A stretch of 64,000 bases of DNA from Candidatus Aenigmatarchaeota archaeon. Its GTDB lineage: Archaea; Aenigmatarchaeota; Aenigmatarchaeia; GW2011-AR5. The notes beneath the pieces were generated by a model, which was given only the letters and a program-made list of their open reading frames with translations, was not told the origin of the DNA and did no database searches. The position numbers were made by a program, and so were the translations under genes. This document shows, piece by piece, positions 1 to 64,000 of the stretch; the first letter of the stretch is position 1; every line of letters starts with the position of its first letter. The DNA lies in contig JACPDL010000003.1 of NCBI GenBank assembly GCA_016184005.1, positions 171,632 to 235,631 on the forward strand. The letters are read 5' to 3'.

Positions 1-1
1 A

Positions 2-589
2 TTGCTTAGGAAAGAAGACGCAAAGAAATCAAAAGAATCCTACAGGGCAATAATATTCCAGTCGGCTCTTATTCTTGCCTGCGTAGGCCTCATTGAAGGC
101 GTTGTAGGAACGTTACTTGAATCAAAGATTGATGTTCTCACTACACTGCCCATACTGCTTGTTCTCTTTCCTGTATTCCTCGAGGAAGGCGGAAACATAG
201 GCAACACACTGGCTTCAAGGATATCGACAAAGCTTCATCTCGGTACTCTGGATACAGACCTGCGCATCGGAGGCGAGATAAAGAAGGAGTTCTTCATTTC
301 CTACTTCCTTTCCCTCGTTGTCTTTCCGCTTACAGGACTGCTTGTCTATGTCTTCAGCTTCGCTTTTGGTATACAGCTGATACCGATAGGCGAGCTGGTA
401 GTCATAACATCGATGGCAGGACTGGTGCTCACGACTGTAATAATAATAGCAACATTCCTGATAGCGCTGCTCTCTTACAAATTCGGCTTCGACCCCGATA
501 ACACAACCATACCTGTTGTAACGGCTGTCGCGGACATACTCGGCGTGCTGTCCCTGCTGGTTGTACTGGGAGCATTCCATATACTGTAG
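2..589 (+). CDS. Polytopic membrane protein, 5'-truncated by window edge; possibly MgtE-like divalent cation transporter membrane domain
   Basis: ORF runs from window edge; multiple hydrophobic helices; GNIGNTLASR-type motif; low-confidence family call. Confidence 0.35.
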   Translation: MLRKEDAKKSKESYRAIIFQSALILACVGLIEGVVGTLLESKIDVLTTLPILLVLFPVFLEEGGNIGNTLASRISTKLHLGTLDTDLRIGGEIKKEFFISYFLSLVVFPLTGLLVYVFSFAFGIQLIPIGELVVITSMAGLVLTTVIIIATFLIALLSYKFGFDPDNTTIPVVTAVADILGVLSLLVVLGAFHIL

Positions 590-805
590 TCAGAAATTCT
601 TGCTGATACATGACATAGCTCTTATTACGTCCTTATCTAATGGGCTTTTCATGTGATAAACTAAGAAGTCACCTGTGATTCTAGTATCAGTGAATATTCC
701 GTCATAGCTCCTAGCTAATTTAACAAATGGAACATTCCAACCTTCAAAGACTAGAACGCCATTAACATATACTTGCCTAGGAATATCTAAATCTATCTGA
801 TACAT
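590..805 (-). CDS. Small hypothetical protein (~72 aa from internal Met MYQIDLD...)
   Basis: Track ORF 590..949; its N-terminal part overlaps hairpin-rich repeat sequence at 850-950, so the real start is likely the Met at ~805. Confidence 0.25.
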   Translation of the reverse strand: MYQIDLDIPRQVYVNGVLVFEGWNVPFVKLARSYDGIFTDTRITGDFLVYHMKSPLDKDVIRAMSCISKNF

Positions 806-1070
806 CTCGGCTTTTCCTGGAGACATCCAAATATTGACAAACCAAAACCTTAAAAAAGTAAATGCGCCCGTCGGGAATTTCGTAGCCTTTGCTTGCTTTT
901 TCCGCAAGCGCTTTTGCGTGAGCAAAAGGGCTTTTCGAACCCGAATCATTAGCTGCCTTCATTTTCCGCCGGCGCTTTTCTGAAAAGGGCCGTTGGAAGG
1001 CTAAGGTCCTACCGTTAGACTACAGGCGCGATTTGTATAATCTGATCTGGACGGTTTTAAATCCCTGTTT

Positions 1071-1571
1071 TTGTCTATCTATATAATGACAACGCCTTTA
1101 CAGAGAAGCCAGCAGATAATGAGAGAAAATCTTTACATGGTCATAGCTACCGCAAGCAAGACCGGAATGCCTTGGATTTCACCTGTATATTTTGCATCCG
1201 ACACGAAACTCGATTTCTATTGGTCCTCGTCAAATGATTCGCTGCATTCAAGGCTGATAAAGAAAAACAATAATGTGGCTGTCGTCATCTTCAATTCAGC
1301 AGCAGCTGAAGGAACGGGCAACGCTGTTTACATGACAGGAAAAGCTTCAGAGGTCCGAGGTAAAGAAATTGAACATAGTCTGAATCTTTTGTACGAGAGA
1401 ACAGGCAAAACTAGTAAATACTTCAAGAACATGAAACCTTCTGATTATACAGGAAGCTCACCTGTGCGCATTTACAAATTTGTCCCGTGCAAATTCTGGA
1501 TGCTTGGAGAAACTGTAAGGATAAAAGGAAAGCTGGTGGACAGGAAAAAAGAAATATTGTTTAAGAAATAA
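1071..1571 (+). CDS. Pyridoxamine 5'-phosphate oxidase-like FMN-binding split-barrel protein
   Basis: ASKTGMPWISPVYF...VAVVIF pattern typical of the PNPOx/general stress protein 26 family; ATG at ~1086 is an alternative start. Confidence 0.5.
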   Translation: MSIYIMTTPLQRSQQIMRENLYMVIATASKTGMPWISPVYFASDTKLDFYWSSSNDSLHSRLIKKNNNVAVVIFNSAAAEGTGNAVYMTGKASEVRGKEIEHSLNLLYERTGKTSKYFKNMKPSDYTGSSPVRIYKFVPCKFWMLGETVRIKGKLVDRKKEILFKK

Positions 1572-1773
1572 TTATTTCTTATGCTAGTGTTATTTTGTTT
1601 GATCGTTAAGCTTTTTCTGAAGCGTTTACTATGTTCTTTGCAGCAAGAATAACAGCGACAACTATCAGTATTTTAACTGCTAGCTTGTATTTGGACTTCA
1701 TTTCATATTTCCGATTCTTTTTTCCTTATAGGAAAGAGGGTTAGAAGGGAGAAAAACCTAGGTTTTCTCCCTC

Positions 1774-3288
1774 TTACTTGAAGAACTTTCTGAGTGCGGG
1801 ATGCATGTCTTCTGCGTAGCGCATCGCGATCTGTTCGTACATGTTGTGGATGATCGATACTGTCAGCAGGATGCCTGTTCCGGTGCCTACGGCGCTCGTG
1901 AAATCAGCAATGGCTGCGATAAGGCCGATTATGAGGCCGCTGAGTACTGTAAGTATTGGTATGTATCTGTCAAGCACCTGCCCCACGATGCGCGGGTCGC
2001 GGCGGAAGCCGGGCACTGACATGCCCATGTCATTTATCTGCTCGGCAACGGCACGGGAGTCCATGCCGCTTGTTGACACCCAGAAAATCGAAAATACTAC
2101 AGAACCAACAACGAACGCAGTCAGGTAGACAAGGGCGTTAAGCGACGCTGCCGCTGTAGGCAGCCCGATGGAAAGGTTTGTTACAAGAACTGCAAGAACA
2201 AACCCCACGATAATGGAAGCAAGCAGAACCTTAAGCGCATTCTGGTATTTCAGGTAGAATGCAAGGAAGCCTGCCGCGAACACAACAGCAAGAAGTATCA
2301 TGAAGAAAATCTGCGTCTGCAGGTCACCCGGCGGGTTCAGGAACGAAATAATTCCGCTTACGGGTAAGCCGTTCGTATCTATGCAGCCCAGGAAGCCGCA
2401 ACGCAACCCGCTTTCGGTAACCCTTGAAGAGAGTGTTGCCATGAACTGGAGGTTTGCTATCAGCGCGCCGACAAGTATGACGGGTATGTTGCTTGTGTAC
2501 ATCAGGTTCAGCGGCCATCTTCTGGAATAACCCCTGACCGACGCGAACGCTATTGGTATCTCAACGCGTATTGCCTGGATATACACAACAATGAGAAACA
2601 CGATTATTGTCGCAATGATAGGCAGCAGCGCAATGAAAGCCTGGAAGACCTCGCCCAATGTCATAAATGTGAAAAACTGCAGCAACAAACCGGCAGGAAC
2701 AGTCTGGCCTTCGGGAGTAATCGGGTTGAAAATCCTGACAAATATCTGCTTTGATACGCCGGCTGCTATGAACAGCGATACGCCCGAGCCTATGCCCCAT
2801 TTCGACACTATCTCGTCCATGTAAAGTACAAGCACGCCGCCAAACGCAATCTGTGCTACTAATAAAAGGAACATATCAGGCGACGCAGGCGGCAATGCAC
2901 CAAAAGCTACGAAAGCGTAAGCTTCAAAGATCGAAAAGAATATTGCAAGGAGTTTTTGCGTTCCCTGGAATCTCTTTTTGCCCTCCTTGGATTTTGTGTC
3001 CCATGACAGGATCTTTGAACCAACCAGCAACTGCAATATTATAGACGATGTTACTATCGGGCCTATGCTGAGCGTCATCAAAGTGCCAAGCGATGCGCCC
3101 AGTATGAGCTCAAAGAACTGCAGGCGCGGCAGCGCTCCTGCTGAAAGCCCGTAAAGCGTTATCTGCCCCAGGAGAAGGAATATCAGAAGTACAAGCGCAG
3201 TCCACTTGAGGCGGGTGATGAAATTGAGATGTGTCTTAGGCTCCTCAATTCCGGGCAGGCCTGAAACAAACTTGTCGTAAAAGGACAT
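1774..3288 (-). CDS. secY: Preprotein translocase subunit SecY/Sec61-alpha
   Basis: 504 aa, 10 TM helices, conserved SecY motifs; sits at the distal end of the r-protein cluster as in archaea. Confidence 0.9.
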   Translation of the reverse strand: MSFYDKFVSGLPGIEEPKTHLNFITRLKWTALVLLIFLLLGQITLYGLSAGALPRLQFFELILGASLGTLMTLSIGPIVTSSIILQLLVGSKILSWDTKSKEGKKRFQGTQKLLAIFFSIFEAYAFVAFGALPPASPDMFLLLVAQIAFGGVLVLYMDEIVSKWGIGSGVSLFIAAGVSKQIFVRIFNPITPEGQTVPAGLLLQFFTFMTLGEVFQAFIALLPIIATIIVFLIVVYIQAIRVEIPIAFASVRGYSRRWPLNLMYTSNIPVILVGALIANLQFMATLSSRVTESGLRCGFLGCIDTNGLPVSGIISFLNPPGDLQTQIFFMILLAVVFAAGFLAFYLKYQNALKVLLASIIVGFVLAVLVTNLSIGLPTAAASLNALVYLTAFVVGSVVFSIFWVSTSGMDSRAVAEQINDMGMSVPGFRRDPRIVGQVLDRYIPILTVLSGLIIGLIAAIADFTSAVGTGTGILLTVSIIHNMYEQIAMRYAEDMHPALRKFFK

Positions 3289-3301
3289 TTTGTACCCTCA
3301 T

Positions 3302-3562
3302 CTAACATTTAGGAATAAGAGGTATAACGTAATCAATATCTCTTGTTTGTATTGGTACCACATCTCGCGGTTTTTGATTTTCATCTAAACAATGATAAAA
3401 CTCGACAAATGCTGGAGCCACTTCTACAACTCTTCCTAAATATCCAGCTATAGTCTCAAACTTTCCCTCTTTGTTTCTATGTCTAACTTCTACTAATCCA
3501 GCCGTCTGCACTACTCTTTGAATGTCTCTAAGTCTGCTCAATTCCATATTTACACTGACCAT
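3302..3562 (-). CDS. Hypothetical 86-aa protein inserted between L15 and SecY
   Basis: Intact ORF in the operon orientation, tight spacing; no recognisable family. Confidence 0.35.
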   Translation of the reverse strand: MVSVNMELSRLRDIQRVVQTAGLVEVRHRNKEGKFETIAGYLGRVVEVAPAFVEFYHCLDENQKPRDVVPIQTRDIDYVIPLIPKC

Positions 3563-3564
3563 TT

Positions 3565-3969
3565 CTATTCTACTATGACTCCGCCGGCCTGCTCTATCTT
3601 TTCTTTGGCCTTCTTTGAACAGCTGGGAATTCTCACTTTGACGGCAACGTTGATGGAACCTTTTGAAAGAAGTTTCTGGTAACCCATTGAAGACAGGTCA
3701 ATAACTTCCGCATGTTCCTGCACTGAAAGAATCTTTTCCACGTCACCGACATTGATTATTTTCATGGATTTCTTGTTGTGCCTTACAAAACCTTTGTATC
3801 CGTAGTGCTCCGGCTCGTAGTTTACAATATACGAATACTTGTGCTTGTGCGAGCCGCCGTAACCGCGCCCGCCCTTGCTGCCTTTTCCGCGGTGTTTCTT
3901 CTTCGAGCCCCAGCCGTGGGTATGCGTACCTCTCTGTCTTGTATCCTTTTTCCTGAAGCGTAGTGTCAT
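3565..3969 (-). CDS. rpl15: 50S ribosomal protein L15 (uL15)
   Basis: Gly/Lys/Arg-rich N-terminus (GSKGGRGYGGSHKHK), position before SecY. Confidence 0.8.
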   Translation of the reverse strand: MTLRFRKKDTRQRGTHTHGWGSKKKHRGKGSKGGRGYGGSHKHKYSYIVNYEPEHYGYKGFVRHNKKSMKIINVGDVEKILSVQEHAEVIDLSSMGYQKLLSKGSINVAVKVRIPSCSKKAKEKIEQAGGVIVE

Positions 3970-4337
3970 TCTTTAACCCTCATCTTTGCATATCTCTTCC
4001 ATTCCATGAGCCTCAGGCCGCCGTTATATCGCTCCTCCAGCAGTCTTGCTGTCGCTTCCGGCATCTTCAGGTCCTTCCGGCCCAGGCCGCCCTTTGCGCC
4101 TTTCTTCCTTGCAAACCTGTATACCTCTCTCGGATTCAGGGCAGAAAAATGATGGGTTCTTTCATCAACAAAAGATTCAGTCGGTTTCTTCTCGTATCTC
4201 AGGACGAGTTTCTCATGACCGTTCATGTCAACAAAGACAGTCCTTTTTTCATCTGCTCGTGTTTCCGTGGTGAAATAACCGAGAAAGCCAAAATCACTGG
4301 CAGGCTTCAGGAAAACCTTGTACTCGGGCATTTTCAC
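3966..4337 (-). CDS. Hypothetical 123-aa protein inserted between L30 and L15
   Basis: ORF overlapping neighbours by 4 bp on both sides (translational coupling); no family recognised. Confidence 0.4.
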   Translation of the reverse strand: MKMPEYKVFLKPASDFGFLGYFTTETRADEKRTVFVDMNGHEKLVLRYEKKPTESFVDERTHHFSALNPREVYRFARKKGAKGGLGRKDLKMPEATARLLEERYNGGLRLMEWKRYAKMRVKE

Positions 4338-4669
4338 AGCATCCTCTTTATGAGATCATTTATGTTGTTTCCGCGATAACCGAGATCGCCTTTTGGCCAG
4401 CGTTTCTTCAGTGTCTTGAACCCGCCCCTTGGCGGAGCAAGCCGGTACACGTTGCCTTTACCTTTTTCTTTCAGCATCTCAAGCAGATCCCCGCTTGCTT
4501 CTCCCCACGTAACGTAGTCTTCTGATTTCTTTATCATGCCCACAATTTCCGATGATTTTGGCACGAGTGCGAGCGCGTGTTTCGTATGCAGGCCAAGCAT
4601 GCGCATCGTGCGCTCTACGTCTTCCCTTACGCCAATCCTTCCACGCACGCGCAAAACAGCCAATTCCAT
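4334..4669 (-). CDS. rpl30: 50S ribosomal protein L30 (uL30)
   Basis: LAVLRVRGRIGV...TMRMLGL motif of uL30; follows S5. Confidence 0.8.
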   Translation of the reverse strand: MELAVLRVRGRIGVREDVERTMRMLGLHTKHALALVPKSSEIVGMIKKSEDYVTWGEASGDLLEMLKEKGKGNVYRLAPPRGGFKTLKKRWPKGDLGYRGNNINDLIKRML

Positions 4670-5386
4670 CTATCGCACCTCTTCATTTATTTCTTCAGGC
4701 TCTTCAGCAGCTTCAACGACACGCTTGGCTTCATTCTCGCTGTGAATCTTCATCTTGTTTATCTTCTTGAACGCATCAAAAACTGCAAGAGTATAATTCA
4801 TCCGGGTTCGCGGATCGCCGAAAGTCTTTGACCATATGTCCCTGATGCCAGCAAGACGCATTATCTTCTTGCCTTCATCATAAACTGCAAGGCCTATTCC
4901 TTTTGGCGCAGGCATCAGCGTAACCTTAACGGATCCCGACTTGCCCTGGATCTCTACAGGTATTGAATGCTTTCCGCCGCAGGAGCACTCCCATGAGCCG
5001 CAGCCGCGCTTTACTGGTATGATATTGAGCTTCGCAGCTTCGGATGCTTTCTCTGTTGCAACCCTGTGTTCCTGGGCTTCTGATTTTCCAACGCCAAAAT
5101 ATCCATCTCCGTTGCCAACCACCACCAGGGCTGAAATCTTGAACCGTCTTCCTGACCTGTGCATTCTTGCTGTTCTCCTTGTAGATGTTCTTTTTATGCC
5201 GCCGCCTTTTCCCGGTGTTCCGCCTATGAAAATTATATCGCTTTGCAGGTTTGGCAGCAGCTTGTCAACGATCTGCGGCTCTTTTATCTTCCTGCCGCTT
5301 GCAAAAACCTCGTCAAGCGTGGCTACCTTGCCATCAAGCACCAGTTTTCCAAGCTCTGTTTTGGGTTTCCAGTTTTCAGTTGACAT
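4670..5386 (-). CDS. rps5: 30S ribosomal protein S5 (uS5)
   Basis: dsRBD plus S5 C-terminal domain motifs (GRRFKISALVVVGNGDGYFGVGKSEA). Confidence 0.9.
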   Translation of the reverse strand: MSTENWKPKTELGKLVLDGKVATLDEVFASGRKIKEPQIVDKLLPNLQSDIIFIGGTPGKGGGIKRTSTRRTARMHRSGRRFKISALVVVGNGDGYFGVGKSEAQEHRVATEKASEAAKLNIIPVKRGCGSWECSCGGKHSIPVEIQGKSGSVKVTLMPAPKGIGLAVYDEGKKIMRLAGIRDIWSKTFGDPRTRMNYTLAVFDAFKKINKMKIHSENEAKRVVEAAEEPEEINEEVR

Positions 5387-5390
5387 GAAT

Positions 5391-5966
5391 TCACCTCAAG
5401 ACCTCAGATATCTTTTCTTTTGTCTGATTGAAAATGCCCGGCAGATCTTCCGGATCGCTGCCGGCCTTGATATACGCAGCAAAATGCTTTCTGAATTTGT
5501 CCTGGCTTTCTGATTTCATCTTTTTTGCATATTCGGCAATATGCATGCCTTTCGTCCTGTTGTCATCAGGAAGTATTTCTTCAGCAACATTTATGCCAAC
5601 ACCGGCGTCTTTGCAGCCTTTCACTGCGGCAAATATGCGTGAGCCTTTCACTGCCCTGTTCAATCCAATATCAACGTTACATTCCCTGACGCCAGCTTTG
5701 AGGCAGAGTTTTCCAAAGAGGAAACCAGTCAGGTAAGCTGCCGGGATGTTTCCAAGATGTCCTTTCCAGCCGTATTTCAAAAGCATCTTGGAGAAAACCT
5801 CGACGGATGTCTTGTCGCTTGAACCCATGAACTCGACTGCCTGTATTCTTACACCATTCAGAGACCTTCTGATAACTACCCTGTGCTTGCTTGATTTCAG
5901 CAGGGCTAAACGGTTCTTATAATCCGTTTTCAGTTCTCTCCTGCGTTTTAATGCTAACATAGTCAT
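5391..5966 (-). CDS. rpl18: 50S ribosomal protein L18 (uL18)
   Basis: LKRRRE...RLALLKSSKH N-terminus and order after L19e. Confidence 0.85.
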   Translation of the reverse strand: MTMLALKRRRELKTDYKNRLALLKSSKHRVVIRRSLNGVRIQAVEFMGSSDKTSVEVFSKMLLKYGWKGHLGNIPAAYLTGFLFGKLCLKAGVRECNVDIGLNRAVKGSRIFAAVKGCKDAGVGINVAEEILPDDNRTKGMHIAEYAKKMKSESQDKFRKHFAAYIKAGSDPEDLPGIFNQTKEKISEVLR

Positions 5967-6020
5967 CGTCCCGACTTTTTCTGCAAATCTTTCATCATCA
6001 TTCTATCACAGTTCTTTTTT

Positions 6021-6125
6021 CTTTTGGGGTTTATCTGCAAAAGCCTGAAAGGCTTTTGAGACACCAGAGAAGCTTTGCTTCTCTGAGTGCAAAGACCTTT
6101 TCTTTCCTAAAGAAAAGGTCTTTGT
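6021..6125. repeat. Family-B palindromic repeat element (three consecutive hairpins); copy 1
   Basis: gcaaaagcctgaaaggcttttg, agagaagctttgcttctct and aaagaccttttctttcctaaagaaaaggtcttt hairpins; near-identical inverted copy at 29001-29090. Confidence 0.7.
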
Positions 6126-6433
6126 CACGCAATCTTGCCGTGCTTGTAAGGCCTCGTCTTGTTGTACTCCATCTTCTGAAGCACTTCCTTTTCAATGTCA
6201 ATCCCGAAGCCTTCTGCGAGGTCTATTGTCCTGATTATGATGTCCGCCAGCTCCTCAGCCATCTTTCCTTTCTCCTGTTTCCTGTACGCTTCACAGCACT
6301 CCCCTGCCTCGCTGACTATAAGCATCAGGGCCTCGAGGAAATTCCTGTCGCCGCCCTCCCAGAAACCCTTTTCCCTTGCTGTGCTGTGAATTTCCCTTGC
6401 CATTTCCTTCATGGTTTTTGTATTGTTATTCAT
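6125..6433 (-). CDS. MazG-like nucleoside triphosphate pyrophosphohydrolase, inserted between L19e and L18
   Basis: EALMLIVSEAGE...EELADIIIRTIDLA acidic helix motifs typical of the MazG/NTP-PPase fold. Confidence 0.55.
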   Translation of the reverse strand: MNNNTKTMKEMAREIHSTAREKGFWEGGDRNFLEALMLIVSEAGECCEAYRKQEKGKMAEELADIIIRTIDLAEGFGIDIEKEVLQKMEYNKTRPYKHGKIA

Positions 6434-6436
6434 TTT

Positions 6437-6889
6437 TCACAACTCATTCTTCTTCAGCATGTTGTTTCGTTCAATATAAGTCATAAGGTGCGCACGGCTT
6501 CTGAAGAAACCGCTCTTGGATTTCATGTAAAGTTTCCTGTACGTGATTTTCTCTATCTTTTGCTCGCTGCGAAGCTGCCTAAGCTGGCTTCTTATGGCAC
6601 GTATGGTCCGCATCCAGTGCCGCTTGCTTTCCCCGGCGTGATGGCCTTTCCTTGACCCCGGGCCACGCCTTCGTCCCTTCCTTTTCTGCAGCGCTATCTT
6701 CTTCTTCCTCGCGTTGCTGAGGCCTTGTTTTGGAAGCGCTTCTATCAGGCCGTCTTTGACCAGCCTTCTTACGTCCTGGGCAGTTATTGCCTCCTCTATG
6801 TCATGTATCCTTTCTGGATCAAGCCAGACGCGGGATTTACCGCATTTCAGCAATCTTGCTGCAATAGTTTTCTGCGTTTTCAATGTCAT
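6437..6889 (-). CDS. rpl19e: 50S ribosomal protein L19e
   Basis: LKTQKTIAARLLKCGKSRVWLDP N-terminus characteristic of eL19. Confidence 0.85.
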   Translation of the reverse strand: MTLKTQKTIAARLLKCGKSRVWLDPERIHDIEEAITAQDVRRLVKDGLIEALPKQGLSNARKKKIALQKRKGRRRGPGSRKGHHAGESKRHWMRTIRAIRSQLRQLRSEQKIEKITYRKLYMKSKSGFFRSRAHLMTYIERNNMLKKNEL

Positions 6890-6953
6890 AACAAATCCCT
6901 TTTCTTTAAGAAAGAAAAGGTCTTTGTATGTCCCAAAAGAAACTTACAAAAAC
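6890..6953. repeat. Family-A start-codon-abutting palindromic element, copy upstream of L19e
   Basis: Reverse complement reads ttttgtaagtttcttttgggacatacaaagaccttttctttcttaaagaaaagggatttgtt immediately followed by the ATG of L19e. Confidence 0.7.
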
Positions 6954-7156
6954 CATTTCTTTACTCTTTCTTTTCAATTTCATCTCCACTTAAGTCCAGA
7001 ATTTTGTCTGGGGTTCTTTCTGCCTGCCTAGTACTGACACATAATATTTGTTGAAAGCGATGTCGCACCTGTTGCAATGATATGTTTCCTTCGAGAGCTG
7101 TTTACTGGCGTCTCCGCAAAACGGACATTTCCCATCGCCAAATGCAACAAACATTT

Positions 7157-7558
7157 TCACACCTGTTTTTCTTCCTTCTTTGCAGATTCTGCAATCTTTT
7201 TCAATACATTCTCCCTTCTGAGCAGGCTTTTCACCCGCCTCATGTTCAGGACAGTAAAGCCCCTTTCACTGGCTGCTTTGTATATCTCAACGGCCTTCTT
7301 CGAGCCAACTGAGCCTGAAATAAATATGCCTGAATTCTCCGGAAGACTTCCCAGCTGCGAAGCGGTGCGAATGTTGAAAGCCCTGAAACCTCTGATCATG
7401 TGCATCTTTGTCTTTTCTGTTCCGTAACCGACTGAAGGCTTTTGACCGGAGCCGCCCTTGCCTAGGCGGAGTTTGCTCTGCCTGCCTCTAGGCTTTCGCC
7501 ATTTAATTCCAAGTTTTTTATAACGGAAATAATCCTGTTGCTTGAAATTCTTGCTCAT
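7157..7558 (-). CDS. rpl32e: 50S ribosomal protein L32e
   Basis: KKLGIKWRKPRGRQSKLR signature of eL32. Confidence 0.8.
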   Translation of the reverse strand: MSKNFKQQDYFRYKKLGIKWRKPRGRQSKLRLGKGGSGQKPSVGYGTEKTKMHMIRGFRAFNIRTASQLGSLPENSGIFISGSVGSKKAVEIYKAASERGFTVLNMRRVKSLLRRENVLKKIAESAKKEEKQV

Positions 7559-7938
7559 ACACCAGCACCCTCCAGCAACCTAATAAGTCTTTCTGATCGA
7601 CCTTCAAAATATATCTTATCAAAAAACGCATCAAATCCGGCTGGTTTCCATTTATCTTCTCGGACATAACTCTGACTCATCAGAACCATATAACGCCTTG
7701 GCAGCGATCCTTCTTTTTCAAGTCTTCTAATTTCTGAACCAATTTGCAATCCGGTTTCATCTTTGTGGTCAATGAACCGAAGGTCGCATAAGACTGCATC
7801 AGGATTATCTCTCAAATATGCTGCGATTGCTTGGTCTCTAGTGGTTGCTGTTGTTGTCTCATAGCCGGCCTTCTCCAATGGAACTGTACATCTAACTAAC
7901 CAATGGTCTTTGTCATCAGCTACTAAGACTTTTTTCAT
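7555..7938 (-). CDS. Stand-alone CheY-like response-regulator receiver domain, inserted between L6 and L32e
   Basis: MKKVLVADD start, conserved Asp (LCDLRF), 127 aa, single domain. Confidence 0.6.
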   Translation of the reverse strand: MKKVLVADDKDHWLVRCTVPLEKAGYETTTATTRDQAIAAYLRDNPDAVLCDLRFIDHKDETGLQIGSEIRRLEKEGSLPRRYMVLMSQSYVREDKWKPAGFDAFFDKIYFEGRSERLIRLLEGAGV

Positions 7939-7941
7939 ACC

Positions 7942-8523
7942 TTATCCCTTTATTCTCTCGCCTGTTTCCAGATACTTGCCAGTGAGATAGACCCCATCCT
8001 GGAATATGCGCCTGTCCCGTTTCGTGATCTTGCATGCTTGCTCTATATTTGCAGCGGTCTGGCCAACATCCTCAATGCTCACGCCAACAATTTCAAGCTC
8101 ATCTTTCCCGACACTGACTTCAGCATTACCGATTATTCTTGCGGTTCGCGCGCCTTTCTCGCCTACGAAATTTCTTATCTGCACTTCCCTGTCCTTCACG
8201 CTTATTGTAATCGGGAAGTGCGTATAGAAAACCTTCATTTTATACTTGTAACCGCTTGTCGCGCCGCCGATCATGTTGCGGGCATGTGCGGCTATGGTGC
8301 CGCAAAGGCTTCTTATTTTCTTTTCATTGGAATCCGAGACTATTGATATTTCATTGCCGGATCTTTCAATGGAAATTCTTTTTGAAAATCTTGGATCATT
8401 GAAATCCTTGCTTATCTGGCCCCTTGGTCCTTTCATGATGATTCTCTTGCCGTCTATCTGGACATCCAGGTTATCAGGAACCATTATTCTCTTTTCTATT
8501 TTCTTGTTGTCCATGATCATCAT
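7942..8523 (-). CDS. rpl6: 50S ribosomal protein L6 (uL6)
   Basis: Two uL6 repeats; the track ORF extends to 8655 but overlaps S8, so the start is placed at the internal MIMDNKK. Confidence 0.85.
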   Translation of the reverse strand: MMIMDNKKIEKRIMVPDNLDVQIDGKRIIMKGPRGQISKDFNDPRFSKRISIERSGNEISIVSDSNEKKIRSLCGTIAAHARNMIGGATSGYKYKMKVFYTHFPITISVKDREVQIRNFVGEKGARTARIIGNAEVSVGKDELEIVGVSIEDVGQTAANIEQACKITKRDRRIFQDGVYLTGKYLETGERIKG

Positions 8524-8525
8524 CT

Positions 8526-8912
8526 TCAATATACGTAAGCAAGCAGCCTGCCGCCCAGGCCGGCTTTGACAGCTTCCTTCTGCGTCATTACGCCCTTCGA
8601 TGTCGATATTATCAGAAGCCCGAAGTCCTTTGCCGGAAGATATCTTGTCTCCCATTTCTCGTATTCATTCCTCTTTACAGGCAACCGCGGCTTTACAGCC
8701 CTCGACTTGTTTATTTTGCCAACCAGCTGTATCTCGAGTCTTCCTGATTTTCCGTCATCTATGAACTCGAATTTGCCTATGTAAAGCTCTTTCTGAAGGA
8801 CCTTGAGGACGTCCTTGACCAGGGATGACGCAGGCACTACGCATGCCCTTTTCCCTGTCTTTTCAGCGTTAGATATCACGTGCAAAACGTCAACAAGCAA
8901 GTCATGTCTCAT
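8526..8912 (-). CDS. rps8: 30S ribosomal protein S8 (uS8)
   Basis: MRHDLLVDVLHVISNAEKTGK uS8 N-terminus. Confidence 0.9.
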   Translation of the reverse strand: MRHDLLVDVLHVISNAEKTGKRACVVPASSLVKDVLKVLQKELYIGKFEFIDDGKSGRLEIQLVGKINKSRAVKPRLPVKRNEYEKWETRYLPAKDFGLLIISTSKGVMTQKEAVKAGLGGRLLAYVY

Positions 8913-8917
8913 TCTTT

Positions 8918-9079
8918 CACCCGAATTTCCTGAAGCCCAAATCCTGCGCCACTTCCCTGAAGCAGCGGCGGCAGTACATCAAGCCGTATTTTCTTATTAT
9001 TCCATCCATTGAACCGCATCTGATGCATTTCCTGGAGCCTTTGCCGAATTTCCTTTTAATAATTTTTCTGCGAACCATA
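8918..9079 (-). CDS. rps14: 30S ribosomal protein S14 (uS14, zinc-binding type Z), 53 aa
   Basis: Not in ORF track (short). Minus-strand translation gives [53 protein letters not shown] with C-x2-C...C-x2-C. Coordinates +/-2. Confidence 0.8.
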
Positions 9080-9083
9080 AGTA

Positions 9084-9605
9084 TCATTCTTCAATTTTAA
9101 CATTGAAACGCTCAGCAACAAAGTCCATTGCTTCTTCTTTACTTATCATGTGTGACTTGCCGAGTTTCTTTGGCAATTTCCTTCTTTTTACCCTGTATCC
9201 TGGCCTTTCCAGCGTGACAGCAACATCAAAGCCTACCATCCCGATCTTTGGATCATAGTCAGTTCCGGGAACATCTATGTACTCCTTTATGCCGAAGGAG
9301 AAATTCCCGCTTGAGTCAAAGCTGGTTTTTCGAAGCATGTTCTCTTTAGCTTCAAGAAGCCTCTTGAGCGTATCCTCCGCATCTTTTCTAAGGGTCACTT
9401 TGCATCCGATAGGCTTGTTTTTTGGAACGCCGAAAGTTGAGCGTTTTTTTGAATGTGTTATGACAGCTTTTTTTTCAGTGATCATCTCTAATATGATCTT
9501 GGCGTTTTCAGGGTTCATGGTTGATCCGCATCCGATATTCAGGGTTATTTTTTCTATCCGTATCTTTTTCATGGGATTCATGGGAGTCATTTCAAACACC
9601 AACAT
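9084..9605 (-). CDS. rpl5: 50S ribosomal protein L5 (uL5)
   Basis: [13 protein letters not shown] and C-terminal uL5 motifs. Confidence 0.9.
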
Positions 9606-10281
9606 TTATCACGGGTTTTTCTTTGCCTACGACAAACACAAAATCCCTTGGGAGGCTGACGCTTCTGTTCCCAAGTGCCACGACTGCCTGATTGGGCTTG
9701 GCGCTTCTCGTGACTATTATTTCCTTGATTTTTCCGACGTCGCCGCTGTTGTTGCCGGCTGTTACAAGCACCACGGAATTCTTTTCGAGTTTCAGCACTT
9801 CCTTCACATTCATTTCGGGCAAGCCAATAACAAGAACGTCTCCTGTGGAGCACTTCACGCTTGAAATCATATTTGTCCCGTCGTGCAGGTTAAGCTGCAG
9901 CTTTCCGCCAATCCAGTGCTTGTCCTCCACCCTGCAAAGCCTCACGCCAGTTTCTTTTCCTTCGATCTTCTGCAGGTACAAGCCGTTCTTTGACACAAGC
10001 ATGCGGTATTCCTGGCCGCCGACAGACAGTATATCCATCAGGCCCACGGGGAAATTCTGTCTGGACCTCTTGACGCCGTTGACTTTCACGAATCCACTGA
10101 GCAATATCTCCCTTGCTTCTTTCATGTTATCTGCTACTTTCATGACGTCGCGCAGTATTACGCCCAGCGGCGTGCATTTCTCTTTCGAGTGCGGCCCAGG
10201 GCTTGGGCTTACGCTGTATTTCTTTGTTTTCCTTTCAATCGGCCAGAACTTTGGCGCTGCGTGTCTTTTCAATTTTGACAT
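9592..10281 (-). CDS. rps4e: 30S ribosomal protein S4e
   Basis: LKRHAAPKFWPI N-terminus, S4 and KOW domains; archaeal/eukaryal-specific protein. Confidence 0.9.
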   Translation of the reverse strand: MSKLKRHAAPKFWPIERKTKKYSVSPSPGPHSKEKCTPLGVILRDVMKVADNMKEAREILLSGFVKVNGVKRSRQNFPVGLMDILSVGGQEYRMLVSKNGLYLQKIEGKETGVRLCRVEDKHWIGGKLQLNLHDGTNMISSVKCSTGDVLVIGLPEMNVKEVLKLEKNSVVLVTAGNNSGDVGKIKEIIVTRSAKPNQAVVALGNRSVSLPRDFVFVVGKEKPVINVGV

Positions 10282-10287
10282 ATATCA

Positions 10288-10686
10288 TCACTGTTTGGTT
10301 TCAGGGGTTTTCCTTGAAATTATCTTTTTTCTTTTCTTGTCTTCCAGATTGACTTTGACTATGACGACATTGCTTGGATCTATCGGGACCTGGATGTCCT
10401 GCCCGGAGACCTTTTTCCTTTTGATGCCTTCTATGAGAATCTTCAGGCGCTTCATGTCGACCGCTGAAACTGCGCCGCGCCTTCCGCGGAATTCCCCGCG
10501 CCTGATTTCTACTTCATCGCCTTTTTTCAAGGCCATGGATCTCCTGCCCAGTTCTTTCCTCAAGCCTTTCTGAAGATGAGCGGACAGCATGGAGTGCCTG
10601 ATGTGTGATGGCGCATTATACCTGTATTTCCTCTGCTTTCTTGGCTGCTTGCTCGCCACCCAAAACTTTGAAAACGTTTTTCTCAT
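10288..10686 (-). CDS. rpl24: 50S ribosomal protein L24 (uL24)
   Basis: KOW motif KKGDEVEIRRGEFRGRRGAV. Confidence 0.85.
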   Translation of the reverse strand: MRKTFSKFWVASKQPRKQRKYRYNAPSHIRHSMLSAHLQKGLRKELGRRSMALKKGDEVEIRRGEFRGRRGAVSAVDMKRLKILIEGIKRKKVSGQDIQVPIDPSNVVIVKVNLEDKKRKKIISRKTPETKQ

Positions 10687-10776
10687 TTTTTCACCTGATA
10701 ACCCTTAATACATAACAGAAGCCATATCTTTCACACATATCACCGGCAGCTGCTGATTTGACGCCTGACATAAACA

Positions 10777-11178
10777 TCACAACACTATGCTTGCTATCTT
10801 CCCGATAGCTGAAAACCGTTCTATGACTTCTTTTGCTATCACAGTCCTGATTTCTGTTCCCAGAGGCTCAAATGTCTTTGGATTCACCAGGACACCCGCG
10901 TTGTCAGAGAACTTGACGCGAGTACCGTCGGTGCGCATGTACTCCTTTGCCTGCCTGACAACGACAGCGTGAACAACAGTGCCGCGCACCTTTTCTTTTC
11001 CCTTTTTCACGGAACAAATGACAACATCGCCTATGCCGGCCTTCGGCAATCTCCTCAGCCTTCCCTTGTACGTCTTTACAGATATCACTTCCAGCTCTTT
11101 GGCGCCTGAATTGTCTACACAAACGAGCCGGGTTTTCAGCTGTATGGACTTTGTTATGTTTGCAGACAAGCCTTTCAT
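10777..11178 (-). CDS. rpl14: 50S ribosomal protein L14 (uL14)
   Basis: LVCVDNSGAKELEVISV uL14 signature. Confidence 0.9.
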   Translation of the reverse strand: MKGLSANITKSIQLKTRLVCVDNSGAKELEVISVKTYKGRLRRLPKAGIGDVVICSVKKGKEKVRGTVVHAVVVRQAKEYMRTDGTRVKFSDNAGVLVNPKTFEPLGTEIRTVIAKEVIERFSAIGKIASIVL

Positions 11179-11534
11179 TTTAACGCCTCGGTTATTTTCT
11201 CAATCACGACAAAACGCTTTGATTTTGACAGCGGCCTGCATTCTGCTATCACTACGGTCTCGCCTTCCGCAGCAGCTATGCATGCCGGGTTGAAAGCCGC
11301 AACCCTTGAATGCCTTCTTTCGTATCTTTCGTATTTGGGCGAAAAATGATAATAGTCCCACTCAACGATTGCAGTGTTCAGGGCTTTTGCCGTTGCAACC
11401 CTTCCCCTGAAGAGCCTGCCGCGTATTCCAAGCTTTCCATGCCAGGGGCATTTGCCGTTATCGCATGTTTTTCCCGGAGGCTTTGCTTCAACGCCTATAT
11501 CCCTGTGTTTTACCTGTGTCTTCGTTTTCGCCAC
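11175..11534 (-). CDS. rps17: 30S ribosomal protein S17 (uS17)
   Basis: OB-fold uS17 motifs, 4-bp overlap with L14. Confidence 0.85.
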   Translation of the reverse strand: MAKTKTQVKHRDIGVEAKPPGKTCDNGKCPWHGKLGIRGRLFRGRVATAKALNTAIVEWDYYHFSPKYERYERRHSRVAAFNPACIAAAEGETVVIAECRPLSKSKRFVVIEKITEALK

Positions 11535-11544
11535 ACTATCACCA

Positions 11545-11820
11545 TTACCATTTGCTGAATTTCTTTTTGATGCGGTCTTCAGGCCTCGAGACGATATATT
11601 TTCCTTCTATGTCAACCATGTGCGAATCGAGTTTCAGCCTGAACACGCAACCATCCTTCTGGATGCGTTTTTCTTTTTTGCCTGATTCTATTATCAAAGT
11701 CTTCATCGTTTCGTCAACAATCTTTCCTTTTGTCCCTATCTGGCTTTTGTTTTTTGACGCGACAACTTCGCATTCCATGCCTATGAGTTCATGCCTGAGT
11801 ATATTGTTGGGAATCCTCAT
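11545..11820 (-). CDS. RNase P protein component 1 (Rpp29/Pop4)
   Basis: ELIGMECEVVASKNKSQIGTKGKIVDET pattern and canonical archaeal position between SUI1 and S17. Confidence 0.7.
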   Translation of the reverse strand: MRIPNNILRHELIGMECEVVASKNKSQIGTKGKIVDETMKTLIIESGKKEKRIQKDGCVFRLKLDSHMVDIEGKYIVSRPEDRIKKKFSKW

Positions 11821-11831
11821 ACTTCAGGCAC

Positions 11832-12134
11832 CTAGCTGATCTCAATTATATCTGCCGGGAATCCTTCCTTCACGAGTATCGCCTTTGCTCTTTGCCTGTG
11901 GTCTCCCTGTATCTCGAGCTCGCCGTTTTTATACGTGCCGCCACACGCAAGCCTGGACTTCAAGGTTTTCAAAAGATCCCTGATGTTGATCTTTGACGAA
12001 TCTATTCCGCGTATGACAGTTGTATGCTTGCCGTACCGCTTCTGGACTAGCCTGATTGTTATTCTTTGCGCTTCCTTTGCTATAGTCTCGCATATGCACA
12101 ATTCCTTTGGAAGACCACACTTCTGGCAATTCAC
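11832..12134 (-). CDS. Translation initiation factor SUI1 (aSUI1/eIF1 homolog)
   Basis: Cys-rich N-terminus plus RITIRLVQKRYGKHTTVIRGI...ACGGT SUI1 fold motifs. Confidence 0.8.
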   Translation of the reverse strand: MNCQKCGLPKELCICETIAKEAQRITIRLVQKRYGKHTTVIRGIDSSKINIRDLLKTLKSRLACGGTYKNGELEIQGDHRQRAKAILVKEGFPADIIEIS

Positions 12135-12340
12135 TTCTTCAACACCCCTCCTATTTCAGCCTTTACAGTCAGTATCCTTGCTATTGTTTTTTTTATGTGC
12201 CCGATTCTGCCAGGATTCTTTACAGTCCCTATCTCGCTTGCGGCCAGTTCTTTAGCAAGTTCCAGCCGTAACTCCTGCAGTTTCGTTTCAATATCCTTCT
12301 CGCTCATCTGGCGAATCTTTTTTGTCTTTAGTTCGGCCAT
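12131..12340 (-). CDS. rpl29: 50S ribosomal protein L29 (uL29)
   Basis: ELRQMSEKDIETKLQELRLEL coiled-coil uL29 motif. Confidence 0.8.
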   Translation of the reverse strand: MAELKTKKIRQMSEKDIETKLQELRLELAKELAASEIGTVKNPGRIGHIKKTIARILTVKAEIGGVLKK

Positions 12341-12342
12341 TC

Positions 12343-12975
12343 TTACTCGCCTGCCTTTGCGGCTTCTGGAGCAGCGTCAATGTTCTTTTCTTCAATCTTC
12401 CTCATCGTGATGAGCTCGGGCTGATTTATCATTATTTTCACCGTTATGCCGATGCTTCCGAGCTTGGGCGATGCCACAGCAAAGCCGGTCATAACATCTT
12501 TCAGTGCCGGGTCTCCGGCTTTCTTCAAGTAACCGGCACTGAATCTCTGCGTCCTGCTTCTCTGTCCGGAAACCTTGCCTGAAAATACTATCTCGCAACC
12601 TATGGCACCCGATTCCATTATTCTCTGCAGATACTGGTTTCCCAGCCGCTTGTAGTTCACTCCCGATTCTATTGCGGCTGTAATTGCCTGCGCGACAACT
12701 GCCGGATTCATGTCCGGATCCATTATTTTCTGGACATCTATTTGCGGGTTTTCTATCTTGAACTTCTGTTTGAGCAATTCTGCGGTTTCCCTTATCTTTT
12801 CCCCGCCCGTGCCGATAACCAGTCCCGGCGTTGTCGTATGAATAACAATACGCGTTACTATCGGAGTGTGCTGTATTTCTATCTCGCCGCACTTTGCCTG
12901 AGTAAACTGACTCCTGATAAACTCCTGCAGATTGACCAGCTCCTTCGCTTTCTGTATGAAAATTCTTTCCTTCAT
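12343..12975 (-). CDS. rps3: 30S ribosomal protein S3 (uS3)
   Basis: KH domain plus uS3 C-terminal domain. Confidence 0.9.
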   Translation of the reverse strand: MKERIFIQKAKELVNLQEFIRSQFTQAKCGEIEIQHTPIVTRIVIHTTTPGLVIGTGGEKIRETAELLKQKFKIENPQIDVQKIMDPDMNPAVVAQAITAAIESGVNYKRLGNQYLQRIMESGAIGCEIVFSGKVSGQRSRTQRFSAGYLKKAGDPALKDVMTGFAVASPKLGSIGITVKIMINQPELITMRKIEEKNIDAAPEAAKAGE

Positions 12976-13034
12976 AACAAATCCCTTTTCTTGAAAGAAA
13001 AGGTCTTTGTAAACCCCAAAAGAACTTACAAAAC
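12976..13034. repeat. Family-A start-codon-abutting palindromic element, copy in the L22-S3 intergenic region
   Basis: Reverse complement ...ttttgtaagttcttttggggtttacaaagaccttttctttcaagaaaagggatttgtt-ATG(S3). Confidence 0.7.
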
Positions 13035-13052
13035 CTTTTCTTTAGTTAATTA

Positions 13053-13673
13053 TTATTGATCCTCCTTGGCTTCTTCCTTAGCTGGTTGTTTCTTTGCCGC
13101 AGCCTTTCTTTTGTCGGCGCTTGTCGGGATGTCTTTGCCGACTATCTCCTCGACCTGCTTCTCTAATATCTCTGCCTGGTCCCTGATTCTTTCCGTTTGT
13201 TCCTGCATCTCCCGGATTTCCTTCGGCTTTTCTGTTGTTTCTTCCTTTTTCTCCATCTGCTTCTTTATGGCTTCTTTCTTTACTACGTCGTGCCGCACCT
13301 TTTCCAGCAGCATTATCTCTACGTTCGCTGACTTCATTCTGTATCCGAAGTTCTGCTTCCTTCTCCTTCTTCTCAGGTTTGTTCCCTTGTGGGCCGATGC
13401 ATGGACCATCAGGTGGCCTGCGTCAAGCCCAAGCGCGTCTGCGTTTTTTTCACAGGAGTTAAGCAGCATGAGCATTTCCTTTGCAGTCTTTGTATAGTAT
13501 TTCCCGTCAAGATTCCTGCGCTCTTCTGCAAGATCCTCGAGCAGCCTCTTTGCTCTTGTGAGCGGCTTTTTCTTTATCACCCTGCACAAGAATGCAGCGT
13601 GCTTTGCAGATATCCTGAGGTTTCTGCCGTAAGCCTTCGCGTGTTTCTCTTTTGGAACAAACGTATAATGCAT
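13053..13673 (-). CDS. rpl22: 50S ribosomal protein L22 (uL22) with K/E-rich C-terminal extension
   Basis: HAKAYGRNLRISAKHAAFLCRVIKKK uL22 N-terminus. Confidence 0.8.
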   Translation of the reverse strand: MHYTFVPKEKHAKAYGRNLRISAKHAAFLCRVIKKKPLTRAKRLLEDLAEERRNLDGKYYTKTAKEMLMLLNSCEKNADALGLDAGHLMVHASAHKGTNLRRRRRKQNFGYRMKSANVEIMLLEKVRHDVVKKEAIKKQMEKKEETTEKPKEIREMQEQTERIRDQAEILEKQVEEIVGKDIPTSADKRKAAAKKQPAKEEAKEDQ

Positions 13674-13682
13674 ATGAACACC

Positions 13683-14072
13683 TTATTTCAGCGGAACGAA
13701 CTTGGATGAGCGTGTTGCCCCCAGCCCGGGCGCCGAGTGTTTTACCCTTTTTCTGGTGAGCGCAAATTCACCCGTATAATGGCCGACCATGCTTTCTTCT
13801 ATGATTATCGGTATGAACTCCTTGCCGTTGTAGATGCCGACCTTGGATCCGATCATCTCAGGCAGTATTACCATGTCCCTGACATGCGTGCGGACAAGCT
13901 TGTCTTTCCCTTTTGAGCGCCTTATGTCCTCAAGCAGCTCCTTTTGCTGCTTATTGAGGCCTTTCTTCAGCGAGCGCCTTTGCCTTGAAGGAAGAAGCAT
14001 CGAAAAGTCTTCGAGCGTCATTGCCTGAAGCTCTTCAGCCGCTTTTCCCCTGTATGAAAATTTCTTGGCCAT
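13683..14072 (-). CDS. rps19: 30S ribosomal protein S19 (uS19)
   Basis: VGIYNGKEFIPIIIEESMVGHYTGEFALTRK uS19 signature. Confidence 0.9.
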   Translation of the reverse strand: MAKKFSYRGKAAEELQAMTLEDFSMLLPSRQRRSLKKGLNKQQKELLEDIRRSKGKDKLVRTHVRDMVILPEMIGSKVGIYNGKEFIPIIIEESMVGHYTGEFALTRKRVKHSAPGLGATRSSKFVPLK

Positions 14073-14074
14073 GA

Positions 14075-14638
14075 TTAACTCCTCTGGAAGACTAATACAA
14101 ACTTCATTGCTTCAGGGTGATAGTAAGTTTTTAGTTCTGATGGAATATCCATATGAAATTCTTCTTTAAAATTTAAACCACAATTTCCTGCAAGCTCAAC
14201 AAATGTTTCTGTATCTTCTGGCAGAGAAGCCCAAGAAAATACATAGATGCCACTTGAATTCAGCATATGGGAAAAGCGTGAAAGTCTTCGTCTTACAATG
14301 TCTTTAGCAGGACCTAGCTGATCATGTGCTTCATAATATGGAATTTCACTTTCATCTACAAGGCTTCCAATAGTACAAACCATGTCCATCGCATATGGCG
14401 GCTGGAAATCATCATGTCCTGAAACTGAAAAACTTGCATTTCCAATTCCGTGCCCTTTCTTGTAGCCTTCTGCTTTCGCTATTTGATCTGGAGATATATC
14501 ATAACCATGCACTGTTGAATACGGATTTTGTTTTGCTAGATGTAAAGCTAAAACACCAGAACCGCATCCAGCATCGAGTATTAAATTTCTATTTTTTGCT
14601 AGGTCTCTTACCACTCTTGCTGATGATATTGTTGTCAT
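14075..14638 (-). CDS. Class I SAM-dependent methyltransferase (~188 aa), inserted between L2 and S19
   Basis: ILDAGCGSGVLALHLA glycine-rich motif I. The track ORF extends to 15007 in another frame over L2, so it was trimmed to Met MTTISSARV. Confidence 0.6.
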   Translation of the reverse strand: MTTISSARVVRDLAKNRNLILDAGCGSGVLALHLAKQNPYSTVHGYDISPDQIAKAEGYKKGHGIGNASFSVSGHDDFQPPYAMDMVCTIGSLVDESEIPYYEAHDQLGPAKDIVRRRLSRFSHMLNSSGIYVFSWASLPEDTETFVELAGNCGLNFKEEFHMDIPSELKTYYHPEAMKFVLVFQRS

Positions 14639-14643
14639 AACTA

Positions 14644-15357
14644 TCACTTCTTCCTCCTTCTCTTGCCGACGCGCTTGGGCGAGACAGATCCTACTTTCTT
14701 TCCCGGCGGCATGTCGCGCGAAACGGTCTTGTGCTTCCCCGGTTTTGTCTGGCCGCCGAACGGATGATCGACTGCGTTCTTTGCCACGCCTCTTGTCTTC
14801 GGCCAATACCTGTTGGACGCAGTCATTGCGTAGAACTTGGTTCCGGCTTTCATGAAAGGCTTCTCGATGCGCCCTGATGCCGCAACACTGCCCAAAGCCG
14901 CCTTGCAGCGCGATGAAAGCGTTTTCTTCTCGTTCGACGGTAAAAGCACGACACATCTCCCTGAGTCCTTCGAAAGCACCGTTCCAAACGTCCCGGAAGT
15001 CCTGCATAATTTCCCGCCGTCCCCCGGGTGGAGCTCAATATCATAGACCCTGCTTCCTTCCGGTATCCTGCCCAGTTCAACAATGCTTCCTTCTGTCGGT
15101 TCTTCCAGGCTGATCCGCTGGCCGACAAACATGCCGTCGCATGCCAAATGAAGGAACCTGCTGCCTGAAAATCCAACAACAGCAACGGGAGAAAATCTCC
15201 CCGGCGCATCGACTATGTCCACTACGGTTCCGGATTTTTCGCCGGCGGGAAGATAAGTATAACTAACCTTTCCAAGATACCTGTGGCCAGGTGCACGATA
15301 CCTCGGACTTCCTCTTCCTCTTCTCTGCTGCCTGAGATTTTTACCCATGATTATCAC
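14644..15357 (-). CDS. rpl2: 50S ribosomal protein L2 (uL2)
   Basis: uL2 motifs (GRNxxGRITxRHRGGGHK-like, GxxxAxxxxG) and expected position. Confidence 0.9.
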   Translation of the reverse strand: MIIMGKNLRQQRRGRGSPRYRAPGHRYLGKVSYTYLPAGEKSGTVVDIVDAPGRFSPVAVVGFSGSRFLHLACDGMFVGQRISLEEPTEGSIVELGRIPEGSRVYDIELHPGDGGKLCRTSGTFGTVLSKDSGRCVVLLPSNEKKTLSSRCKAALGSVAASGRIEKPFMKAGTKFYAMTASNRYWPKTRGVAKNAVDHPFGGQTKPGKHKTVSRDMPPGKKVGSVSPKRVGKRRRKK

Positions 15358-15638
15358 CGAACCGACAGTCTTGATTGCCAGTTTAATTCTTTTTCGTATT
15401 TCTCTAGCTGTCCTGCTTTTTTTTCATCCCCATCGAAACTAACCTTCAGTCTCCCTCCAGTTTTAGTGATTGCAGTGGCACCATCGTAGAATGAAGCTCT
15501 ATAGCTTCTGCCACAAAAATCATCCCTAACGTCTGCCGGTATATCTGTGTGTTTCTCGCCATAAATGATTCTCAATACCCTGAGAAAAGCCAAACCAGTA
15601 TGTGGAACATCTATCTCTGTGTGCGTCATGTCAACCAA
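15354..15638 (-). CDS. Hypothetical 94-aa protein (insertion between L23 and L2)
   Basis: Intact ORF in operon orientation, 4-bp overlap with L2 start; no family. Confidence 0.3.
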   Translation of the reverse strand: MVDMTHTEIDVPHTGLAFLRVLRIIYGEKHTDIPADVRDDFCGRSYRASFYDGATAITKTGGRLKVSFDGDEKKAGQLEKYEKELNWQSRLSVR

Positions 15639-15891
15639 CCAATATTTTCCTTAAAGCCTGATACCTCGCTTCTGCCGTCAATCCGTCGTCTATCATGGCT
15701 CCTTGTGCAAGTTCTACATCAACAGGAACACCGAATTCATCAACCAGCATATTTGCCACTGATGGAATCTGTCTTTGCAGCACTTCATCTTTCGGCCTCT
15801 CGTATACAGTTATATGTGGTCTGCCGTCTTCATCCCTTGCAATTCTTACCCTGTCAAGATCCTCTTCAGTGAGATAGTTTGTCTGAATCAT
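15631..15891 (-). CDS. Hypothetical 86-aa protein (insertion between L23 and L2)
   Basis: Intact ORF, 8-bp overlap with downstream ORF; acidic; no family. Confidence 0.3.
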   Translation of the reverse strand: MIQTNYLTEEDLDRVRIARDEDGRPHITVYERPKDEVLQRQIPSVANMLVDEFGVPVDVELAQGAMIDDGLTAEARYQALRKILVG

Positions 15892-15895
15892 TTCA

Positions 15896-16120
15896 TCACT
15901 TTGCCAAGTATTTTTTTAGCAGATCTGCTACCCTATCACTGAAAGCTTCTATTCTGACCTTGTCCCCGTCTTTTTTGGCTGTTGCGCCCGGTATTGCAAC
16001 TGGTTGGCCGCCATCCAGCTGCATCCTGTACCAAGCCCTATCACTATCAAACTCAGAATAGGTAAGACTGAGCAGCCTGTCAACTGTTCTTCTTTCATAC
16101 GGAAGTTCTATTGTTGGCAT
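15896..16120 (-). CDS. Hypothetical 74-aa protein (insertion between L23 and L2)
   Basis: Intact ORF, tight spacing; no family. Confidence 0.3.
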   Translation of the reverse strand: MPTIELPYERRTVDRLLSLTYSEFDSDRAWYRMQLDGGQPVAIPGATAKKDGDKVRIEAFSDRVADLLKKYLAK

Positions 16121-16130
16121 TTCATCACCG

Positions 16131-16574
16131 TCAGATTATTCCCAGCCGGATTGCGATTTCTCCGGCCTGTCCGGGCTCCCTGAATTTCACGAAGGCCTTT
16201 TTCCTGCCAGACTCATCAATCATTGTATTCACGTGCTTCACGCTGCTCTGGAAGGCCTGCTCTATTGCACGTTTGATTTCTTCCTTGTCGCTGCGCCTGT
16301 TAACAATAAACACAAGCTTGTTCTGCGCCTCAATCATCTGCACTGCTTTTTCCGTCATAAGCACAAAACGAAGGGTTCCAAAGGGATCCATCGCACTCTT
16401 TTCTTTCGCGGCCGGCGCGGCGGCGATTTGTTTCTCTTTCTTCGAAGGCTTTGGCTCTGCCTTCTGCTGCTTGGCCGGGGCCTTTGGCTCTTTTCTTTTT
16501 TCTATCTTCTTGAGTATTTCTTCTGCCTCTTTTTTCACGTCTTTTTTTTCAGGCTTCTCTGCTGCAGGCGTCAT
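16131..16574 (-). CDS. rpl23: 50S ribosomal protein L23 (uL23) with Lys/Ala/Pro-rich N-terminal extension
   Basis: C-terminal uL23 core (LRFVLMTEKA...); low-complexity KEPKAPAKQ N-terminus. Confidence 0.8.
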   Translation of the reverse strand: MTPAAEKPEKKDVKKEAEEILKKIEKRKEPKAPAKQQKAEPKPSKKEKQIAAAPAAKEKSAMDPFGTLRFVLMTEKAVQMIEAQNKLVFIVNRRSDKEEIKRAIEQAFQSSVKHVNTMIDESGRKKAFVKFREPGQAGEIAIRLGII

Positions 16575-17365
16575 GCTGTTTCACCATATATCTCGTCAAT
16601 CTTCTGGATAGCGGGCTTTGTTATGATCATCAGGCGGCCTGCATGGGTTCCGGGAGCCAGCGCTTCTACCGTCATGGAGCCTGCAGTTGAAACGTCCACG
16701 CCTGTTATGTTTCTCGCAGCCCTGGAAAGGCTGCATTCCTTGGAAACGATTACCAGGGGCCCTTTCTTCTTCCTGTACTGCCTGCCGCGCATTTTGCCTT
16801 TGCCTGCACGGACTTTTTTCACTGCGCACCTTTCGAGTTCGTTCGGTATGAGCTTTGCAAGTATTTTCAGCACGTCTTTTGTCTTCCCTATGTCTTCCAT
16901 GCCGCCGGTAAAAATTATCGGCGATATCTGCGTTTTGTGTCCCCTTCCCGTCACAATATCAAGGCTTGCAGCAGCCGCCAGCGCTGACCTGATAGCAAGC
17001 GACCTTTCCTTGTTGTTGACCTTCTCAAGCCATATCTTTTCAGCCTTCGGCGGGTGCGCCTGCCTGCCTTTGACCGCTTGCGGCGCAAAGCGCGCAGTAA
17101 AATGAAGGCTGCCCACTTTGCCGTGTATGCGGGGCATTCTGGACATCTCCTTGTTCATCATGGCCCATCTGTACTTTCTTTTTCCGTGATAATGGGCGCT
17201 GGTACGCTTTCCAGAAAGCGGATCCGCGCCATAAGGCTGCCTTTTTGCGCTGCGTTCAGATAATACTGCACGTTTAATCACGTCAGGCCTGTACGGGGTG
17301 CTGAATAAAGGCGGCAGCTGTATATCCTCAACTTCATTGCACTCGGAATCATAAACTTTTGTCAT
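16571..17365 (-). CDS. rpl4: 50S ribosomal protein L4 (uL4)
   Basis: uL4 fold motifs; 4-bp overlap with L23. Confidence 0.9.
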   Translation of the reverse strand: MTKVYDSECNEVEDIQLPPLFSTPYRPDVIKRAVLSERSAKRQPYGADPLSGKRTSAHYHGKRKYRWAMMNKEMSRMPRIHGKVGSLHFTARFAPQAVKGRQAHPPKAEKIWLEKVNNKERSLAIRSALAAAASLDIVTGRGHKTQISPIIFTGGMEDIGKTKDVLKILAKLIPNELERCAVKKVRAGKGKMRGRQYRKKKGPLVIVSKECSLSRAARNITGVDVSTAGSMTVEALAPGTHAGRLMIITKPAIQKIDEIYGETA

Positions 17366-17367
17366 AA

Positions 17368-17748
17368 CTATCTGACCGCTTTTCTGCTGCCTTTATTGCC
17401 CTTTCTTCTTGGTATCTTGGGAGAAGCTTCGCTTCTCCGAGATTCCAAAAAGCTGCGCTTTTTGAGAATGTTGAATTCTGTCATCATCATGCCTCTTATA
17501 AAATTTGGATCAAAAGAAATTATATCAGCAAACTTATCTGCTATTTTATCTGCACTCAAATTCATCAGCCAATACTGCGTTGCCAAATATTCTGGCAAAG
17601 ATTGTGCAAGCCCATCATCCCTGACTTGCATTTCTAATGCGGCATATGTGCCTATATATCTCGATCTCTTAATTCCAGGATCATCTAGCGTTCTTGTTCC
17701 AACTATTATTTCCTCGAAATCTATGGCGCCTGTTGTCTGGTATGTCAT
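17368..17748 (-). CDS. Hypothetical 126-aa protein between L3 and L4; its 3' end overlaps a MITE-like repeat
   Basis: Intact ORF in operon orientation; C-terminal codons run into repeat copy M3 (17416-17468). Confidence 0.35.
   Translation of the reverse strand: MTYQTTGAIDFEEIIVGTRTLDDPGIKRSRYIGTYAALEMQVRDDGLAQSLPEYLATQYWLMNLSADKIADKFADIISFDPNFIRGMMMTEFNILKKRSFLESRRSEASPKIPRRKGNKGSRKAVR
17416..17468. repeat. Family-M MITE-like element, truncated copy (hairpins 1 and 4 only)
   Basis: cttgggagaagcttcgcttctccgagat tccaaaaagctgcgctttttgagaa matches the ends of the copies at 36970-37076 and 20469-20575. Confidence 0.7.
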
Positions 17749-17750
17749 AA

Positions 17751-18719
17751 TTATTTCCCCTGCTTGCTTTCAACAGAAACATAACGTATGTCAGCAGGCA
17801 CAACCTTCTGCGTGCGCACTGATTTCCTGATTCTTACAAGCCTTTTCCTCGGCCCGGGAACGCTGCCTTCAATGAGCAGGAAAGTCTTCAGGTCCCCGTA
17901 GCCGACGAAACCGCCTGCAGGAGTCACTTTCTTGCTGTCATCGCCGATCATCAGGACCCTCTTGCTGAATTCGGTGCGCGTGAAGAATCCGTATTGCCCT
18001 GCGGCCGGCACGCGCCAGTCGACTTTCCTCGGGACAGTAGAGCCTATGCTGCCGACGTGGCGGTGCATCTGCTTGTCTTTCCTGAACTGTATCCTTATTC
18101 CGAAACGCTTTACAGGACCGGTGAAACCGCTGCCCTTTGTCACAGCACTTGCATCAATATACTCGCCAATTCTGAAGACATCAACGGCCTTGATCTCCTT
18201 CCCAAGCACGCTGCTGGCATATTCGAGCTTCTTGTTCAAGTCGCCGCCAACGGCAATCTCGAAGATTTCCGGCTTGAACTTCCTCATCCCGCTCTTCAAA
18301 GGCTGCGTGCAGACAACCAGCCGCACATCATCCACGCCGCTTGTATCGCAGTCCTTGCTGCCCGGATTCGCGGCTCCAGTCTTGCGCTTGATGTCTATCT
18401 CCTTCGGGACCTTTGCCCATTTTTCACCGGCTGTTGAAAGGCCTGAAGGCGTCTTTTTGTAGTAGCGCACAGCCGCAACAAAAAGCGCGGGCGCGTCAAG
18501 TATTGTCACGGGAGAAAATATTATTTTGCCGTATGCAGGGGATTTAGGATTGTTGTCTATGTGCTGCACGTGCGTCATCCCTGCCTTCCAGCCTGCAAAA
18601 CCAAGCGGCTTTGCGTCATTTGATGGCTGCCAATGGGATACCCTTGGGTAAATACGCTTTGCCCTTTTTCTGGGCCAGAACTGTAGCGATCCGTGTCTTG
18701 GTCTTGTTCTCTTCGGCAT
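17751..18719 (-). CDS. rpl3: 50S ribosomal protein L3 (uL3)
   Basis: uL3 motifs (FxxGxxVDVxGxxKGKGFxG); first gene of the cluster. Confidence 0.9.
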   Translation of the reverse strand: MPKRTRPRHGSLQFWPRKRAKRIYPRVSHWQPSNDAKPLGFAGWKAGMTHVQHIDNNPKSPAYGKIIFSPVTILDAPALFVAAVRYYKKTPSGLSTAGEKWAKVPKEIDIKRKTGAANPGSKDCDTSGVDDVRLVVCTQPLKSGMRKFKPEIFEIAVGGDLNKKLEYASSVLGKEIKAVDVFRIGEYIDASAVTKGSGFTGPVKRFGIRIQFRKDKQMHRHVGSIGSTVPRKVDWRVPAAGQYGFFTRTEFSKRVLMIGDDSKKVTPAGGFVGYGDLKTFLLIEGSVPGPRKRLVRIRKSVRTQKVVPADIRYVSVESKQGK

Positions 18720-18864
18720 TCATACCACTTATCCAATTCTTAGTCTAAGCACTAGAGCCTATCCACACGTAGAAAACGTCAACCAGACTGCCTGGTCATG
18801 AGAGCAATAGATAAAATGACGAAATAAGTATTTAAGCGTTGATTTAAACCCAGTAGTTCCGAGA

Positions 18865-19347
18865 TTATCTGTGATCATCAAGACTTTTCATTAAATCTCT
18901 TACATCGGGAGGGTTTTGCATGTATGATTTTAAGTCCGGCGCTTTTCTTCTCGCTTCCTCTTCCCTGCCAAGAACTATCAGCGTATCCGCGCAGCATATT
19001 TGCCTTTGTTCTCTTTGGTAAATGCCGTCGCTAAACACCCAGGAATTGACTTCAGGGTTCCCCGGCCACGGGTTGGTTCCAAAATAACCAAAGACTTCAG
19101 CTATCTGTTTCCCATCGTTGCCCCACAAAGCCATTATCAAGAAATCATCCGGTTCAAATAACTCGGTGTATTGTTCAAAAATCTTTCCAATAAAATCAGG
19201 CTTATTTAGGTCTATATAAGTCTGTGGAAGGTTGACGGAGCTGTCGTAGGCGTCTGTGAAAAGAGTTTCATGGACATAAACCCTTGTTGGCTTCACTGCA
19301 TGCTGCATCGAAAATCTTCTTGAGAAAGGCATAGTAGTCACATTCAA
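18865..19347 (-). CDS. Hypothetical protein, member of a tandem paralog pair (shared PWPGNPEV-SWVF-DGIYQR-QR...LIVLGREEEAR...NPPDVRDLM core)
   Basis: ~50% identity over the C-terminal 110 aa with ORF 19611..20081. Confidence 0.45.
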   Translation of the reverse strand: MNVTTMPFSRRFSMQHAVKPTRVYVHETLFTDAYDSSVNLPQTYIDLNKPDFIGKIFEQYTELFEPDDFLIMALWGNDGKQIAEVFGYFGTNPWPGNPEVNSWVFSDGIYQREQRQICCADTLIVLGREEEARRKAPDLKSYMQNPPDVRDLMKSLDDHR

Positions 19348-19363
19348 AATTTTTCGGCCATGA

Positions 19364-19597
19364 TTAATCTATGTATGGAAATCTTCTCGGTTTTTGAAAA
19401 GAATCAAAATCTTGCCTGACTCTTTCTACCGCTAAGTAGATTGGTGTATTTGTTTTATAATCAACACCAATTGGGTAGCCTATTCTTCTTTGAAGTTTTT
19501 CTGCACCATCTCTTAGAGACATAACTAATAGTTCTGACTCATACTCTGAAGTTGGTGGTCCTGACAAAGGCGGCGCGCAAAATACTCTGGATGTCAT
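19364..19597 (-). CDS. Small hypothetical protein between the paralogs
   Basis: 77-aa ORF, same strand. Confidence 0.3.
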   Translation of the reverse strand: MTSRVFCAPPLSGPPTSEYESELLVMSLRDGAEKLQRRIGYPIGVDYKTNTPIYLAVERVRQDFDSFQKPRRFPYID

Positions 19598-19610
19598 ACA
19601 TTATTCACCA

Positions 19611-20081
19611 TTAACTTCTCATTAAATCTCTTACATCTGGAGGATTATCCATGTAGTGTTGTAAATTTGGTGATTTTATTCTTGCTTCTTCTTCTCGCCC
19701 AAGGACAATCAATGTTTCTCCGCAAGCTATAGGTCTTTGTCTTCTTTGATAAATTCCGTCCCTAAAGACCCAAGAACGCACTTCAGGATTTCCAGGCCAT
19801 GGATCAGTTCCAGAATAACCAAAAACTTCAGTAATTATATCTCCATCGTCACCCCACAAAGCAGCGATCAAAAAATCTGTAAGTTTGAAGATTTTTCTAT
19901 CCGTTGCAAAAATGTCCAAAACGTGACTTAAGCCACTATCACTATGATAGTGAATTAGAGTCTCCTTTTTCGGTAGGCGACCGAAGGCGTCAACATAGCC
20001 AGCTTCATGAAAATAAACCCTTAACGGTTGTCTCACATGCGTTGAAACCCTGTCTAGGAACGGCATAGTATTCAAACTCAC
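19611..20081 (-). CDS. Hypothetical protein, paralog of 18865..19347
   Basis: Shared conserved core; abuts the start of the PKD-repeat protein gene. Confidence 0.45.
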   Translation of the reverse strand: MSLNTMPFLDRVSTHVRQPLRVYFHEAGYVDAFGRLPKKETLIHYHSDSGLSHVLDIFATDRKIFKLTDFLIAALWGDDGDIITEVFGYSGTDPWPGNPEVRSWVFRDGIYQRRQRPIACGETLIVLGREEEARIKSPNLQHYMDNPPDVRDLMRS

Positions 20082-22141
20082 TAAACATCTTCGTAAACAA
20101 TCTCGATGCCGACCTTGCCGGAGACTGTCGTGTCAGAAGCTGCCGAGAATTCTATCGTGTTCAGCTGCCTGAAGTATTCCTTTGGTATGGCTTCGCCTAT
20201 GATCTTGTTGTCGTTCAATATTACAGCAGCGCCGCGGGGCAGCACAGTGATCCTCGCGGACTTGAAGCCCTGCAGCTCGTTGTCCAGCGTGAAATCAAAC
20301 CTGTCCTGCGTGGCTTTCTCCACGTCAGCGATAACAGAAGCCCTGATCTCGTAAACAGCCGGCGTCCAGAATATGAATCCAGACGATGTGGCCCTGATCT
20401 TGAGCAGGCCCTCCGCATCTGCATTAACCGGTATTATTAATCTGCCTTTTTCATACCTGGCGGCAAAATTCTCAAAAAGCGCAGCTTTTTGGAATTCTCG
20501 AAATCCAAAGGATTTCGGAATCTCGGAGAGACGGAGTTTCTCCGAAGATCTCGGAGAAGCTTCGCTTCTCCCAAGATTAGCAGTCTTCAATGCTGCATTG
20601 TCAGGCACAGGCTCAGGTTTTCCCCTGAATAATTCCTCATCATCAAGCGTAACGACAAGCTCCCCGAGCCTGTTTGTTTCCTTGACTTCTATAACAACCT
20701 CCTTGACAAAGGATTTCGGCACGTCAAGCCTTATCTCATTGCTGCCGAACAAGAGGCCGTTGAACAGCCTTTTAGCCGACACGAATGAATCCTCTTCCTT
20801 GAAATTGGCGATGTCTATGCCGAACTCCAGAAGCCTTTTCTTCTCGCCCGGTGTCTTTCCGTCTTCATCAACAATCCCAAGGGCACCAACCGTTATTGTG
20901 ACACTGGAAGGCGCCAGATCAATCAGCCCTTCAGCATCACGCGCATTGAGGGTGGCTATGTATCTGCCATCCCTCTGGTAAATATGGGTAAGTGTCTGTA
21001 TTGATTCTACTGTCGGCAGGGATTGTGCCTGGCCGTCACCAAAATCCAATACGCACGAGACAAGCCGCCTCTGCAGGTCCCTGCAGCGTGCGGCAAATGT
21101 TACCTGCAGCGGAGCAGGGCCGCTTGTCGGCGTTGCCTGCAAGTCCGTAGTAGGCGCATTGCCTATATCCGATTCAACCACGATTGTGACTTCAGCAGGC
21201 GTAGCGTCTATTCTGCCCCTCTCATCAGAGGCCCGGACCTTTGCTATCCTTCGCAGGTCGCTAACCTCCGGGTTGACGTAAACATGGCTGATCTGCTGCG
21301 GCGTTTCTATATTGAGCAGGTTTTGCTGCTCCCCGTCGCCGAATTCTATGACGCATGAGCTGATATCGAAGTTAGCAGAAAAACACAGGACATCAAAGTT
21401 TACCAGTAAAGGCGATTTTCCTCTCACCGGGAAGGCGCTGATGAAAGTCTCAGGCTTGTCGCTAAAGCCGGGCAATACCTGTATCATGATTCCGGCGGGC
21501 GTCTGGTCCCCTGCGCCGGAGTCGTCTCTCGCGCTAAGTATAGCCGGGCGGAAAATGATTCTTTCCCTTTCGTTCTCGTAAGTATGAAGAACAGTCTGCG
21601 GCGTTTCAGCGTTTGTAAGCGCCTGCTTAGCCCCGTCGCCGAAATCCAGTTCGCATGAAGAAATCAACCCATCGTCGTCCTTGCATGTCGCTATGAATGT
21701 GACTTCCAATGGCGATTCGCCTGTCGTCGGAAATGCCTGCAAAAATGTCTGGGGCTCAATGTTTGGCCTCACAACGCTGATTGTTATCAAAGAGGGCGTC
21801 TGGTCGCTGTTGCCGAAGCTGTCTGTTGCTGTAAGCGTGACAACAAAGTTGCCTGTCGTGGAATAGGTGTGGGTTATTGTCTGAGGCAGCTGTATCCTCT
21901 GGAGAATCTGGTTCGTGCCGTCGCCGAAGCTGATTATGCACGAAGCGATCTCAATGTCGTCCTTGCACAATGCCGTAAATATGACTGTCATCGGCGCGTT
22001 GCCAGAAATCTGCGATGCCGTCAATGTAGTTTCAGGAGACGTCGCATCCTGTATTGAAATAAGAACAATCTGGGCGCTAACAGTGCTGACTAGAATCATG
22101 AGCGCCATCAACGCCGATAAAAGTCCTGTTACTCTTGCCAA
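20081..22141 (-). CDS. Secreted surface protein with four PKD-like repeats and a C-terminal domain containing an in-frame MITE-like insertion
   Basis: N-terminal signal peptide MARVTGLLSALMALMILVSTVSAQ; four ~95-aa repeats each with an FGDG motif; segment LGRSEASPRSSEKLRLSEIPKSFGFREFQKAALFE is encoded by repeat copy M2. Confidence 0.6.
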   Translation of the reverse strand: MARVTGLLSALMALMILVSTVSAQIVLISIQDATSPETTLTASQISGNAPMTVIFTALCKDDIEIASCIISFGDGTNQILQRIQLPQTITHTYSTTGNFVVTLTATDSFGNSDQTPSLITISVVRPNIEPQTFLQAFPTTGESPLEVTFIATCKDDDGLISSCELDFGDGAKQALTNAETPQTVLHTYENERERIIFRPAILSARDDSGAGDQTPAGIMIQVLPGFSDKPETFISAFPVRGKSPLLVNFDVLCFSANFDISSCVIEFGDGEQQNLLNIETPQQISHVYVNPEVSDLRRIAKVRASDERGRIDATPAEVTIVVESDIGNAPTTDLQATPTSGPAPLQVTFAARCRDLQRRLVSCVLDFGDGQAQSLPTVESIQTLTHIYQRDGRYIATLNARDAEGLIDLAPSSVTITVGALGIVDEDGKTPGEKKRLLEFGIDIANFKEEDSFVSAKRLFNGLLFGSNEIRLDVPKSFVKEVVIEVKETNRLGELVVTLDDEELFRGKPEPVPDNAALKTANLGRSEASPRSSEKLRLSEIPKSFGFREFQKAALFENFAARYEKGRLIIPVNADAEGLLKIRATSSGFIFWTPAVYEIRASVIADVEKATQDRFDFTLDNELQGFKSARITVLPRGAAVILNDNKIIGEAIPKEYFRQLNTIEFSAASDTTVSGKVGIEIVYEDV
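20469..20575. repeat. Family-M MITE-like element (four consecutive hairpins), full copy lying in frame inside a CDS
   Basis: ~95% identical to the reverse complement of 36970-37076. Confidence 0.75.
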
Positions 22142-22223
22142 GTAAATACACCTTTATCATCTTACAGGGAAAAAGAATTAAAAGCTGAACCAGTAATGCC
22201 CCTGTAATTCAAATGTAATGATA

Positions 22224-23855
22224 CTACTTCACTTCTATTCCAAAGTCACGAAGCATTCTATCATGTAGCGGGAGAAGTTTTCCGTCGCCATGTAAACCCA
22301 TACATAATAGTAATCCCACTTCCTCAGGATCGTCAGTAGCCGGTTGAAATTCCCAGCCATGTTTCGTTGATAGCCGAGCCAAGTCAGATGAACTCTCTCT
22401 TTCTATTTCTACAAGGCCGAGCTTTGCATTTTTAGGCAGCGCAAGGTTTCTTGATTTAGTCTTTTCTCTTCTCCCCGTTATGATGATCTCTGGTTTCTCC
22501 GGTGGCTTGTATAAACTTGCATATTCTTTCAAAGTACGAGAAGGATCAGCTGCAAAACGTTCTTTAAAGAAATCAAACATGTAGAAAGTAATATGTTCCC
22601 ATAGATAAGGTAAATCTTCCTTATATTTCCTCTTTGGCGAAAATCCATGCGATTTAAGGAATTTCAAGCCTCTTAAATGTAAGCTTGCGATATCGAGATC
22701 CTTCATAAACTGTTCGCCAAATTGCATTTCCATTAATGAATAAAGTATTGAAAGCCTTGTATCATGACCAAAACTTTCCATTTTTTGATCGGCTGATCCT
22801 GGCACGGCCTTATATGCAGCTTCAAGAAATTTTATTTCCTCTTCAACTAGAAGCCTTGCCTGTTGTTCATTTACAGGCGAATGTCCATAAGTTAAAGGCG
22901 GTTTAAGATCTTCTAGAAGCTGAACCGCTAATTTCACGTCAGCCAAACGTTTAGCCGTATTAAACATGTCGTATAAACCGTACATTCCTGAAAGTTCTGT
23001 GACTCTTGTCCAGGCATTTACATCTGTTAATGATTTACCCAGTACGTTTTCATATACTTCTACGCTAGTGTATGGTATTATATAGGAAATTTCAGGTTCA
23101 TTTCCAAATGATTTTGCGACAACAGAATCTATTATCCCATCCAACCCGCCTTTAGGTTGAAGCAATTTTTTGAAACTCCAAGCTAGAAGTCTGTGACCAG
23201 TTCTTTGGTAGTGTTCTACAAATCTTTCTGCATCTGCTTTACTAAGCCTAACTCTAGCATGAGTTGGTTTCAAAGCTTCTGAGATTGTCCTGTATCTTTC
23301 AAAATAGTAACCAGCGAGAGAAAGACTCCAACCGCTTCTTTGGAACTTTGCATCTGCATGATGTTCCTGTCCATCTATTTCTCTTCCCGCCTCAGTTCCT
23401 TTTCTATATTTTTTTGACTCAGTTCTTGGTTTTATTTCTGGATTGAAAGTATTGGCTCTTATCCTTACAACACCAGATCCCAATCCGTTAAGACTTCTCT
23501 CGCCTTTTATACCATCCGTATCCCAATAAACCTGAAAAGTCACTTGTCCGGGAGGTTTAGTTTGATTTAGATAATCAAATGTTCCTTTTAGAAGGGCATG
23601 AGGATCCTCTACTTTTCTGACTGCTTCGACTGTCATATTGTAGGCTGCAATATCTCTTTCATGATCAGATCTTCGAGTATCATATGTAATATCCAATTCT
23701 CTCAAATAAATGTCGCTTGCAGGATGCAGTCTAGTTGAAAATTCTTTTTCCATTTCCCTAATAGTGTTCCAACGATCGCCGTTACTATGTCTAAGCAACA
23801 CCGGATCAGAATCTATTCTAGCCATAATTTCTTGTCGAAGATGCGAAATTCCCAT
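22224..23855 (-). CDS. Hypothetical 543-aa protein
   Basis: Long intact ORF with protein-like composition; no family recognised. Confidence 0.5.
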   Translation of the reverse strand: MGISHLRQEIMARIDSDPVLLRHSNGDRWNTIREMEKEFSTRLHPASDIYLRELDITYDTRRSDHERDIAAYNMTVEAVRKVEDPHALLKGTFDYLNQTKPPGQVTFQVYWDTDGIKGERSLNGLGSGVVRIRANTFNPEIKPRTESKKYRKGTEAGREIDGQEHHADAKFQRSGWSLSLAGYYFERYRTISEALKPTHARVRLSKADAERFVEHYQRTGHRLLAWSFKKLLQPKGGLDGIIDSVVAKSFGNEPEISYIIPYTSVEVYENVLGKSLTDVNAWTRVTELSGMYGLYDMFNTAKRLADVKLAVQLLEDLKPPLTYGHSPVNEQQARLLVEEEIKFLEAAYKAVPGSADQKMESFGHDTRLSILYSLMEMQFGEQFMKDLDIASLHLRGLKFLKSHGFSPKRKYKEDLPYLWEHITFYMFDFFKERFAADPSRTLKEYASLYKPPEKPEIIITGRREKTKSRNLALPKNAKLGLVEIERESSSDLARLSTKHGWEFQPATDDPEEVGLLLCMGLHGDGKLLPLHDRMLRDFGIEVK

Positions 23856-23906
23856 ATACAGCCTAATGAGTAAAGACTTAAAAAGCTGTCATGAAAATGA
23901 TGTTTC

Positions 23907-24098
23907 ATGGAATGCCCTGTTTGCGAATCGCGTTTGAAGCACGAGAAGATAGAGGAAGTCTGGGTTGACATATGCCAAGAACACGGCGTGTGGCTTGACA
24001 AAGGCGAGCTTGACAGGATAATGGAATCATCCAAATACAGGGGCCAATCAGAGGGCCTTGTGCGCGGCTTGTGGTCCCACACCCACTCGCAGTTCTGA
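23907..24098 (+). CDS. Small zinc-ribbon protein (zf-TFIIB-like: CPVC...CQEHGVWLDKGELD)
   Basis: C-P-x-C ... C-x2-H-G-x-W-L-D-x-G-E-L pattern typical of the TFIIB-type zinc-ribbon family. Confidence 0.5.
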   Translation: MECPVCESRLKHEKIEEVWVDICQEHGVWLDKGELDRIMESSKYRGQSEGLVRGLWSHTHSQF

Positions 24099-24144
24099 GT
24101 CAGGCGCTGGATTTTTTTATTAATTAGACTTAACACAATAGTGT

Positions 24145-25848
24145 ATGGCTAAATGGCTGAATAGAAAACTACTATTTGCCCTAACTATTGTTGTTTTGCT
24201 TATTTCTGTAGTTCTTGTTATTTCTTCGCAAAATGAAACAGAACTTCCTGCAGAAAAAGCTTATGTGACCGTCAAAGCGGACAAAACAGTAAAGTCACTG
24301 AATAAACAAATTTTCGGAACTGCGATGCCTGGTGAAGGAAGAGGAAATCGCAGCGCATTCACGGACGCACCACTCAAAGAATACATGAATGAATTGCAGA
24401 ACGGGTTCATGACATTACAAGGCACATCAGCAGGCTTTCCTTTCTACCCGGAAATGACAGGTGAACATTCCAAACGCATGACAATAGCGCAGATACTTGA
24501 CAGAATGAAATTCAGGGATGATCCTGACGGGGCTGTGATTTATGAAACAGTCAAAGATGAACCGGCACTGAACAAACCAATGGACCATAACTATGATGAT
24601 ATTCTTCAGTATCTAGAGTCACTCAAAGCCAAACCAAAAATTGCTATCCGAGTTCCTACATACTTCACCGGCCTTGGAGATTCTATTGTAGCGAAGATGA
24701 AGCTCAAATTAGATCCCAAAACTGGCTCGGATCTTGTTCACTATCTCAACGATCCGCCTGTCACTGAGCTGGGAAGACTGCGAGCGCGAAATGGCCACCC
24801 AGAGCCTTACAACGTAAAGTATTTTGTGCTCGGCAACGAGATGTGGAACAACTATGTAATTTATGGCCTAAGTTTAGAAGACATGGCTGCACAACATATC
24901 GCTTTCGCAACCGCCATGAAAGCTGCAGACCCTACGGTTAAGATTGGATTCAGCTTTGCAGATGATGGATATCCCCATGAATTCTTCAAGCCTGAATTCC
25001 TGCAAAGGGTTGAAAAACAGCTTGATTTCAACGATCGCATGCTCTCACTGATAAACGGATATTTCGATTTCGGGACATATCATGTATATTCTGACGGCTG
25101 GATTGCTACAGAAGGTAAAGAAGTATTAGATTTGGGTCCTCAGGATTGGAAGTTCTTGATGGGCCAGGCATATATGAAGGAGAAATACGGGAGCTATCAA
25201 AGGCACAGAGAAATAGTTCAAAGGTATAATCCGAGTGCTGAGGTAATAAACGACGAATACAGCGGCCCGCTTGCCGATCTTGGTGGGGCATTATTTGCAG
25301 CTGATCATGTAATGTATCTGATCAGAACAAACTATGACAGCTATGCAGGCTATTGGGACAGCGGATTATTCGAGCCACTCTCATTTTTTGGCATGATCCA
25401 TATTCCGGACGAGAAGTCGCCTGATTACTTTAAGCGGCCTGCTTTTTACGCGCTTAAAATGTTCAATTATTATACTGGAGATTTTATAGTTGAATCTATT
25501 GTAAAATCTCCAACATACCATATTGATCAATTTGCATCCCAAAATCTTATTTGGCCTGCAGAAGATGTGCCAAGCGTTGCTGTAATGGCAACAAAGAAAG
25601 ACAACAAGCTTTACATAATGCTGCTCAACAGGGAGACGAATCGCGACATGGAAGTAGAAATCACGCTGGAAAGCTTTGTTCCTAAAGGAAGTGCAAAAAT
25701 CTATACACTAACTGGACAAAATATGAACTCAAACAATGAAAATAATCATAACAATGTTGTAATTCAAGAATCCTCAATTCAAACTTCCACTCTAGTCAAA
25801 ATACTCCTGAAAAAGCATTCGCTTGTCGCTATAGTGCTAGAGCAGTAA
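24145..25848 (+). CDS. Membrane-anchored putative glycoside hydrolase (TIM-barrel, clan GH-A-like)
   Basis: N-terminal TM anchor; VLGNEMWN (G-N-E acid/base-type motif). Family not resolved. Confidence 0.45.
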   Translation: MAKWLNRKLLFALTIVVLLISVVLVISSQNETELPAEKAYVTVKADKTVKSLNKQIFGTAMPGEGRGNRSAFTDAPLKEYMNELQNGFMTLQGTSAGFPFYPEMTGEHSKRMTIAQILDRMKFRDDPDGAVIYETVKDEPALNKPMDHNYDDILQYLESLKAKPKIAIRVPTYFTGLGDSIVAKMKLKLDPKTGSDLVHYLNDPPVTELGRLRARNGHPEPYNVKYFVLGNEMWNNYVIYGLSLEDMAAQHIAFATAMKAADPTVKIGFSFADDGYPHEFFKPEFLQRVEKQLDFNDRMLSLINGYFDFGTYHVYSDGWIATEGKEVLDLGPQDWKFLMGQAYMKEKYGSYQRHREIVQRYNPSAEVINDEYSGPLADLGGALFAADHVMYLIRTNYDSYAGYWDSGLFEPLSFFGMIHIPDEKSPDYFKRPAFYALKMFNYYTGDFIVESIVKSPTYHIDQFASQNLIWPAEDVPSVAVMATKKDNKLYIMLLNRETNRDMEVEITLESFVPKGSAKIYTLTGQNMNSNNENNHNNVVIQESSIQTSTLVKILLKKHSLVAIVLEQ

Positions 25849-25879
25849 TCATGGGCTGATCAGATTTGGACTTAATGCT

Positions 25880-25991
25880 TGCTCATTCGGGTGCTCCAAC
25901 CAGGCTAAGCTACCAGCCCGGGCAGACCGAAGTTTCGAAGAAACTTCAATCTCCTATGGGCTGGATCAGATTTGAACTGATGGCCTCCCGA
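25880..25991 (-). tRNA. Candidate circularly permuted tRNA gene: 3' half (25957-25991) encoded upstream of 5' half (25880-25919), separated by a 37-nt hairpin spacer
   Basis: Minus-strand 5' half GGGCTGG-TA-GCTTAGCCTGGTTGGAGC-A-CCCGA-ATGAGCA; 3' half TCGGG-AGGCC-ATCAGTTCAAATCTGAT-CCAGCCC-A. Perfect 7-bp acceptor and 5-bp anticodon stems, canonical D- and T-arms, 75 nt in total. Anticodon GAG or GAU depending on the junction. Confidence 0.45.
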
Positions 25992-26043
25992 TTATCAGTT
26001 TCACCAACAAGCAAGTATTTCTAATAATCATATGCGCAGAGCA

Positions 26044-26051
26044 TTTATAGG
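26044..26051 (-). promoter_or_regulatory. TATA-like box (minus strand CTATAAAT) ~50 nt upstream of the permuted tRNA 3' half
   Basis: AT-rich octamer resembling the archaeal TATA consensus; overlaps the 3' end of the NAD kinase gene. Confidence 0.3.
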
Positions 26052-26061
26052 CTAAATATCT

Positions 26062-26922
26062 TTATCGCAAGAATTCGTTCCTGTATTTTTCGTAAAAGTT
26101 CTTATGAACGAGATGCACGACCTTGAGCGGCGGGCCTTTCTCTATAATGAATTTTGTGTTCTCCCTGACATAATCGCCCCCGTGGCCGTCTATTATGAGG
26201 GCGCACTCGCCTTCACGAACAAGCACTTCTATCTTCTTGCTTGAAGGCACAACCTTCGGCTTGATTCTCGAGAAGAAAGGGTTCAGGGCCACTATGCTCA
26301 TGGCATCTATATCGGGATCAATTACAGGACCGCCTACCGACGCATTGTAAGCTGTGGAGCCTGTAGGCGTGGAAACCAGCAACCCGTCGCCTGAAAAGTC
26401 CATTATTGTGCCGTCTATATTAAATTCCATTTTCAGTATTTTTGACGGCCTCTTCCTCCCGAAAACTATCTCGTTAAAAGCAGGGGGATAAGGCTTGTGC
26501 AGTATTTTGTGGAAGATGCTTCTGGTTTCTTTGTAGCACTGCAGCCGCATCTTCTCGACTATCTGATAATCTCCCCTGAGCAGGCGCTGCAGGTTTTCTG
26601 TCAGTTCTTTGAAAGTGCAGGTGCAGAGGAACCCATGGCCTTCTATCTTGACCGGCAGAATAGGCAGGTGTGTCTGGTGCGCTGTCCAGAGCAATGTGCC
26701 GTCCCCGCCAACAGTTATTACAAGGTCACCGTCAAATCTTCTTACGGACAAGCCGCGCTGCCTCAAGCGAAGAGCAGTTGACCTGTCAAAATGTATTGAC
26801 TGCACGTGCGGCTTCAGCATTCTTTCCAGCTTTCTGGCCATGCGTATGCCGGCCTTGTTCTGCTTCGCAATTATCAGCACGTCATTCAATGCCGGCTTTG
26901 CCTTCCTCTTTTTTTTAGCCAT
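26062..26922 (-). CDS. nadK: NAD kinase
   Basis: GGDGT motif (VITVGGDGTLLWTA) and NAD-kinase C-terminal domain. Confidence 0.8.
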   Translation of the reverse strand: MAKKKRKAKPALNDVLIIAKQNKAGIRMARKLERMLKPHVQSIHFDRSTALRLRQRGLSVRRFDGDLVITVGGDGTLLWTAHQTHLPILPVKIEGHGFLCTCTFKELTENLQRLLRGDYQIVEKMRLQCYKETRSIFHKILHKPYPPAFNEIVFGRKRPSKILKMEFNIDGTIMDFSGDGLLVSTPTGSTAYNASVGGPVIDPDIDAMSIVALNPFFSRIKPKVVPSSKKIEVLVREGECALIIDGHGGDYVRENTKFIIEKGPPLKVVHLVHKNFYEKYRNEFLR

Positions 26923-26971
26923 GTAAGGGCTAATGTCTGCTGGAAGCTTTTAATAGAAATTTGCAAACAAA

Positions 26972-28174
26972 TCAGGCGAGAGACCGGCACTTTCCAGGAC
27001 CTCGGTAAGGTATTTCATGGGCCGCATAAAATTCTTCTGATGTCTTGTAGCCAAGCGACTTGATTCTGGAATATATGCAAGGACGGGTTATACCGAGTTT
27101 TACTGCAGCGGCAGTCATATTTCCATCAGCCGCTTTAAGCGCCTCAGCCACTGCTTTCTCCGGTCGTTTGGTTCGGGATCTTTCTATCCCATAGGCTCTG
27201 CGAAAGTCTTCAGGAGACGGATAACCTAATTTCGTGATATTATATCTCAGTTGCCTGTCGCTTAACCGGAGGTCGCGTGCGGCGGCAGTCATGTTTCCTC
27301 TGCTTGCTCTAAGCGCCTCAGCTATAAGCTGTCCGCTGAATGCCCGCATCGCGGATGCGTAATCGCCGGGTTGCGCGTACACGGCTCCCGGCTGTTCTTC
27401 GCTTTTCTGTGATTTGCCCGTTTTTCCGCGCAGTATGCTGGGACAGATTTCATCGCCTTCGGACATCACGAAACCGTACAGCAGGATATTGCCGAGTTCC
27501 CTCACGTTTCCCGGAAAATCGTATTCCAGCAGCGCAGACACCGCTTCCGGCGTTAATGTTTTTCTGGCGCTGTTTTGCCTGCACAGCCGGTCCATATAAA
27601 ACCGCGCAATCGGTTCTATATCTTCCCTGCGCTCGCGGAGGGGCGGCATGCAGATCTCCAGGGCGCACAGCCTCTGGTAAAGTTCCTGCCTGAATCCGCC
27701 TTTGTCAGAAAGGTCCCTGCTGGTGGCGGATATTATCCTCACATCGGTATCAGACTGCTTGGTGCCGCCGACAGGTATGAATTCGCCGGTTTCGAGCGCC
27801 CTGAGAAATTTCGGCTGCACATCCATCGGAAGCTCGCCTATTTCATCAAGAAAGAGGGTGCCGCCGTCTGCGCTTTTTAGAACACCCGTGTTGCGGCGAT
27901 ACGCCCCCGTGAACGAGCCCTTTTCATGCCCGAAAAGAATTGACTCTGCAAGTTCGCGCGGTATGCTTGCGCAATCCAGCGGATAGAATAAGGCGGAACT
28001 GCGCCCTGAATTGCGGTGAAGCTGGCGTGCCACAAGCTCTTTTCCGGTCCCTGTTTCGCCTGTTATGAGGACAGGATAATCATAAGCCGCAAACTTCTTT
28101 ATTTTCTGCCGCACGCCTTCTATTTGTACGGACGTTCCTACTATTTCGCATTGTGGATTAAGGCCGCGCATCAT
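26972..28174 (-). CDS. Sigma-54-interaction-domain AAA+ transcriptional activator (bacterial enhancer-binding-protein type), no receiver domain, two tandem Fis-type HTH at the C-terminus
   Basis: Walker A GETGTGKE, ESILFGHEKGSFTGA (GAFTGA-type loop), Walker B GGTLFLDEIGEL, duplicated HTH (NMTAAARDLRLSDRQLRYNITKLGY / NMTAAAVKLGITRPCIYSRIKSLGY). Confidence 0.8.
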   Translation of the reverse strand: MMRGLNPQCEIVGTSVQIEGVRQKIKKFAAYDYPVLITGETGTGKELVARQLHRNSGRSSALFYPLDCASIPRELAESILFGHEKGSFTGAYRRNTGVLKSADGGTLFLDEIGELPMDVQPKFLRALETGEFIPVGGTKQSDTDVRIISATSRDLSDKGGFRQELYQRLCALEICMPPLRERREDIEPIARFYMDRLCRQNSARKTLTPEAVSALLEYDFPGNVRELGNILLYGFVMSEGDEICPSILRGKTGKSQKSEEQPGAVYAQPGDYASAMRAFSGQLIAEALRASRGNMTAAARDLRLSDRQLRYNITKLGYPSPEDFRRAYGIERSRTKRPEKAVAEALKAADGNMTAAAVKLGITRPCIYSRIKSLGYKTSEEFYAAHEIPYRGPGKCRSLA

Positions 28175-28244
28175 TTGAATCGGTTTGTATTGACTATCCG
28201 TTCACCCTTATAAGAATGCCGGCGTTTCTTGCGCGCCGCTAACC

Positions 28245-28928
28245 TTAAGAGGATGCAGATTGCAGCTGACGGTTCAGTTTCTTCAACAAGGAACCAAGTT
28301 TTGTAATGTCGGGAATTACATAGTCCGCTTTCATTTTTTCCGCCGTTTTCCTGTCCAGCACGCCCGTGAGGACCACAACAGCTTTTATCCCCGCCCTTTT
28401 TGCAGCAAGCACGTCGTTAGGCGCGTCGCAGACATAAACTGCTTCCCTTTTCTTCACTTTCAGTTTTTTCATCGCCTTCAGCAGTATTTCCGGATGCGGT
28501 TTCCCGTGCCTTACATCGTTGGCGCTCAGGGTTACAGGAAAGTATCTTTTCACGCCTGTGTGCTTCATCACCTTCAGCAACGATGGCTTTATTGCGCCAC
28601 TGGCCACAGAGACCTTGTACATTTTCTTGAGGTTTACAATGGCCTGTTTCGCGCCCTTTACAGGCTTCACCTTCTTGACGTAACTGTCGCTCGTCATTAT
28701 TCTTGTGTACTCTTTCATTATTCTTTCCACATGGCTGCGATGAAGCATTTCTTGGAGTATCTGCTTGGGCGGCTCGCCAAAATGAGGGAACAGGTCCTTC
28801 ACGGATTTCTTTATGCCGTTGTCAGCAAGCAGCTTCTCAAGCACGTAAGCCCCGGGAAAATTAGACTTGACAATAACACCGTCGAAATCAAATATTATGG
28901 CTTTGATCATTCTCAGCACCTGTATCAC
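28245..28928 (-). CDS. HAD-superfamily hydrolase (beta-phosphoglucomutase-like subfamily IA)
   Basis: IIFDFDGVIV motif I, plus K and DD motifs. Confidence 0.75.
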   Translation of the reverse strand: MIQVLRMIKAIIFDFDGVIVKSNFPGAYVLEKLLADNGIKKSVKDLFPHFGEPPKQILQEMLHRSHVERIMKEYTRIMTSDSYVKKVKPVKGAKQAIVNLKKMYKVSVASGAIKPSLLKVMKHTGVKRYFPVTLSANDVRHGKPHPEILLKAMKKLKVKKREAVYVCDAPNDVLAAKRAGIKAVVVLTGVLDRKTAEKMKADYVIPDITKLGSLLKKLNRQLQSASS

Positions 28929-29000
28929 TCAATCTATAAATCCTGCTTAATAAAGTTTCTGCACAAATTCATCAGAAAGGGCCGATAGATCAATACAGAT

Positions 29001-29090
29001 CCCTTCTTTGTAAAGAAGGTCTTTGTGCACCGAAAGCAAAGCTTTCTGGCATCTCAAAAGCCTTTCAGGCTTTTGCAGACAAACCCCAAG
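29001..29090. repeat. Family-B palindromic repeat element, inverted copy 2
   Basis: Reverse complement ttggggtttgtctgcaaaagcctgaaaggcttttgagatgccagaaagctttgc... matches 6021-6125. Confidence 0.7.
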
Positions 29091-29154
29091 AAACAGAGGA
29101 CTTCGCAAATATTAAGGGATTGTGAGAATGGAAGATCGCTTGCATGGCAAGAGG

Positions 29155-29241
29155 AGAAACTACGTATCTCCCTCTACCCTCTCCCTTCTGAAGGAAACGA
29201 GGTTAGAAGGAGAGAAACCATGGGTTTCTTCTCCTCTTATG
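29155..29241. repeat. Family-D structured repeat (gaggagaaactacgtatctccctctaccctctccctt...) flanked by a 7-bp direct repeat caagagg
   Basis: Shares ~38 bp with the inverted copy at 32999-33036; internal hairpins; 7-bp flank duplication at 29148-29154 and 29242-29248. Confidence 0.5.
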
Positions 29242-29276
29242 CAAGAGGCTTCGGGTTCGAGTCCCGATCGGTCCAT

Positions 29277-29327
29277 CATCCAATCCCTTTCTTAAAAAGA
29301 AAGGTCTTGGAGAACCCCAAAGAATAA
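29277..29327. repeat. Family-C repeat atccaatccctttcttaaaaagaaaggtcttggagaaccccaaagaataa, copy 1
   Basis: Near-identical copy at 36851-36900. Confidence 0.7.
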
Positions 29328-29397
29328 TAGTCTGCAAAGCAGCCTATTAGGAGAGAAGGATGATATCTGAAAAGAGCGTCGGTTCTCGACTTATCAT

Positions 29398-29508
29398 GGG
29401 CTCGTGGTCTAGTGGAATGACGCGACGTTCGCAAAGAGGAGAAATATGTATCTCTCTCAAAAATATTGAAATACGTCGAGGCCGGGGGTTCGAATCCCCC
29501 CGAGTCCA
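29398..29508 (+). tRNA. tRNA-Ala (anticodon CGC) with a ~39-nt intron at/near position 37/38
   Basis: Acceptor GGGCTCG/CGAGTCC with G3:U70 Ala identity pair; anticodon stem CGACG/CGTCG; loop TTCGCAA; T-arm GGGGGTTCGAATCCCCC; discriminator A; CCA not encoded. Confidence 0.8.
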
Positions 29509-29577
29509 TCAGTTTTTGGGGTTATAGGTATCTGTTAGTTTTTGAACGCTTTTGAAGATTAAAGTTATAAGATTTTT

Positions 29578-29931
29578 ATGGTGGATAAAGCAGAATCATA
29601 TTTTCATTTGGCACAATTGCTCGCAACTATAGCTGGATTCTTTATCTTAGGTGCTACAATTTTTTATGCATCATCAGGGCAACTTTTAGCTTCAAGCATG
29701 CAAACTAGCAATGATGTCACAAAATCTCTATTATCAATAAATCTCAGTAATGTTGACCAATCCATTCTGAGTATAGTTGAATCCGACATAAAAGTGGCAA
29801 ATGCAGCAAAGGAAGGAAGTATCAAGAAAGAAGAGATTGGTATGAGGTTACTTATTTTTGGTGTAATTTTTATTATAGCATCCTTAGTAGTTTGGTGTTA
29901 TGGAGATTCGAAATGTAAACATATAACTTAG
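29578..29931 (+). CDS. Small membrane protein (2 predicted TM helices), first gene of the AT-rich island
   Basis: 117 aa, two hydrophobic helices; very AT-rich codons. Confidence 0.4.
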   Translation: MVDKAESYFHLAQLLATIAGFFILGATIFYASSGQLLASSMQTSNDVTKSLLSINLSNVDQSILSIVESDIKVANAAKEGSIKKEEIGMRLLIFGVIFIIASLVVWCYGDSKCKHIT

Positions 29932-30011
29932 AGGTCTTGGGTTAATATTCAACACTATAAAGAGACTCTCAATTTTTGAACGCTTAAATTTATACTGGAG
30001 ACTACACATTC

Positions 30012-30596
30012 ATGTTCAATCTAACGCTAGATACATCTTGTTTTTCTCTAAGAAAAGAGGAAAATTCTTTGTTGAACGAGCTTTTAGAATTACAAGCAGA
30101 TTCAAAAATATTGTTGTACTACGCACCACGAACTTTACAAGAACTTATGATGTCCATTGCAAAGAAAAAAGAATTACCGAAAGTAATTGAAATGAAGATA
30201 AAATATAGGTTTCGAGATGTGTTCAGAGATTATTTAGAAAATATGGACGAGATTGACCCAGAACTCGAATGGGAAGACGAGTTCCACGAAATAGGACTAT
30301 TTGTTACAAGAGTATGTCTCGAAATTACTGACAAAAACGTAATAGAAAAGTTAGAAGTGTCAGAAGAAAACTTACGTAGATATTTGGATAGCCAGAAGAA
30401 CCATAACAGTCATACAGATATTGATATATTCACATTTCATGTTATGAACAAAGGTAATATATTCCTGACTAAAGATGTACCGTTGTTTGTAAGTAATCAA
30501 AAAACAAGAGAAACACTGGAAAATAAATATAACACAAAAATTAGACTCCTAAATAAAGATTTTATTGAAGAATTAAAAAATATGATAGAGGCTTGA
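30012..30596 (+). CDS. Hypothetical protein, possibly a PIN-like nuclease
   Basis: N-terminal LTLDTSCF (PIN motif-I-like Asp), downstream acidic residues, C-terminal IFLTKDVPLF (PIN motif-IV-like T-x-D). Weak assignment. Confidence 0.35.
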   Translation: MFNLTLDTSCFSLRKEENSLLNELLELQADSKILLYYAPRTLQELMMSIAKKKELPKVIEMKIKYRFRDVFRDYLENMDEIDPELEWEDEFHEIGLFVTRVCLEITDKNVIEKLEVSEENLRRYLDSQKNHNSHTDIDIFTFHVMNKGNIFLTKDVPLFVSNQKTRETLENKYNTKIRLLNKDFIEELKNMIEA

Positions 30597-31777
30597 TGCT
30601 TATGGAGTCTATGAATTATAAAAGTCCAATTAAGGTCAGAAATATAGAAATAGTAAATCAGTTAAAAGAGTTCTATTCTCTCTCTTCAAATATTGATTTA
30701 CCAAAAGACATAGAAACTCAAGTAATTGACATTGCCGTCAAGAAGATTGATCAAGATAAAAAAGTTGTAGAAAAAAGATTATTGGGATTAAATAAAGAAG
30801 ATGAATTTGTACTGACTTCTCTTCTGTTAGGAAATGCCCTTCAAGTTACAAGGCTTTCACAACAAAAGATTACACAAGATTTAGATTATCAAATACCAGA
30901 TTTTTTAGTATGCACTAGGGTTCCAAAAATTGTAGATAAAGATGGGGATAAAATAAACAGGTTTTTTGTAGAAGTCAAAAAATTATCAGAGAATGAAAGT
31001 GATTTTAAAATAACGCAGGATTATTTTAATAAACTTAAGAAATATTGCAAAACTTACTCTTTGCCACTTTACTTTGCAATTAAGTTAGAGCTTGGAGGTG
31101 TTGGTTTTTCTCAATGGGCTTTAATTTTCTCTGATACCGTAGAAAACTCTGGACAAATTAAAAAGCTAAAAATAAGAAAAGATAGCAAAGAAGAAGATTG
31201 TTATTTATTTACATTGAAAGACTTATTATCGAAAGACTTCTCAGGTTTATGGATGGACAATCATCTATTATTTTTGTCGGAGGGTTCGGTCTATAGAAAG
31301 GTTTATGATATTAATAAAGAATCCCCAATTCATATTACATCTGAAACAGGCGAAGATTTGGGAGGACTTGTAGAAGTAGAATTAAAAAACGGTAGTATTT
31401 CTGAAAAAGTAACGTTCGAAAAAGATAAACATGATGTCAGAGATATAATTTTCTATAATATTGCAATGAGAATAGCCAGAGGTAAAGAAACAATACAGAC
31501 TACAAATACGACAACTGAGAAAATTATAGAAGCTGATAAAAACTATTCAATCCCGCTTTATCATTTAGTTTTAGAAATTTACCTTCACTTACGTTCAAGA
31601 TTTGGAGAAAGCTGGAAGGAACCCAGATCAGATATAAGTTTTTACTTATCCCACTTAACAGACTTTGATTATAAAATATCTTATTTTATAAGAGATATAA
31701 TAATTAATTTACACAAGAATAATATAATTAAATTAATTAGAATGGTACCAGATTTTTTAATGGAAAATGATGACTAA
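30593..31777 (+). CDS. Hypothetical protein with a PD-(D/E)xK nuclease-like core
   Basis: IPDFLVCTRVPKIVDKDGDKINRFFVEVKK = PD ... E-V-K spacing typical of the restriction-endonuclease-like fold; start overlaps the upstream stop (ATGA). Confidence 0.45.
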   Translation: MMLMESMNYKSPIKVRNIEIVNQLKEFYSLSSNIDLPKDIETQVIDIAVKKIDQDKKVVEKRLLGLNKEDEFVLTSLLLGNALQVTRLSQQKITQDLDYQIPDFLVCTRVPKIVDKDGDKINRFFVEVKKLSENESDFKITQDYFNKLKKYCKTYSLPLYFAIKLELGGVGFSQWALIFSDTVENSGQIKKLKIRKDSKEEDCYLFTLKDLLSKDFSGLWMDNHLLFLSEGSVYRKVYDINKESPIHITSETGEDLGGLVEVELKNGSISEKVTFEKDKHDVRDIIFYNIAMRIARGKETIQTTNTTTEKIIEADKNYSIPLYHLVLEIYLHLRSRFGESWKEPRSDISFYLSHLTDFDYKISYFIRDIIINLHKNNIIKLIRMVPDFLMENDD

Positions 31778-31989
31778 TTTAATTTCTCCTTAACTTTCCC
31801 ATAAACCTTGAATGGCTTGTCAGACCTAGCATGTTTTCTCAAATAATGCAAAGAACTCTTGTTTATGCCAATTTTCTTTGCTTCTGACTGGGATAAGCTT
31901 AATATTTTTTGCCTCAACTTAAAGTCATCCTCTCTTTTCAATACTAGTGAAGGCTCTGAAAAGTCGATGCTAGGCTTCTTACCTATCAA
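31774..31989 (-). CDS. Small hypothetical ORF (71 aa) at the distal edge of the island
   Basis: Intact ORF; no family recognised. Confidence 0.2.
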   Translation of the reverse strand: MIGKKPSIDFSEPSLVLKREDDFKLRQKILSLSQSEAKKIGINKSSLHYLRKHARSDKPFKVYGKVKEKLN

Positions 31990-32135
31990 GTAATGAGCCA
32001 GTTCTTGAGCTTTAAATAAAGTGATTTTCAGTTTTCAAATCCTTATGTCCTCGAGTCCATTGAACCTCAGGTATAAGCCACGATGCTATCCAAATCTTTA
32101 ATAGTATTCTTCACTATTAATTATAGGCGAATTGT

Positions 32136-32336
32136 ATGAACGGAACATTCGAGAAAGAAGTCATGAGAGAATTGAAGTCGTTAAAGGGCGAGATTGATTA
32201 CATAAAGGAATTTCTTGAGGATACACACCTTACCCCTGTTGAGAAGAGATTTGTTGATTCTAAAATCAAAAAGATAAAATCGGGCGATACATCGGACTTT
32301 ATCCCTTGGAAAAAAGCCAAGAAAAAGCTGGGCTAA
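32136..32336 (+). CDS. Putative antitoxin partner of the RelE/ParE-like toxin
   Basis: 66-aa ORF immediately upstream of the toxin gene. Confidence 0.4.
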   Translation: MNGTFEKEVMRELKSLKGEIDYIKEFLEDTHLTPVEKRFVDSKIKKIKSGDTSDFIPWKKAKKKLG

Positions 32337-32341
32337 TTCTT

Positions 32342-32602
32342 ATGTTCAGTGCGCTTATCGAAGGTCAGGCATTGAAGTTCTTGGAGAAACTAAAAGACGC
32401 ACAATTGAAGAAAAGACTTATGAATAAGATAGACGAACTTGAACAAGACCCTTTTCCAAGAAACTGCAAGACGATTGAAGGATACGATCAGAAAGTTTTT
32501 CGGGTAAGGGTGGGCGGATATAGAATTCTTTATTATGTGGTTTTCGAGACCAGTATAGTCTATGTCTTTATCATTGACAAAAGAGGCGTAGTTTACGGCT
32601 AG
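32342..32602 (+). CDS. Type II toxin, RelE/ParE family
   Basis: FSALIEGQALKFLEKL...KRLMNKIDELEQDPFPRN...FRVRVGGYRILYYV...VYVFIIDKRG matches the RelE/ParE fold consensus. Track ORF starts at 32306; Met at 32342 preferred. Confidence 0.7.
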   Translation: MFSALIEGQALKFLEKLKDAQLKKRLMNKIDELEQDPFPRNCKTIEGYDQKVFRVRVGGYRILYYVVFETSIVYVFIIDKRGVVYG

Positions 32603-32647
32603 TCTGGGAACTTAACCGTTGGGTCTGTATACCTCCGTGTCCAGTGA

Positions 32648-32950
32648 TTAAAAACTGAACCTGTTCCTGTATTCCCTTCTTCCGTTTTTCCTTGCAGCTT
32701 CAGATTTCGACATTATCTTTTCTTTGACGGCTTCGGGGCTTGTTTTCATTCTATGCGCGACCGCCGCCACAACCCTTTCGCTCCTGCACCAGTATGATAC
32801 AGCACGACTAGGAACTTCATAGGCCAGTCCGATTTGCAAGTGGGTCCTTTTAGGACAAGTAACATACTCAATCACGGCTTCGACTCTGGTTTTCATGGGG
32901 TAGGCTTGCATCCCAGGAATTTCGATAGAAAACCTTATATTCGTTCCCAT
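32648..32950 (-). CDS. Hypothetical 100-aa protein
   Basis: Intact ORF; no confident family. Confidence 0.3.
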   Translation of the reverse strand: MGTNIRFSIEIPGMQAYPMKTRVEAVIEYVTCPKRTHLQIGLAYEVPSRAVSYWCRSERVVAAVAHRMKTSPEAVKEKIMSKSEAARKNGRREYRNRFSF

Positions 32951-32998
32951 TTTCAGCCGCGATGCCGATAGGCGGTAATCTTCTATGAAAAAATATTA

Positions 32999-33036
32999 AA
33001 GGGAGAGGGTAGAAGGAGATACGCAGTTTCTCCTCT
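32999..33036. repeat. Family-D repeat, inverted partial copy
   Basis: Reverse complement gaggagaaactgcgtatctccttctaccctctccctt matches 29150-29187. Confidence 0.5.
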
Positions 33037-33072
33037 TTTAAGCTTGTCTGCGACTCATAAGGCTGTGATTCC

Positions 33073-34371
33073 ATGTCAGCCAAGCCGAAGCCGATAACAG
33101 CAGTTGTGCCTCTGGGTGGGAGCGGCACGAGGCTGTACCCTCTCACGCTTGATACCCCGAAGCATCTTATACCTATTGCAAACAGGACGCTTCTTTACGC
33201 GGCCGCCGGAGAGTGGGCAAGGCAGGGGGTCGGGGATTTCATTCTCGGCGCTACCGGTTACAGCAACAGGGTCGCGTCGTACAGGTTTTTCGGCCACGGC
33301 GGCAGATTCAAGGCCGACCTGCCGGGCAACACAAGGGTTTATTATGCCAACTATGACGACAGGGAATTCAGCAGGAAAGGCAGCGGAGACGTCCTTTGCT
33401 GGATCCTGAGGCAATACAAAAGCATTATTGATGATAATGATGTCTTGCTGATAAACGGGGATAATCTGTCAAACGTGGATCTTGCAGAATTTTACGGGAT
33501 GCATAAAGACAGGAAAGCCCTGCTTACAATCGCTGTAAAGGGCTTTGAGCACGAGGATCCGGGGCTTCAGGGATTCGGCACCGTGACATTCGACCCCGTC
33601 ACCGCGAGGGTCAGCAAATTCCTGGAGAAATCGCCAAAACCTGAATCAAGGTATGCAAATACGGCGATCTGCCTTTTTTCCCCGGAAATATACAAGATTG
33701 CCGGTTCAGCAAGCATGAAAAAATTGCTGAACGAGCTTGATGAAGAAGGGACGCCGCTGGATGTAGGCGGCGGCCTGATACCGTTTCTGGTCAGGGAGGG
33801 GCACGGCATTTTTGCTTATCCCATAACAAGCGAGTGGAGCGATGTAGGAACGCCGGGCAGCTACAGGGCTGCAACCAGGGATGTCCTTCACGGCCAGTAT
33901 GAATTCAGGTTTGGGGACTACCAGCGCAGGGGAAATCACCTGATACATGAGGATACAATCAGGCTGCTGGGTGAGGGCATGGAGCGCATCAAGCTGGACG
34001 GCAGATGCATTGTAGGCGCGGGCGCAATCATACAGGAAGGCGCCGAAATAGAAAATTCCGTGATAGGCGACAATTCTTACATAGGAAGAGATGCCGAGAT
34101 AAGGGGCGTAACAACGCTGCTGCCTTTCGCGCAGGTTGAAAAGAACTGCGTGCTTACGGACTGCATCGTAGGCCACAACACGGTTATCGGGAAAGGATCC
34201 GTCATATCCTCCGGCTCGGTGATTGGTGATGACCTGCACATACCGGAGGGCACAACGGTCGGCATAGGCCAGAGGGTTGCGCATGCAAGGCACGCAGACG
34301 CCGTCAAAAAGGCGAAATACCATATAAAAGGGGAAATAAAGGGCGCAAGCGCCATTGTTTTTACGGAGTAG
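33073..34371 (+). CDS. Sugar-phosphate nucleotidyltransferase with C-terminal left-handed beta-helix domain
   Basis: N-terminal AVVPLGGSGTRLYPLT nucleotidyltransferase motif; hexapeptide repeats at the C-terminus. Confidence 0.75.
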   Translation: MSAKPKPITAVVPLGGSGTRLYPLTLDTPKHLIPIANRTLLYAAAGEWARQGVGDFILGATGYSNRVASYRFFGHGGRFKADLPGNTRVYYANYDDREFSRKGSGDVLCWILRQYKSIIDDNDVLLINGDNLSNVDLAEFYGMHKDRKALLTIAVKGFEHEDPGLQGFGTVTFDPVTARVSKFLEKSPKPESRYANTAICLFSPEIYKIAGSASMKKLLNELDEEGTPLDVGGGLIPFLVREGHGIFAYPITSEWSDVGTPGSYRAATRDVLHGQYEFRFGDYQRRGNHLIHEDTIRLLGEGMERIKLDGRCIVGAGAIIQEGAEIENSVIGDNSYIGRDAEIRGVTTLLPFAQVEKNCVLTDCIVGHNTVIGKGSVISSGSVIGDDLHIPEGTTVGIGQRVAHARHADAVKKAKYHIKGEIKGASAIVFTE

Positions 34372-34405
34372 CTTTGCCGCGCTTCTGCTGGCAACAAAAA
34401 GAATT

Positions 34406-36286
34406 TCATTCCCATTCTGTCGTGGCCGCGGGCTTTGTGGAAACGTCCCTGAAGACAGCTTTCACGTCTTTCAAATATGGACTATTGAGTATTTTTCTTG
34501 CCGTCTCGTCAAAAACCTGCTCGGGGGCCTCGTCAGGAACCCTCAAAGGTCTGACGCTTCTGAAGTCTTGCGTATGAACGTCTCTCATCGCAATTCCGAC
34601 GCCGTCAAAAAGCGGGAAGGCTATTACAGGCAGCTGGGCCGGTTTCACTCCGTACTCGTCGAACGTCTTTTCGGCTATTTCTGTCGCTTCCTGTACCAGC
34701 CTGATGTTCCGCTTGTTTATTTCAAGGCCGCCTTCAATGCCAAGATTTTCGTATTCGCCGAAACCGTCTCTTGCCCATTCCCTGTGAAGAAATATTGTCC
34801 TGTTTATCGGCAGCTCTTCTGCCAGTTCTTTCTGCGCTCTGGCAGCTGACCCCCAGTCCCTGTCGCCTACAATAAGTGCCAGATGCTCAAAGCTTCTTCC
34901 GTCCCCTTTCAAACCCACGGTCTTTATCGGCAATGCATAGCCTTCAAACCCATGGCGCCTTGCTATGTAATAGACCCTCTTGTCTGTTTCATCGTCAACC
35001 GGATATGTGCCCGAGACAATCCTCAGCGACAGCCCGGGCCCAGGAAAAGGTTTTCTATGGGCAACATAATCAGGAATTCCCAGTTTCTCTGCAAGTTTCC
35101 TGGCCTGGTCCTTGCTGAGATATCTCAGCGGCTCTACAGTATGCAGCCTGTGTTTTTTGTCTACATTATGATGCGTTTTTATTGTGGCTACCGTGCCTTT
35201 GTCGCCGCTTGTTTTTCTTGAAGCTTCTTTCCCGCTTTCCCTCCTGTCCGTTGCAAGAGTCCCGTCTACGAATACAACATCGCTTTCTGCCAGCCCGAAT
35301 GAATCCAAGACATCATCTGTTGTCCTGTTATAGACTTCTCTGAAAGCCTTCCTTTTGTCCTCCGGATCCGCGAGGCCCCGAAAAGCAGCGATCGTCTGGT
35401 CGCCATAATCCAGCACCGTTATTTTTTTGCCTGATATTTCTTCGAGATATTTCTTTACAGTTCCGGCTTCATCCTTTCTTTGAACGCCCATATCGAGGTG
35501 GATACCTATAACGTCTACTCCGGCCATTATTGCAAGCATGTACGCTACTGTTGAATCCACGCCGCCGCTCAGGTATACAAGGGCTTTTCTTTTTCCCACA
35601 TTATCCTTTATCTCATCCACTGCCCGCTTAGCGTATCTTTCTACATCGCTGCGTACAATTCCATATTTTTCTGCAGATTGCCTTAGCGTCCGCCAAGCTT
35701 CTGACAGCCAACTTGATAGCCATCTTCTTCGTGTCGTGGTTCCGCACATTATTTCAGCGAAATTCCTCAGCATCTGCGTTCCATACGCGGTATGCGCCAG
35801 CTCGGGGTGAAACTGGACGCCTATCTTGTTCCCGTGCGCCATGGCCGCTACCAGGTATTTGTCTGAATATGCAATAACATCAAAATCACCGGGCTCCGAG
35901 ACAGCGTCTCCATGGTTGTTCCAGACTATGGACTCCCTGGGAACATGCTCGAAAAGCGGATGGTCTTTCACGATTGCTATCCTGGATTCTCCGTATTCCC
36001 TTCCTGTCGTGATTGCCGCCCCGAAATGCTGGCCCATAAGCTGGCTGCCGTAGCAGATGAGAAGAGCGGGCGTTTCAGACTCAAATATTCCGGGGTCGTA
36101 CGGATACCTGTCCCTGTCGCAGACGCTTTTGGGGCCGCCGGAAACAATGAATCCGTCAAAGGCCCGCAACGCTTCCGCTTTTGTGTCGCTGGACAGATAA
36201 GCCGCCTTGTGCCCGAGAAATTCAAGCCTGTTGCCTATCAGGTCCGTATGCTGCCCGCCGAATTCAAGTATGCAGAAAACGCCCAT
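34406..36286 (-). CDS. guaA: GMP synthase (glutamine-hydrolysing), fused GATase plus ATP-pyrophosphatase
   Basis: Class I GATase (Cys-His), PP-loop SGGVDS, GMP-synthase C-terminal domain. Confidence 0.85.
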   Translation of the reverse strand: MGVFCILEFGGQHTDLIGNRLEFLGHKAAYLSSDTKAEALRAFDGFIVSGGPKSVCDRDRYPYDPGIFESETPALLICYGSQLMGQHFGAAITTGREYGESRIAIVKDHPLFEHVPRESIVWNNHGDAVSEPGDFDVIAYSDKYLVAAMAHGNKIGVQFHPELAHTAYGTQMLRNFAEIMCGTTTRRRWLSSWLSEAWRTLRQSAEKYGIVRSDVERYAKRAVDEIKDNVGKRKALVYLSGGVDSTVAYMLAIMAGVDVIGIHLDMGVQRKDEAGTVKKYLEEISGKKITVLDYGDQTIAAFRGLADPEDKRKAFREVYNRTTDDVLDSFGLAESDVVFVDGTLATDRRESGKEASRKTSGDKGTVATIKTHHNVDKKHRLHTVEPLRYLSKDQARKLAEKLGIPDYVAHRKPFPGPGLSLRIVSGTYPVDDETDKRVYYIARRHGFEGYALPIKTVGLKGDGRSFEHLALIVGDRDWGSAARAQKELAEELPINRTIFLHREWARDGFGEYENLGIEGGLEINKRNIRLVQEATEIAEKTFDEYGVKPAQLPVIAFPLFDGVGIAMRDVHTQDFRSVRPLRVPDEAPEQVFDETARKILNSPYLKDVKAVFRDVSTKPAATTEWE

Positions 36287-36287
36287 C

Positions 36288-36824
36288 TTATTCCTGTTCT
36301 TTCAGTCTTTTTATGATTAAATTTACTATCATTCCGGGCTTTTTCTTCGCGGTGTCTACAACAATGTCAGCTTCGTTTTTCTGGTCAAAATAGTCGAAAC
36401 CGTATATGCGAAGCCAATTGCTCCTTTCCAATCTTTCTTTTTTAACCAGCTTTTTTGCAGCTACTGTAGTTGGAATGTTATCTCTTTTTGCATAGCGTTG
36501 TGCCCTGACATTTCTAGGTGCTTTGAGCCATACAGACAAGTCATCAAATCCTTTGAGCATTCTTACAGCTAGCTTGCCATCAATTACAATATTTCCTTTT
36601 TTTGCATAAGTTTTTGCCAGTTCATCAGAATTTATGTGGAATTTTTTCAGGCCTTTTATTTTCCACATGGCTATGCTCTTGTCGGTTTCTTTTGCTTTGG
36701 CACCGGCATGGCTTTTGTTGTAGTCGCCAACGGAAAAATGCTTCAATCTCAGCTTCTTGGCAAGCAGCTTCGCTGTGGTTGAGGAGCCGCAGCCGGGCTG
36801 CCCGGAAATAACTATTACTGCCAT
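36288..36824 (-). CDS. cmk: Cytidylate kinase (archaeal type)
   Basis: P-loop VIVISGQPGCGSST, ~178 aa, archaeal CMP-kinase-like. Confidence 0.65.
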   Translation of the reverse strand: MAVIVISGQPGCGSSTTAKLLAKKLRLKHFSVGDYNKSHAGAKAKETDKSIAMWKIKGLKKFHINSDELAKTYAKKGNIVIDGKLAVRMLKGFDDLSVWLKAPRNVRAQRYAKRDNIPTTVAAKKLVKKERLERSNWLRIYGFDYFDQKNEADIVVDTAKKKPGMIVNLIIKRLKEQE

Positions 36825-36850
36825 CTGCTAATCTTTGTTTCTCAGCTTAA

Positions 36851-36900
36851 AATCCAATCCCTTTCTTAAAAGAAAGGTCTTGGAGAACCCCAAAGAATAA
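36851..36900. repeat. Family-C repeat, copy 2
   Basis: aatccaatccctttcttaaaagaaaggtcttggagaaccccaaagaataa. Confidence 0.7.
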
Positions 36901-36969
36901 ATATGGCTGCTTTGTGTCTTGCTATCGGAACTACAAACCAAAGGCTTTCTGCTTGGAGAACCCCAAAGT

Positions 36970-37076
36970 CTTGGGAGAAGCGAAGCTTCTCCGAGATCTT
37001 CAGAGAAACCTCGTTTCTCTGAGATTCCGAAATCCTATGGATTTCGAGAATTCCAAAAAGCTGCGCTTTTTGAGAA
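36970..37076. repeat. Family-M MITE-like element, full copy: four consecutive perfect hairpins
   Basis: gagaagc-gaa-gcttctc; cagagaaac-ctc-gtttctctg; cgaaatcc-tat-ggatttcg; caaaaagc-tgc-gctttttg. Flanked by the 19-bp direct repeat aataaatatggctgctttg (36896-36914 and 37077-37095). Confidence 0.75.
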
Positions 37077-37083
37077 AATAAAT

Positions 37084-38256
37084 ATGGCTGCTTTGCAGCC
37101 TATTAAATCTTCGGTTAGAACGATAGTTATGCTTGAAAAATACAAGGAAATGCTGGAGGACAGGACGGCGATGGGCGGGCTCGCGACATTCGTGCCGAAC
37201 AAGAAGCTTCCAGTATATAACTGGCTGTATTTTAAGGAGGGCTTCTCGAAAGAACTGGTTAATTTTCTGGCAGAACAATTCAGGCTGCAGCCCGGCATGA
37301 CTGTTCTGGATCCTTTTTGCGGCTCGGGCACGACACTGGTTGCGTGCAGAGAGCTCGGCGTCGACAGCATAGGCTTTGACGTCCTGCCGCTGTCTGTTTT
37401 TGCCGCGCACGTGAAGACAAGAGGCTACGATACTGCAAAACTGAAAGAAGCGTCCGCACAGCTGTTTTCCCAGAGGTTCATGAAAATAAAAGAAGAATTT
37501 CCGCCTATAATGAAAAAAGCATTCTCAAAATACGCCCTTGAAGACATATCTTTCTTTCGCAGAAACATCGCGCAGATAGAAGACGGCACCATGAGGAATT
37601 TCTTTTTGCTGGCCCTGATAAGCGCTGCCATAAGGGTCAGCTACGCCTGGAAAGACGGTGCGGTGATAAAAATAAGGAAATCCCACAGGCCGCCTTTACG
37701 ATTCATGCTGAAAAGAACGATACAAAGAATGGTAAAAGACGCGGGTAAAATGAAAGGCCGGGCACAATGCACTGTTCAGCAGCGCGATGCAAGGACAATG
37801 AAGCTTGATGATGAAACCATAGATGCAATCATAACCTCCCCGCCTTACCTCAACCAGATAGATTACACAAAGGTCTACGAGATCGAGAACCTTTTCATCA
37901 GGGGCTTATATGAAAAACCGCCAATGAGGTCTTACATAGGGCTTGAAAGCGACACAGAGTTCCTGCCTGAACTGGATCTGCCAAAAGCAGCCAACGCCTA
38001 TTTCCATGATATACATGAAGTCCTGGAAGAAATGCACCGTGTGTGCAAACCGGGAGCACCGGTCGCTGTTGTCGTCGGCAACGCCTATTTTCCAGGCAGG
38101 ATAGTAGACAGCGACCTGATTATATGCCATCTGGCCGATTCAGCAGGATTTAAGATTGACAGAATATCTGTATTGAACGCGCGCTATGCACTGGAAGACC
38201 GCACAACAAAGAAAGGCGTGCTCCGGGAAAGCATGATAATAATGCACAAATCATAA
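37084..38256 (+). CDS. DNA methyltransferase (N6-adenine/N4-cytosine type, SPPY motif), apparently solitary
   Basis: Motif I LDPFCGSGTT and motif IV ITSPPY. Track ORF begins at 36919 by reading through the repeat; start placed at the ATG inside the duplicated 19-mer. Confidence 0.65.
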   Translation: MAALQPIKSSVRTIVMLEKYKEMLEDRTAMGGLATFVPNKKLPVYNWLYFKEGFSKELVNFLAEQFRLQPGMTVLDPFCGSGTTLVACRELGVDSIGFDVLPLSVFAAHVKTRGYDTAKLKEASAQLFSQRFMKIKEEFPPIMKKAFSKYALEDISFFRRNIAQIEDGTMRNFFLLALISAAIRVSYAWKDGAVIKIRKSHRPPLRFMLKRTIQRMVKDAGKMKGRAQCTVQQRDARTMKLDDETIDAIITSPPYLNQIDYTKVYEIENLFIRGLYEKPPMRSYIGLESDTEFLPELDLPKAANAYFHDIHEVLEEMHRVCKPGAPVAVVVGNAYFPGRIVDSDLIICHLADSAGFKIDRISVLNARYALEDRTTKKGVLRESMIIMHKS

Positions 38257-38381
38257 AAAATAAATTGTAAGTTTAAAAATTCAACGCTTAATCAAGGAAT
38301 GGTTAAAAATGAACTATAGCAAAGAACTGTCTTTGAATATATTTCTTTGGGACATCTGCAGGAATTCTCAATTCCTGCGAT

Positions 38382-38445
38382 GCAAGAGAAGCCTTGCTTC
38401 TCTTCGCATACAAAGACCTTTCTTTGCTAAAGAAAGGGATTTGTT
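38382..38445. repeat. Family-A start-codon-abutting palindromic element
   Basis: gcaagagaagccttgcttctcttcgcatacaaagacctttctttgctaaagaaagggatttgtt-ATG. Confidence 0.7.
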
Positions 38446-39273
38446 ATGAATAGAATAGTTTTTGTCGGGACGGGCGGCGGACGCCATGCTGTTTCTTCGC
38501 AGGTGCGGAAAACAGGCGGAATATTTGTAGAGCTTGACGGCCTGAAATTCATCATAGACCCGGGTCCCGGATCTCTGGTTTTTTCAAGATTCCTGGGATT
38601 AGAGCCTGAAAAATGGGACGGCATGCTCCTTTCACATTATCACATCGACCAATCAAGCGACGCAAACGCGCTGATAGACGGAATGAAGGACCCCGCACCC
38701 GTAGGTGAAGAGGCTGCAAAAGAAATATTCCTGATTGCAGAAGAACACTGCGTCAACATGAAAAAAGACCATGACGAATATCCAAGAATAAGCAAATTCC
38801 ATCAAAGGCTGGTCAAGAACCTGCATGCAGCGAAGCCTGGGCAGGATATTTCCCTGGGAAAAATAAAGGTAAAAACAACCGGAACGGAACACGGCGTGCC
38901 GAACGTGGGCTTTGTGATTTCAGGATCGCTAAGAATAGGCTATCCTTCTGACGGGATATATTATTCAGGGCAGGAAAAAAAATTTGATAACTGCGACATA
39001 CTAATCTTGAATGTCCCTATCCCTAAAGGCGGCGAATCGAAGCACAAGGTTTACATGAGCGTGGACGACGCAATAAAGCTTGTGAAAAGCATAAACAGCA
39101 AGCCCAGAATTGTAATTCTGACTCATTTCACCCCGTGGATGCTGCGCTCTAACCTGTTCAAGCAGGCAAAAATAATGCAGGATGCAACCGGCGTCAAAAC
39201 GATCTTTGCGCAAGACTTCATGGAAATGGACATGAAAAACTTCCAGACAAAAGTATTGCAATTGAAACTCTAA
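38446..39273 (+). CDS. Metallo-beta-lactamase-fold hydrolase
   Basis: LLSHYHIDQSSD (HxHxD-type motif) plus downstream His/Asp ligands. Confidence 0.65.
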   Translation: MNRIVFVGTGGGRHAVSSQVRKTGGIFVELDGLKFIIDPGPGSLVFSRFLGLEPEKWDGMLLSHYHIDQSSDANALIDGMKDPAPVGEEAAKEIFLIAEEHCVNMKKDHDEYPRISKFHQRLVKNLHAAKPGQDISLGKIKVKTTGTEHGVPNVGFVISGSLRIGYPSDGIYYSGQEKKFDNCDILILNVPIPKGGESKHKVYMSVDDAIKLVKSINSKPRIVILTHFTPWMLRSNLFKQAKIMQDATGVKTIFAQDFMEMDMKNFQTKVLQLKL

Positions 39274-39375
39274 AGCTTAGGTATTGCGAACAAAAATAAG
39301 TTGTTCAATGGGCTTGGCTATAAAGCCTGTGAGAGAGCTTGTTAATAATTAAAATGCATTACCTAAGAGAATACT

Positions 39376-41760
39376 ATGCTCGAGCCGAAACTGAAGGAAA
39401 AATCCTGGAAGAAGGAATTCGAACAAGGAATATGCGAGAAGTGGAAAAAAGATGAAGCATACGCTTTTGTTGATGATGATAAAAAACTGTTCAGCATAGA
39501 CACGCCGCCGCCGTACGTCAACACTCCTATACATATCGGGCATGCGACCACATATTCTTTGATGGACATGTTTGCCCGCTTCAGACGGATGAAAGGCTTC
39601 AAGGTTTTATTTCCTCTGGGGCTGGACAGGAACGGCCTGCCTATCGAGATGGCTGCAGAGAAGAAATTTAACGTATCGCTGAAAGATGTTTCACGGGAAC
39701 GCTTCATCGATCTCTGCAAGCAGATTCTTGAGGAATCCAGCACAGCTACTATGGACTCCTTCTTGCGCCTTGGGATAAGCTTCAACTCCTGGGAAACAGG
39801 AGGCAAGACAGGCGACGTTTATCTTACCGATTCGGATGAGTACAGGGCTCTTACACAAGCAACTTTCATAGACATGTGGCAAAAAGGCCTGATATACGAA
39901 GACGAAAGGGTGAATAATTATTGTCCTGGCTGCAAAACAACCATAGCAGATGCAGAAATAGAGTATGCAGACCTCCCATCGTCTTTAGTTTCCATCAATT
40001 TCAGGGTAAAACATTCACACGAGAGCATAGTCATTGCGACTACCAGACCTGAACTTGTTTGCAGCTGCAGCATGATAATATTCCACCCGGACGATGAACG
40101 ATACAAGCATCTTGAAAGCAAGACAGCAGTCACACCATTGTACGGGAAAGAAGTTCCTATAAGATCACATCCTTATGCTGATCCAGCAAAAGGAACAGGC
40201 CTGATGATGATGTGCTCTTTCGGCGACCAGGCAGACATAAGATTTTTCCGCGAGCAGAAAATGCAACCAGTCATTTCCATTAACCAGGACGGCAGGATGA
40301 ACAGGAGCGCGGGCTTTCTCGAAGGGCTTCTGGTGAAAGAAGCCAGGGATAAGATGAAGGAGAAGCTAAAGGAAAAGGGCTTTGTTGTTGATGAGAAGAA
40401 GCTGATACACAGAACACCAATATGTGAAAGGAGCAAGCACCCGATAGAATTCATACACATGAAAGAGTTCTACTTGAAACAGCTGGATTTTATTGGCAAC
40501 ATAAGAGACATTTCAAAGGAGATAAATTTCTTCTCCTCCCATAGCAGGCAAATACTCCTTGACTGGCTAGACTCTGTGACCCTGGACTGGGCTGTCTCAC
40601 GCAGGCGCTACTATGCAACTGAAATTCCCTTATGGTACTGCAATTCGTGCAAGGAGACGATAGTCCCGCAGAAAGGAAACTATTATAAACCATGGAAGGA
40701 AAAGCCGCCGGTTGAAAAATGCAAATGCGGCTCTTCTGATTTTCGCGGAGAAGACCGAGTGCTCGACACGTGGTTCGACTCCTCAATATCGCCGCTGTAC
40801 ATAATGAAATACGGCACAAAATTTTTCGAAAACAACACTCCCTGCTCCTTGAGACCGCAAGGAAAAGAAATAATCAGAACATGGCTTTATTACACACTGC
40901 TTAGATGCTATCTGCTGAAAGGAAGCAACATTTTCAAGGATGTCTGGATAAATTACCATATTCTTGACGACAAGGGCAAGAAGATGAGCAAAAGTTTAGG
41001 AAATGTCATCGATCCGCATAAAATACTTGAACGCTATGGTGCTGAGCCTTTCCGTTTGTGGTGCGCTGTCGAAGGCAATCTTGCAGATTCTGACTTGAAA
41101 TGCTCGTTCGAGCGCATAGAAGGCGCTGCAAAGACGATAACCAAACTGTGGAATGTCGCGCGCTTCATCTCAATGTTTGAGATGCCAGATCTGGGGCTGC
41201 AGGATGTCATTTGTGAGACCGACAAAGCAATAATAAACGAGCTGGCAGAAATAACCGACCTTGCAGACGACTATTACATGAAATATGATTTCCATTCGCC
41301 TGCGGCAAGAATAAAGAACTTCCTGTGGGAAGCCTTTGCTTCGCACTACATGGAAATCGTCAAACCCAGGACATACAACCAGGACAAGGAATTCACAAAA
41401 GAAGAACAGCTTTCTGCGCTGTTCACATTGCATTATTGCCTGAAGACGCTGCTGAAATTACTGGCTCCGATAATCCCAATGGCAACATACAGGATATACA
41501 GCGACCTCTACGGAGGCGATATCCATGCAGAAGAATTTCCGAAAGCCGGCAAGAAGTTTCTTGCGTCTTTCACGATCTCAGACTTGTCCGAGCTGAACGG
41601 CATGATATGGAAAGCCAAGAAAGACAAGCAACTATCATTGAAATCGCCAATCAAGTCACTGACTGTCTCAAAGAAATTCTTCCAGGCAGAAAAAGACATG
41701 ATAGCTGCGCATAATACGGAAAAAATAGAGTACGGCGACAGGACCGAAGTAGAGCTCTAG
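39376..41760 (+). CDS. valS: Class I aminoacyl-tRNA synthetase, most likely valyl-tRNA synthetase
   Basis: HIGH (PIHIGHA) and KMSKS (KMSKSLGN) motifs; FARFRRMKGFKVLFPLGLDRNGLPIE resembles ValRS; 794 aa. Confidence 0.65.
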   Translation: MLEPKLKEKSWKKEFEQGICEKWKKDEAYAFVDDDKKLFSIDTPPPYVNTPIHIGHATTYSLMDMFARFRRMKGFKVLFPLGLDRNGLPIEMAAEKKFNVSLKDVSRERFIDLCKQILEESSTATMDSFLRLGISFNSWETGGKTGDVYLTDSDEYRALTQATFIDMWQKGLIYEDERVNNYCPGCKTTIADAEIEYADLPSSLVSINFRVKHSHESIVIATTRPELVCSCSMIIFHPDDERYKHLESKTAVTPLYGKEVPIRSHPYADPAKGTGLMMMCSFGDQADIRFFREQKMQPVISINQDGRMNRSAGFLEGLLVKEARDKMKEKLKEKGFVVDEKKLIHRTPICERSKHPIEFIHMKEFYLKQLDFIGNIRDISKEINFFSSHSRQILLDWLDSVTLDWAVSRRRYYATEIPLWYCNSCKETIVPQKGNYYKPWKEKPPVEKCKCGSSDFRGEDRVLDTWFDSSISPLYIMKYGTKFFENNTPCSLRPQGKEIIRTWLYYTLLRCYLLKGSNIFKDVWINYHILDDKGKKMSKSLGNVIDPHKILERYGAEPFRLWCAVEGNLADSDLKCSFERIEGAAKTITKLWNVARFISMFEMPDLGLQDVICETDKAIINELAEITDLADDYYMKYDFHSPAARIKNFLWEAFASHYMEIVKPRTYNQDKEFTKEEQLSALFTLHYCLKTLLKLLAPIIPMATYRIYSDLYGGDIHAEEFPKAGKKFLASFTISDLSELNGMIWKAKKDKQLSLKSPIKSLTVSKKFFQAEKDMIAAHNTEKIEYGDRTEVEL

Positions 41761-41779
41761 CAGAACCTGAGGCGATGAA

Positions 41780-42556
41780 ATGATACAACTTCATGGCATT
41801 AAAACAGGGAAACAGACAGAAAATTTCCGCCTTGTGGAATGCATACTCTCTTCGCTGAAAAAGAATAAAACAAGACTTGAAAACAATGACGTGCTTGCCA
41901 TATCCTCTAAATTTGTAGCGCTTGCTGAAGGCAGGATCGTGAAGCTAAGCGGCATAAAGGCCGGCAGGAAAGCAAAAGAAATTTCCAGGAAACTGGGAAT
42001 GAAGCCGGAAATGGCACAGCTTGTTCTGGACGAGGCAGAAAAGATATTTTCCGGGGTAGAGAACTTCCTTCTCGCAATAAAAGACGGCATGATAGCGCCT
42101 AACGCGGGCATAGACAGGTCAAATATCTATCCCGGCTATGCGATCCTTTACCCTGAAAATTCATTCAAAGCAGCTGAAAACATCAGGAAGGAAATCCGCA
42201 GGAAGACTGGAAAAAATATAGGCGTAGTCATTACTGACAGCAGGCTGATGCCGACAAGGATAGGAACAACGGGAATAGCAATTGCTGTTTCCGGGCTCGA
42301 ACCTGTCCAGAACTGCATAGGAAAGAAAGACCTTTTCGGCAATATACTTAAGTATACAAAACGCGCGCTTGCGGACGACATGGCATCTGCCGCGCAGATG
42401 CTGATGGGCGAGACGAATGAAGCAGTGCCGATTGTTTTGCTGAGAGCTAAAGACCCGCCATGGAAGTATACCAATAGAAAGATCAAAAAAACCGAGATGG
42501 CAATAGACTGGAGAAAAGATATCTACATCTGCGGTCTCCAGAGTACAGATATATAG
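41780..42556 (+). CDS. CofE-like protein (F420-0:gamma-glutamyl ligase family fold)
   Basis: VLAISSKFVALAEGRIV resembles the conserved SxKxVSKAEGR motif of the CofE/FbiB N-terminal domain. Confidence 0.5.
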   Translation: MIQLHGIKTGKQTENFRLVECILSSLKKNKTRLENNDVLAISSKFVALAEGRIVKLSGIKAGRKAKEISRKLGMKPEMAQLVLDEAEKIFSGVENFLLAIKDGMIAPNAGIDRSNIYPGYAILYPENSFKAAENIRKEIRRKTGKNIGVVITDSRLMPTRIGTTGIAIAVSGLEPVQNCIGKKDLFGNILKYTKRALADDMASAAQMLMGETNEAVPIVLLRAKDPPWKYTNRKIKKTEMAIDWRKDIYICGLQSTDI

Positions 42557-42599
42557 TAATTTAGTTTTATTATATACAAAATAGTTGTTGTGAGGCTCT

Positions 42600-45227
42600 A
42601 TGGAAACGGAAGAGAAGATAAAATCAAAATTCAGGCTGAAGAAGCTTGTGAACATGCTGCAGGCGATCAAAGGCAGGCATACAGAGCTTGTAACGGTCTA
42701 TGTGCCCGTGAACTACTTGCTCAGCGAGATTATCAGCCAGCTCCGGACAGAACAAAGCACCGCGGAGAACATAAAATCAAAACCAGTAAGGAAGAACGTG
42801 ACAACGGCACTGGAGAAGATAATCAGGCACCTGCAGCTCTACAAACACACGCCGCAGAACGGCATTGCGCTTTTCTGCGGCAACGTGAGCGATAAAGAAG
42901 GCGCGACGAATATAGAGATCTGGGCAGTAGAGCCGCCCGAAGAGATAAAGGTCAAGATGTACTGGTGCGACCAGAGGTTCGTAATGGATCCCCTGCTCGA
43001 CATGGTAGAAGAGAAAGAGATATACGGTGTCATCTGCCTTGACAAGAGCGAAGCAGACATCGCTTTGCTGAAAGGCAAGAAGCTTGAACTGCTTTACCGC
43101 AAGGAATCCATAGTCCCTGGTAAAACGCGCGCCGGGGGACAATGCCTGGCACCGGATACCCTCATACAGATGGGTGATGGAACTTTATTGGAAATATGTA
43201 AAGTCAGCAATCCCCATATAGTCAAATCTGTAAATTTCCCAGAAACAACCCTGAGCAACAGGCCGGTAATAAACAAATGGGAAACAAAAAAGAATACAAA
43301 ATACATAATAACAACCAAATGTCCTGCCACACAAATCGAATCTTCAAAAGATCACCTATTCTTCAGGTGGGGAAACAGTATAGAAGAGATTCCGGCAGAA
43401 AAGCTGAAGAATGGCGACTTTCTATTGCTGCCTGAAAAAATAGATGTAGAAGGCGAAATACAAAGTTTGAATAGCTCAGGCTTTTACAATTCATACAGGA
43501 TAAGTGAAAAAGGAAGAGAATATATTAAAAACAGAAGAATTTCATTAAAATTATTGCAGAAAGAATTGGCCAAAAAATCAGGTGTAACACAGACAGCAAT
43601 ATCAGTGATAGAGCTTGGAAAAAGGGATATAAAAATTGGATTTCTGAAAGTCTTGTGCAAACATCTTGGTACAGAAACAGGCTCTTTCATACGCCAGTTC
43701 TGCGTGCCAGTCAAAGATCTTAAACTGCCTGAAGTTCTGAACGAAAATCTGGCAAGTTTTCTAGGCTACTTTGCCGGAGACGGCTCTATAGAGAATGAAA
43801 GATTGTCGCTATTTGATGCTGACAAGCAGACGATTGAATATTACAACAACTTGGCAGAAATCACATTCAACTGCAACTCGAAAATCACGCATAGAGAAAA
43901 CAAGGGACATTATGTTGCCAGAATATATGGCAAACCTATTGTAAAACTGATAAAAAATGAATTTCCGGAACTAAAATACGCACTGGATACTGAAATGCCG
44001 GCTAAAATACTCAAATCACCTGATAGCGTACTTGCTGCATTCTTGAGGGGGTTTTTTGATGCCGAAGGCTACGTAAACAGGGAAAGGGGGATAGGTCTGG
44101 GGATAAATAACAAAAAAATGGCCAGGCAAACGCAGCTGGCTTTGCTCAGATTCGGGATATTAGCATCGCTTGCAGAATACGACAACAGGAGAAATCCTCA
44201 CAGCAAAAAACACAGGTTTACGGTAGGAATAACAGAAAGAACGTCACTAGAAATATTTCTGAACTCAATAGGATTTAATGCGGCTTATAAAAACAAAAAG
44301 CTGGCAGAAGTCATCCAAAATAAGTCAGTAACAAGCTATACAAGACAAATATTTCTGACGGGAGAAAATATAAGAAAAATACTTGAGTCAGAAGGCTACA
44401 AGGTGTCGGACTTTCCAAAAGTTACCAATTTCTTCAGAAATGAAAGGCTGATGAGTAAAGACGTATTCAGAAATTCCATAATAAATGAGGTTAGAAACAA
44501 CGAAAGCCTGAGGAAAAAACTCGAAATAGTATTAAATTATAACCTAGTACCTGCAAAAATAAGCTCCATAAAGAAAATAGAAGAGGAAAACAGGTTCGTT
44601 GATATAGAAGTTAAGAATTCCAATTTCATTGCAAACGGTATTGTAGTCCACAATAGTTCAGCACGTTTCTCACGCGTGCGCGAGGGCATGCTCAACGACT
44701 GGCTGAAAGAAGTGGGCGAAGCCGCGAACAAGATCTTTGAGGAGCACAAAGAGGTCAAGGGCATACTTCTGGGAGGGCCTGGACCAATAAAGGAATTCTT
44801 TCTGAAGGAAGAGTACGTTCATGCAGACGTGAGGAGCAAAATACTTGGAACTGTTGATACGGGCTATACAGGAGAACATGGACTTGAAGAAACACTGATA
44901 CGGGGGGAAGATTTGATAAAAGAACTGGCAGTCACGAAAGAAAAGAATCTTCTGCAGAAATTTCTCACAGAGCTTCAGAAACCGCATGGAATTGCAGTTT
45001 ACGGCGCCAAGGAAGTGATACGCGTGCTTGAGCTGGGCGCGGCAGAAACTATAATCATAAGCGAGAGCATCAGCGAAAAAATAGAAGGGGAAGACGCCAT
45101 AGAATATTTCGAGGAGAAAGCGCAAAACTACGGCACCGCGCTTATTGTTGTTTCATCAGACACGCGCGAAGGCCAGCAGTTTAAAGCCCTAGGCGGCATC
45201 GGGGCGCTGTTGAGGTATCATGTGTAG
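42600..45227 (+). CDS. prf1: Peptide chain release factor aRF1, interrupted by a 504-aa intein
   Basis: NIKS motif, GGQ motif, aRF1 domain 3 after the intein; exteins total 371 aa. Confidence 0.8.
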   Translation: METEEKIKSKFRLKKLVNMLQAIKGRHTELVTVYVPVNYLLSEIISQLRTEQSTAENIKSKPVRKNVTTALEKIIRHLQLYKHTPQNGIALFCGNVSDKEGATNIEIWAVEPPEEIKVKMYWCDQRFVMDPLLDMVEEKEIYGVICLDKSEADIALLKGKKLELLYRKESIVPGKTRAGGQCLAPDTLIQMGDGTLLEICKVSNPHIVKSVNFPETTLSNRPVINKWETKKNTKYIITTKCPATQIESSKDHLFFRWGNSIEEIPAEKLKNGDFLLLPEKIDVEGEIQSLNSSGFYNSYRISEKGREYIKNRRISLKLLQKELAKKSGVTQTAISVIELGKRDIKIGFLKVLCKHLGTETGSFIRQFCVPVKDLKLPEVLNENLASFLGYFAGDGSIENERLSLFDADKQTIEYYNNLAEITFNCNSKITHRENKGHYVARIYGKPIVKLIKNEFPELKYALDTEMPAKILKSPDSVLAAFLRGFFDAEGYVNRERGIGLGINNKKMARQTQLALLRFGILASLAEYDNRRNPHSKKHRFTVGITERTSLEIFLNSIGFNAAYKNKKLAEVIQNKSVTSYTRQIFLTGENIRKILESEGYKVSDFPKVTNFFRNERLMSKDVFRNSIINEVRNNESLRKKLEIVLNYNLVPAKISSIKKIEEENRFVDIEVKNSNFIANGIVVHNSSARFSRVREGMLNDWLKEVGEAANKIFEEHKEVKGILLGGPGPIKEFFLKEEYVHADVRSKILGTVDTGYTGEHGLEETLIRGEDLIKELAVTKEKNLLQKFLTELQKPHGIAVYGAKEVIRVLELGAAETIIISESISEKIEGEDAIEYFEEKAQNYGTALIVVSSDTREGQQFKALGGIGALLRYHV
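43143..44654 (+). mobile_element. Intein with LAGLIDADG homing-endonuclease domain inserted between Q and S of ...RAGGQ|SSARF...
   Basis: Begins with Cys (CLAPDT), ends with HN followed by Ser; LAGLIDADG blocks LGYFAGDGSI and LRGFFDAEGYV; embedded HTH. Confidence 0.75.
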
Positions 45228-45247
45228 AACAATGATAAACTAGCTTC

Positions 45248-46267
45248 TCATCGCCGCATATGTCTACTCGCCCAGCCCTGTTCCAGTTCTCTAAAAACCT
45301 CTTCCGCGACTTCTCTGCTGTAGCCTGCTACAAATCCAAGCGGCTTGTTTGCAGGGCTGAAATGATAAGGCTGCATTCTGTCTGTTTTTCTTACATCAAA
45401 ATCAGCATCAATTCCCATCTCTCTGAGTTTCTTTCCGACTTCATACATGAGCATGTGGCCACCAGCCCTCTCGACAAGAAGCTTGCCTGCCGCCCAGTCC
45501 CATACGCGATGCTCTGGCTGGTAAAAGACATGAGAGTCACCGGTTGACACAAGCGCAAGCCCTAAAGCACATGAGCCGTATGTGTTGCTTGCCCAGTTTT
45601 TACCAGCATATGATCTCATAAATTCTGAAGGGGCCAGGAAAGGTGTGTCAACTCCATAATGAGCAAAGAATCTTTTCCTGGCGTCAGGGGCAACAGCAAC
45701 CCTTGCTTGTTCCATTCCGTTGTTCGTTATCATGTAAGCAGGCGTGTCTTCAGCGGCCATGACCAGAAGGCCCGATCCGGTTTCGCGAAAATTACATCTT
45801 GGACCATAAACAGCAGCGGCAGTTGCCTGCATCTTATTCCAGACGCCAACAGAATTACTCCACTGGCCGGTTTTCATCGCGTATTGTGCAGTACCGTCCA
45901 AAGAATCTGATATAACGACTTTTCCTTTAGGTATAACCTCGAGATAGTCTGCTTCCGAAATTATTCTATCAGCAAACTTTTGGAATCTTTCCTTTTCTTT
46001 GTCTGCTTCCTCACCAATATGCCGGACTCCAGGCAGATATTTTTCTGCTTCGTTAAATATAATTTCTTGTGAAAGCTCATCAGCTTCCGTAATAGCTGCG
46101 TGATAACTTACATGCTGGTCAGGCTTTTCTATTACTTCCTGCGAGAAATCGCGCTTTGCTATCCTTTCACCGGCTTCGTAAGCCGACATGGCAGCAGTCA
46201 TCAGGTCGTCTTCATGGCGGCTTCCAAGGCTTCTGATATGATCTTCAATATATCTTTTTGTAATCAT
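45248..46267 (-). CDS. Inositol-monophosphatase-family phosphatase (IMPase/FBPase fold) with N-terminal extension
   Basis: Metal-binding GEE, DSLDGT (DPxDGT-like) and WDWAAG (WDxAAG) motifs. Confidence 0.6.
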   Translation of the reverse strand: MITKRYIEDHIRSLGSRHEDDLMTAAMSAYEAGERIAKRDFSQEVIEKPDQHVSYHAAITEADELSQEIIFNEAEKYLPGVRHIGEEADKEKERFQKFADRIISEADYLEVIPKGKVVISDSLDGTAQYAMKTGQWSNSVGVWNKMQATAAAVYGPRCNFRETGSGLLVMAAEDTPAYMITNNGMEQARVAVAPDARKRFFAHYGVDTPFLAPSEFMRSYAGKNWASNTYGSCALGLALVSTGDSHVFYQPEHRVWDWAAGKLLVERAGGHMLMYEVGKKLREMGIDADFDVRKTDRMQPYHFSPANKPLGFVAGYSREVAEEVFRELEQGWASRHMRR

Positions 46268-47274
46268 TTACTTCCGCCTTTCAGTTTTTCCAGCTGTTTC
46301 CTTTCCTCTTCAATCTCGTGGTCGAGCCATCTGCCCTTCCAGTTGCCGGCAGCGCCATAGCTGGAAAGAGCCCTTCTCAGGCCGTCATCCGGCTTGAAAA
46401 TATAAGGCGCTTCGGGTTCGCCTGTCTGGAGTTCCGGCCTTCTTGTAGACCTGTTAAGGCGATAAACCACGGGATTCCTCATGACATCCCCGGATCTCAT
46501 TGTTGCAAGCCGGGACGGCAACAATTCAAACACCTCCCTGTTGAGGTGCACCAAACCGTCTTTACCCATGAATGTTTCGCCGTCCGTGGCGCATACGTTT
46601 TCCGGATCAACATATTTCCAGTATCTTGCATTCGCTATCGCAAGGTTTTTTTCCTGTTCCCATGAAAGATAGATAAGTCCGTGAAATGTGCTTATGACAC
46701 TGCCGCCTTCGCGAATTTCAAGCACGTCAGGCCCTCCCCAATAGTCAACTTCTGTCTCTGCGACTGGGGCATCTATTTCAAGTTCCCTCAGTTTAGCCAG
46801 CGTAACGGCCTTGCCAACCTCATCATTCGGGACATAAACCCAGGGGTTCCTGTCGCGCGTCCAGAGGATGCTTTCTTCGGCGCCTTCTTTTCGCTGGAGC
46901 ATCCTGATGTCCCTGAAATGTTCTTTTGTAGAAGGAAACCCGGAAGGTATCCCGTGGTACCACGGATGAACCTTCGCGCCGCCGTCTCTCCTGTGGGAAA
47001 ATATTTTTCCGTTCCGGAGATAGTCCACGATTGCCCCTGAAGCGGGTCTCAAGGGGAATTCACAAGTCCCTATTTCCGCGTAGCCTCCAGACCGCAGCCG
47101 CTGGAGCGCATTTATCCCGAATTCCACAACAGCTGCATCGCTAAGATCGCGCCCGGTCATGTATTCCCTGTCTTTTTCAGGCCGATAAAAAAGCGTGACT
47201 TTGATCCCGGATTTTTCGCGCACAGCGTATGCCTGCGGTATCTTGAACTTGAATATTTCCGGCATAAAAACCAA
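46264..47274 (-). CDS. Hypothetical 336-aa protein, 4-bp overlap with the downstream IMPase-like gene
   Basis: Intact ORF; no family recognised. Confidence 0.4.
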   Translation of the reverse strand: MVFMPEIFKFKIPQAYAVREKSGIKVTLFYRPEKDREYMTGRDLSDAAVVEFGINALQRLRSGGYAEIGTCEFPLRPASGAIVDYLRNGKIFSHRRDGGAKVHPWYHGIPSGFPSTKEHFRDIRMLQRKEGAEESILWTRDRNPWVYVPNDEVGKAVTLAKLRELEIDAPVAETEVDYWGGPDVLEIREGGSVISTFHGLIYLSWEQEKNLAIANARYWKYVDPENVCATDGETFMGKDGLVHLNREVFELLPSRLATMRSGDVMRNPVVYRLNRSTRRPELQTGEPEAPYIFKPDDGLRRALSSYGAAGNWKGRWLDHEIEEERKQLEKLKGGSK

Positions 47275-47376
47275 AGGCTACTATCAAGGCAAACTTCTTA
47301 ACGTTATTTTTTACATTACAAAAGAATTACGCAGAAACCGCATTTTCCATTCTTTTATATTTTTCTGTGTTTTGAT

Positions 47377-47775
47377 TTGTTTATGGCATTAATAGTGAAT
47401 CCCTGCGAAGTTTGCATGGCATACAAAGCCAGGCTTGATGAATCTAGAAGGAGATACTTGGAAGGAGACAGCGATGCAGTGTCGGGGCTGCTGACAGTAG
47501 CGGATAATATGCTGCGTGAACCGTTGAATCCTGAGATCGCTGGTTTGCTGAAGAAATATCCGGGAGCATGCGCTACAGAAAGAACCCCTTGCATATATAG
47601 AGAAGCAGACAGGGAGTATTTGTCGAGGCTTAAAGGATCTGCAGAGGCTGTATACGATCATCCGCACACCCGCCATGCCAGGAAAGAAGACAGAGATGCA
47701 GCTGTCAAAGATGTTGTGAAAATTGTGAAAAAGTTCAGGGATATGTTCCCAGGCTTATCGCAGAATGATCCTTAA
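47377..47775 (+). CDS. Hypothetical 132-aa protein
   Basis: ORF preceded by an AT-rich TATA-like stretch (ttttatattttt). Confidence 0.3.
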   Translation: MFMALIVNPCEVCMAYKARLDESRRRYLEGDSDAVSGLLTVADNMLREPLNPEIAGLLKKYPGACATERTPCIYREADREYLSRLKGSAEAVYDHPHTRHARKEDRDAAVKDVVKIVKKFRDMFPGLSQNDP

Positions 47776-48575
47776 TCAATTCTAAAAATCCTCTTCGCGT
47801 TTTCTTCCGTTATGTTCAGAACTTCATCCATTGACAACTGCTTTATTTCCGCGATGAGCTGCGCAGACTGGCGGATCTTCCATGGCCTGTTCTTGAGCTC
47901 AGGAACAGCTTGACGCACTCCGTGCGTCGGTTCGTCTGGGTCAAGCCACGGCGAGTCTGTCTCGAGCAGCATGCTGCCAAGGTCGCATATGCCTGCCAGC
48001 CTTTGGTGCTTTCTGCTCCTGCAAATGATAGTCGCAAAAGAGATGTAGTAGCCGTTCTCAATGGCATATTTCATCTCATCCTCGCTGCCGGAGAAGCAGT
48101 GCATGACAACGTCTTTTGCATCCTCGTCAGTCAGAATCTTAAGTGTGTCATGAATGGCTGTTTTCTGCTTGTCGCCGTTGCGCGAATGTATCTCCAGCGG
48201 CAGTCCCAGCTCCTTTGCGAGTCCGATCATCTGGATGAATATTTCTTTTGACCTTTCCTGCTCATCACTTTTTGTTATCCAGCTGTAGTCAAGCCCGACT
48301 TCGCCTATGGCGCAGACGTCTTTCCTGCTATGCCTGATTAATTCCATGTAACTGGCTATTTCCCTGCCTGAATATTTCATGCAGTACTCCGGGTGAAGGC
48401 CCAGTGAAACAAAAACAAAATCCGGGAACTTGCTTCTCAGTTCCAATGCCTGTTCAGCATGGCTGATTTCAGCTGTTACTGTCACAACGGCTGATAATTT
48501 CTGCATAGCTTCTCTTACAACACTTTCAGGGTTTTCCATATGTGTAATGTGACAATGAACGTCTATGCCTGGCAT
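47772..48575 (-). CDS. tatD: TatD-family metal-dependent DNase/hydrolase
   Basis: GIDVHCH start and TatD metal-ligand motifs. Confidence 0.8.
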   Translation of the reverse strand: MPGIDVHCHITHMENPESVVREAMQKLSAVVTVTAEISHAEQALELRSKFPDFVFVSLGLHPEYCMKYSGREIASYMELIRHSRKDVCAIGEVGLDYSWITKSDEQERSKEIFIQMIGLAKELGLPLEIHSRNGDKQKTAIHDTLKILTDEDAKDVVMHCFSGSEDEMKYAIENGYYISFATIICRSRKHQRLAGICDLGSMLLETDSPWLDPDEPTHGVRQAVPELKNRPWKIRQSAQLIAEIKQLSMDEVLNITEENAKRIFRID

Positions 48576-48587
48576 AATATCACAAAA

Positions 48588-48992
48588 TTACAATTCAGCA
48601 AGAAATTGTTTTGCAGTTACTATTTTTATGCCCCTGAATCTTTTCAGATTCAATAAATGCTGATCTCCGGAAACAATATAATCAACGCTTCCAGCTACAG
48701 CGCATTCCAAAATCATGTTATCATCTGGATCGTCTTTAACAGCATCAATCTTTTCTACAGGCTTGACAAACGTTGCCACCTCTAAAATCAGCGCCTTGAA
48801 TCTATCTTTTTGCTCTTCTGTAAATTCTAATTTCGCGTAATCCAGCACTTCTGACAGTTCGCTAAACTGCTCATCAGAAATAACCATCTCAACTTCTCCA
48901 GAGATTATTTTACTGAACGCCTTATGCGGAGGGCCTTTCCAACCCAGTGAAGAAACAAGAATATTTGTGTCTAGCGTCGCTTTCTTGCCCAT
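48588..48992 (-). CDS. PIN-domain protein (VapC-like toxin candidate)
   Basis: LDTNILVSS N-terminal Asp; conserved acidic residues; 134 aa. Confidence 0.6.
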   Translation of the reverse strand: MGKKATLDTNILVSSLGWKGPPHKAFSKIISGEVEMVISDEQFSELSEVLDYAKLEFTEEQKDRFKALILEVATFVKPVEKIDAVKDDPDDNMILECAVAGSVDYIVSGDQHLLNLKRFRGIKIVTAKQFLAEL

Positions 48993-49234
48993 TTGATGGC
49001 CTCTTCAGCGTCTTTTCGTTTTACCTTTCTTTCCTTAAACTGCTTAGCTATCTCTCTGGATAAAGACTCAAACTCTGCTTTTACGTGTGGTATGTTTACT
49101 CTTTTGAAGAGAACGCCGCTTTTCACCTCGAAAGCAACAAACCTGTCGCTTGAGCTGAATCTCTGTCTTTCTCTTATTTCCTTTGGGACAACAAGCTGCC
49201 CTTTCTCAGACATTTTTACAAGCTCTTCCATCAT
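48971..49234 (-). CDS. AbrB/SpoVT/MazE-fold antitoxin candidate, overlaps the PIN gene
   Basis: KGQLVVPKEIRE swapped-hairpin motif; basic C-terminus; overlaps the toxin start. Confidence 0.55.
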   Translation of the reverse strand: MMEELVKMSEKGQLVVPKEIRERQRFSSSDRFVAFEVKSGVLFKRVNIPHVKAEFESLSREIAKQFKERKVKRKDAEEAIKWARKRR

Positions 49235-49271
49235 ATCACCCTTAGTAGTTGAACTGTTAAACTATTTAACT

Positions 49272-49913
49272 CTATCCTTTATGGCCATATTTGCCTATGA
49301 GCGGAACAAAGACGTAGTAGCCAAGGAACGTTTTCGTGAATTCCTTAGCGCTGACTTTCTCAATCAAAAACAGCTCATCCTTTATTGGTATAACAAGCTT
49401 TCCTCCAACCTTGAGCTGTTTTGCAAGCGGCTGCGGCATCTTGGACGCGCTTGCAGTCACAATAATCCTGTCGTAAGGCGCTATCTTCTCATACCCTTGC
49501 GAGCCGTCGCAATTAACAGCAACTATATTCGCGAAGCCGCACATGCCAAGGGTTCTTTTTGCAATCTCGTGAAGCGCCTTGATCCTTTCAGTTGTAATGA
49601 CGCTGCCTTTCCTGCCGACAAGAACAGAAAGTATGGCAGCCTGATAGCCGGAACCTGTCCCGACTTCCAGCACTTTCTGGCCTAACCTTACATCAAGCGC
49701 TTCTGTCATTGCGGCAACAGTAAGCGGCTGTGATATTGTTTGCCCCTCCATGATAGGCAAAGCGTCGTTTGCGTATGCATAATCCCTGTGACCAGGCAGC
49801 ACAAACTCTTCTCTAGGCACTTTCCGGAACGCATTTATCACAGCTTCAGTTTTGAGATAGCCCAGATCAATTAGTTCATTGATAAGCCGCTCCTTCTGCG
49901 CTTTCAGGTCCAT
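49272..49913 (-). CDS. pcm: Protein-L-isoaspartate O-methyltransferase
   Basis: VLEVGTGSGYQAAIL SAM motif and PCMT family pattern. Confidence 0.85.
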   Translation of the reverse strand: MDLKAQKERLINELIDLGYLKTEAVINAFRKVPREEFVLPGHRDYAYANDALPIMEGQTISQPLTVAAMTEALDVRLGQKVLEVGTGSGYQAAILSVLVGRKGSVITTERIKALHEIAKRTLGMCGFANIVAVNCDGSQGYEKIAPYDRIIVTASASKMPQPLAKQLKVGGKLVIPIKDELFLIEKVSAKEFTKTFLGYYVFVPLIGKYGHKG

Positions 49914-49978
49914 GCGAAAATTATGGATGCGCTTCTTAAAAGAGATTTGTTTAAGAAGTTTGTGCTTAGGATTTATTT

Positions 49979-50371
49979 ATGGCGGATGAAAATTTTGTAT
50001 TCAGGGGACATTTTCCAGTGTCTTTTAGGGATGGGAAGGCGAGGTTACCAAAAAAGTGGCTCCAAGCTTTTCCTGAAGGAAAAGCGTACGCCCTCATTAC
50101 TTCCATTGGAGAAGACGGAGCAGAGTATTTAGATATCTATCCTCAAAGAAATCCGGATGCAAAGGTAGAATTGCCTGTTCGTAACCATGTTTTGCACATA
50201 GACCAAGAAGCCAGAAGATCTTTGGGAATTGCTTATATTGATGGGAGCCTTACTGCTGTCGGAATGATTGATCATGCCGAATTTTGGGATACTGGGCGCC
50301 TGAAAGCTTATATGAAAAGTGCACCTTTTCCTTATGAGCTATGGGAAAGATTTCATCCTGAAACTAGTTAA
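49979..50371 (+). CDS. MraZ-like / AbrB-fold protein with two D-x3-R repeats
   Basis: SFRDGKARLP and HIDQEARRSLGI resemble the duplicated MraZ motif. Confidence 0.4.
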   Translation: MADENFVFRGHFPVSFRDGKARLPKKWLQAFPEGKAYALITSIGEDGAEYLDIYPQRNPDAKVELPVRNHVLHIDQEARRSLGIAYIDGSLTAVGMIDHAEFWDTGRLKAYMKSAPFPYELWERFHPETS

Positions 50372-50421
50372 AAGTTAATTTATTTCTTGCAATTGCTGTC
50401 CAGAAAGTGATTGTCCCTGAA

Positions 50422-50625
50422 TTAGCCCAGCTTCTTGTCGATGTCCGTCAGGATGGATGAAACATCTTCAATGTTCTGCGAGATGTTTGTTACGGCCTCT
50501 CCGACCTGCTGCTCATTCTTTATTGAGGTCTTTGACTGCTCGACGCATCCGCTGGCAAACACCATGGAAAAAAGAAGCAACGCTATCACTATCAGGCAGA
50601 TATTTTTTTTATTTTCATTCGTCAT
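50422..50625 (-). CDS. Small secreted/lipoprotein-like protein
   Basis: Signal-like N-terminus followed by Cys (MVFASGC). Confidence 0.35.
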   Translation of the reverse strand: MTNENKKNICLIVIALLLFSMVFASGCVEQSKTSIKNEQQVGEAVTNISQNIEDVSSILTDIDKKLG

Positions 50626-50629
50626 ATTC

Positions 50630-53404
50630 TCATCCTCTCAGGCAGTCTGCGCATTCGCTGCACTCTCCGGGATCGCAGACGCCGTTGTTCAGACACCCTG
50701 AGCATGCTTGTTGCGTGGCTGGCTGCGATAATGGCACGCGTTGCACGGCTGCTATGGGCTGCCGCGGCGCAATGCCTGCCGGCACGCTTGCAGCACTGCC
50801 TTGGCAGTCCTGCGGGCACGCATCAGGGTTGCGCTGCTCAAAATCATCGCAAATCCTGTCGCCGCACGGCTGCGTGGCTGATTGTGATCGTGGTCCTTCA
50901 AACCCCTCCACGGTCTCCCGTGGCGGCCCCTGAAATCCTCCGAATCCGGGCTGCTCGCCTCTTGCAAGCTGTTCAAGGCCCTGCTTCGCTTCAGGCGGGA
51001 GATAAGGGCCGAGTTCCTCCAGACATTCTTTTGCTTCTTCCGGCCCGCGGCCGCAGTAGTCGCGGCACTCGTCGCCGCTGCATTTTCCCGGGACACCCGG
51101 CGGGCCTTGTCCACCGGACCCGCCGAATTTCTTCATAAGCTCAACCATCGAGCCTTCGCAGTAAGGGAATATGTCTTCCTCAGGGTTTCTCACGCCCAAT
51201 GTATATTTTTCTATCTTGCATGTCATGTCGTAGGGCGGGCTGATTCCCGGCAATGTTCCTGCTGGCGGGCCCTCGCCTTCCGGCAGCACCACGTACATGA
51301 TGCACGCATTTCCCGAAAGTCCCTGCACCTCAACCTTTGGCCCTTTGCTGCCTTCGGGGTAAAATATCAGTTTCTTGCATAACCTGAATCCCCTGTCAAA
51401 GCAGGAACCGTCAGAGCCGCAGTTGGTGTCATCAGTCGCTTTCACCGCCTCGAACCTGTCGCCGCTTTTTGTGGCGCGCGATTCCTTGATGTTCTTCACA
51501 TCGTCGCTGGAGCTGAGCATGAGATACAGGATATCCTTCATCATGACGTCCTTGATATATTTCACGTCACGCTTCACTTCTATCAGGTCGTCTTCCATGA
51601 CATCGCCTCTCTGGACGGCATCACGCAGTTTTTCCTTTATTTCGTCGACCTTGTCCTTCGCCGCATCAAACATGTCGGAGACCCGCCTGTAGCGCCCTTC
51701 GTCCGGTGAGCCCGTTGATGCATAATAGCCTGCTATATCGTCTGTTTTTTTTGCAAGCTTGTCCAGCTCAATCTTCAGCTCCTCCATCCTAAACGCCATT
51801 GAAAGGAGCTCCGAAGGTTCAGGTATCCTTTCTATCGGGTCCACATCCGCTTCATGCGAATCCCCCTGAACAATACATTGGGACAGCGTGATGCATCCCT
51901 GGTTATCCCTTCTTACAACCAGTTCGCCGCCCTGATTCCCGCATTTCTGGTAAGCCTCCGGAGGCACATCGCGCGGACACTGTGAAGGCTCTCCGCATTT
52001 GATTAGAGGACAGCCGTTCTCGTCAAAACCATTAACGACGTTCAAACCCTGCCGCCTGCAGACATCTTCCTTTCCCTGCCTTTCCTCGAACGGCAGCGGT
52101 TCGCATCCGAGCTTCTGTGATTTCTGGGAGCATTTGGAAACCTTGCAGCCGCCCTGGACAGAAATCGCAAAATGAAGCCCCAGTTTCTCGCAGCTTTGCC
52201 TTGTCGCTTCGCGCTGTTCGTTTGTCTCAGCGGGGCATTTCTTTTCCTCCTGGAGCGGATTGAAAACAGGCACAACCGACGATGAAACGCCGCCGAACGT
52301 GCAGTCAGGGAATTCACACCCGTCAGGAGACTTCCTTAAAGAGAATATACCTTTGTTTTGCTCGCACCTGTTTTTGACATCTTCAATATCCGGAGTCGGC
52401 GGGCAGGCAGATCTTGATTCACATACAACACCGACAAAGCCCTTTTCCTTATCCACCACCTGTCTGCAGCCCTGCGGTATGCTTTCTATGGGACACGTTT
52501 CGCAGAAGCAGCTGCCATCCTCATTCTGCCTGCACATGACGCGGGAGCCGTCTGCGCATGTCCGGGTTACAGGGCATGCCTCCCTTGCGCTTATGCAGTC
52601 CCGCCTGCAGAAATTTTCTTCACCCGACTCGCAGATATTGTTCCCACAAGCAGCGCTGCGGTCAGGGCATCTGTCAACCCTGTGCCAGCCGGGCGGCAAA
52701 CAAGAATCAGGGAATTCTTTGCAGTTTCCTGCTGCATCCGTTCCTCGTGTCAATCCAGGAATACAAACAGTTCCTCCACCTCCGCCGCCTTCACCGCCGG
52801 AGGGCTCGCACCTGTAGTCTGTGATGCAGCCTTTGCTGTCGTAATTGGGCTTCGGATAAGCATCAGCGGGGCAAGAAGGTTTTGCAGGCGGTGTGGGGCA
52901 TGCTGTGATAGACGGCGGTATGCATTCGTATCCTGTTACGCAACCGTTAGCATCATATTTTTCTTTGGCTGTTCCATCATGGCAATAATCAGCAGAAGGC
53001 GGAGAAATAGGCGGGCATGTTATTGTCACGTTCGCAGCTGGCGGCGCGTCGTGTCCTGCACAGGAAGGCGTGCATGTTGAGCATGTCCCGCCAGAGCATG
53101 TGTTCGAACAGGAAGCAACATAGCTGTCAGGGCATGTAGCCGTTTTCGGGCTGCACGTTATTCCGGTACACGGGTCTGGCGGCGCCTCATGACCGCTGCA
53201 CGAAGGCACACATGCAGAGCATACGCCGCCGGAACAGGTATTCGTGCAGGAAGCAACATAGCTGTCAGGGCACGTGGTTGTTGCCGGATCGCATGTCACG
53301 CCTGCGCATAAATCAGTTGTAACATTTTCTTGTGCAAAAACGAGCATTCCAGAAAAGAGCAAAGAAAATGCTATGGCAATTACAATAAGCCTACACCAAT
53401 GCAT
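50630..53404 (-). CDS. Large secreted cysteine-rich surface protein with tandem Cys-pattern repeats
   Basis: Signal peptide; duplicated ~45-aa module ...CPDSYVASC(T/S)NTCSGG(V/T)CS...; >80 Cys; Gly-rich linker. Confidence 0.6.
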   Translation of the reverse strand: MHWCRLIVIAIAFSLLFSGMLVFAQENVTTDLCAGVTCDPATTTCPDSYVASCTNTCSGGVCSACVPSCSGHEAPPDPCTGITCSPKTATCPDSYVASCSNTCSGGTCSTCTPSCAGHDAPPAANVTITCPPISPPSADYCHDGTAKEKYDANGCVTGYECIPPSITACPTPPAKPSCPADAYPKPNYDSKGCITDYRCEPSGGEGGGGGGTVCIPGLTRGTDAAGNCKEFPDSCLPPGWHRVDRCPDRSAACGNNICESGEENFCRRDCISAREACPVTRTCADGSRVMCRQNEDGSCFCETCPIESIPQGCRQVVDKEKGFVGVVCESRSACPPTPDIEDVKNRCEQNKGIFSLRKSPDGCEFPDCTFGGVSSSVVPVFNPLQEEKKCPAETNEQREATRQSCEKLGLHFAISVQGGCKVSKCSQKSQKLGCEPLPFEERQGKEDVCRRQGLNVVNGFDENGCPLIKCGEPSQCPRDVPPEAYQKCGNQGGELVVRRDNQGCITLSQCIVQGDSHEADVDPIERIPEPSELLSMAFRMEELKIELDKLAKKTDDIAGYYASTGSPDEGRYRRVSDMFDAAKDKVDEIKEKLRDAVQRGDVMEDDLIEVKRDVKYIKDVMMKDILYLMLSSSDDVKNIKESRATKSGDRFEAVKATDDTNCGSDGSCFDRGFRLCKKLIFYPEGSKGPKVEVQGLSGNACIMYVVLPEGEGPPAGTLPGISPPYDMTCKIEKYTLGVRNPEEDIFPYCEGSMVELMKKFGGSGGQGPPGVPGKCSGDECRDYCGRGPEEAKECLEELGPYLPPEAKQGLEQLARGEQPGFGGFQGPPRETVEGFEGPRSQSATQPCGDRICDDFEQRNPDACPQDCQGSAASVPAGIAPRQPIAAVQRVPLSQPATQQACSGCLNNGVCDPGECSECADCLRG

Positions 53405-53440
53405 ACTACAACATGGTCCGGGCCACTATATAAAAATACC

Positions 53441-53950
53441 TCATCCTTGGCGAGGTTGCGGCTTTTTGAGCAAGTTCATGTCGTCTTCTTCTATTTTCCC
53501 TTGCATTTCAATAATATCCCTGACTAATCTGGCCCTCAGTTCTTTGTCACTCATTGAAAATATCTTCGCAGCAGCCAGTGCTGCATTTTCTGGATCCTGA
53601 ACATACATAGGTGCTGACATGCTTGGCGTATAAACTGTTGACAGTACAGGCAATCCAGCAAATTTGTCGCTGTAAGGAGGACATGCTATAACTGGATTAA
53701 CGGTATTAGCAGCTACCGTTCCAGACAAACCATCGCTTCTGCCGGCTATAGTGATGTAAACTACAGAAAGGCCGGTTCTTGCATCAGTTTCTGCAATCAT
53801 TTGAGCTAAATAGCTGGGATGTTTATGGGCAGAAGCCACCCGCGGTTCAAAAGGCAGGCCATATCTGTCAAGTGCAGCATAAAGTTTCTTGTTGTGCTCA
53901 GTGTTGTGATCGCTTCTGGAGCCCATTATAACAGGAACAAGTTTTGTCAT
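53441..53950 (-). CDS. purE: N5-carboxyaminoimidazole ribonucleotide mutase (PurE)
   Basis: VPVIMGSRSD...ASAHKHP...ITIAG motifs. Confidence 0.85.
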   Translation of the reverse strand: MTKLVPVIMGSRSDHNTEHNKKLYAALDRYGLPFEPRVASAHKHPSYLAQMIAETDARTGLSVVYITIAGRSDGLSGTVAANTVNPVIACPPYSDKFAGLPVLSTVYTPSMSAPMYVQDPENAALAAAKIFSMSDKELRARLVRDIIEMQGKIEEDDMNLLKKPQPRQG

Positions 53951-53967
53951 CCCACATCCAACCTCTT

Positions 53968-54954
53968 TTACTTAAGGAAACCGGTCTTTGCGAGATTTCC
54001 AGCAATCCTTTCATTTGTTGGCGGATCTGCTGCAGGCAAAGGTTTTCCTGTTACCATCTCATAGCTTCCCACAGCCCTGTTTGAAGCGCCAGCGATTACT
54101 TCATCGGGTATTGCCGGCATTTTGCCTTCGCCCCTGAAACCATTTTCCGACAGCCATGTTCTTACATATTCCTTGTCAACCCAAGCTTCAGCCCATGCCT
54201 TTGGCGGAGCATTCGCTTCCATCAGGCGCCCATAATCAGCAAATCTCAGAAATCTTGATGAATCATGCGTCCACGCTTCATCAATCAGCCCAATATATCC
54301 GTCCCCGCCCCTTCTGCCGTACTCAAACTTGGTGTCAACAAGTAATCCGCCGTGCCGTCTTGTTTCAAGATCGCCTGCGGCATATAAATCAAGTGTATAC
54401 TGTCTGATTTTTCCTGCTTCGGCTTCAGATCCTACGAGATCAGCAAAATCTTGCCACGTGTTCAAATCAACATCATGACCCGCATCAGCTTTAGTACTAG
54501 GAGTAAATAATGGACTGTCAAATCCTTGACCATGTATCAATCCTTCACGAAGCTTTGTTCCGAAAAATTCTCTTCTGCCTTTTTCATACTGTCTCCACGC
54601 AGAACCAACCAAATATCCTCTTGCTATAGCCTCGACTTTTACGGGCGTATAGGCTTCAGCAACAGTCACGTTCGGGTCAGGGACTGAAATAAAATGATTT
54701 GGAACAATTCCTTTCGTTTTCTCGAAACCAAAAGCGGAAGCCCGGTTAAGCGCGCATCCTTTGTACGGCACGCCCTGCTCAGAGACAACATCAAACGCAG
54801 ATATTCTGTCTGTTGTAACAAGATAAACGTATCTCCCATCTGCATATACGTCTCTTACTTTGCCGCGTTTTACAAGCCTTAATGGCAGAGGTAAATCAGA
54901 TTCTTTTAAAATCTGAAGGGATGAAACCATCCCGGGCGTGACCGTCATTTTCAT
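53968..54954 (-). CDS. purC: SAICAR synthetase (PurC), long form
   Basis: RGKVRDVY...LVTTDRISAFD motifs. Confidence 0.8.
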   Translation of the reverse strand: MKMTVTPGMVSSLQILKESDLPLPLRLVKRGKVRDVYADGRYVYLVTTDRISAFDVVSEQGVPYKGCALNRASAFGFEKTKGIVPNHFISVPDPNVTVAEAYTPVKVEAIARGYLVGSAWRQYEKGRREFFGTKLREGLIHGQGFDSPLFTPSTKADAGHDVDLNTWQDFADLVGSEAEAGKIRQYTLDLYAAGDLETRRHGGLLVDTKFEYGRRGGDGYIGLIDEAWTHDSSRFLRFADYGRLMEANAPPKAWAEAWVDKEYVRTWLSENGFRGEGKMPAIPDEVIAGASNRAVGSYEMVTGKPLPAADPPTNERIAGNLAKTGFLK

Positions 54955-55032
54955 CTTATTATCTGTGCGCCTAAATCTTATAAATGCAAGCGCTGTTGTA
55001 ATCGTAATTTCCCTGTAATTGTTTCAGAAGTT

Positions 55033-55581
55033 TCACATGTACCTGTACTGGATGTAACGTCTTGCAACACCATAGAGCTTGCGCTTGACAAGAACATATC
55101 CAACAATCTCTTTCATGTTTTCTGCTGAAACATACTCATTTTTGTATTTCTTGCCGATTATTGAAAGAATATCCTGCATTGCCTTTTGCAGCTTCAACCC
55201 GTCCTGCGTTCCAGCCAATTTGAATGTCTTCTGCACTGATTTGAAAAGTTTTTCCGGCGAGAATTTCTCTTTTCTGCCGTCTCTTTTTATGACGCCTTTG
55301 ATCCTGACAGGCTTTGCGTGCAGCCACACAAGCTCGTAATAATCGCAGACCCTGTGGTGATTATCCTTTCTGAGTGCATAGCAGACAGTTTTTCTTATGT
55401 CTTCTGTGTCAACGAGTTTTTTCTTTTTCAATCTATTCATTACATCACCGGCAATCCTTTCTTCAAGGGCGATGTCCGATATTCCTGCCATGTGCATTGC
55501 ATGATGTATCGAATGAAGCAGCTTGTGCCTGCTGAATTTCTCTCTCTTGCCGCTGCGCTTTTTCACTTTTTCCGCCATCAT
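55033..55581 (-). CDS. Tandem ATP-cone domain protein
   Basis: Two repeats of V(K/I)KRxG(K/R)xEKFSxxKL. Confidence 0.6.
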   Translation of the reverse strand: MMAEKVKKRSGKREKFSRHKLLHSIHHAMHMAGISDIALEERIAGDVMNRLKKKKLVDTEDIRKTVCYALRKDNHHRVCDYYELVWLHAKPVRIKGVIKRDGRKEKFSPEKLFKSVQKTFKLAGTQDGLKLQKAMQDILSIIGKKYKNEYVSAENMKEIVGYVLVKRKLYGVARRYIQYRYM

Positions 55582-55586
55582 CTCAC

Positions 55587-57479
55587 CTAAGTCTTTCTCT
55601 TTTTGTGGTTAGTATGCTTGTGCTTTTGACCAAGCGTCTTGATAATGTACATTATCCCTATAGCAAGGATGCTTGCTACTACAAGCGGAATAAGCGCCCA
55701 TTCAAGCACCGTCGTGATTATCCAAGCGCTTATGCCAAGGAGCATGAGGCCGACTGCAAGCCTCATCTTGCCTTTGTGTTCGCGTCTCCAGCCTTCCATC
55801 TTTTTGTAACCTATGCCTTTGTATGCCATATAAATTATTACTATCAGGGGCAATACGAAAACCAAGTTGTAGAGCAGCAACAATAGAAGTGCATTATAGA
55901 ATTGTACACCTGACTGCGACATCAGCGTTATTATGGCAAGATATGGGGCGCCTGTGCATGGCAGTTCTATAAGGGTGACTATTGAACCAAACAAGAATGC
56001 GCTAAACAGGCTTGTATGGGATTTCTTTGCGCTGCTCTCGACAACGCCGACAAACCTTTTTGGGATTGCCAAGCTGAAACCCCGGCCGTACCAGAAATAA
56101 TCTTTTATCTCCAGGAAAGCTGCAAACAACACGAAAAATCCAATGATAACATAAAAGAGCTGGCTTAGCAATTGTATATCACGCACGGCGTTGAATACAG
56201 AAAGCAGCGTGACCCCGCCAACGAGGTATGTGGCATAGACTCCAAGTGTGTAGACAGAACCATTAACCAGAACAGCTCTTTTCTTTCTTGTTTTGAGAAG
56301 CACTGTGATCAAAAGCAGAAGTACGCCTATCACGCAGGGATTTATTGAGTCGATAAGTGCAAAGCCTACAATTATTGGAAGCGTGAGTTCCGGCGTGAGC
56401 TCTGCCGTAGCAGATTGTTTTTCAGGAGCCGTTTGAGGTGCAGCTTTTTCATCAAATATTATTGTTATTACGTCCCCGTCTTTCCATATGTAATCACGGA
56501 AATTTCCTGCAGGCTTCCCAAGTTCGTCCCTGTTCCAGTTCCTGCTCACGTACATCTTGACGCTGCCAGGCTGGCCGTTGCATGAATCACCTGCTTGCTT
56601 GTCAAGTATTCTACTGGAATCAAAATTTACTTCCATATTGTCAAAGAATGCTCCCAGCGTCAGCGGTGTTGTATCAAATATTTCTTTTGTTACCGGGTCA
56701 TATCTCAATCTTTCGTGGAAATGGATAAGGTTCTTTTCTTCATGCGTATGCGGCCCGTCTAACGGGCCTTCTTCTACAGGAAATCTGTAGCTTTCATCCC
56801 CGCAGACATCTATGTTCACCTCTGTGTGTATGTGGGCGCTCCAGTAGCATTCATCGGGTGTAATGCAGACCGTGACGCCTCTTTCCGCAGCGCCGCTTGT
56901 ATAAACAAAATACAGAGAATAAGAGATTGCAACAGCTGCGATCAAAACAGCAGCTACAATAAATGCTTTCTTTATTTTCTTTGTGTGATAAGCATAGTAT
57001 GCTGCAAGTATTACAGCCAGAATCGCAACAAGCTGGAAGTATTGTTCAACTTCAGGCGAAGATCCTTCCACGCTAACATCGAACGTCTGCCTTATTTCCC
57101 GGCCATCGCGGTTAAACTCAACATGGATTTCGTTCATGCCGGAGTACTTGAAAGCGTGCTTGATGAAATAATGCCCCGCGGTGCGTTCCTTGGCTTCTAT
57201 GCGCTCCGAGTATCCTTTATCATGCTTGTCTACGACAAAATAAACAGAAATCCCTGTAACAGCAGTATTGTTTTCCTGTATCTCTGCCTCTATAGCACTA
57301 GCATCTCCTTGGAATGCCTGAAGCGGCGTCAAATCAATATCGAATCCATCAGAACTTATTTCTCCTTCGTGCGCTATTGCAACCGGGAGCAGTAACAGGA
57401 TTATGAACAAGAGACTTGTTTTTCCCATGAAAGTTACCTGATTATCTATCTTAAAACCCGCTATAAATATGTTTTTCAC
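55587..57479 (-). CDS. DsbD/CcdA-like thiol:disulfide transporter membrane domain with a large N-terminal extracytoplasmic domain
   Basis: TM segments with conserved Cys (IDSINPCVIG and ELPCTGAPYL); N-terminal signal and ~300-aa soluble domain. Confidence 0.5.
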   Translation of the reverse strand: MKNIFIAGFKIDNQVTFMGKTSLLFIILLLLPVAIAHEGEISSDGFDIDLTPLQAFQGDASAIEAEIQENNTAVTGISVYFVVDKHDKGYSERIEAKERTAGHYFIKHAFKYSGMNEIHVEFNRDGREIRQTFDVSVEGSSPEVEQYFQLVAILAVILAAYYAYHTKKIKKAFIVAAVLIAAVAISYSLYFVYTSGAAERGVTVCITPDECYWSAHIHTEVNIDVCGDESYRFPVEEGPLDGPHTHEEKNLIHFHERLRYDPVTKEIFDTTPLTLGAFFDNMEVNFDSSRILDKQAGDSCNGQPGSVKMYVSRNWNRDELGKPAGNFRDYIWKDGDVITIIFDEKAAPQTAPEKQSATAELTPELTLPIIVGFALIDSINPCVIGVLLLLITVLLKTRKKRAVLVNGSVYTLGVYATYLVGGVTLLSVFNAVRDIQLLSQLFYVIIGFFVLFAAFLEIKDYFWYGRGFSLAIPKRFVGVVESSAKKSHTSLFSAFLFGSIVTLIELPCTGAPYLAIITLMSQSGVQFYNALLLLLLYNLVFVLPLIVIIYMAYKGIGYKKMEGWRREHKGKMRLAVGLMLLGISAWIITTVLEWALIPLVVASILAIGIMYIIKTLGQKHKHTNHKKRKT

Positions 57480-57506
57480 AGGAATCCTTGCACAAATGGC
57501 TTTGAA

Positions 57507-59282
57507 TCACTTGAACAAGCCTGCTAGCCATCCAAGAATGCCCGCAAAGAAATCAACAATCGCATCAAGAAAGCCTTTTTTCCCGGCCTGTTGCACATCT
57601 ATATATGTTGTGTAGCTCGCAGCAGAGTCAGACAATACGAGCACCACGACGCTTCTTTTGCCTGTCTCTGCAGACAGGTTAAATCTTAATGCCCTGGTCT
57701 CACCGGGCTGAAAAGCAACACTTTGCTCCGATTTATCGTCGAGTTCGGCGCTTACCGCTGCCTGCTTGATTTTATTTTCAAGGTTTCTCACTGTAACGTT
57801 TACGATAAACGTACTGCCCATAGAGACGCCCTCTGGCAGGGCTACTGAGATATCGAATTCTTTCTTCTCAATCACCGACACGCTTTTCTGAGCCAATGCT
57901 CCATTTGAGTAAAGGTAGAATTTGTACACGCCCGGCTTGGCCAGGGAAAGCTGCCATGTCTTATCGTTGTGCCTGGTCAGGTTCGGCGAATAGAAAATGA
58001 AGTCATTGCCGGATTCCGCAGACAACGTGAACATTTCGTTCAATGACACGACATCAGGGCCTGATATCGAAACACCTGAAGGGCTCGACTGGCCTTTTAT
58101 TCGTACTACAGACCGGCTGCTTGCGCCTAACTGGTCAAAAACAGTCATTGGGCACGAATAAATGAAATGATCGTCAAGTTCATGCGGCGGGAAAAACCAG
58201 TAAATATCTTCAGCACCGCACTGCCACAGCTGCCTTTTGCTGTCGTAAACATTGACAAGGGACTTGTTATCGCTTCCTGCGCACGAGAGAGCCTCTATTT
58301 CTGTTATGGTGCAGCTCTGGGTGCCAACAGACGCCCTGATGAAACCTGACTCGTCAAGAGTCACGCCAGGCGTTTCCATGGATATTGTTGTTATATTTCC
58401 CAGCCTGTAATCGATTATTTCCACGTTGTCTTCATTTCTTTGCCATGATACAGATCCCGGGCCAAAATAAGTCAGCAGTTCTGTCTGGTTTGCGTCTATT
58501 CCATTGGCAGTTTTTATGTGGGTCGCGTCTACATAGCCGCCCTGAAGCCATGTGGGATCGAAAGGTATCCATGTGCCATCAGCAGCAAGCACTTCCACCC
58601 ATGTGTGGCCGATAAGCTTGTTCTGGACGCTGGAATAAGCATAGCCCACAATATACCTGTTAGGGATGCCTGATATCTTCAGCAAAGATGAAAGCAGGTT
58701 TGCATATTCTACACATACTCCCCTGCGGTTTGCAAGCACCCAGTCGCTTGGTTTCAATTGCCCGGCCAGATCAAGGTCGTAATCCACGTAATTGTTCACA
58801 AAAATAGTGAGCTCAGCGGCCTTTCTCAATGAATTCTCATATGGAAAAGCAATCTTTCGCATATCATCAGTGAATATAATTTGCTTGTTTTCCTTCAGAT
58901 ATTCAGGATTGCTTGACAGTTTTTTTTCAGATGCAACACCCTTTGCATTGCTGACAACGGTTGTTTCAACAATGTAATCCGCCTTTCCTGAAGGGTTTGT
59001 CCATTCCAGGCTAATCTGGTCATTGCCAGATTTATCCTTAACGGCCTTCCATGAGAATCCGTTTGCGCTTGAGGCAACGTTCCTTGATTCCACTCCTTCC
59101 TGGGGCGTGGACAGTATAACAGATGCAGATTTTACAGCACCTGAAGCCGAGATGTAGCCTGACTGGATTATCTTTACCTTCATGTAGCCTATCTGCTTCG
59201 GGTTAATATCCAGCCGACTGTCTTGTGCAAAAACCGGCACGCAAAGAAGCAAAATCAAAGCAACGAAAATCAATTTTTTCAT
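57507..59282 (-). CDS. Secreted transglutaminase-like cysteine protease superfamily protein with C-terminal TM anchor
   Basis: Signal peptide; core GVCVEYANLL...GHTWVEV...D (Cys-His-Asp triad pattern). Confidence 0.65.
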   Translation of the reverse strand: MKKLIFVALILLLCVPVFAQDSRLDINPKQIGYMKVKIIQSGYISASGAVKSASVILSTPQEGVESRNVASSANGFSWKAVKDKSGNDQISLEWTNPSGKADYIVETTVVSNAKGVASEKKLSSNPEYLKENKQIIFTDDMRKIAFPYENSLRKAAELTIFVNNYVDYDLDLAGQLKPSDWVLANRRGVCVEYANLLSSLLKISGIPNRYIVGYAYSSVQNKLIGHTWVEVLAADGTWIPFDPTWLQGGYVDATHIKTANGIDANQTELLTYFGPGSVSWQRNEDNVEIIDYRLGNITTISMETPGVTLDESGFIRASVGTQSCTITEIEALSCAGSDNKSLVNVYDSKRQLWQCGAEDIYWFFPPHELDDHFIYSCPMTVFDQLGASSRSVVRIKGQSSPSGVSISGPDVVSLNEMFTLSAESGNDFIFYSPNLTRHNDKTWQLSLAKPGVYKFYLYSNGALAQKSVSVIEKKEFDISVALPEGVSMGSTFIVNVTVRNLENKIKQAAVSAELDDKSEQSVAFQPGETRALRFNLSAETGKRSVVVLVLSDSAASYTTYIDVQQAGKKGFLDAIVDFFAGILGWLAGLFK

Positions 59283-59360
59283 CTTATTCTATTTATGAGT
59301 TATATAAATAAAACACTGACTGAATAAAACTTATAAGGTTTCAAATGTTTATGGCTCTCG

Positions 59361-60227
59361 ATGCCAAGGATATTTGATGGAACAAGGCCTGCGAATGTTG
59401 TTGTCTTTTTCTCAGGCGGAGCAAGCTCAATGAGAGCGATGTTAGAAGATGAAAATCACGGCAGAACTTACACTGTAGTAGGAGCTTACACAGACAAAGA
59501 ACATGCAGAAGGCAGAAAACTTTGTGATGATGCTGGAATACCCCACGTTTATCGCGGCAGAAAAAAATTCTATGCAGAACGCGGGCTAGATCCTAAGCAA
59601 TGGGATTCCAGAAGGCGTTTCTACGATTATCTTTGCGGTGAACTTGCACAATTCAAGCCTGATATTATCTGCCTTTCAGGCTACATGCATATAGTTACAG
59701 ACCCGTTGCTGAATGAATATAGGCATAGTGTTCTCAATGTCCATCCTTCTGACCTGACAATACTAACAGGCGAACACCGTGAAAGAGTGAATGCCGCCTG
59801 CATGGATCAGGAAACTGCAGCAAGGCTCGCATGCGTCTATGGTGTCAAAAGAAAATTTACAGGAGCAAACGCTGTATATGATGCAGTGAACGCGGGAGAA
59901 CCTGAGACCAGGTCGACTGTACATATAGTTACTGAGGAACCTGACGGCGGCCCTATAGTCACACAATCAAGAGCTTTCAGGATACGGCCGAGCTGGAAAA
60001 CGCCGCTTATCGACCAGGAACAAGTCCAGAAATACGCAAATGGGTTGCAAAAACAGATGAAAGCAGGAGGAGACGGACCTGCTTATCTCAAAGCTTTGGA
60101 TCTTGTAGCAACAGGCAGGCTGTCTGTGATCGATACTTTTACGTTTATTGCTCACGAAGAGCTGAAAGTCAGAAAACTTTTAGATGGTGAAAAGGAGCTT
60201 CCTTATTCCGGCCTGAGACTAAGCTAA
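59361..60227 (+). CDS. Formyltransferase-family protein (PurN/Fmt catalytic core)
   Basis: SVLNVHPSDL (N-x-H) and VHIVTEEPDGGPIV (Asp) motifs typical of N10-formyl-THF-dependent formyltransferases; near purE/purC. Confidence 0.55.
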   Translation: MPRIFDGTRPANVVVFFSGGASSMRAMLEDENHGRTYTVVGAYTDKEHAEGRKLCDDAGIPHVYRGRKKFYAERGLDPKQWDSRRRFYDYLCGELAQFKPDIICLSGYMHIVTDPLLNEYRHSVLNVHPSDLTILTGEHRERVNAACMDQETAARLACVYGVKRKFTGANAVYDAVNAGEPETRSTVHIVTEEPDGGPIVTQSRAFRIRPSWKTPLIDQEQVQKYANGLQKQMKAGGDGPAYLKALDLVATGRLSVIDTFTFIAHEELKVRKLLDGEKELPYSGLRLS

Positions 60228-60279
60228 TCAATTCTCGCTTCTTTTAAAAAACTTCCCTCTATACTATGCAAAGTTCAAT

Positions 60280-60351
60280 GAAAAAGAAAGGTCTTTGTCA
60301 GTTTCTTTGGGGTTTACAAAGACCTTTCTTTTGTAAAGAAAGGGATTTGTT
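60280..60351. repeat. Family-A start-codon-abutting palindromic element
   Basis: aaagaaaggtctttgt-cagtttctttggggttt-acaaagacctttctttt-gtaaagaaagggatttgtt-ATG(RFC). Confidence 0.7.
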
Positions 60352-61302
60352 ATGGAAGAGATATGGACAGAAAAGTACAGGCCCAGATACCTCAAGGATC
60401 TTGCTGGCCAGCAGCATGTTGTGAAGCGGCTGGAGTCCTTTGTGAAGAACAAATCACTGCCTCACTGCCTCTTTGCCGGGCCCGCAGGCGTTGGAAAAAC
60501 CACTTGTGCATTATGCATTGCGCAGGAGTTCTTTGGCAATTCATGGAAGAGCAATTTTCTCGAGCTTAATGCATCAGATGAGCGCGGAATAGACACAATC
60601 AGAGTCAAGGTGAAGGATTTCGCAAGAACAATGCCAATAGGCGGCTCCTTCAAGATAATTTACCTGGACGAAGCAGATTCCCTGACAAAGGATGCCCAGC
60701 ATGCGCTGCGCAGGACCATGGAAAGTTATGCGGCCACGTGCAGGTTCATACTCGCCTGCAATTACAGCAGCAAAATAATACCGCCGATCCAAAGCAGGAC
60801 GGTTATTTTTCGCTTCCATCCTCTTGGCAAAGAGGACATGGAAAACTGCCTGAAAAAAATAGCAAAAGAAGAAAAGCTGAAAGCAGACGATGGCTCTTAC
60901 AAAGCTATACTGCATGTAGCTGAAGGCGACATGAGGAAGGCAATTAATATACTGCAGACATCCGCAGCACTGGACGGAAAGATAACGGAGAAGGAAGTCT
61001 TTGCAGCAACAAGCCATGCAGATCCGGAAAGGGTAAAGAGGATGCTTTCCCTTGCAATTGAAGGCAAATTCAAGGAAGCCAGAAAAGAGCTTACGTCACT
61101 GCTCTTCGAGGAAAGCCTTGCGGGCGAGGACGTGATCAAGGAGATATATTCACAAACAGTCAAGCTCGATATCGATGACAAGAAAAAACTCCAGCTTATT
61201 GAAAAGATCGGCGAATATGAATTTCGCCTGACAGAAGGCAGCAATGCCCAGATCCAGCTTGAGGCGCTGCTCGCGCAGATGGCGCTAGCGGGGAAGAACT
61301 AG
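60352..61302 (+). CDS. rfcS: Replication factor C small subunit
   Basis: Walker A GPAGVGKTT, DEAD box DEADSLT, SRC motif, clamp-loader C-terminal domain; no intein. Confidence 0.9.
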   Translation: MEEIWTEKYRPRYLKDLAGQQHVVKRLESFVKNKSLPHCLFAGPAGVGKTTCALCIAQEFFGNSWKSNFLELNASDERGIDTIRVKVKDFARTMPIGGSFKIIYLDEADSLTKDAQHALRRTMESYAATCRFILACNYSSKIIPPIQSRTVIFRFHPLGKEDMENCLKKIAKEEKLKADDGSYKAILHVAEGDMRKAINILQTSAALDGKITEKEVFAATSHADPERVKRMLSLAIEGKFKEARKELTSLLFEESLAGEDVIKEIYSQTVKLDIDDKKKLQLIEKIGEYEFRLTEGSNAQIQLEALLAQMALAGKN

Positions 61303-61376
61303 TTCTTAATCAGTATTTTAATATTTTAATTAGAAGGGAGGGTTAATAAGGAAGGGAAACTAGTTTCCCACCTTAT

Positions 61377-61561
61377 GCCGAGGTAGTTCAGCGGTAGAAC
61401 GCCACGCTCATAAAGGCTTTTCTTTTAAAAAAGAAAACCCTGGAAAAGAAACAGAAATAAAAATTGGAAAGAAAACTTTCAAGAATTATGAGCTTTGAGA
61501 TGCTTTGCATCAGTGATAATGAGAAACGTGGAGGTCGTGAGTTCGAACCTCATCCTCGGCA
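61377..61561 (+). tRNA. tRNA-Met (anticodon CAT, elongator-type) with a ~113-nt intron (61414-61526)
   Basis: Acceptor GCCGAGG/CCTCGGC; D-arm GTTC-AGCGGTA-GAAC; anticodon stem CCACG/CGTGG; loop CTCATAA; T-arm GTGAG-TTCGAAC-CTCAT; discriminator A. Confidence 0.7.
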
Positions 61562-61635
61562 TTCTGATTGATAGAATTATCAGACAATCCTGCCGGACGC
61601 AGGATTGCCTTGATTATAAAAAGACATTAAAAAAC

Positions 61636-61845
61636 TTACTTTTCCGCCCCGACTACAATCTTCTCTTTTTCCAAAGGCACAGTTTTCTGGAGTTTTGTAG
61701 GCAGCACCCAATACATGCGCGAGAAGTCATAAATGAGGTTCTCGCCGTCAGTTGTTACTTCGCACATATCGAGAATTATTATCTTCATTCCAATGTCTAG
61801 CACTTCTTTCTCGAAGACCTTTTTCTTTATCTTCAGCATTCGCAT
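61636..61845 (-). CDS. Small hypothetical protein (69 aa)
   Basis: Intact ORF downstream of FtsZ direction; no family. Confidence 0.3.
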   Translation of the reverse strand: MRMLKIKKKVFEKEVLDIGMKIIILDMCEVTTDGENLIYDFSRMYWVLPTKLQKTVPLEKEKIVVGAEK

Positions 61846-61880
61846 CTTTCAGCACCTTTCAGGATCTTTCAGGAGGTATC

Positions 61881-62135
61881 GGAACCTTGGTTCTGATTAT
61901 TAAAGGAAATTGGCGGACGCGTAATACAGGCGAGAATCGCCTGTGGCCAAACTTGTTGACCTTCGTGAAACACAAAATTTGGACGTTGACGCTTTTCTCC
62001 TGTGCATCTTTTCGTCGTGCATTTGTGTTTTTCACCCGTCCGCCAATCCATTTTGGAACACAAATAAAAAATTCGTGCCCATGTGAAGCCCGAGTTCGCT
62101 GGCGATCACTATAAAGAGGAAGAAACCAAGGTTTC
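61881..62135. ncRNA. Candidate ~255-nt structured non-coding RNA (identity unknown; SRP RNA is one possibility)
   Basis: Nested long-range complementarity: ggaaccttggttc (61881-93) with gaaaccaaggtttc (62122-35); ttggcggacg (61910-19) with cgtccgccaa (62037-46). Internal hairpin acaggcga-gaat-cgcctgt. Overlapping ORFs have non-protein-like (Arg-rich) composition. Confidence 0.3.
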
Positions 62136-62262
62136 TTCCCTCTACCCTTCTTCCTTCCCAGTGGATCTGCTTTTTTTCTGCCTGATGATGTTACCCTTTC
62201 CGTTAAGAAAGGGGAATTGATGATATGATGACAATAAATGAGGGAGTTTCCTCCCAAATTTC

Positions 62263-63291
62263 CTAAACAATGATCTCTATTCCAAGATCGTCTTTCTTGC
62301 TCTTTGGCACAGCGTAGTGTGGTACTGTTTTCCCAAGGATGTATGGCGATTTTACACCAGTTATGATGGTTATCACCTGTATCTTTCCTGAGAACTCAGG
62401 CACAACCCTTGCGCCCCACATGACGAGCGCCTCAGGGTCCATATGCTGTGATACCGCTTCCCCTATTGTGTTAATTTCTTCCAGCTTCATGTCTTCGCCG
62501 CCGATGATCTGTATCATGGCGCCTGTTGCACCGGAGTAATCAACGTCCAACAGCGGATGGTTCAGGGCTTTCTGAACAGCCTCCTTTGCACGGTACTGTG
62601 AGTCGCTCTCACCTACGCCTATCGTAGCAACGCCGCCGGATCGCATTATCGTTCTCACGTCTGCGTAATCCAGGTTTACCAGCGATGGCTGTGATATGGT
62701 TTCGGTTATGCCCTTAATCATCGTCGCAATCAAGCCGTCTGAGACGCCAAAGGCCTCTTTTAGTGGCCTGTTGCCAGCAAGTTCTACGAGCTTCTGGTTC
62801 TCTATTACGATAACCGTGTCGCAGACCTCACGAAGCTTTGCAAGGCCTTCTTCAGCCTTGATTATCCTTGCGCCTTCTATCTTGAACGGAAGCGTCACTG
62901 CAGCTATTACAATGGCTCCCATTTCCTTAGCAAGGTAAGCAACCACAGGCGCAGCGCCTGTGCCTGTACCGCCGCCGAGACCGCACGTAATGAACAACAG
63001 ATCGACTCCCTGAAGAACCTGTCTGATGTCATTCTTGCTCTCCTCCGCAGCTTTCTTGCCAACGTCCGGATAGCCGCCCGCGCCAAGACCGCGCGTGAGT
63101 TCTCTGCCGAGAAGAATCTGCTTGCCGGCTTTTGTCACCGAAAGGTGCTTTGCATCCGTGTTTGCAGCAACCGTAGCTGCACCGGTAATTCCCATTTCTG
63201 TGAGGCGATTAACAGTATTGCAGCCGCCTCCGCCGCAGCCCATCACTACAATGTGGGCCTGTTCCACCTGAAAGTTGTCTAAATCCTGCAT
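62263..63291 (-). CDS. ftsZ: Cell division GTPase FtsZ
   Basis: Tubulin signature GGGTGTG and FtsZ N/C domains; GGAGGG Shine-Dalgarno-like motif 8 nt upstream of the ATG. Confidence 0.9.
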   Translation of the reverse strand: MQDLDNFQVEQAHIVVMGCGGGGCNTVNRLTEMGITGAATVAANTDAKHLSVTKAGKQILLGRELTRGLGAGGYPDVGKKAAEESKNDIRQVLQGVDLLFITCGLGGGTGTGAAPVVAYLAKEMGAIVIAAVTLPFKIEGARIIKAEEGLAKLREVCDTVIVIENQKLVELAGNRPLKEAFGVSDGLIATMIKGITETISQPSLVNLDYADVRTIMRSGGVATIGVGESDSQYRAKEAVQKALNHPLLDVDYSGATGAMIQIIGGEDMKLEEINTIGEAVSQHMDPEALVMWGARVVPEFSGKIQVITIITGVKSPYILGKTVPHYAVPKSKKDDLGIEIIV

Positions 63292-64000
63292 TTATTATCC
63301 CTCCAAATTTTTTTCGCGAAATTTTGTTGCGCATTATTTTCTTCGTTTTTTACAATCTATACGATGCCCAATAGAAAACCTTAATATAGAGGTTCCCTAT
63401 ACAACATCTACTTCAGAAAAAGACCAACCAACTGAGTGTAACTCCGAGTTCGTGAAGAACTCGGTGCTTTACTCTTTTTACAGTCCCTTAAATACTTTTT
63501 TATAAGCGGGTATATGTGTTCAAAAAATTACACGACAACCCACATTTCTCAAAAAACAACAGCTGGTTGTGTTCCGCCATCAAAAGGATACAACTTATAT
63601 GGAACCTGTGGGTATTTTTGGCTTACACCGGGGGTTTCAGTCGCTATTTTCCTTCCCAAGAACCACATCCACAACTTCACGATACTTCTTGCTGTTGTGT
63701 TTTTTCATCTTTCTTGCTCGGGAGATTTTATCCGCAACATTGCTTAAAACTGCTGTCTTTTCTGCAAAGGATTTCTTCAAAATCCTTTGAGAAATCCAAA
63801 TCAAGCTTTGCTTGATTTAGGATTAGACAGCAGATACAAGGAAGAACAGAGTTCTTCCTGTACAGGTGAAACTTGTTTCACCATGTATTACATAAACAAT
63901 GTTGGGATGACATGCTCTCAGAAACCCACGACTTTTCTGCAAAGGACTTCAGAAAAGTCCTTTTGCATAGAAAATCTGTAGGATTTTCTAATGAATTTAG

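Follow-up and report, generated by a model that had tools for sequence, protein, structure and literature searches.

Non-ribosomal members of the archaeal ribosomal superoperon include SecY, adenylate kinase, SUI1/aIF1 and the RNase P subunit Rpp29, with enolase and Rpo6 beside S2; such genes are old, show wide conservation and for the most part relate to translation, secretion or nucleotide metabolism. The locus described here comes from a metagenome-assembled genome of Candidatus Aenigmarchaeota (DPANN), a tiny groundwater archaeon. It shares the backbone order of that superoperon and its habit of embedding non-ribosomal genes, with SUI1, Rpp29 and SecY all present, but it carries ten more genes in eight slots, seven of them without a detectable family and most of them strain-variable, and adenylate kinase is missing after SecY. 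Phage morons and integron gene cassettes offer another comparison. Like the inserts described here, they are small, compositionally distinct, strain-variable genes placed precisely between conserved co-oriented genes; unrelated cassettes reuse the same slots, and the resident transcription unit drives their expression, as it probably does here. In contrast to those systems, the inserts here sit in a housekeeping operon of a cell, and no integrase, attC-like sites or promoter/terminator pairs belonging to the inserts were seen. We use the likeness as an analogy of behaviour, not of membership.

Layout of the L3 to SecY cluster

The cluster was analysed within a window of 64,000 nucleotides, the whole stretch of DNA under study (Table 1). 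Its backbone order, L3-L4-L23-L2-S19-L22-S3-L29-SUI1-Rpp29-S17-L14-L24-S4e-L5-S14-S8-L6-L32e-L19e-L18-S5-L30-L15-SecY, was identical in relatives L001 to L037. SUI1 and Rpp29 (together 11545..12134) are canonical non-ribosomal members and were found in all relatives compared; the ten extra genes are intact, co-oriented and tightly packed. All nine extra ORFs named in the first-pass annotation were present where it had placed them, and a tenth, the 54-aa zinc ribbon X10, had been overlooked. Its description of the junctions as usually 4-bp overlaps applied to 7 of the 20 insert junctions; the others comprised two 8-bp overlaps, nine gaps of 2-13 nt and two longer gaps (100 and 158 nt). Its report that adenylate kinase is missing was borne out: none was found 3' of SecY, where the next ORFs either have no Pfam match or encode PNPOx on the opposite strand, nor after SecY in the relatives. 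The dense invasion by intact co-oriented genes was likewise as unusual as had been claimed, judged against about 30 loci and the textbook canonical order.

Four longer gaps in the cluster contain strong hairpins, so the cluster is not one transcript. The three hairpins 3' of MazG had an RNA minimum free energy of -49.5 kcal/mol (z -7.3), and the palindromic element that forms the first of them recurs twice in the cluster. Upstream of L3, none of the three ORFans had a Pfam match, and the 160-aa ORFan is a paralog of the 156-aa ORF. The S19-start copy behind the 77-aa ORF matches positions 14057-14078 at 20 of 22 nucleotides, and a paralog of the same ORF occupies the L2/S19 slot in L001; together they look like a footprint of gene movement.

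Table 1. Coordinates of the cluster, its inserts and neighbouring elements within the window
Feature	Position	Strand	Slot and remarks
Archaeal ribosomal-protein supercluster, L3...SecY	1774..18719	(-)	Pfam match for every canonical member; ten inserted genes
Three ORFans: 156 aa, 77 aa ('EIGYPIGVD' family), 160 aa	18865..20081	(-)	just upstream of L3; co-oriented
S19-start copy, 22 nt (TTAATCATGGCCGAAAAATTTT)	19346..19367	(-)	directly 3' of 77-aa ORF; encodes MAEKF and stop
L3	17751-18719	(-)	Pfam
X1, 126 aa	17368..17748	(-)	L3/L4; basic, pI 9.6; GC3 0.37
X2, 74 aa	15896..16120	(-)	L23/L2, first of three
X3, 86 aa	15631..15891	(-)	L23/L2, second of three; acidic
X4, 91 aa from ATG 15629 (94 aa from TTG 15638)	15354..15638	(-)	L23/L2, third
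Class I SAM-dependent methyltransferase, 187 aa	14075..14638	(-)	L2/S19; GC3 0.22
Palindromic element, third copy	12975..13010	(-)	77-nt gap upstream of S3
SUI1	11832-12134	(-)	Pfam SUI1, 1e-21
RNase P subunit Rpp29	11545-11820	(-)	Pfam RNase_P-MRP_p29, 6e-26
Stand-alone receiver (CheY-like), 127 aa	7555..7938	(-)	L6/L32e; Pfam Response_reg
X10, C4 zinc ribbon, 54 aa	6990..7154	(-)	L32e/L19e; ends KFWN/T
Palindromic element, second copy	6891..6927	(-)	100-nt gap upstream of L19e
MazG-like all-alpha NTP pyrophosphohydrolase, 102 aa	6125..6433	(-)	L19e/L18; Pfam
Three consecutive perfect hairpins	6020..6124	(-)	3' of MazG; first is the 36-nt palindromic element
X8, 121 aa (123 from GTG 4337)	3966..4331	(-)	L30/L15
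X9, 86 aa	3302..3562	(-)	L15/SecY; GC3 0.23
SecY	1774-3288	(-)	Pfam

Coding status of the inserts

All ten inserts were intact in independent assemblies (NCBI, JGI, ENA and Logan; up to 9-14 contigs each), and each is annotated as a CDS in GenBank. dN/dS was below 1 wherever measurable and ranged from about 0.02 to 0.53 across the inserts, indicating purifying selection. Against L001 the values were 0.13 for X1, 0.53 for X2, 0.21 for X3, 0.23 for the receiver, 0.09 for X10, 0.08 for MazG and 0.34 for X8, and those against L011-L013 were similar. Shine-Dalgarno-like (GGTGA-type) motifs precede many inserts. For the seven Pfam-less inserts, a search of 1.84 billion (1.84e9) representative proteins gave no more than 25 homologous clusters, and every homolog that was looked up occupied the corresponding slot in a related cluster, alongside ribosomal genes. 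The comparison of synteny with related archaea that the first-pass annotation had proposed was thus informative. Intact, syntenic copies in separate assemblies, together with purifying selection, confirm that all ten are real genes, beyond chance ORFs. That the small ORFs are chance frames, mis-assemblies or decaying spacers is largely refuted and now highly improbable, since all ten inserts have same-slot homologs or conserved motifs and two insert families have confident predicted folds. What speaks for it is the dN/dS of X2, which derives from few substitutions, and, among relatives, the occurrence of some tiny gap ORFs that are probably spurious (a 52-aa L001 ORF overlapping the palindromic element; overlapping-frame ORFs in L027 and L033).

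Probable old residents and young passengers

Slot-by-slot occupancy differed among the window, L001, L012/L013 and L002/L011. Comparison of genomes with 87-97% ribosomal-protein identity showed X1-X4, X9 and the methyltransferase being replaced, duplicated or turned into pseudogenes, and unrelated or paralogous ORFs filled the X2, X3, X4 and X9 slots in relatives. Across about 30 loci compared, other Aenigmarchaeota contigs each carried roughly 5-10 unrelated ORFans in slots of their own, and the Pacearchaeota cluster compared had zero such inserts; an insert-rich ribosomal cluster thus appears to be a widespread trait among the Aenigmarchaeota contigs compared. Neither insertion machinery nor flanking repeats that could account for cassette arrival were found.

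X1 was present at L3/L4 in L001 (84%), L012 (62%) and L011 (54%), with dN/dS of 0.13-0.24. It has a conserved GLAQSLPEYLA.QYWL core and a PRRKG.KGS tail, carries an 18-aa insertion in the window copy, and matched nothing in Pfam, PHROG, NCBIfam, PADLOC or PDB. X2, with a GGTGAT Shine-Dalgarno-like motif 3 nt upstream, was confined to the lineages of the window and L001 (81%) and had a single cluster among the representatives. X3 was 90% identical in L001 and reduced to a 21-aa remnant in L011. X4 (dN/dS 0.27) was not found in L001, which has a 41% paralog of X3 (X3b) instead; its homolog P0008 (53%) is the sole L23/L2 occupant in L012, and L011 has a 115-aa relative (28%). X9 has a homolog, P0020 (43%), at L15/SecY of L013, the same slot in L001, L002 and L010 holding an unrelated helical ORF of 76-77 aa. 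Its AF2 model (pLDDT 79) is a helix plus a 5-strand barrel, with best TM scores of 0.59-0.65 to WYL domains and matches also to bL19 and Sm proteins, all with weak E-values. The methyltransferase scored above cut-off for Methyltransf_31/25/12 and has the motif DAGCGSG; a 310-aa ORF (14075-15007) was rejected as its coding frame, since it overlaps L2 in another frame and the GenBank product is 187 aa. It was not found in L001; absence was seen even at 97% identity of the ribosomal proteins. In L011 it is a pseudogene with a 275-nt internal deletion and a frameshift. Its only other homologs (P0148/P0147; 50/48%) are on other contigs, flanked by atpA and atpB in the A-type ATP synthase operon, a second core operon used by this family.

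Four inserts appear to be old residents whose slots were fixed over deep divergence: the MazG-like gene, the zinc ribbon, the receiver and X8. The MazG-like protein scored 33.4 bits for MazG-like (cut-off 27) and 28.1 bits for MazG (cut-off 22), and it matched phrog_3301 (6e-28), PDB 1vmg (4.7e-7) and DCTPP1. It shares the EAGE...EELAD metal-binding helices and the size of about 100 aa with the all-alpha NTP pyrophosphohydrolases (PF12643, PF03819; Sulfolobus SSO3215, DCTPP1/RS21-C6), but its conserved position in a ribosomal operon is undescribed for that family as far as literature searching shows. It occupied L19e/L18 at 63-91% identity in L002 and L013-L016 (dN/dS 0.02-0.08), including, at 63-74%, genomes in which ribosomal-protein identity is about 60% and the cluster is otherwise nearly canonical. 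The number of distinct MazG-like genes associated with the cluster is at least two and possibly three, MazG and MazG2 being a paralog pair. X10 was found in its slot at about 30 loci, at ribosomal-protein identities down to 51%; its family has 9 clusters and an invariant CPxC...CxxC. Its profile weakly resembled the eL43 zinc ribbon (E 6e-4 over 28 aa), but the basic N-terminal half of eL43 is missing from X10, which did not match the Pfam L37ae model. The X8 family (7 clusters) has an invariant GA.GG.G..D..M motif and always occupies L30/L15; its AF2 model (pLDDT 91, pTM 0.84) matched no fold in PDB or BFVD. The receiver barely reached the Response_reg threshold (30.5 bits; cut-off 30.2) and, unlike other stand-alone CheY-like receivers, sits in a ribosomal operon, but its acidic pair, phospho-acceptor Asp, Ser/Thr and Lys are all in place (D8-D9, D52, S88 and K108 align with CheY D12-D13, D57, T87 and K109). 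It was found at L6/L32e in L001 (83%), L013 (74%) and L020/L021/L033 (30-34%) and was not found in L002; degenerate or truncated receivers without the acceptor Asp occupy this slot in other lineages. No histidine kinase was identified within the window.

GC3 was 0.49-0.66 in X10 (0.49), X8 and MazG and 0.22-0.41 in X1-X4, X9, the methyltransferase and the receiver, compared with 0.46-0.62 in ribosomal-protein genes, a median of 0.52 in the window's other genes and 0.23-0.29 in its Pfam-less ORFs. Codon usage is therefore native in the MazG-like gene, the zinc ribbon and X8; the receiver is an old resident but has low GC3. By sequence, X1-X4, X9 and the methyltransferase appear to be young, fast-evolving, compositionally foreign passengers.

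Explanations for the inserted genes

The inserts had been proposed to be ribosome-associated factors, or regulators tuning translation to nucleotide or signal status, and in a stable subset they could be lineage-specific ribosomal or ribosome-bound proteins. We consider this unlikely overall. It is not supported for most inserts, because the methyltransferase, X2-X4 and X9 come and go among strains with 87-97% ribosomal-protein identity, the methyltransferase decays in L011 and has its homologs in the ATP synthase operon, and L015 carries a ribulose-phosphate epimerase (Rpe) in the L30/L15 slot; X3, X4, X9, the methyltransferase, the receiver and MazG are moreover acidic or neutral. A ribosome-linked role is possible for the MazG-like protein, the zinc ribbon, X8, the receiver and X1, whose slots were kept over much deeper divergence. 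X8, X1 and X10 are basic (pI 9.9, 9.6 and 9.0), as ribosomal proteins are, GC3 is ribosomal-protein-like in X8, X10 and MazG, MazG-like genes were recruited to the cluster repeatedly, and the Sm/SH3-like barrel modelled for X9 is common to bL19 and Sm proteins. Yet X8 has diverged far more quickly than core ribosomal proteins, keeping only 33-46% identity between genomes in which the adjacent genes keep 75-94%, and the resemblance of X10 to eL43 is partial.

A reading of the inserts as mobile, fast-evolving conflict cassettes (defence, anti-defence or episymbiont host interaction) shielded in essential operons would fit the strain-level presence and absence, the low GC3 of the young set and the 41-46% identity of X8 and X9 between genomes whose flanks are 87-95% identical. 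The methyltransferase is similar to mad2 from the MADS defence system (PADLOC, 6.5e-13), the MazG-like protein matches a phage pyrophosphatase family and has relatives on viral contigs, and the X9 barrel is nearest to WYL domains of defence regulators. Synonymous sites of MazG are saturated against L013 and those of neighbouring genes are not, which suggests allele exchange. However, no recognised defence architecture, toxin-antitoxin pair, integrase or transposase came to light, nor did flanking repeats, the methyltransferase was not found on viral contigs, selection is purifying wherever measurable, and the PADLOC, PHROG and fold matches concern generic folds; we regard this reading as rather improbable.

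We favour operon hitchhiking (probability about 0.6), in which the inserts would not be dedicated ribosome factors and the cluster would offer a platform for constitutive expression and a 'safe harbour', since an imprecise deletion there would harm essential neighbours. Unrelated genes would have been inserted repeatedly, exactly at gene junctions of the main ribosomal-protein operon array. Given their shared orientation, tight spacing and own GGTGA-type sites, the inserts are most likely transcribed from ribosomal-protein promoters and translated via coupling or re-initiation, as far as gene geometry indicates. Occupancy would be layered in time, old residents being followed by young passengers that near-identical strains swap, duplicate, truncate or lose, with recombination at short conserved junction sequences as the probable mechanism. 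The ATP synthase homologs of the methyltransferase and the Rpe of L015 both argue against ribosome specificity. That MazG, X10, X8 and the receiver have stayed in place for so long could nevertheless mean that they are functionally tied to translation and are not neutral hitchhikers, and the MazG-like enzyme most likely performs nucleotide-pool house-cleaning in step with ribosome synthesis. With four old residents and the rest swapped, duplicated or decaying, the cluster therefore seems to be a parking place rather than a set of new ribosome parts: a ribosomal-protein cluster, normally untouchable, here carries passenger genes.

Gene content of the ribosomal-protein cluster

Pfam annotation of every ORF showed that the cluster, on the minus strand, keeps the canonical archaeal order, with L3, L4, L23, L2, S19, L22, S3, L29, SUI1, Rpp29, S17 and L14 in the first half and L24, S4e, L5, S14, S8, L6, L32e, L19e, L18, S5, L30, L15 and SecY in the second. 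The archaeal/eukaryotic-specific S4e, L32e and L19e are all present, SecY forms the end, and the gene order is the same as in relatives. Ten additional co-oriented ORFs are interspersed among these genes, each in a slot, that is, a junction between neighbouring cluster genes (see table). The first-pass annotation had listed nine of them, and all nine were confirmed; the 54-aa zinc ribbon X10 had been overlooked. The observation made there is upheld in stronger form. Its description of the junctions as usually 4-bp overlaps held for seven of them, the rest being 8-nt overlaps (two), gaps of 2–13 nt (nine) and two long exceptions of 100 nt after X10 and 158 nt after MazG. The absence of adenylate kinase after SecY, also proposed there, was borne out, as Pfam gave no ADK match among the downstream ORFs. 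Adenylate kinase directly after SecY is common, not universal, in archaeal clusters, and the relatives carry SepF or other genes at this position.

Positions, composition and homologs of the inserted genes and of other features in the window. dN/dS is against L001, the nearest genome, except for X4 (against L011–L013, related clusters); homolog clusters are from phmmer.
Feature	Length (aa)	Slot or location	Position	Strand	GC3	dN/dS	Homolog clusters
X1	126	L3–L4	17368–17748	-	0.37	0.13	1
X2	74	L23–L2	15896–16120	-	0.41	0.53	1
X3	86	L23–L2	15631–15891	-	0.37	0.21	2
X4	91–94	L23–L2	15354–15638	-	0.38	0.27	2
Class I SAM methyltransferase	187	L2–S19	14075–14638	-	0.22		
Receiver domain	127	L6–L32e	7555–7938	-	0.31	0.23	
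X10, C4 zinc ribbon	54	L32e–L19e	6990–7154	-	0.49	0.09	9
MazG-like pyrophosphohydrolase (predicted)	102	L19e–L18	6125–6433	-	0.66	0.08	
X8	121	L30–L15	3966–4331	-	0.54	0.34	7
X9	86	L15–SecY	3302–3562	-	0.23		3
L23	147		16131–16574	-			
L22	206		13053–13673	-			
S5			4670–5386	-			
36-nt palindromic element			6020–6125				
36-nt palindromic element			6891–6927				
36-nt palindromic element			12975–13010				
Diverged palindrome pair			60282–60332				
S19 start region			14057–14078				
Copy of S19 start region		upstream of L3	19346–19367				
PKD-domain protein and three ORFans		upstream of L3	18865–22141	-			
Low-GC island			22224–23855	-	0.23–0.29		
Low-GC island			30012–31777	+	0.23–0.29		
AAA+ protein	400		26972–28174	-			
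aRF1 with intein	875		42600–45227	+			

GenBank labels X1–X4, X8–X10 and the receiver 'hypothetical protein' (locus tags HYU56_02160-02320 cover the proteins). A 310-aa ORF overlapping L2 was rejected as a longest-ORF artefact; the real methyltransferase is the 187-aa product, as annotated in GenBank. The Rfam search of positions 1–22000 returned no known RNA family. Low-complexity extensions were observed on ribosomal proteins: 60 residues rich in K/A/P/E at the N-terminus of L23, a K/E-rich tail of 80 aa at the C-terminus of L22, and an acidic tail at that of S5. Such extensions are common to the relatives (in L014, a related cluster, L23 has 148 aa and L22 190 aa).

The inserted ORFs are real genes, because intact and syntenic copies, substitution ratios, ribosome-binding motifs and confident predicted folds all point the same way. 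The inserts were intact and syntenic in independent assemblies, and several Logan assemblies contained segments identical to the window cluster; identical contigs are present in runs from the source aquifer samples such as SRR12113419/432. Their dN/dS values, calculated by the Nei-Gojobori method between the window and L001, are given in the table, compared with 0.02–0.35 for ribosomal-protein genes; values against L011–L013 were similar. Many inserts, like the ribosomal-protein genes, have GGTGA/GTGAT 3–7 nt before the start, a motif complementary to the 3' end of the 16S rRNA. AlphaFold2 gave confident folds for two families, X8 (pLDDT 91, pTM 0.84) and X9 (pLDDT 79). An artefact is thereby essentially excluded: the first-pass annotation had reasoned that small ORFs without conservation or coding signal would be spurious, and syntenic homologs and the above dN/dS values were found instead.

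Conservation and replacement among relatives

We anchored 30-odd related loci on their ribosomal proteins and read the intervening ORFs, with all identities given at the amino acid level relative to the window protein. The nearest GTDB genome, L001, is an aquifer MAG assigned to Aenigmatarchaeota 'AR5', with ribosomal proteins ~97% identical. It shares X1, X2, X3, the receiver, X10, MazG and X8 with the window at 81–96%; a 41% paralog of X3 stands in place of X4, a 71-aa ORF in place of the methyltransferase and an unrelated 76-aa helical ORF in place of X9. The clusters L012 and L013 (ribosomal proteins 91–94% identical) keep X1 (62%), X4 alone in slot L23–L2 (53%), the receiver (74%), X10, MazG together with a second MazG-like paralog, X8 (42%) and X9 (41%). 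The clusters L002 and L011 (ribosomal proteins 87% identical) keep X1 (54%), X10, MazG, X8 (46%) and the 76-aa ORF, and carry a 115-aa X4-like ORF, a 21-aa X3 remnant and an extra 69-aa ORF in L14–L24; they have no receiver, and their methyltransferase frame is broken by a 275-nt internal deletion.

At ~60% ribosomal-protein identity, L014–L016 keep MazG in L19e–L18 in otherwise near-canonical clusters, X10 occupies L32e–L19e in about 20 further contigs, and L6–L32e holds receiver homologs (30–34%) or degenerate receiver-like ORFs. L015 carries a ribulose-phosphate 3-epimerase in L30–L15 (L015 12021–12653). The clusters L019, L025–L027 and L033 carry, in other slots, their own sets of roughly 5–10 ORFans, some of the shortest of which are probably spurious. 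The Pacearchaeota cluster L003 has zero inserts. The comparison of synteny with related archaea, to which the first-pass annotation had pointed, showed both deeply fixed inserts (MazG, X10) and strain-level replacement.

Searches against Pfam, PHROGs, NCBIfam and PADLOC gave no match at a useful E-value for X1–X4, X8 and X9, and weak generic zinc-ribbon matches only for X10. Across 1.84 billion representative proteins, the exhaustive phmmer search with these seven ORFs found 25 homolog clusters in total, and every homolog with a readable contig occupied the corresponding slot in a related ribosomal-protein cluster. Distant paralogy linking X2, X4 and the 115-aa L011 ORF was not accepted (hhalign E 0.007, probability 6%).

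GC3 was 0.46–0.62 in ribosomal-protein genes, had a median of 0.52 in other window genes and was 0.23–0.29 in window ORFs without a Pfam match. MazG, X8 and X10 were native-like, and the other seven inserts had low GC3 and look like the genome's foreign/ORFan class. The GC3 class agreed with the phylogenetic depth of each insert, the exception being the receiver, with an old position and low GC3. A low-GC island in the window (GC 0.29–0.31) contains large ORFs without Pfam match, and its composition equals that of the young cluster inserts.

Predicted functions of the inserts

The MazG-like insert scored 33.4 bits against PF12643 (cut-off 27) and 28.1 bits against PF03819 (cut-off 22), and it strongly matched a PHROG family of phage pyrophosphatases. 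Its acidic helices SEAGE…EELAD are conserved, E42, E45, E60, E61 and D64 being (near-)invariant in the family alignment, and the best solved relatives were Sulfolobus SSO3215 (PDB 1vmg, 4.7e-7) and DCTPP1/RS21-C6. By these family features it is a predicted NTP pyrophosphohydrolase. Relatives occur on viral contigs, as expected for the MazG family. Synonymous sites of this gene were saturated (pS 0.73, dS >2.5, against L013 1901–2206 and L002 6054–6359), yet the protein was 91% identical and the flanking L19e and L18 had a dS of only 0.26–0.37, which suggests that MazG alleles were exchanged between lineages or that codon constraint is much weaker than in the neighbours.

The cluster has four longer intergenic gaps, and a 36-nt palindromic element (CAAAGACCTTTTCTTT...AAAGAAAAGGTCTTTG) is present in three of them, with a diverged pair elsewhere in the window (10 matches against 0.1 expected). 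This palindrome could be a terminator, a processing signal or a small mobile element. Three perfect hairpins, the palindromic element first, lie 3' of MazG (MFE -49.5 kcal/mol, z -7.3). Copies of the element flank the L19e–MazG pair on both sides in the window; in L001, a copy separates L19e from MazG instead. The bracketing palindromes and the hairpins raise the possibility that MazG and L19e may form a two-gene unit.

A separate 104-aa family (MKLVRDKIPE...EELADI) was observed in slot L5–S14 of five other Aenigmarchaeota clusters (L019, L025, L026, L027, L030), which have no MazG in L19e–L18. It gave no match in Pfam or NCBIfam, E 0.013–0.019 against PDB 2q73/2q5z, and an hhalign E of 0.0026 over one helix. 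It is possibly a third MazG-like lineage, in which case an NTP pyrophosphatase would have been recruited to the cluster independently.

The receiver assignment was borderline (PF00072, 30.5 bits against a cut-off of 30.2, 70 of 111 profile positions). All five signature residues are kept (D8, D9, D52, S88, K108) in a MAFFT alignment with E. coli CheY; they are conserved in L001, L013 and L020 and lost in L033, L025 and L027. No histidine kinase was found among the ORFs scanned within the 64-kb window. The window also encodes a protein of 400 aa that combines a sigma-54-interaction AAA+ domain (1.4e-58) with an AAA lid and a Fis-type HTH_8; it has no receiver domain, and the stand-alone receiver sits in the ribosomal operon. 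Judged by its domains, this protein has the architecture of a bacterial enhancer-binding protein in an archaeon, which would be expected to lack sigma-54.

The methyltransferase scored 49.2 bits against Methyltransf_31 (cut-off 27), has the SAM-binding motif DAGCGSG and is a predicted generic class I enzyme. Identity as PrmA was rejected (56 residues of a 296-position profile), as was PrmC or an rRNA methyltransferase (partial matches; NCBIfam equivalogs 20–34 bits against cut-offs of 100–560). A word-indexed protein search found four homologs, two of which (48–50%) are inserted in an A-type ATP synthase operon, between the genes for subunits A and B (contigs L041, 4055–4537, and L042, 167–697). 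Taken by homology, two different core operons have each received a member of the same family. In L042, a PF1765-like ORF and an ORF on the opposite strand also separate atpB from atpD.

X10 is a C4 zinc ribbon whose similarity to eL43 is confined to the 28-aa knuckle region (E 6e-4 against PDB). A reduced eL43 (L37Ae) was rejected, since the 54-aa protein lacks the N-terminal half and Pfam gave generic zinc ribbons and no L37ae model; a Lar-like protein was also rejected, the similarity being generic only. X8 is basic (pI 9.9), with an AlphaFold2 model of topology β4-α3-β-α that had no fold match in PDB or BFVD (best E 0.14 and 0.06, TM <0.35). The X9 model combines a helix with a five-strand barrel, and its nearest folds, at weak E-values, are WYL domains, bL19 and Sm proteins; against WYL/Sm barrels, TM was 0.59–0.65 and Foldseek probability 1.0, yet E was 0.02–0.3. 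The sequence-profile search with X9 gave no match. X1 is basic, with a conserved tail PRRKG.KGS.

Origin and meaning of the insertions

The Pfam matches in the cluster included no integrase or transposase, and the repeat search found no repeats bracketing individual inserts; integron-like or transposon-borne cassettes were rejected on these grounds. The insert edges fall at short conserved stop/Shine-Dalgarno/start junctions. A 77-aa ORF upstream of L3 is followed directly by a copy of the S19 start region, 22 nt long (20/22 identical), that encodes MAEKF-stop. A paralog of this ORF fills L2–S19 in L001 (6187–6420), where S19 lacks ~20 N-terminal codons. The copy looks like the footprint of a small gene moved with flanking DNA, and such a gene and its flanks would have been transferred by recombination at junction microhomology. 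Also co-oriented upstream of L3 are three ORFans and a PKD-domain protein of 686 aa. The ORFans of 156 and 160 aa are paralogs sharing a 264-nt repeat at 75% identity, and variants of this arrangement occur in L011 and L001. Elsewhere in the window, aRF1, a translation termination factor with eRF1 domains 1–3, is split by an intein containing HTH_3 and a LAGLIDADG homing endonuclease.

We consider operon hitchhiking with a layered history the best explanation (probability about 0.6): in this DPANN lineage, a few old, positionally fixed residents would be accompanied by a fringe of fast-turnover ORFans. The presence of the methyltransferase family in two core operons, its pseudogene, the replacement of inserts at strain level and the L015 epimerase argue that most inserts are passengers and not dedicated ribosome factors. 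The first-pass annotation had suggested ribosome-associated factors; this reading is unlikely for the set as a whole, and the same evidence counts against it for most inserts, although it is plausible for the fixed, basic subset. X8 is basic, has a confidently predicted orphan fold and always occupies L30–L15, X10 always occupies L32e–L19e, and X1 has a basic tail and always occupies L3–L4. From these points, it is conceivable, at rather long odds, that X8, X10 and perhaps X1 are unrecognised DPANN ribosomal proteins or tightly bound factors and that MazG couples nucleotide-pool quality to ribosome output. Conflict cassettes, considered for the variable subset, are similarly a doubtful explanation. 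The methyltransferase matches the methyltransferase region of mad2 in PADLOC; this mad2-type match stood alone, with no partner genes, and a known anti-phage defence system was rejected. The viral contigs and phage records scanned for the methyltransferase yielded nothing useful.

The L3–SecY cluster is among the most conserved prokaryotic gene arrays and serves as a phylogenetic and binning yardstick whose stability is assumed. According to published accounts (PMC3353972, PMC4390880), no conserved gene array is larger than this superoperon, and a few housekeeping genes are embedded in it. No description of the present insertion pattern was found in the literature searched, whose limited scope makes this weak evidence of novelty. 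Here, a whole lineage tolerates and keeps gathering unrelated genes at many cluster junctions. Guilt-by-association annotation from ribosomal operons would be misleading for the variable inserts, and the four positionally fixed families, the MazG-like enzyme, the zinc ribbon, X8 and the receiver, are the priority targets. The cluster offers a natural system for how new genes get expressed where the genome is very small and regulators are few, for the true strength of selection on operon integrity, and for a possible link of some DPANN 'dark matter' proteins to the ribosome.

Follow-up and report, generated by a model that had tools for sequence, protein, structure and literature searches.

A family of short mobile hairpin elements, probably IS200/IS605-like, within and between genes of aenigmarchaeal genomes

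The window, meaning here the whole 64,000-nucleotide stretch of a Candidatus Aenigmatarchaeota archaeon that was analysed, carries a small array of hairpins (copy A, 20469..20576, forward orientation) inside the gene of a PKD-repeat surface protein (20081..22141, minus strand). A preliminary description had reported four perfect hairpins in 107 bp; the array is as described, while its length is 108 bp and one of the hairpins is imperfect. H1 (20473-20491), H2 (20499-20517) and H4 (20553-20571) have perfect 8-bp stems with 3-nt loops, and H3 (20524-20544) has a 9-bp stem that includes one G-T pair. Folding z-scores are -4.9 for the RNA of the gene strand and -5.5 for DNA. The host protein is secreted and comprises 686 aa, with four PKD repeats of ~100 aa and a C-terminal domain. 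The insert supplies residues 523-558, its 36 codons being read from the reverse strand of copy A to give NLGRSEASPRSSEKLRLSEIPKSFGFREFQKAALFEN. In a nucleotide alignment precisely these 36 codons are missing from the closest ortholog, and this 108-bp gap defines the ends of the element. The pentanucleotide CAAAA stands immediately 5' of the element (20464..20468, plus strand) and matches the family consensus CAAWA, the empty site of the ortholog reading CAAGA. The dN/dS ratio of the gene is 0.13 on either side of the insert; the gene is thus intact rather than a pseudogene broken at this point, the outcome named beforehand as one that would speak against the proposal, and the insertion of a mobile repeat in frame into an intact gene is borne out. 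An AlphaFold model of the C-terminal domain, built on an alignment of two sequences only, had a pLDDT of 37.7, too low to place the insert. We infer that the PKD insertion is a tolerated selfish insertion and not a demonstrated exaptation.

Copy C, which the preliminary description had overlooked, lies at 17415..17468 on the minus strand and is delimited by an exact 54-bp gap in a relative. It is a terminal-only form (H1 and H4), in frame near the 3' end of a 126-aa ORF that lies between rpl3 and rpl4 (17368..17748, minus strand) and specifies a conserved hypothetical protein, to which it contributes ILKKRSFLESRRSEASPK. Two homologs of this ORF, of 108 aa and 107 aa and one of them an outgroup, are both without the insert. 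The pentanucleotide CAACA (17469..17473, minus strand) directly precedes copy C and is present in the empty site too. Copies A and C are 3 kb apart in opposite orientations, and no strand bias, such as the preference of IS200/IS605 elements for the lagging-strand template, is visible, for which the sample is far too small. Many further intergenic hairpin arrays occur in the window.

Copy B (36969..37076, minus strand) was located by alignment with copy A, to which it is opposite in orientation. The inverted match reported earlier (~95% over 36970-37076) is real, with an exact identity of 94% (102/108, six substitutions), and shuffled windows yielded no match as good. The substitutions proposed to be compensatory are also real: one A-T pair has become G-C by a compensated change and another A-T pair has become G-T. 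Copy B folds with a z-score of -6.9. It is placed between two divergent genes, one at 36288..36824 (minus strand) and the other encoding an N6/N4 DNA methyltransferase, which from its likely ATG start extends over 37129..38256 (plus strand). The claim that the same peptide is produced at this locus came from a mechanically extended ORF, which starts at a TTG at 36919 and passes through copy B, and it is not upheld: Pfam matches of the extended ORF start only at residue 112, and an in-frame ATG is found at 37129. Since copy B sits among promoter-like repeats, it is probably 5' leader or intergenic and untranslated. Its flanks, at 37077-37095 and 36952-36968, recur as an uninterrupted 36-bp duplicate at 36879..36914 (minus strand), in which CAAAGCAGCCATATTTATT is joined directly to CTTTGGGGTTCTCCAAG; this paralogous empty site shows no target duplication, and the insertion point, between TTATT and C, departs from the CAAWA consensus.

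Five empty sites are thus available for comparison with filled ones, namely the PKD ortholog (108 bp), the rpl3-rpl4 ORF (54 bp), an AlkD gene (108 bp), the L066 paralog and the duplicate of the copy B flanks, and in all of them the insertion is exactly 108 or 54 bp long with sharp ends. The L055 copy was left out of these pairs, as its homology to the window stops exactly at the element. None of the five pairs contains a target-site duplication, the junction overlaps being inconsistent (3, 2, 0, 0 and 1 nt). A 5' flank consensus CAAWA emerges from the 40 copies (C in 27, A in 27, A in 32, W in 30, A in 26), and the only preference of the 3' flank is a T at +1 (24/40). The motif is recognisable in four of the five empty sites (CAACA, CAAGA, CAACA and CGAAA), copy B being the exception. 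The 3' end of the element, CAAGA, mirrors this 5' target. The terminal CAAGA might be taken for a duplicated target, but this reading was rejected, since the left flank is variable and the right end almost constant, and only one pentanucleotide is present in each empty site. Only 4 nt separate H1 from the 5' end and 5 nt separate H4 from the 3' end, and the extreme tips hold no terminal inverted repeats (5' tip, TTCTCAAAAAGC; 3' tip, reverse-complemented, TCTTGGGAGAAGC); similarity between the tips arises only from the hairpin modules at both ends.

These features bear directly on the earlier label of a MITE-like element, that is, an internally deleted derivative of a DDE transposon moving by cut-and-paste. 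Such an origin would suit a structured sequence of 54-108 bp that is too short for a protein and exists in ~40 copies, with ends ~70% alike once one is reverse-complemented. This likeness arises because both ends are palindromic modules, and the tips themselves differ (TTCTCA... against TCTTGG...). Moreover, DDE insertion gives symmetric flanks, whereas the target motif here is one-sided, and no target-site duplication accompanies any of the five insertions. The MITE reading is therefore already largely ruled out and very improbable, and a PATE or IS200/IS605 type fits the asymmetric 5' motif CAAWA better.

The family comprises ~40 distinct copies in ~0.46 Mb (23 delimited in the window and the sister MAG, and 40 non-redundant ones after a metagenome scan), all from groundwater Ca. 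Aenigmarchaeota, a DPANN lineage. As the modules are palindromes and paralogs of one another, many of the matches obtained by nhmmer with the 108-bp profile were redundant, falling on the reverse strand or across modules. In each element, modules of 26-28 bp follow one another head to tail; a module opens with (T)TCTC, continues with a stem of 8-9 bp, a loop of 3 nt and the return stem, and closes with GGAA or NAAGA. H1 and H4, at the two ends, are constant, and the internal H2 and H3 may be missing, resulting in forms of 108 bp (16-17 of the 40 copies), ~80 bp (a few, of 78-81 bp) and 54 bp (18 copies); solo H4 copies also exist. Since the modules are tandem, mutually similar and variable in number, one could imagine that nothing has moved and that the arrays arose locally from 27-bp tandem repeats through slippage or gene conversion, or even that they are assembly artefacts. 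We give this almost no credence: near-identical copies occur at ~40 unrelated loci with unrelated flanks, in independent assemblies (NCBI MAG, Rifle MAG, JGI, ENA and Logan contigs), and the boundaries are exact against empty alleles, the PKD, rpl3-rpl4 and AlkD pairs refuting it. The genome of the window has copies A and C and lacks the AlkD copy, and the sister MAG shows the reverse. The strains that carry these polymorphic copies are ~94% identical, and such a reciprocal polymorphism points to recent activity in both lineages. Two scans for H1 and H4 in viral contigs gave no match, and hence no sign of a viral vector.

The element is compatible with coding sequence. Its length is a multiple of three in 36-37 of the 40 copies, and four of the six frames are open in the consensus and five in copy A (at least four open frames have a probability of 0.0004-0.003 in shuffles). 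Because lengths of 54 and 108 bp are divisible by three and stop codons are few, an insertion into an ORF adds 18 or 36 hydrophilic residues and spares the gene. About a quarter of the copies are intragenic. Pfam confirms in-frame hosts of the AlkD-like, TruD, VTT/DedA, CxxCxxCC and DUF998 families, the CxxCxxCC ORF harboring two copies, and three different reading frames of the element are used among the hosts. One of them (LGRSEASP...) recurs in the PKD and AlkD-like proteins and in P0002, P0005 and P0006; this recurrence, together with the purifying selection on the PKD gene, could suggest that the 36-residue peptide is an exapted protein module, functional in the PKD protein and in other hosts. 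Against this, TruD, DedA, CxxCxxCC, DUF998 and the rpl3-rpl4 ORF read the element in two other frames, the nearest PKD ortholog works without the insert, and the 36-aa insert is absent from all 44 AlkD homologs aligned from the 120 best matches. In a model of the AlkD-like host, pLDDT is 93-98 across the fold and 42-49 in the insert, which is placed between two helices as a loop of low confidence. Among 1.84 billion cluster representatives the 37-aa insert peptide has only three real matches, P0002, P0005 and P0006; P0004 was dismissed as spurious, being a translated satellite-like tandem repeat. Exact-protein look-ups with three products of the window, those of the PKD gene, the methyltransferase gene and the rpl3-rpl4 ORF, returned no record. 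Exaptation into coding sequence, as initially suggested, thus appears highly improbable, and the tolerated selfish insertion is preferred. Copies would persist where the added peptide falls in a tolerant loop, as is predicted in the AlkD-like host and may be presumed for the PKD protein.

Stem pairing is kept in 98.6% of cells across copies. In a formal covariation test on 21 full-length distinct copies, double changes were observed at six stem pairs, where shuffles had 1.9 (0/500) and slid controls 0-1, in agreement with the expectation that genome-wide copies keep their stems by covariation. The preliminary description had attributed this to selection on structure as DNA or RNA; the paired stems are confirmed and the RNA part is not favoured. 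A host-kept functional RNA or regulatory module, such as a REP/BIME-like stabiliser or terminator or a protein-binding hairpin, would explain the compensatory changes, the many intergenic copies within 1-17 nt of stop codons, the T5 run on both strands of H1 and the abundance of other intergenic hairpin arrays in the window. Intergenic spacers are short, however, so that nearness to gene ends is expected anyway, and copies are polymorphic between the ~94%-identical strains. Single G-T and A-C mismatches, counted per pair from redundant nhmmer matches and hence of qualitative use, are about equally frequent and favour neither transcript strand. The element is read by host genes in either orientation, and its loops differ between copies by reverse-complementation, an event at the level of DNA. 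The best match in a scan of Rfam 15 (13.9 bits, E = 1.4, to the mir-166 model with its gathering threshold of 60) is at chance level. An RNA module is thus unlikely. As loops flip and strand asymmetry is absent, selection on RNA is no likelier than a DNA-level cause of the pairing, candidates for the latter being recognition by a transposase or template-switch repair of palindromes.

Taken together, we assign a probability of about 0.6 to the reading that the feature belongs, as one of many copies, to a family of small mobile DNA elements that are non-autonomous, PATE-like derivatives of the IS200/IS605 type. No IS family is more widespread in Archaea than IS200/IS605 (PMC13343696). PATEs are described as having no inverted terminal repeats, palindromes near their termini, no target duplication, a length too short for a transposase, a targeting sequence of 4-6 nt and 52-bp terminal-only forms (PMC3119063). 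The element resembles them in lacking such repeats and a target-site duplication, in its palindromes near both termini, in being too short for a transposase and in its 5' targeting sequence CAAWA, which is present in the empty sites with the exception of that of copy B. Moreover, the ~52-bp terminal-only PATEs of Haloquadratum, which arise by repeat-mediated core deletion, have their counterpart in the 54-bp H1+H4 form. In contrast to PATEs, the core consists of further hairpin modules, the hairpins are perfect and 4-5 nt from the ends, and in-frame coding insertions, absent from the PATE description in PMC3119063, occur.

The insertion signature would be that of an HUH endonuclease acting by single-strand 'peel-and-paste' transposition of the IS200/IS605 type, with the subterminal hairpins H1 and H4 as putative recognition structures for a transposase supplied in trans, and the 54-bp version may be the product of repeat-mediated loss of the core. 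Self-targeted insertion could also make head-to-tail hairpin arrays grow, because the 3' end CAAGA recreates the target CAAWA; if true, this would additionally account for the genome-wide excess of tandem hairpin arrays. Several points count against the IS200/IS605 type. In characterised IS200/IS605 elements the hairpins are imperfect and set off from the ends by longer spacers, whereas those of the element are perfect and very close to its ends. The same general signature is also carried by the rolling-circle IS91/Helitron elements, which likewise lack TSD and TIR, carry a hairpin in subterminal position and insert at short, specific targets; the preference for an A before and a T after the element, and its end CAAGA, recall the IS91 targets CAAG/GAAC. 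Unlike in Helitrons, the termini do not resemble TC...CTRR and hairpins are present at both ends, and no Y2 transposase was seen. A tblastn search for a Y1/RAYT transposase, with IS608/IS200 TnpA and RAYT queries, found no match better than E = 1 in ~0.46 Mb, a scope that takes in the smaller part of the 549-kb source contig and of the sister MAG.

Two bacterial systems are comparable in part. REP/BIME sequences of gamma-proteobacteria are extragenic hairpins of 20-35 nt, typically in inverted pairs (REPINs) and associated with a single-copy RAYT transposase gene that REPs flank, and their mobilisation is ascribed to an IS200-like HUH enzyme. They resemble the element in this proposed mode of mobilisation and in their small hairpins, short conserved flanking motif, mosaics and maintained stem-loops; here, however, about one copy in four is intragenic and the modules are head-to-tail, and no RAYT was found by the above search, which is a weak one. 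BOX elements of Streptococcus pneumoniae, mostly intergenic and built from 45-59-bp modules in an A-B(n)-C design, likewise combine constant terminal modules with a variable internal number and stable secondary structure, but they are bacterial and differ in their ends and target features.

To our knowledge, selfish DNA inside protein-coding genes is essentially a matter of one textbook case, the Rickettsia palindromic elements (RPEs), whose mobilisation is still unexplained. The family reported here is a new archaeal analogue of RPEs, and not a member, since its host is an archaeon. Both consist of short palindromic repeats (about 100-150 bp) in a reduced genome, both are found between genes as well as in frame in unrelated genes, and the inserts of both are predicted at tolerant surface positions. 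As summarised in PMC10969869 from Ogata et al. 2000/2002, RPEs are located in frame inside unrelated housekeeping genes, where they add a conserved peptide and do not inactivate the host protein. The archaeal element differs in having 2-4 tandem mini-hairpins instead of one long palindrome, in using several reading frames, and in its documented 5' target motif and absence of TSD. More tentatively, it may represent a coding-compatible selfish hairpin family, stop-free in most frames, whose 54- and 108-bp units colonise the ORFs of a gene-dense reduced DPANN genome by means of a hairpin-specific single-strand enzyme, HUH-type or other; it would then be the first such archaeal case described.

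The family provides an independent case, archaeal and in another reduced host-dependent lineage. Its anatomy is unusually clean, with exactly defined ends, empty sites for five insertions, a target of 5 nt on one side only, a 54-bp terminal-only form and reciprocal polymorphism, and both the proposed mechanism, HUH single-strand transposition of a substrate with two hairpins, and a possible selection for frame-neutral, stop-free sequence are therefore directly testable. The elements also matter for annotation: they extend or create spurious ORFs, such as the N-terminal 'extension' of the methyltransferase and the small ORFs P0005 and P0006, and they add loops of 18 to 36 residues to real proteins in DPANN MAGs.

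The element lying in frame within the PKD gene (20081..22141(-)) spans 20469-20576 (plus-strand sequence TTCTCAAAAAGCGCAGCTTTTTGGAATTCTCGAAATCCAAAGGATTTCGGAATCTCGGAGAGACGGAGTTTCTCCGAAGATCTCGGAGAAGCTTCGCTTCTCCCAAGA) and thus measures 108 bp, rather than the 107 bp (20469-20575) given in the preliminary description. It consists of four hairpins (H1 to H4, 5' to 3'), with stems of 8-9 bp and loops of 3 nt, and folds far more stably than shuffled sequence both as RNA on the gene strand (z = -4.9) and as DNA (z = -5.5). The same 108 bp recur, inverted and with 6 substitutions, at 36969-37076(-), and shuffles of the window yielded no such match. In hairpin 3, one A-T versus G-C pair is fully compensated between the copies, which also differ by one A-T versus G-T pair and in the loop; the in-frame location, the inverted second copy and the compensatory substitution initially proposed are all borne out. 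A third copy, absent from that description, is found at 17415-17468(-) and comprises only the first and last hairpins (54 bp). The second copy had also been said to encode the same peptide at the methyltransferase locus. A mechanically called ORF with a TTG start (36919..38256) does pass through it in the same frame; however, Pfam matches of this extended ORF start only at residue 112 and an in-frame ATG is present at 37129, and the copy is probably untranslated. It is located in a divergent intergenic region rich in promoter-like repeats. A palindromic, promoter- or leader-like repeat of ~50 bp (TTCTTTGGGG..ACAAAGACCTTTCTTT-nnn-AAAGAAAGGGATTTGTT; 38409-38448, 60315-60354, 6891-6930(-), 12968-13024(-) and 36849-36900(-)) runs right up to the ATG in four or more genes and lies ~25 nt ahead of a fifth. 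Perfect short hairpins were called 91 times in the window versus 9-27 times in shuffles, a large excess; they form tandem arrays between genes that belong to other sequence families but share the format of the element, with a purine-rich arm and a 3-nt loop, at 6030-6125, 6891-6930, 12968-13043, 29001-29100, 29286-29327, 36849-36900, 38350-38448, 60283-60359 and 63757-63990.

When species-representative genomes were scanned for the hairpin-1 pattern, ~20 copies came from the sister MAG RIFCSPHIGHO2_01_FULL_AR5_44_11 (GCA_018304565.1), which is 93-98% identical to the window across 11.6 kb of synteny, and a few from other uncultured archaea. Bacterial matches to this pattern were lone, unrelated hairpins. 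The hairpin-4 pattern identified 36 further metagenome contigs, one of which belongs to a groundwater assembly in ENA with the label Hain; they are probably from the same type of groundwater. The 40 non-redundant copies delimited by H1 and H4 include 16-17 of the H1-H2-H3-H4 form (108 bp), 18 of the H1-H4 form (54 bp) and a few of the H1-H2-H4 form (78-81 bp). Besides these, truncated forms (H1-H2-H3, H3-H4, solo H4) are found, as are diverged arrays with different stems and an unchanged format. Each module reads (T)TCTC, purine-rich arm, 3-nt loop, pyrimidine-rich arm, then GGAA or NAAGA. The scanned viral contigs contained no copy, Rfam gave no match to the element, and in the literature searched such elements are undescribed in Aenigmarchaeota; as far as these searches show, the family is confined to one groundwater Aenigmarchaeota clade. 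Archaeal ribosomal-protein genes are present in the window itself, as are two intron-containing tRNAs (29398-29508 and 61377-61561, detected with Rfam and missed by ARAGORN), and the 126-aa ORF hosting the third copy is identical to MBI2232729.1 from a Candidatus Aenigmarchaeota MAG (548,858-bp contig). In two related contigs, an H1-like hairpin (CCTCAAAAAGCAAAGCTTTTTGGG) occurs beside or within a tRNA gene (L039, ~6221; L056, ~200), possibly in its intron.

Comparison of filled and empty sites shows the element to be an insertion; its ends are exact and nothing is duplicated. The PKD ortholog of the sister MAG (P0001), checked for presence of the insert, is 94% identical to the window protein outside it, reads ...KTANL|AARYEKG..., and lacks exactly 108 bp in its DNA. 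The 18 codons of the third copy are exactly missing from the rpl3-rpl4 ORF of both the sister MAG (108 aa) and a 67%-identical outgroup (107 aa), and this insertion is therefore the derived state. The AlkD-like gene of the sister MAG (P0003, 268 aa) holds a 108-bp copy that is absent from AlkD of the window-type genome (P0008, 231 aa) and from 44/44 aligned homologs. Two more empty sites are provided by a paralogous pair in the related contig L066 and by a 36-bp duplicate of the flanks of the second copy. Junction microhomology at the five empty sites is 3, 2, 1, 0 and 0 nt; there is therefore no target-site duplication, and the element tips are not inverted repeats, so that the initial MITE-like label is abandoned. 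The element does not correspond to a REP either. Since copies were gained in both lineages after their divergence (dS about 0.2), the family is active now or was so recently. An 80-bp copy in another contig (L055, 2758-2837) sits at the exact synteny breakpoint with window ~602, the next ~1.2-1.9 kb being unrelated, which suggests that elements mark or mediate rearrangements.

Alignment of the flanks of 40 copies revealed a one-sided motif immediately 5' of TTCTC, with consensus C-A-A-W-A (27, 27, 32, 30 and 26 of 40 copies per position; background 22-28% per base), the sole standout in the 3' flank being T at +1 (24/40). As this pentanucleotide is present in 4/5 empty sites (CAACA, CAAGA, CAACA, CGAAA), it is part of the target and not of the element, whose own 3' end is CAAGA. 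Elements of the IS200/IS605 type, and the PATEs derived from them without a transposase, have a published signature: a short asymmetric target beside the left end, which the right end resembles in sequence, subterminal hairpins at either terminus, and neither TIR nor TSD (PMC3119063). Among archaeal IS families, IS200/IS605 is the most widespread (PMC13343696). The anatomy of the element agrees with the description of PATEs, whose 52-bp 'terminal-only' versions, arising by repeat-mediated core deletion (PMC3119063), parallel the 54-bp form. We infer that the element is a PATE-like derivative of the IS200/IS605 type; however, its hairpin-to-end distances are short, neither TnpA nor RAYT was found in the ~0.46 Mb searched, and similar traces would be expected from rolling-circle mobilisation of the IS91/Helitron kind. 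In function, it is the archaeal counterpart of the Rickettsia palindromic elements (RPEs), selfish repeats that reside in frame within the genes of a reduced genome (PMC10969869). It differs from both RPEs and PATEs by its modular design of tandem mini-hairpins, its stop-poor coding compatibility at 54/108 bp and its very short end-to-hairpin spacing.

In an alignment of 21 distinct full-length copies, 98.6% of cells are paired, and double-sided changes affect 6/34 pairs (11 cells). Column shuffles gave 1.9 such pairs (2.1 cells) and reached the observed level in 0/500 cases, and sliding the partners left 0-1. In more diverged arrays, individual stems contain several compensated pairs (e.g. 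CGAAAAAAC/GTTTTTTCG versus CAGAGAAAC/GTTTCTCTG in contig L019). The stems are thus maintained, which upholds that part of the earlier proposal of selection on DNA or RNA structure. A strand-specific RNA function is argued against: G-T and A-C single mismatches are about equally frequent, host genes read either strand, and loops occur in both reverse-complement orientations in all four hairpins (GCGCAGC/GCTGCGC, GCTTCGC/GCGAAGC, CGGAG/CTCCG, AAA/TTT). Loop flipping of this kind is a known trace of template switching within a strand, or of recombination between the two arms of a palindrome, and such events also 'repair' stems in the absence of selection. The preservation of the stems is therefore best explained at the DNA level, by a mobilising enzyme that recognises hairpins, by correction of palindromes, or by the two together.

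The majority of copies are intergenic, many of them 1-17 nt from a stop codon, and a 55-bp (L011) and an 80-bp copy (L002) lie outside long ORFs. The two abundant forms, 54 and 108 bp, are multiples of three. Four of six frames are stop-free in the consensus, five of six in the PKD copy and 3-5 in all 40 real copies; at least four open frames arose at frequencies of 0.0004 (mononucleotide) and 0.0026 (hairpin-preserving) in 5000 shuffles. In-frame intragenic copies, confirmed through Pfam or orthology, are found in the PKD protein, the AlkD-like protein (PF08713 match split into two stretches), TruD, VTT/DedA, DUF998, the rpl3-rpl4 ORF, P0002 and a CxxCxxCC protein (L034 3-953 (+), 316-aa ORF) that holds two separate copies of 54 bp, oppositely oriented. 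Three frames are used (LGRSEASP..., ILKKRSFLESRRSEASPK and I[LF]GEAxLLRDSKKLRFLR), and hence no single peptide is 'the product'. The PKD gene is alive and not an interrupted pseudogene: dN/dS is 0.13 over 370 shared codons (0.10 upstream and 0.20 downstream of the insert; dS 0.21). In the AlphaFold model of the AlkD-like host (45-sequence alignment), pLDDT is 93-98 across the helical repeat fold. The 36 inserted residues score 42-49 and separate helix 117-126 from helix 165-173, and the insert resembles a loop that the host tolerates. It is presumed to occupy a loop in the PKD protein too, whose C-terminal domain was modelled at pLDDT 38.

A 107-126-aa hypothetical gene without Pfam match (17368-17748 (-); L030 3672-3998) is conserved between rpl3 and rpl4 in the Aenigmarchaeota clade. 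Between the PKD gene and rpl3 are tandem paralogous ORFs of 160 and 156 aa (18865-19347 and 19611-20081 (-); 75% nucleotide identity over 264 nt). A low-GC island at 30000-32000 (30% versus ~45% elsewhere) contains ORFs 30012-30596 and 30593-31777. Unexpectedly for an archaeon, ORF 26972-28174 (-) encodes a full bacterial-type sigma-54 interaction domain, AAA lid and Fis-type HTH (enhancer-binding protein), and may have been horizontally acquired.

Follow-up and report, generated by a model that had tools for sequence, protein, structure and literature searches.

A very probable circularly permuted tRNA-Ile(GAU) gene with a 30/31 junction in an Aenigmarchaeota (DPANN) archaeon

The locus lies in a 64,000-nt stretch of an archaeal genome, hereafter the window, where it occupies a 213-nt gap between two convergent genes that encode an NAD kinase and a glycoside-hydrolase-like protein (Table 1). 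Homologues of the window NAD kinase came from Aenigmarchaeota or Aenigmatarchaeota wherever the source carried a name. Judged by its other genes, which include those for SecY, ribosomal proteins, ValRS, an intein-bearing eRF1, RFC and FtsZ, the window is a chromosomal archaeal region. The identical locus was present in four independent Logan assemblies, which excludes an assembly artefact.

The original prediction had read the locus as a circularly permuted tRNA gene, and re-reading the minus strand of 25600-26300 placed every sequence string that it quoted at its coordinates. Over 25888-25999 the two portions of a tRNA occur in permuted order, with positions 31-73 upstream, a short intervening sequence and then positions 1-30, all on the same strand. 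Within the 3′ exon the T-arm reads ATCAG-TTCAAAT-CTGAT, the acceptor strand CCAGCCC and the discriminator A, and CCA is not encoded by the gene. Positions 25-28 of the 5′ exon (CACC, 25890-25893) belong to the central helix of the splice motif, denoted H, and C29 and G30 (25888-25889) to its 5′ bulge. The 37-nt spacer contains the predicted hairpin (GAAGTTT-CTTCG-AAACTTC), and folding extended it to a stem of ~15 bp that takes in the whole spacer. In the close relatives L005, L014 and L020, which have the same 37-nt spacer, all four spacer substitutions preserve the pairing as G·U; the hairpin itself is nevertheless dispensable, because the spacer is 8 nt long in L019 and 5 nt long in L012.

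Table 1 Positions of the tRNA portions, splice-motif strands and neighbouring features in the window
Feature	Position	Strand	Remarks
NAD kinase gene	26062-26922	-	Same strand as the tRNA
TATA-box-like element CTATAAAT	26043-26050	-	Inside GATATTTAGCCTATAAATG at 26042-26060; putative function
Leader strand of outer helix h′, CTTGCTTGTT	26006-26015	-	Partner is trailer AATGAGCAAG; from MFE folds and pair table
Leader strand of central 4-bp helix H, GGTG	26002-26005	-	Pairs with tRNA positions 25-28 (CACC)
AAA 3-nt bulge with 3′ splice site AA↓A	25999-26001	-	Third A becomes tRNA position 31
3′ exon, positions 31-73	25957-25999	-	A31, CTGATAA (GAU), TCGGG, AGGCC variable loop, T-arm, CCAGCCC, A73
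3′ half as first described	25957-25991	-	TCGGG...CCAGCCCA; full string TCGGGAGGCCATCAGTTCAAATCTGATCCAGCCCA
Spacer, 37 nt, A73 to G1	25920-25956	-	Hairpin; core 25929-25947
5′ exon, positions 1-30	25888-25919	-	Acceptor strand GGGCTGG, D-arm, CCCG of anticodon stem
5′ half as first described	25880-25919	-	GGGCTGG...CCCGA(ATGAGCA), i.e. GGGCTGGTAGCTTAGCCTGGTTGGAGCACCCGA(ATGAGCA)
Trailer strand of outer helix h′, AATGAGCAAG	25878-25887	-	5′ splice site CG↓A immediately before
Decayed tRNA 3′-end relic	25852-25878	-	GCATT-AAGTCCAAATCTGAT-CAGCCCA; outside the functional gene
T5 run, possible archaeal transcription stop	25810-25814	-	~65 nt past the 5′ exon; putative role
Glycoside-hydrolase-like gene	24145-25848	+	Other side of the gap

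We assessed the identity of the product by joining the halves through CTGATAA, which directly precedes TCGGG. The resulting 75-nt sequence was called as tRNA-Ile(GAU) by ARAGORN, with the 7-bp acceptor stem and 5-bp anticodon stem that had been predicted and a canonical T-arm, and it has the 7-nt loop CTGATAA, A73 and a 5-nt class I variable loop (AGGCC). The window 5′ part was identical to the contiguous, intron-free tRNA-Ile(GAU) gene of L023 (33/33 positions, including the A at 25887), a relative whose NAD kinase is 67% identical to that of the window. The 3′ part matched the same gene at 37/42 positions, with differences mostly in the T-stem; after its first 33 nt the L023 gene reads CTGATAATCGGGAGGCC, the same as the window 3′ part. 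By sequence comparison, this likeness of the joined halves to a contiguous gene is far beyond chance. When the spliced products of the permuted loci were aligned with the normal-order relatives, 99.5% of cells were paired in a canonical cloverleaf and six pairs had changed on both sides, a fit that none of 500 shuffles reached.

Of the two anticodons considered at the outset, GAU (Ile) stands, and the loop CTGATAA precedes the 3′ stem in every permuted lineage. We rejected GAG from a 37/38 junction, for which position 37 would be C, the long variable arm of tRNA-Leu is missing and no supporting helix was found. Neither 37/38 nor a break earlier in the loop, as had been proposed, proved to be the junction, which instead lies at 30/31 in the anticodon stem.

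Standard searches did not recover the gene. ARAGORN called no tRNA in the 64-kb window as given, and Rfam gave no match at E ≤ 10 over 25500-26400; in the whole window Rfam reported only two tRNAs, both intron-bearing (Ala-CGC at 29398-29508 and Met-CAU at 61377-61561). Among the relatives, the normal-order genes of L023, L006, L009, L010, L013 and L016 were all detected by Rfam and none of the permuted loci was. We found no other tRNA-Ile within the 64-kb window, and a 21-nt probe from the 5′ end of the gene had one match per genome assembly. An origin of the two halves as att-site duplicates, left when an integrative element entered an intact tRNA gene nearby, is barely credible. Such elements often integrate at tRNA genes, and a partial 3′ copy is present, but the window holds no intact tRNA-Ile, the ~70 nt that separate the copies contain neither an integrase nor an element, and the arrangement is conserved in different gene contexts.

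Further permuted loci were sought by scanning a genome collection with the 21-nt 5′ end and metagenomes with the leader/loop junction. We found three diverged permuted lineages, consisting of the window with L001-L005, L014 and L020 (spacer 37 nt), L012 (5 nt, CTCAC), and L019 with L026-L029 (8 nt, TTTCAAAT), the last four being ENA assemblies from which a gene identical to that of L019 was recovered. The permuted gene was assembled independently in more than ten metagenomes from separate projects, and its occurrence in three lineages with different spacers therefore indicates that it is neither an assembly artefact nor a recent accident. The L019 lineage and the window are deeply diverged, with ribosomal proteins L3 that share only 58% identity. 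The genome bin L012 groups with Aenigmarchaeota by its CTP synthase, a protein for which no homologue above 67% identity was found; the bin has no gene in common with the window by which to place it. Across the three lineages the exons were 90-97% identical, and leader, trailer and spacer had strongly diverged. Viral contigs scanned for the junction gave no match, and three hits of the metagenome scan (L015, L018 and L021) were chance matches.

Promoter-like elements were assessed by inspection of the sequence upstream of the locus. The TATA-like box of the window lies ~27 nt upstream of the leader helix strand, and each permuted lineage has a comparable box at a matching distance upstream, 25-35 nt from its leader helix; that of L012 (TAGCTATAAAA) is of the same RGC(C)TATAAA type as in the window, and that of L019 reads TTTTAAGATA. 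In normal-order relatives, TATA boxes precede the 5′ ends of the tRNA-Ile genes by 25-40 nt. The T5 run downstream of the window gene is kept in the flank of L006. No TATA-like element was seen in any of the spacers, and a second promoter is excluded in L012 and L019, since their spacers measure only 5 and 8 nt. This bears on the alternative of a split tRNA, in which the second half would have its own promoter within the spacer and, as in Nanoarchaeum equitans, the two separate transcripts would be trans-spliced. That reading leads to the same end product, and the window spacer has 37 nt, but we consider it very improbable, as this spacer is a G+C-containing hairpin without a TATA-like element, the shortest spacers cannot hold a separate promoter, and the halves sit 5-37 nt apart rather than at separate loci with promoters of their own.

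The leader and the trailer had been expected to fold into a bulge-helix-bulge (BHB) motif, and minimum free energy (MFE) folds of the precursors from the window, L014, L012 and L019 do contain a BHB-like motif. It comprises an outer leader-trailer helix of 8-10 bp, a small 5′ bulge, the 4-bp helix H, an AAA bulge and two further pairs (CU/AG). The whole window precursor had an MFE of −59.8 kcal/mol (z = −4.8), and the duplex of the leader with the exon tail and trailer was more stable than those formed by shuffled leaders (z from −2.8 to −4.4). In all permuted loci the leader ends in ...G[G/A]TG-AAA right before CTGATAA, and the 5′ part ends in CA[C/T]C-CG-A, followed by the trailer. The AAA bulge was invariant in all permuted loci, as well as in two normal-order genes with an intron at 30/31 (L016 and L017).

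Pairing in this motif has been retained while its sequence has changed. In the window and L014, H is CACC/GGTG and the outer helix h′ is AATGAGCAAG/CTTGCTTGTT, with 10 bp that include two G·U pairs, and in L005, with the same H, the leader reads TGCTCATT and is fully Watson-Crick over the six pairs up to the contig end. The outer helix of the window group is AATGAGCA/TGCTYRTT, and at the two positions where the window and L005 differ, a G-C and an A-U pair of L005 are G·U in the window. In L012 both sides of H have changed (CATC/GATG) and h′ is AATTTGTG/CACAATTT with one mismatch, and in L019 H is again CACC/GGTG with h′ TGGGTGAGC/GCTCACCCA. The outer helix therefore differs in sequence among all three lineages and still pairs, giving three independent lineages (n = 3) for the covariation. 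In L014 and L020 a deletion has removed everything beyond the trailer helix strand, including the glycoside-hydrolase-like gene, the neighbouring 543-aa ORF (22224-23855) and the decayed tRNA 3′ end, and has spared that strand itself intact.

These comparisons also weigh against non-functional debris, that is, fragments of a tRNA-Ile gene rearranged by recombination while a working tRNA-Ile(GAU) gene lies elsewhere in the genome. A decayed tRNA 3′ end does adjoin the locus, and the region is plastic, with a MazEF insertion in L006 and a deletion of 3.7 kb in L014. We nevertheless regard debris as improbable, because it would not keep a splice motif: three diverged lineages have kept the same order of halves and the same junction, with the cloverleaf pairing intact, and compensatory changes have accumulated in helix H, the outer helix and the T-stem while the flanks and spacers diverged. 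Taken together, the recurrence in three lineages, the cloverleaf and the covariation of the splice motif strongly support the core of the original prediction, and we conclude with high confidence from these comparisons that the locus is a functional circularly permuted tRNA-Ile(GAU) gene in an Aenigmarchaeota (DPANN) archaeon.

The splice motif belongs to a relaxed class. The strict hBHBh′ motif is defined by a 3-nt bulge, 4 bp, a second 3-nt bulge and flanking helices on both sides (PMC3978253, PMC4090602), and the permuted locus, although canonical in its AAA bulge and its 4-bp helix, departs from it on the 5′ and inner sides. Provided that A31 pairs with U, the window and L012 have a 5′ bulge of 2 nt (CG), which is otherwise CGA; that of L019 is CGAA opposite A in a 4 × 1 internal loop, and the inner flanking helix has only 2 bp (CU/AG). 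Helix H moreover competes with the D-stem pair 10-25 and two anticodon-stem pairs. A strict 3-4-3 motif was not found in other registers, either by hand or in the MFE folds. Cleavage of such a motif would therefore need a broad-specificity endonuclease, and an enzyme of strict specificity would not cut it. Pfam and NCBIfam scans of ~35 window ORFs found no EndA, RtcB or tRNase Z near the locus; a metallo-beta-lactamase fold protein at 38446-39273 was considered as an RNase Z and rejected (47 bits against a cut-off of 293).

As read from the motif, the junction is 30/31, within the anticodon stem, where 31/32 is indistinguishable by sequence because an A is present on both sides and the product is identical. 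If each bulge is cut behind its second nucleotide (CG↓A and AA↓A), the product reads ...CCCG+ACTGATAA..., which is exactly the L023 sequence, and no other choice restores the anticodon stem. The predicted spliced junction is thus ...GCACCCG joined to ACTGATAATCGGG. For the 37/38 intron the central helix is formed by positions 32-35, and the cut rule found here agrees with that arrangement (PMC4090602).

By analogy with the published pathway for permuted tRNAs in algae, expression of the gene would proceed through transcription, cleavage, circularisation and end processing. A single transcript would start ~25 nt downstream of the TATA-like box and run through the leader, the 3′ exon (31-73), the 37-nt hairpin spacer, the 5′ exon (1-30) and the trailer. 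The two acceptor strands would pair with each other across the spacer, the leader and trailer would form the 10-bp outer helix, and the GGTG of the leader would pair with positions 25-28 to complete the BHB-like motif. The tRNA splicing endonuclease is predicted to cleave at CG↓A and AA↓A, after which an RtcB-type ligase would join G30 to A31 and yield a circular RNA. RNase P and tRNase Z would then remove the spacer and CCA would be added, although these end-processing steps may also precede cutting and ligation.

Permuted tRNA genes are rare. In Archaea the published examples are the iMet and Tyr genes of Thermofilum pendens, with their junction at 59/60, and the others come from a nucleomorph and from green and red algae. 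By 2014 a review could list 34 such genes, in a few algae and one crenarchaeon, and the reported junctions fall into the classes 20/21, 37/38, 50/51 and 59/60, none of them 30/31 (PMC3978253). Within the literature that we searched, whose coverage was incomplete, there were no further archaeal permuted tRNAs after 2011 and no report of a permuted tRNA in Aenigmarchaeota or any DPANN. Incomplete tRNA sets in DPANN bins have been taken to suggest undetected disrupted genes (PMC5829648).

The T. pendens genes resemble the window gene in being archaeal, with the 3′ part upstream on the same strand, a short intervening sequence and, as predicted for the window gene, a single upstream promoter, and also in the BHB-type motif formed from leader and trailer and in being missed or under-scored by standard tRNA finders. 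They differ in the junction, which lies at 59/60 in the T-loop compared to 30/31 in the anticodon stem, and in phylum, T. pendens belonging to the Crenarchaeota (Thermoproteales) and the window to the Aenigmarchaeota (DPANN). The T. pendens genes also encode CCA and carry a 37/38 intron, whereas the window gene does neither, and the window gene, unlike those of T. pendens, is represented in several diverged lineages with covariation of the splice motif.

With the permuted genes of Cyanidioschyzon merolae and green algae (Soma et al. 2007; PMC3978253), the window gene would share its pathway, from BHB cleavage through a circular intermediate to processing by RNase P and tRNase Z and the addition of CCA. 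CCA is unencoded in both, the intervening sequences measure 1-74 nt in algae and 5-37 nt here, and the model of origin is in both cases permutation at an intron position. The algal genes are eukaryotic and nuclear, and their circular intermediate was shown experimentally, whereas the gene described here is known from sequence. A further parallel is the split tRNA-Lys(CUU) of Nanoarchaeum equitans and Staphylothermus, one of them a DPANN archaeon, in which the break is also at 30/31 and the flanks form a BHB-like helix (PMC3218864); those halves, however, are encoded at separate loci with their own promoters and joined in trans, whereas the window halves lie in reversed order on one predicted transcript.

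The findings presented here are, very probably, those of a real and functional permuted gene that is new in its phylum-level group, its junction and its relaxed splice motif. This would extend permuted tRNAs to the DPANN superphylum and add to them an essential isoacceptor and a new break point inside a stem. As both ARAGORN and Rfam miss the permuted gene, bins of this group would seem to have no tRNA-Ile(GAU), and estimates of their completeness and coding capacity would be biased.

We also compared the permuted loci with normal-order tRNA-Ile genes of related genomes, which form a series of intron-free, D-loop-intron and 30/31-intron genes alongside three permuted versions and the relic of a normal gene end, such that the origin of permuted genes becomes testable by comparison. 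Among relatives with sequence beyond the 3′ end of the NAD kinase gene, L006 is the closest (NAD kinase 84% identical to that of the window), and its normal-order tRNA-Ile gene, with a D-loop intron of ~75 nt, lies between the NAD kinase and hydrolase-like genes. L009 has a normal-order gene with a D-loop intron ~500 nt downstream of its NAD kinase, and in L007 the same gene start follows directly after the NAD kinase and runs up to the contig end. The gene of L010 has a 37/38 intron and that of L013 is intron-free.

A parallel to the permuted junction came from two metagenome contigs of other archaea, Ga0164318_10120497 and Ga0164318_10340713 (L016 and L017). Here normal-order tRNA-Ile(GAU) genes are interrupted at precisely 30/31 by an intron whose splice motif is strictly 3-4-3, with CGT and AAA as its bulges and CGTC/GACG as helix H, which likewise uses positions 25-28. 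These genes share with the permuted gene the isoacceptor, the splice position, the AAA bulge and the ...GAAA↓CTGATAATCGGG junction, and differ from it in their normal exon order, strict 3-4-3 BHB and acceptor stem (GGGCCCG). Because the intron occupies the same site, the permuted gene has the appearance of a tRNA gene circularly permuted at a 30/31 intron, in line with a published model of origin in which permutation takes place at an intron (PMC3978253).

Two decayed tRNA copies had been described as flanking the locus, of which only the downstream one proved to be a real relic. This copy of the T-arm and acceptor (25852-25873, AAGTCCAAATCTGATCAGCCCA) matches the functional copy at ~20/23 positions with one gap, including an exact 11-mer (our own count), and has a broken T-stem and TCC instead of TTC in the T-loop. 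It is missing from L014, L020, L012 and L019. The window 5′ part, trailer, relic and flank are collinear with the normal gene of L006 and its homologous 3′ flank, which suggests that the relic marks the 3′ end of a former normal-order gene. The upstream D-arm copy (GCTTGTTGGTGAAA) exists as a sequence, but its likeness to a D-arm is weak and gapped, and the splice motif accounts for it better, as its leader strand: GCTTGTT-GGTG-AAA comprises the leader strand of the outer helix, the strand of the central helix and the 3-nt bulge, with pairing kept by compensatory change.

The original prediction attributed the arrangement to a tandem duplication in situ, in which the gene was duplicated at this locus in the window lineage and the outer halves decayed, leaving the flanking copies as vestiges. 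We find this doubtful and rather unlikely. The model itself has been published (PMC3978253), it predicts a T-arm/acceptor relic at exactly the place where one is seen, downstream of the 5′ half and trailer, and the T-arm of this relic resembles the functional one of the window (CTGAT), not that of L006 (CCGTT); all permuted leaders also begin with GCTCA, comparable to the D-arm start GCTTA. Yet the tRNA-Ile gene that follows the NAD kinase in L006, L007 and L009 is still in normal order and has a D-loop intron, which is missing from the window 5′ half. Homologous leader and trailer sequences moreover occur in the distant L019 lineage, L012 has the gene in a different context, and the spacer ends showed no similarity to the outer flanks by eye.

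Leaders of the three lineages share TGCTCA...G[G/A]TGAAA, which we take as evidence for a single origin of the permuted layout. An older permuted allele probably replaced the resident normal-order gene downstream of the NAD kinase and left its 3′ stub, as far as can be judged from the present comparisons. Such replacement is likelier than duplication in situ because the permuted layout occurs in L019 and not in L006, and because the D-loop intron of L006, L007 and L009 is missing from the window gene. A broader proposal, which we offer as a tentative possibility, is that the permuted gene serves as the sole tRNA-Ile(GAU) in several Aenigmarchaeota lineages, represents a fifth junction class and has spread patchily by displacing normal-order genes. 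If so, permutation would be a heritable and transferable state and not a local accident, and would point to a broad-specificity splicing endonuclease in this DPANN group. One further candidate vestige, the upstream TTAGCCT, was considered as a D-loop relic and rejected; the same stretch lies downstream of the L006 NAD kinase without a tRNA directly after it, and fits a promoter region.

The neighbourhood of the permuted tRNA-Ile(GAU) gene was found to be rearranged among close relatives of the Aenigmatarchaeota contig. Two relatives that carry the permuted gene (L014 and L020, 90-99% amino-acid identity to the window) are without the region matching window positions ~22150-25880. Lost with it are the tRNA relic and two coding sequences, a 543-aa ORF (22224-23855) and a hydrolase-like gene (24145-25848); the deletion stops immediately past the trailer helix strand AATGAGCAAG. 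In L006, a close relative with a normal-order tRNA-Ile, an inserted MazE/PemK(MazF) toxin-antitoxin pair (L006 3905-4524) separates the NAD kinase gene from the tRNA, at the position where the window has the leader and 3' half. Within the 37-nt spacer of the permuted gene (25920-25956, minus strand), all of the substitutions among close relatives (4/4; GCCC to GTCC or GTTC, and CGAAAC to CGGAAC) preserve pairing of the long hairpin through G.U pairs, while the spacer of permuted tRNA-Ile genes in other lineages is only 5-8 nt long.

A disrupted tRNA-Ile gene and a possible second one were also encountered in metagenome contigs. The normal-order tRNA-Ile(GAU) of L017 (~840-1130, oriented), which was undetected by Rfam, has two introns, one at 30/31 and another, which is long, in the T-loop. 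In the soil metagenome contig L022 (~1650-1740, minus orientation), GAAA runs directly into CTGATAATCGGGAGG; an insertion comes next, and after it a T-arm and an encoded CCA. Inspection of 360 nt by eye showed no matching 5' half upstream, and Rfam did not call the locus, which may be either a pseudogene or a further tRNA-Ile of disrupted, split or permuted form.

We also identified a probable tRNA-Ala(GGC) gene, as read from the sequence, at window 28979-29277 (plus strand), carrying two long insertions of approximate size, one in the D-loop (~135 nt) and one at 37/38 (~85 nt). Neither ARAGORN nor Rfam detected this candidate in its genomic form, and ARAGORN called tRNA-Ala(ggc) on hand-spliced versions of it. 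The component parts are listed in the table, together with two protein genes of the window.

Features of the window, with position and strand
Feature	Position	Strand	Remarks
AAA+ regulator with sigma-54-interaction and Fis-type HTH domains	26972-28174	-	Pfam E = 1e-58
CTATAAAT box	~40 nt upstream of tRNA-Ala(GGC) candidate	+	
Acceptor 5' strand of tRNA-Ala(GGC) candidate	28979	+	GGGCCGA (G3.U70)
T-arm and acceptor 3' strand of tRNA-Ala(GGC) candidate	29251-29277	+	
eRF1 (aRF1) gene split by intein	42600-45227	+	Intein with LAGLIDADG and HTH domains; 875 aa total

A further tRNA gene, tRNA-Ala(CGC) (29398-29508, plus strand), has a 37/38 intron in which, by eye, the 4-bp helix TTCG/TGAA and the 3' bulge ATA are canonical and the 5' site lies in a loop, not in a closed 3-nt bulge. 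If the genome thus has another relaxed splice site besides that of the permuted gene, this would be compatible with a broad-specificity endonuclease.

Base composition varied along the window, with a G+C content of 0.30 at 30001-32000 compared to ~0.45 elsewhere, and Pfam returned no match for two ORFs in this low-G+C stretch (30012-30596 and 30593-31777). The sigma-54-type AAA+ regulator gene, found here in a DPANN archaeon, lies within raised G+C (0.505 for 26001-28000), is shortened to 191 aa in L006, and is absent from L008 and L009, where the HAD hydrolase gene adjoins the NAD kinase gene. These features suggest a recent acquisition of a gene of bacterial type.
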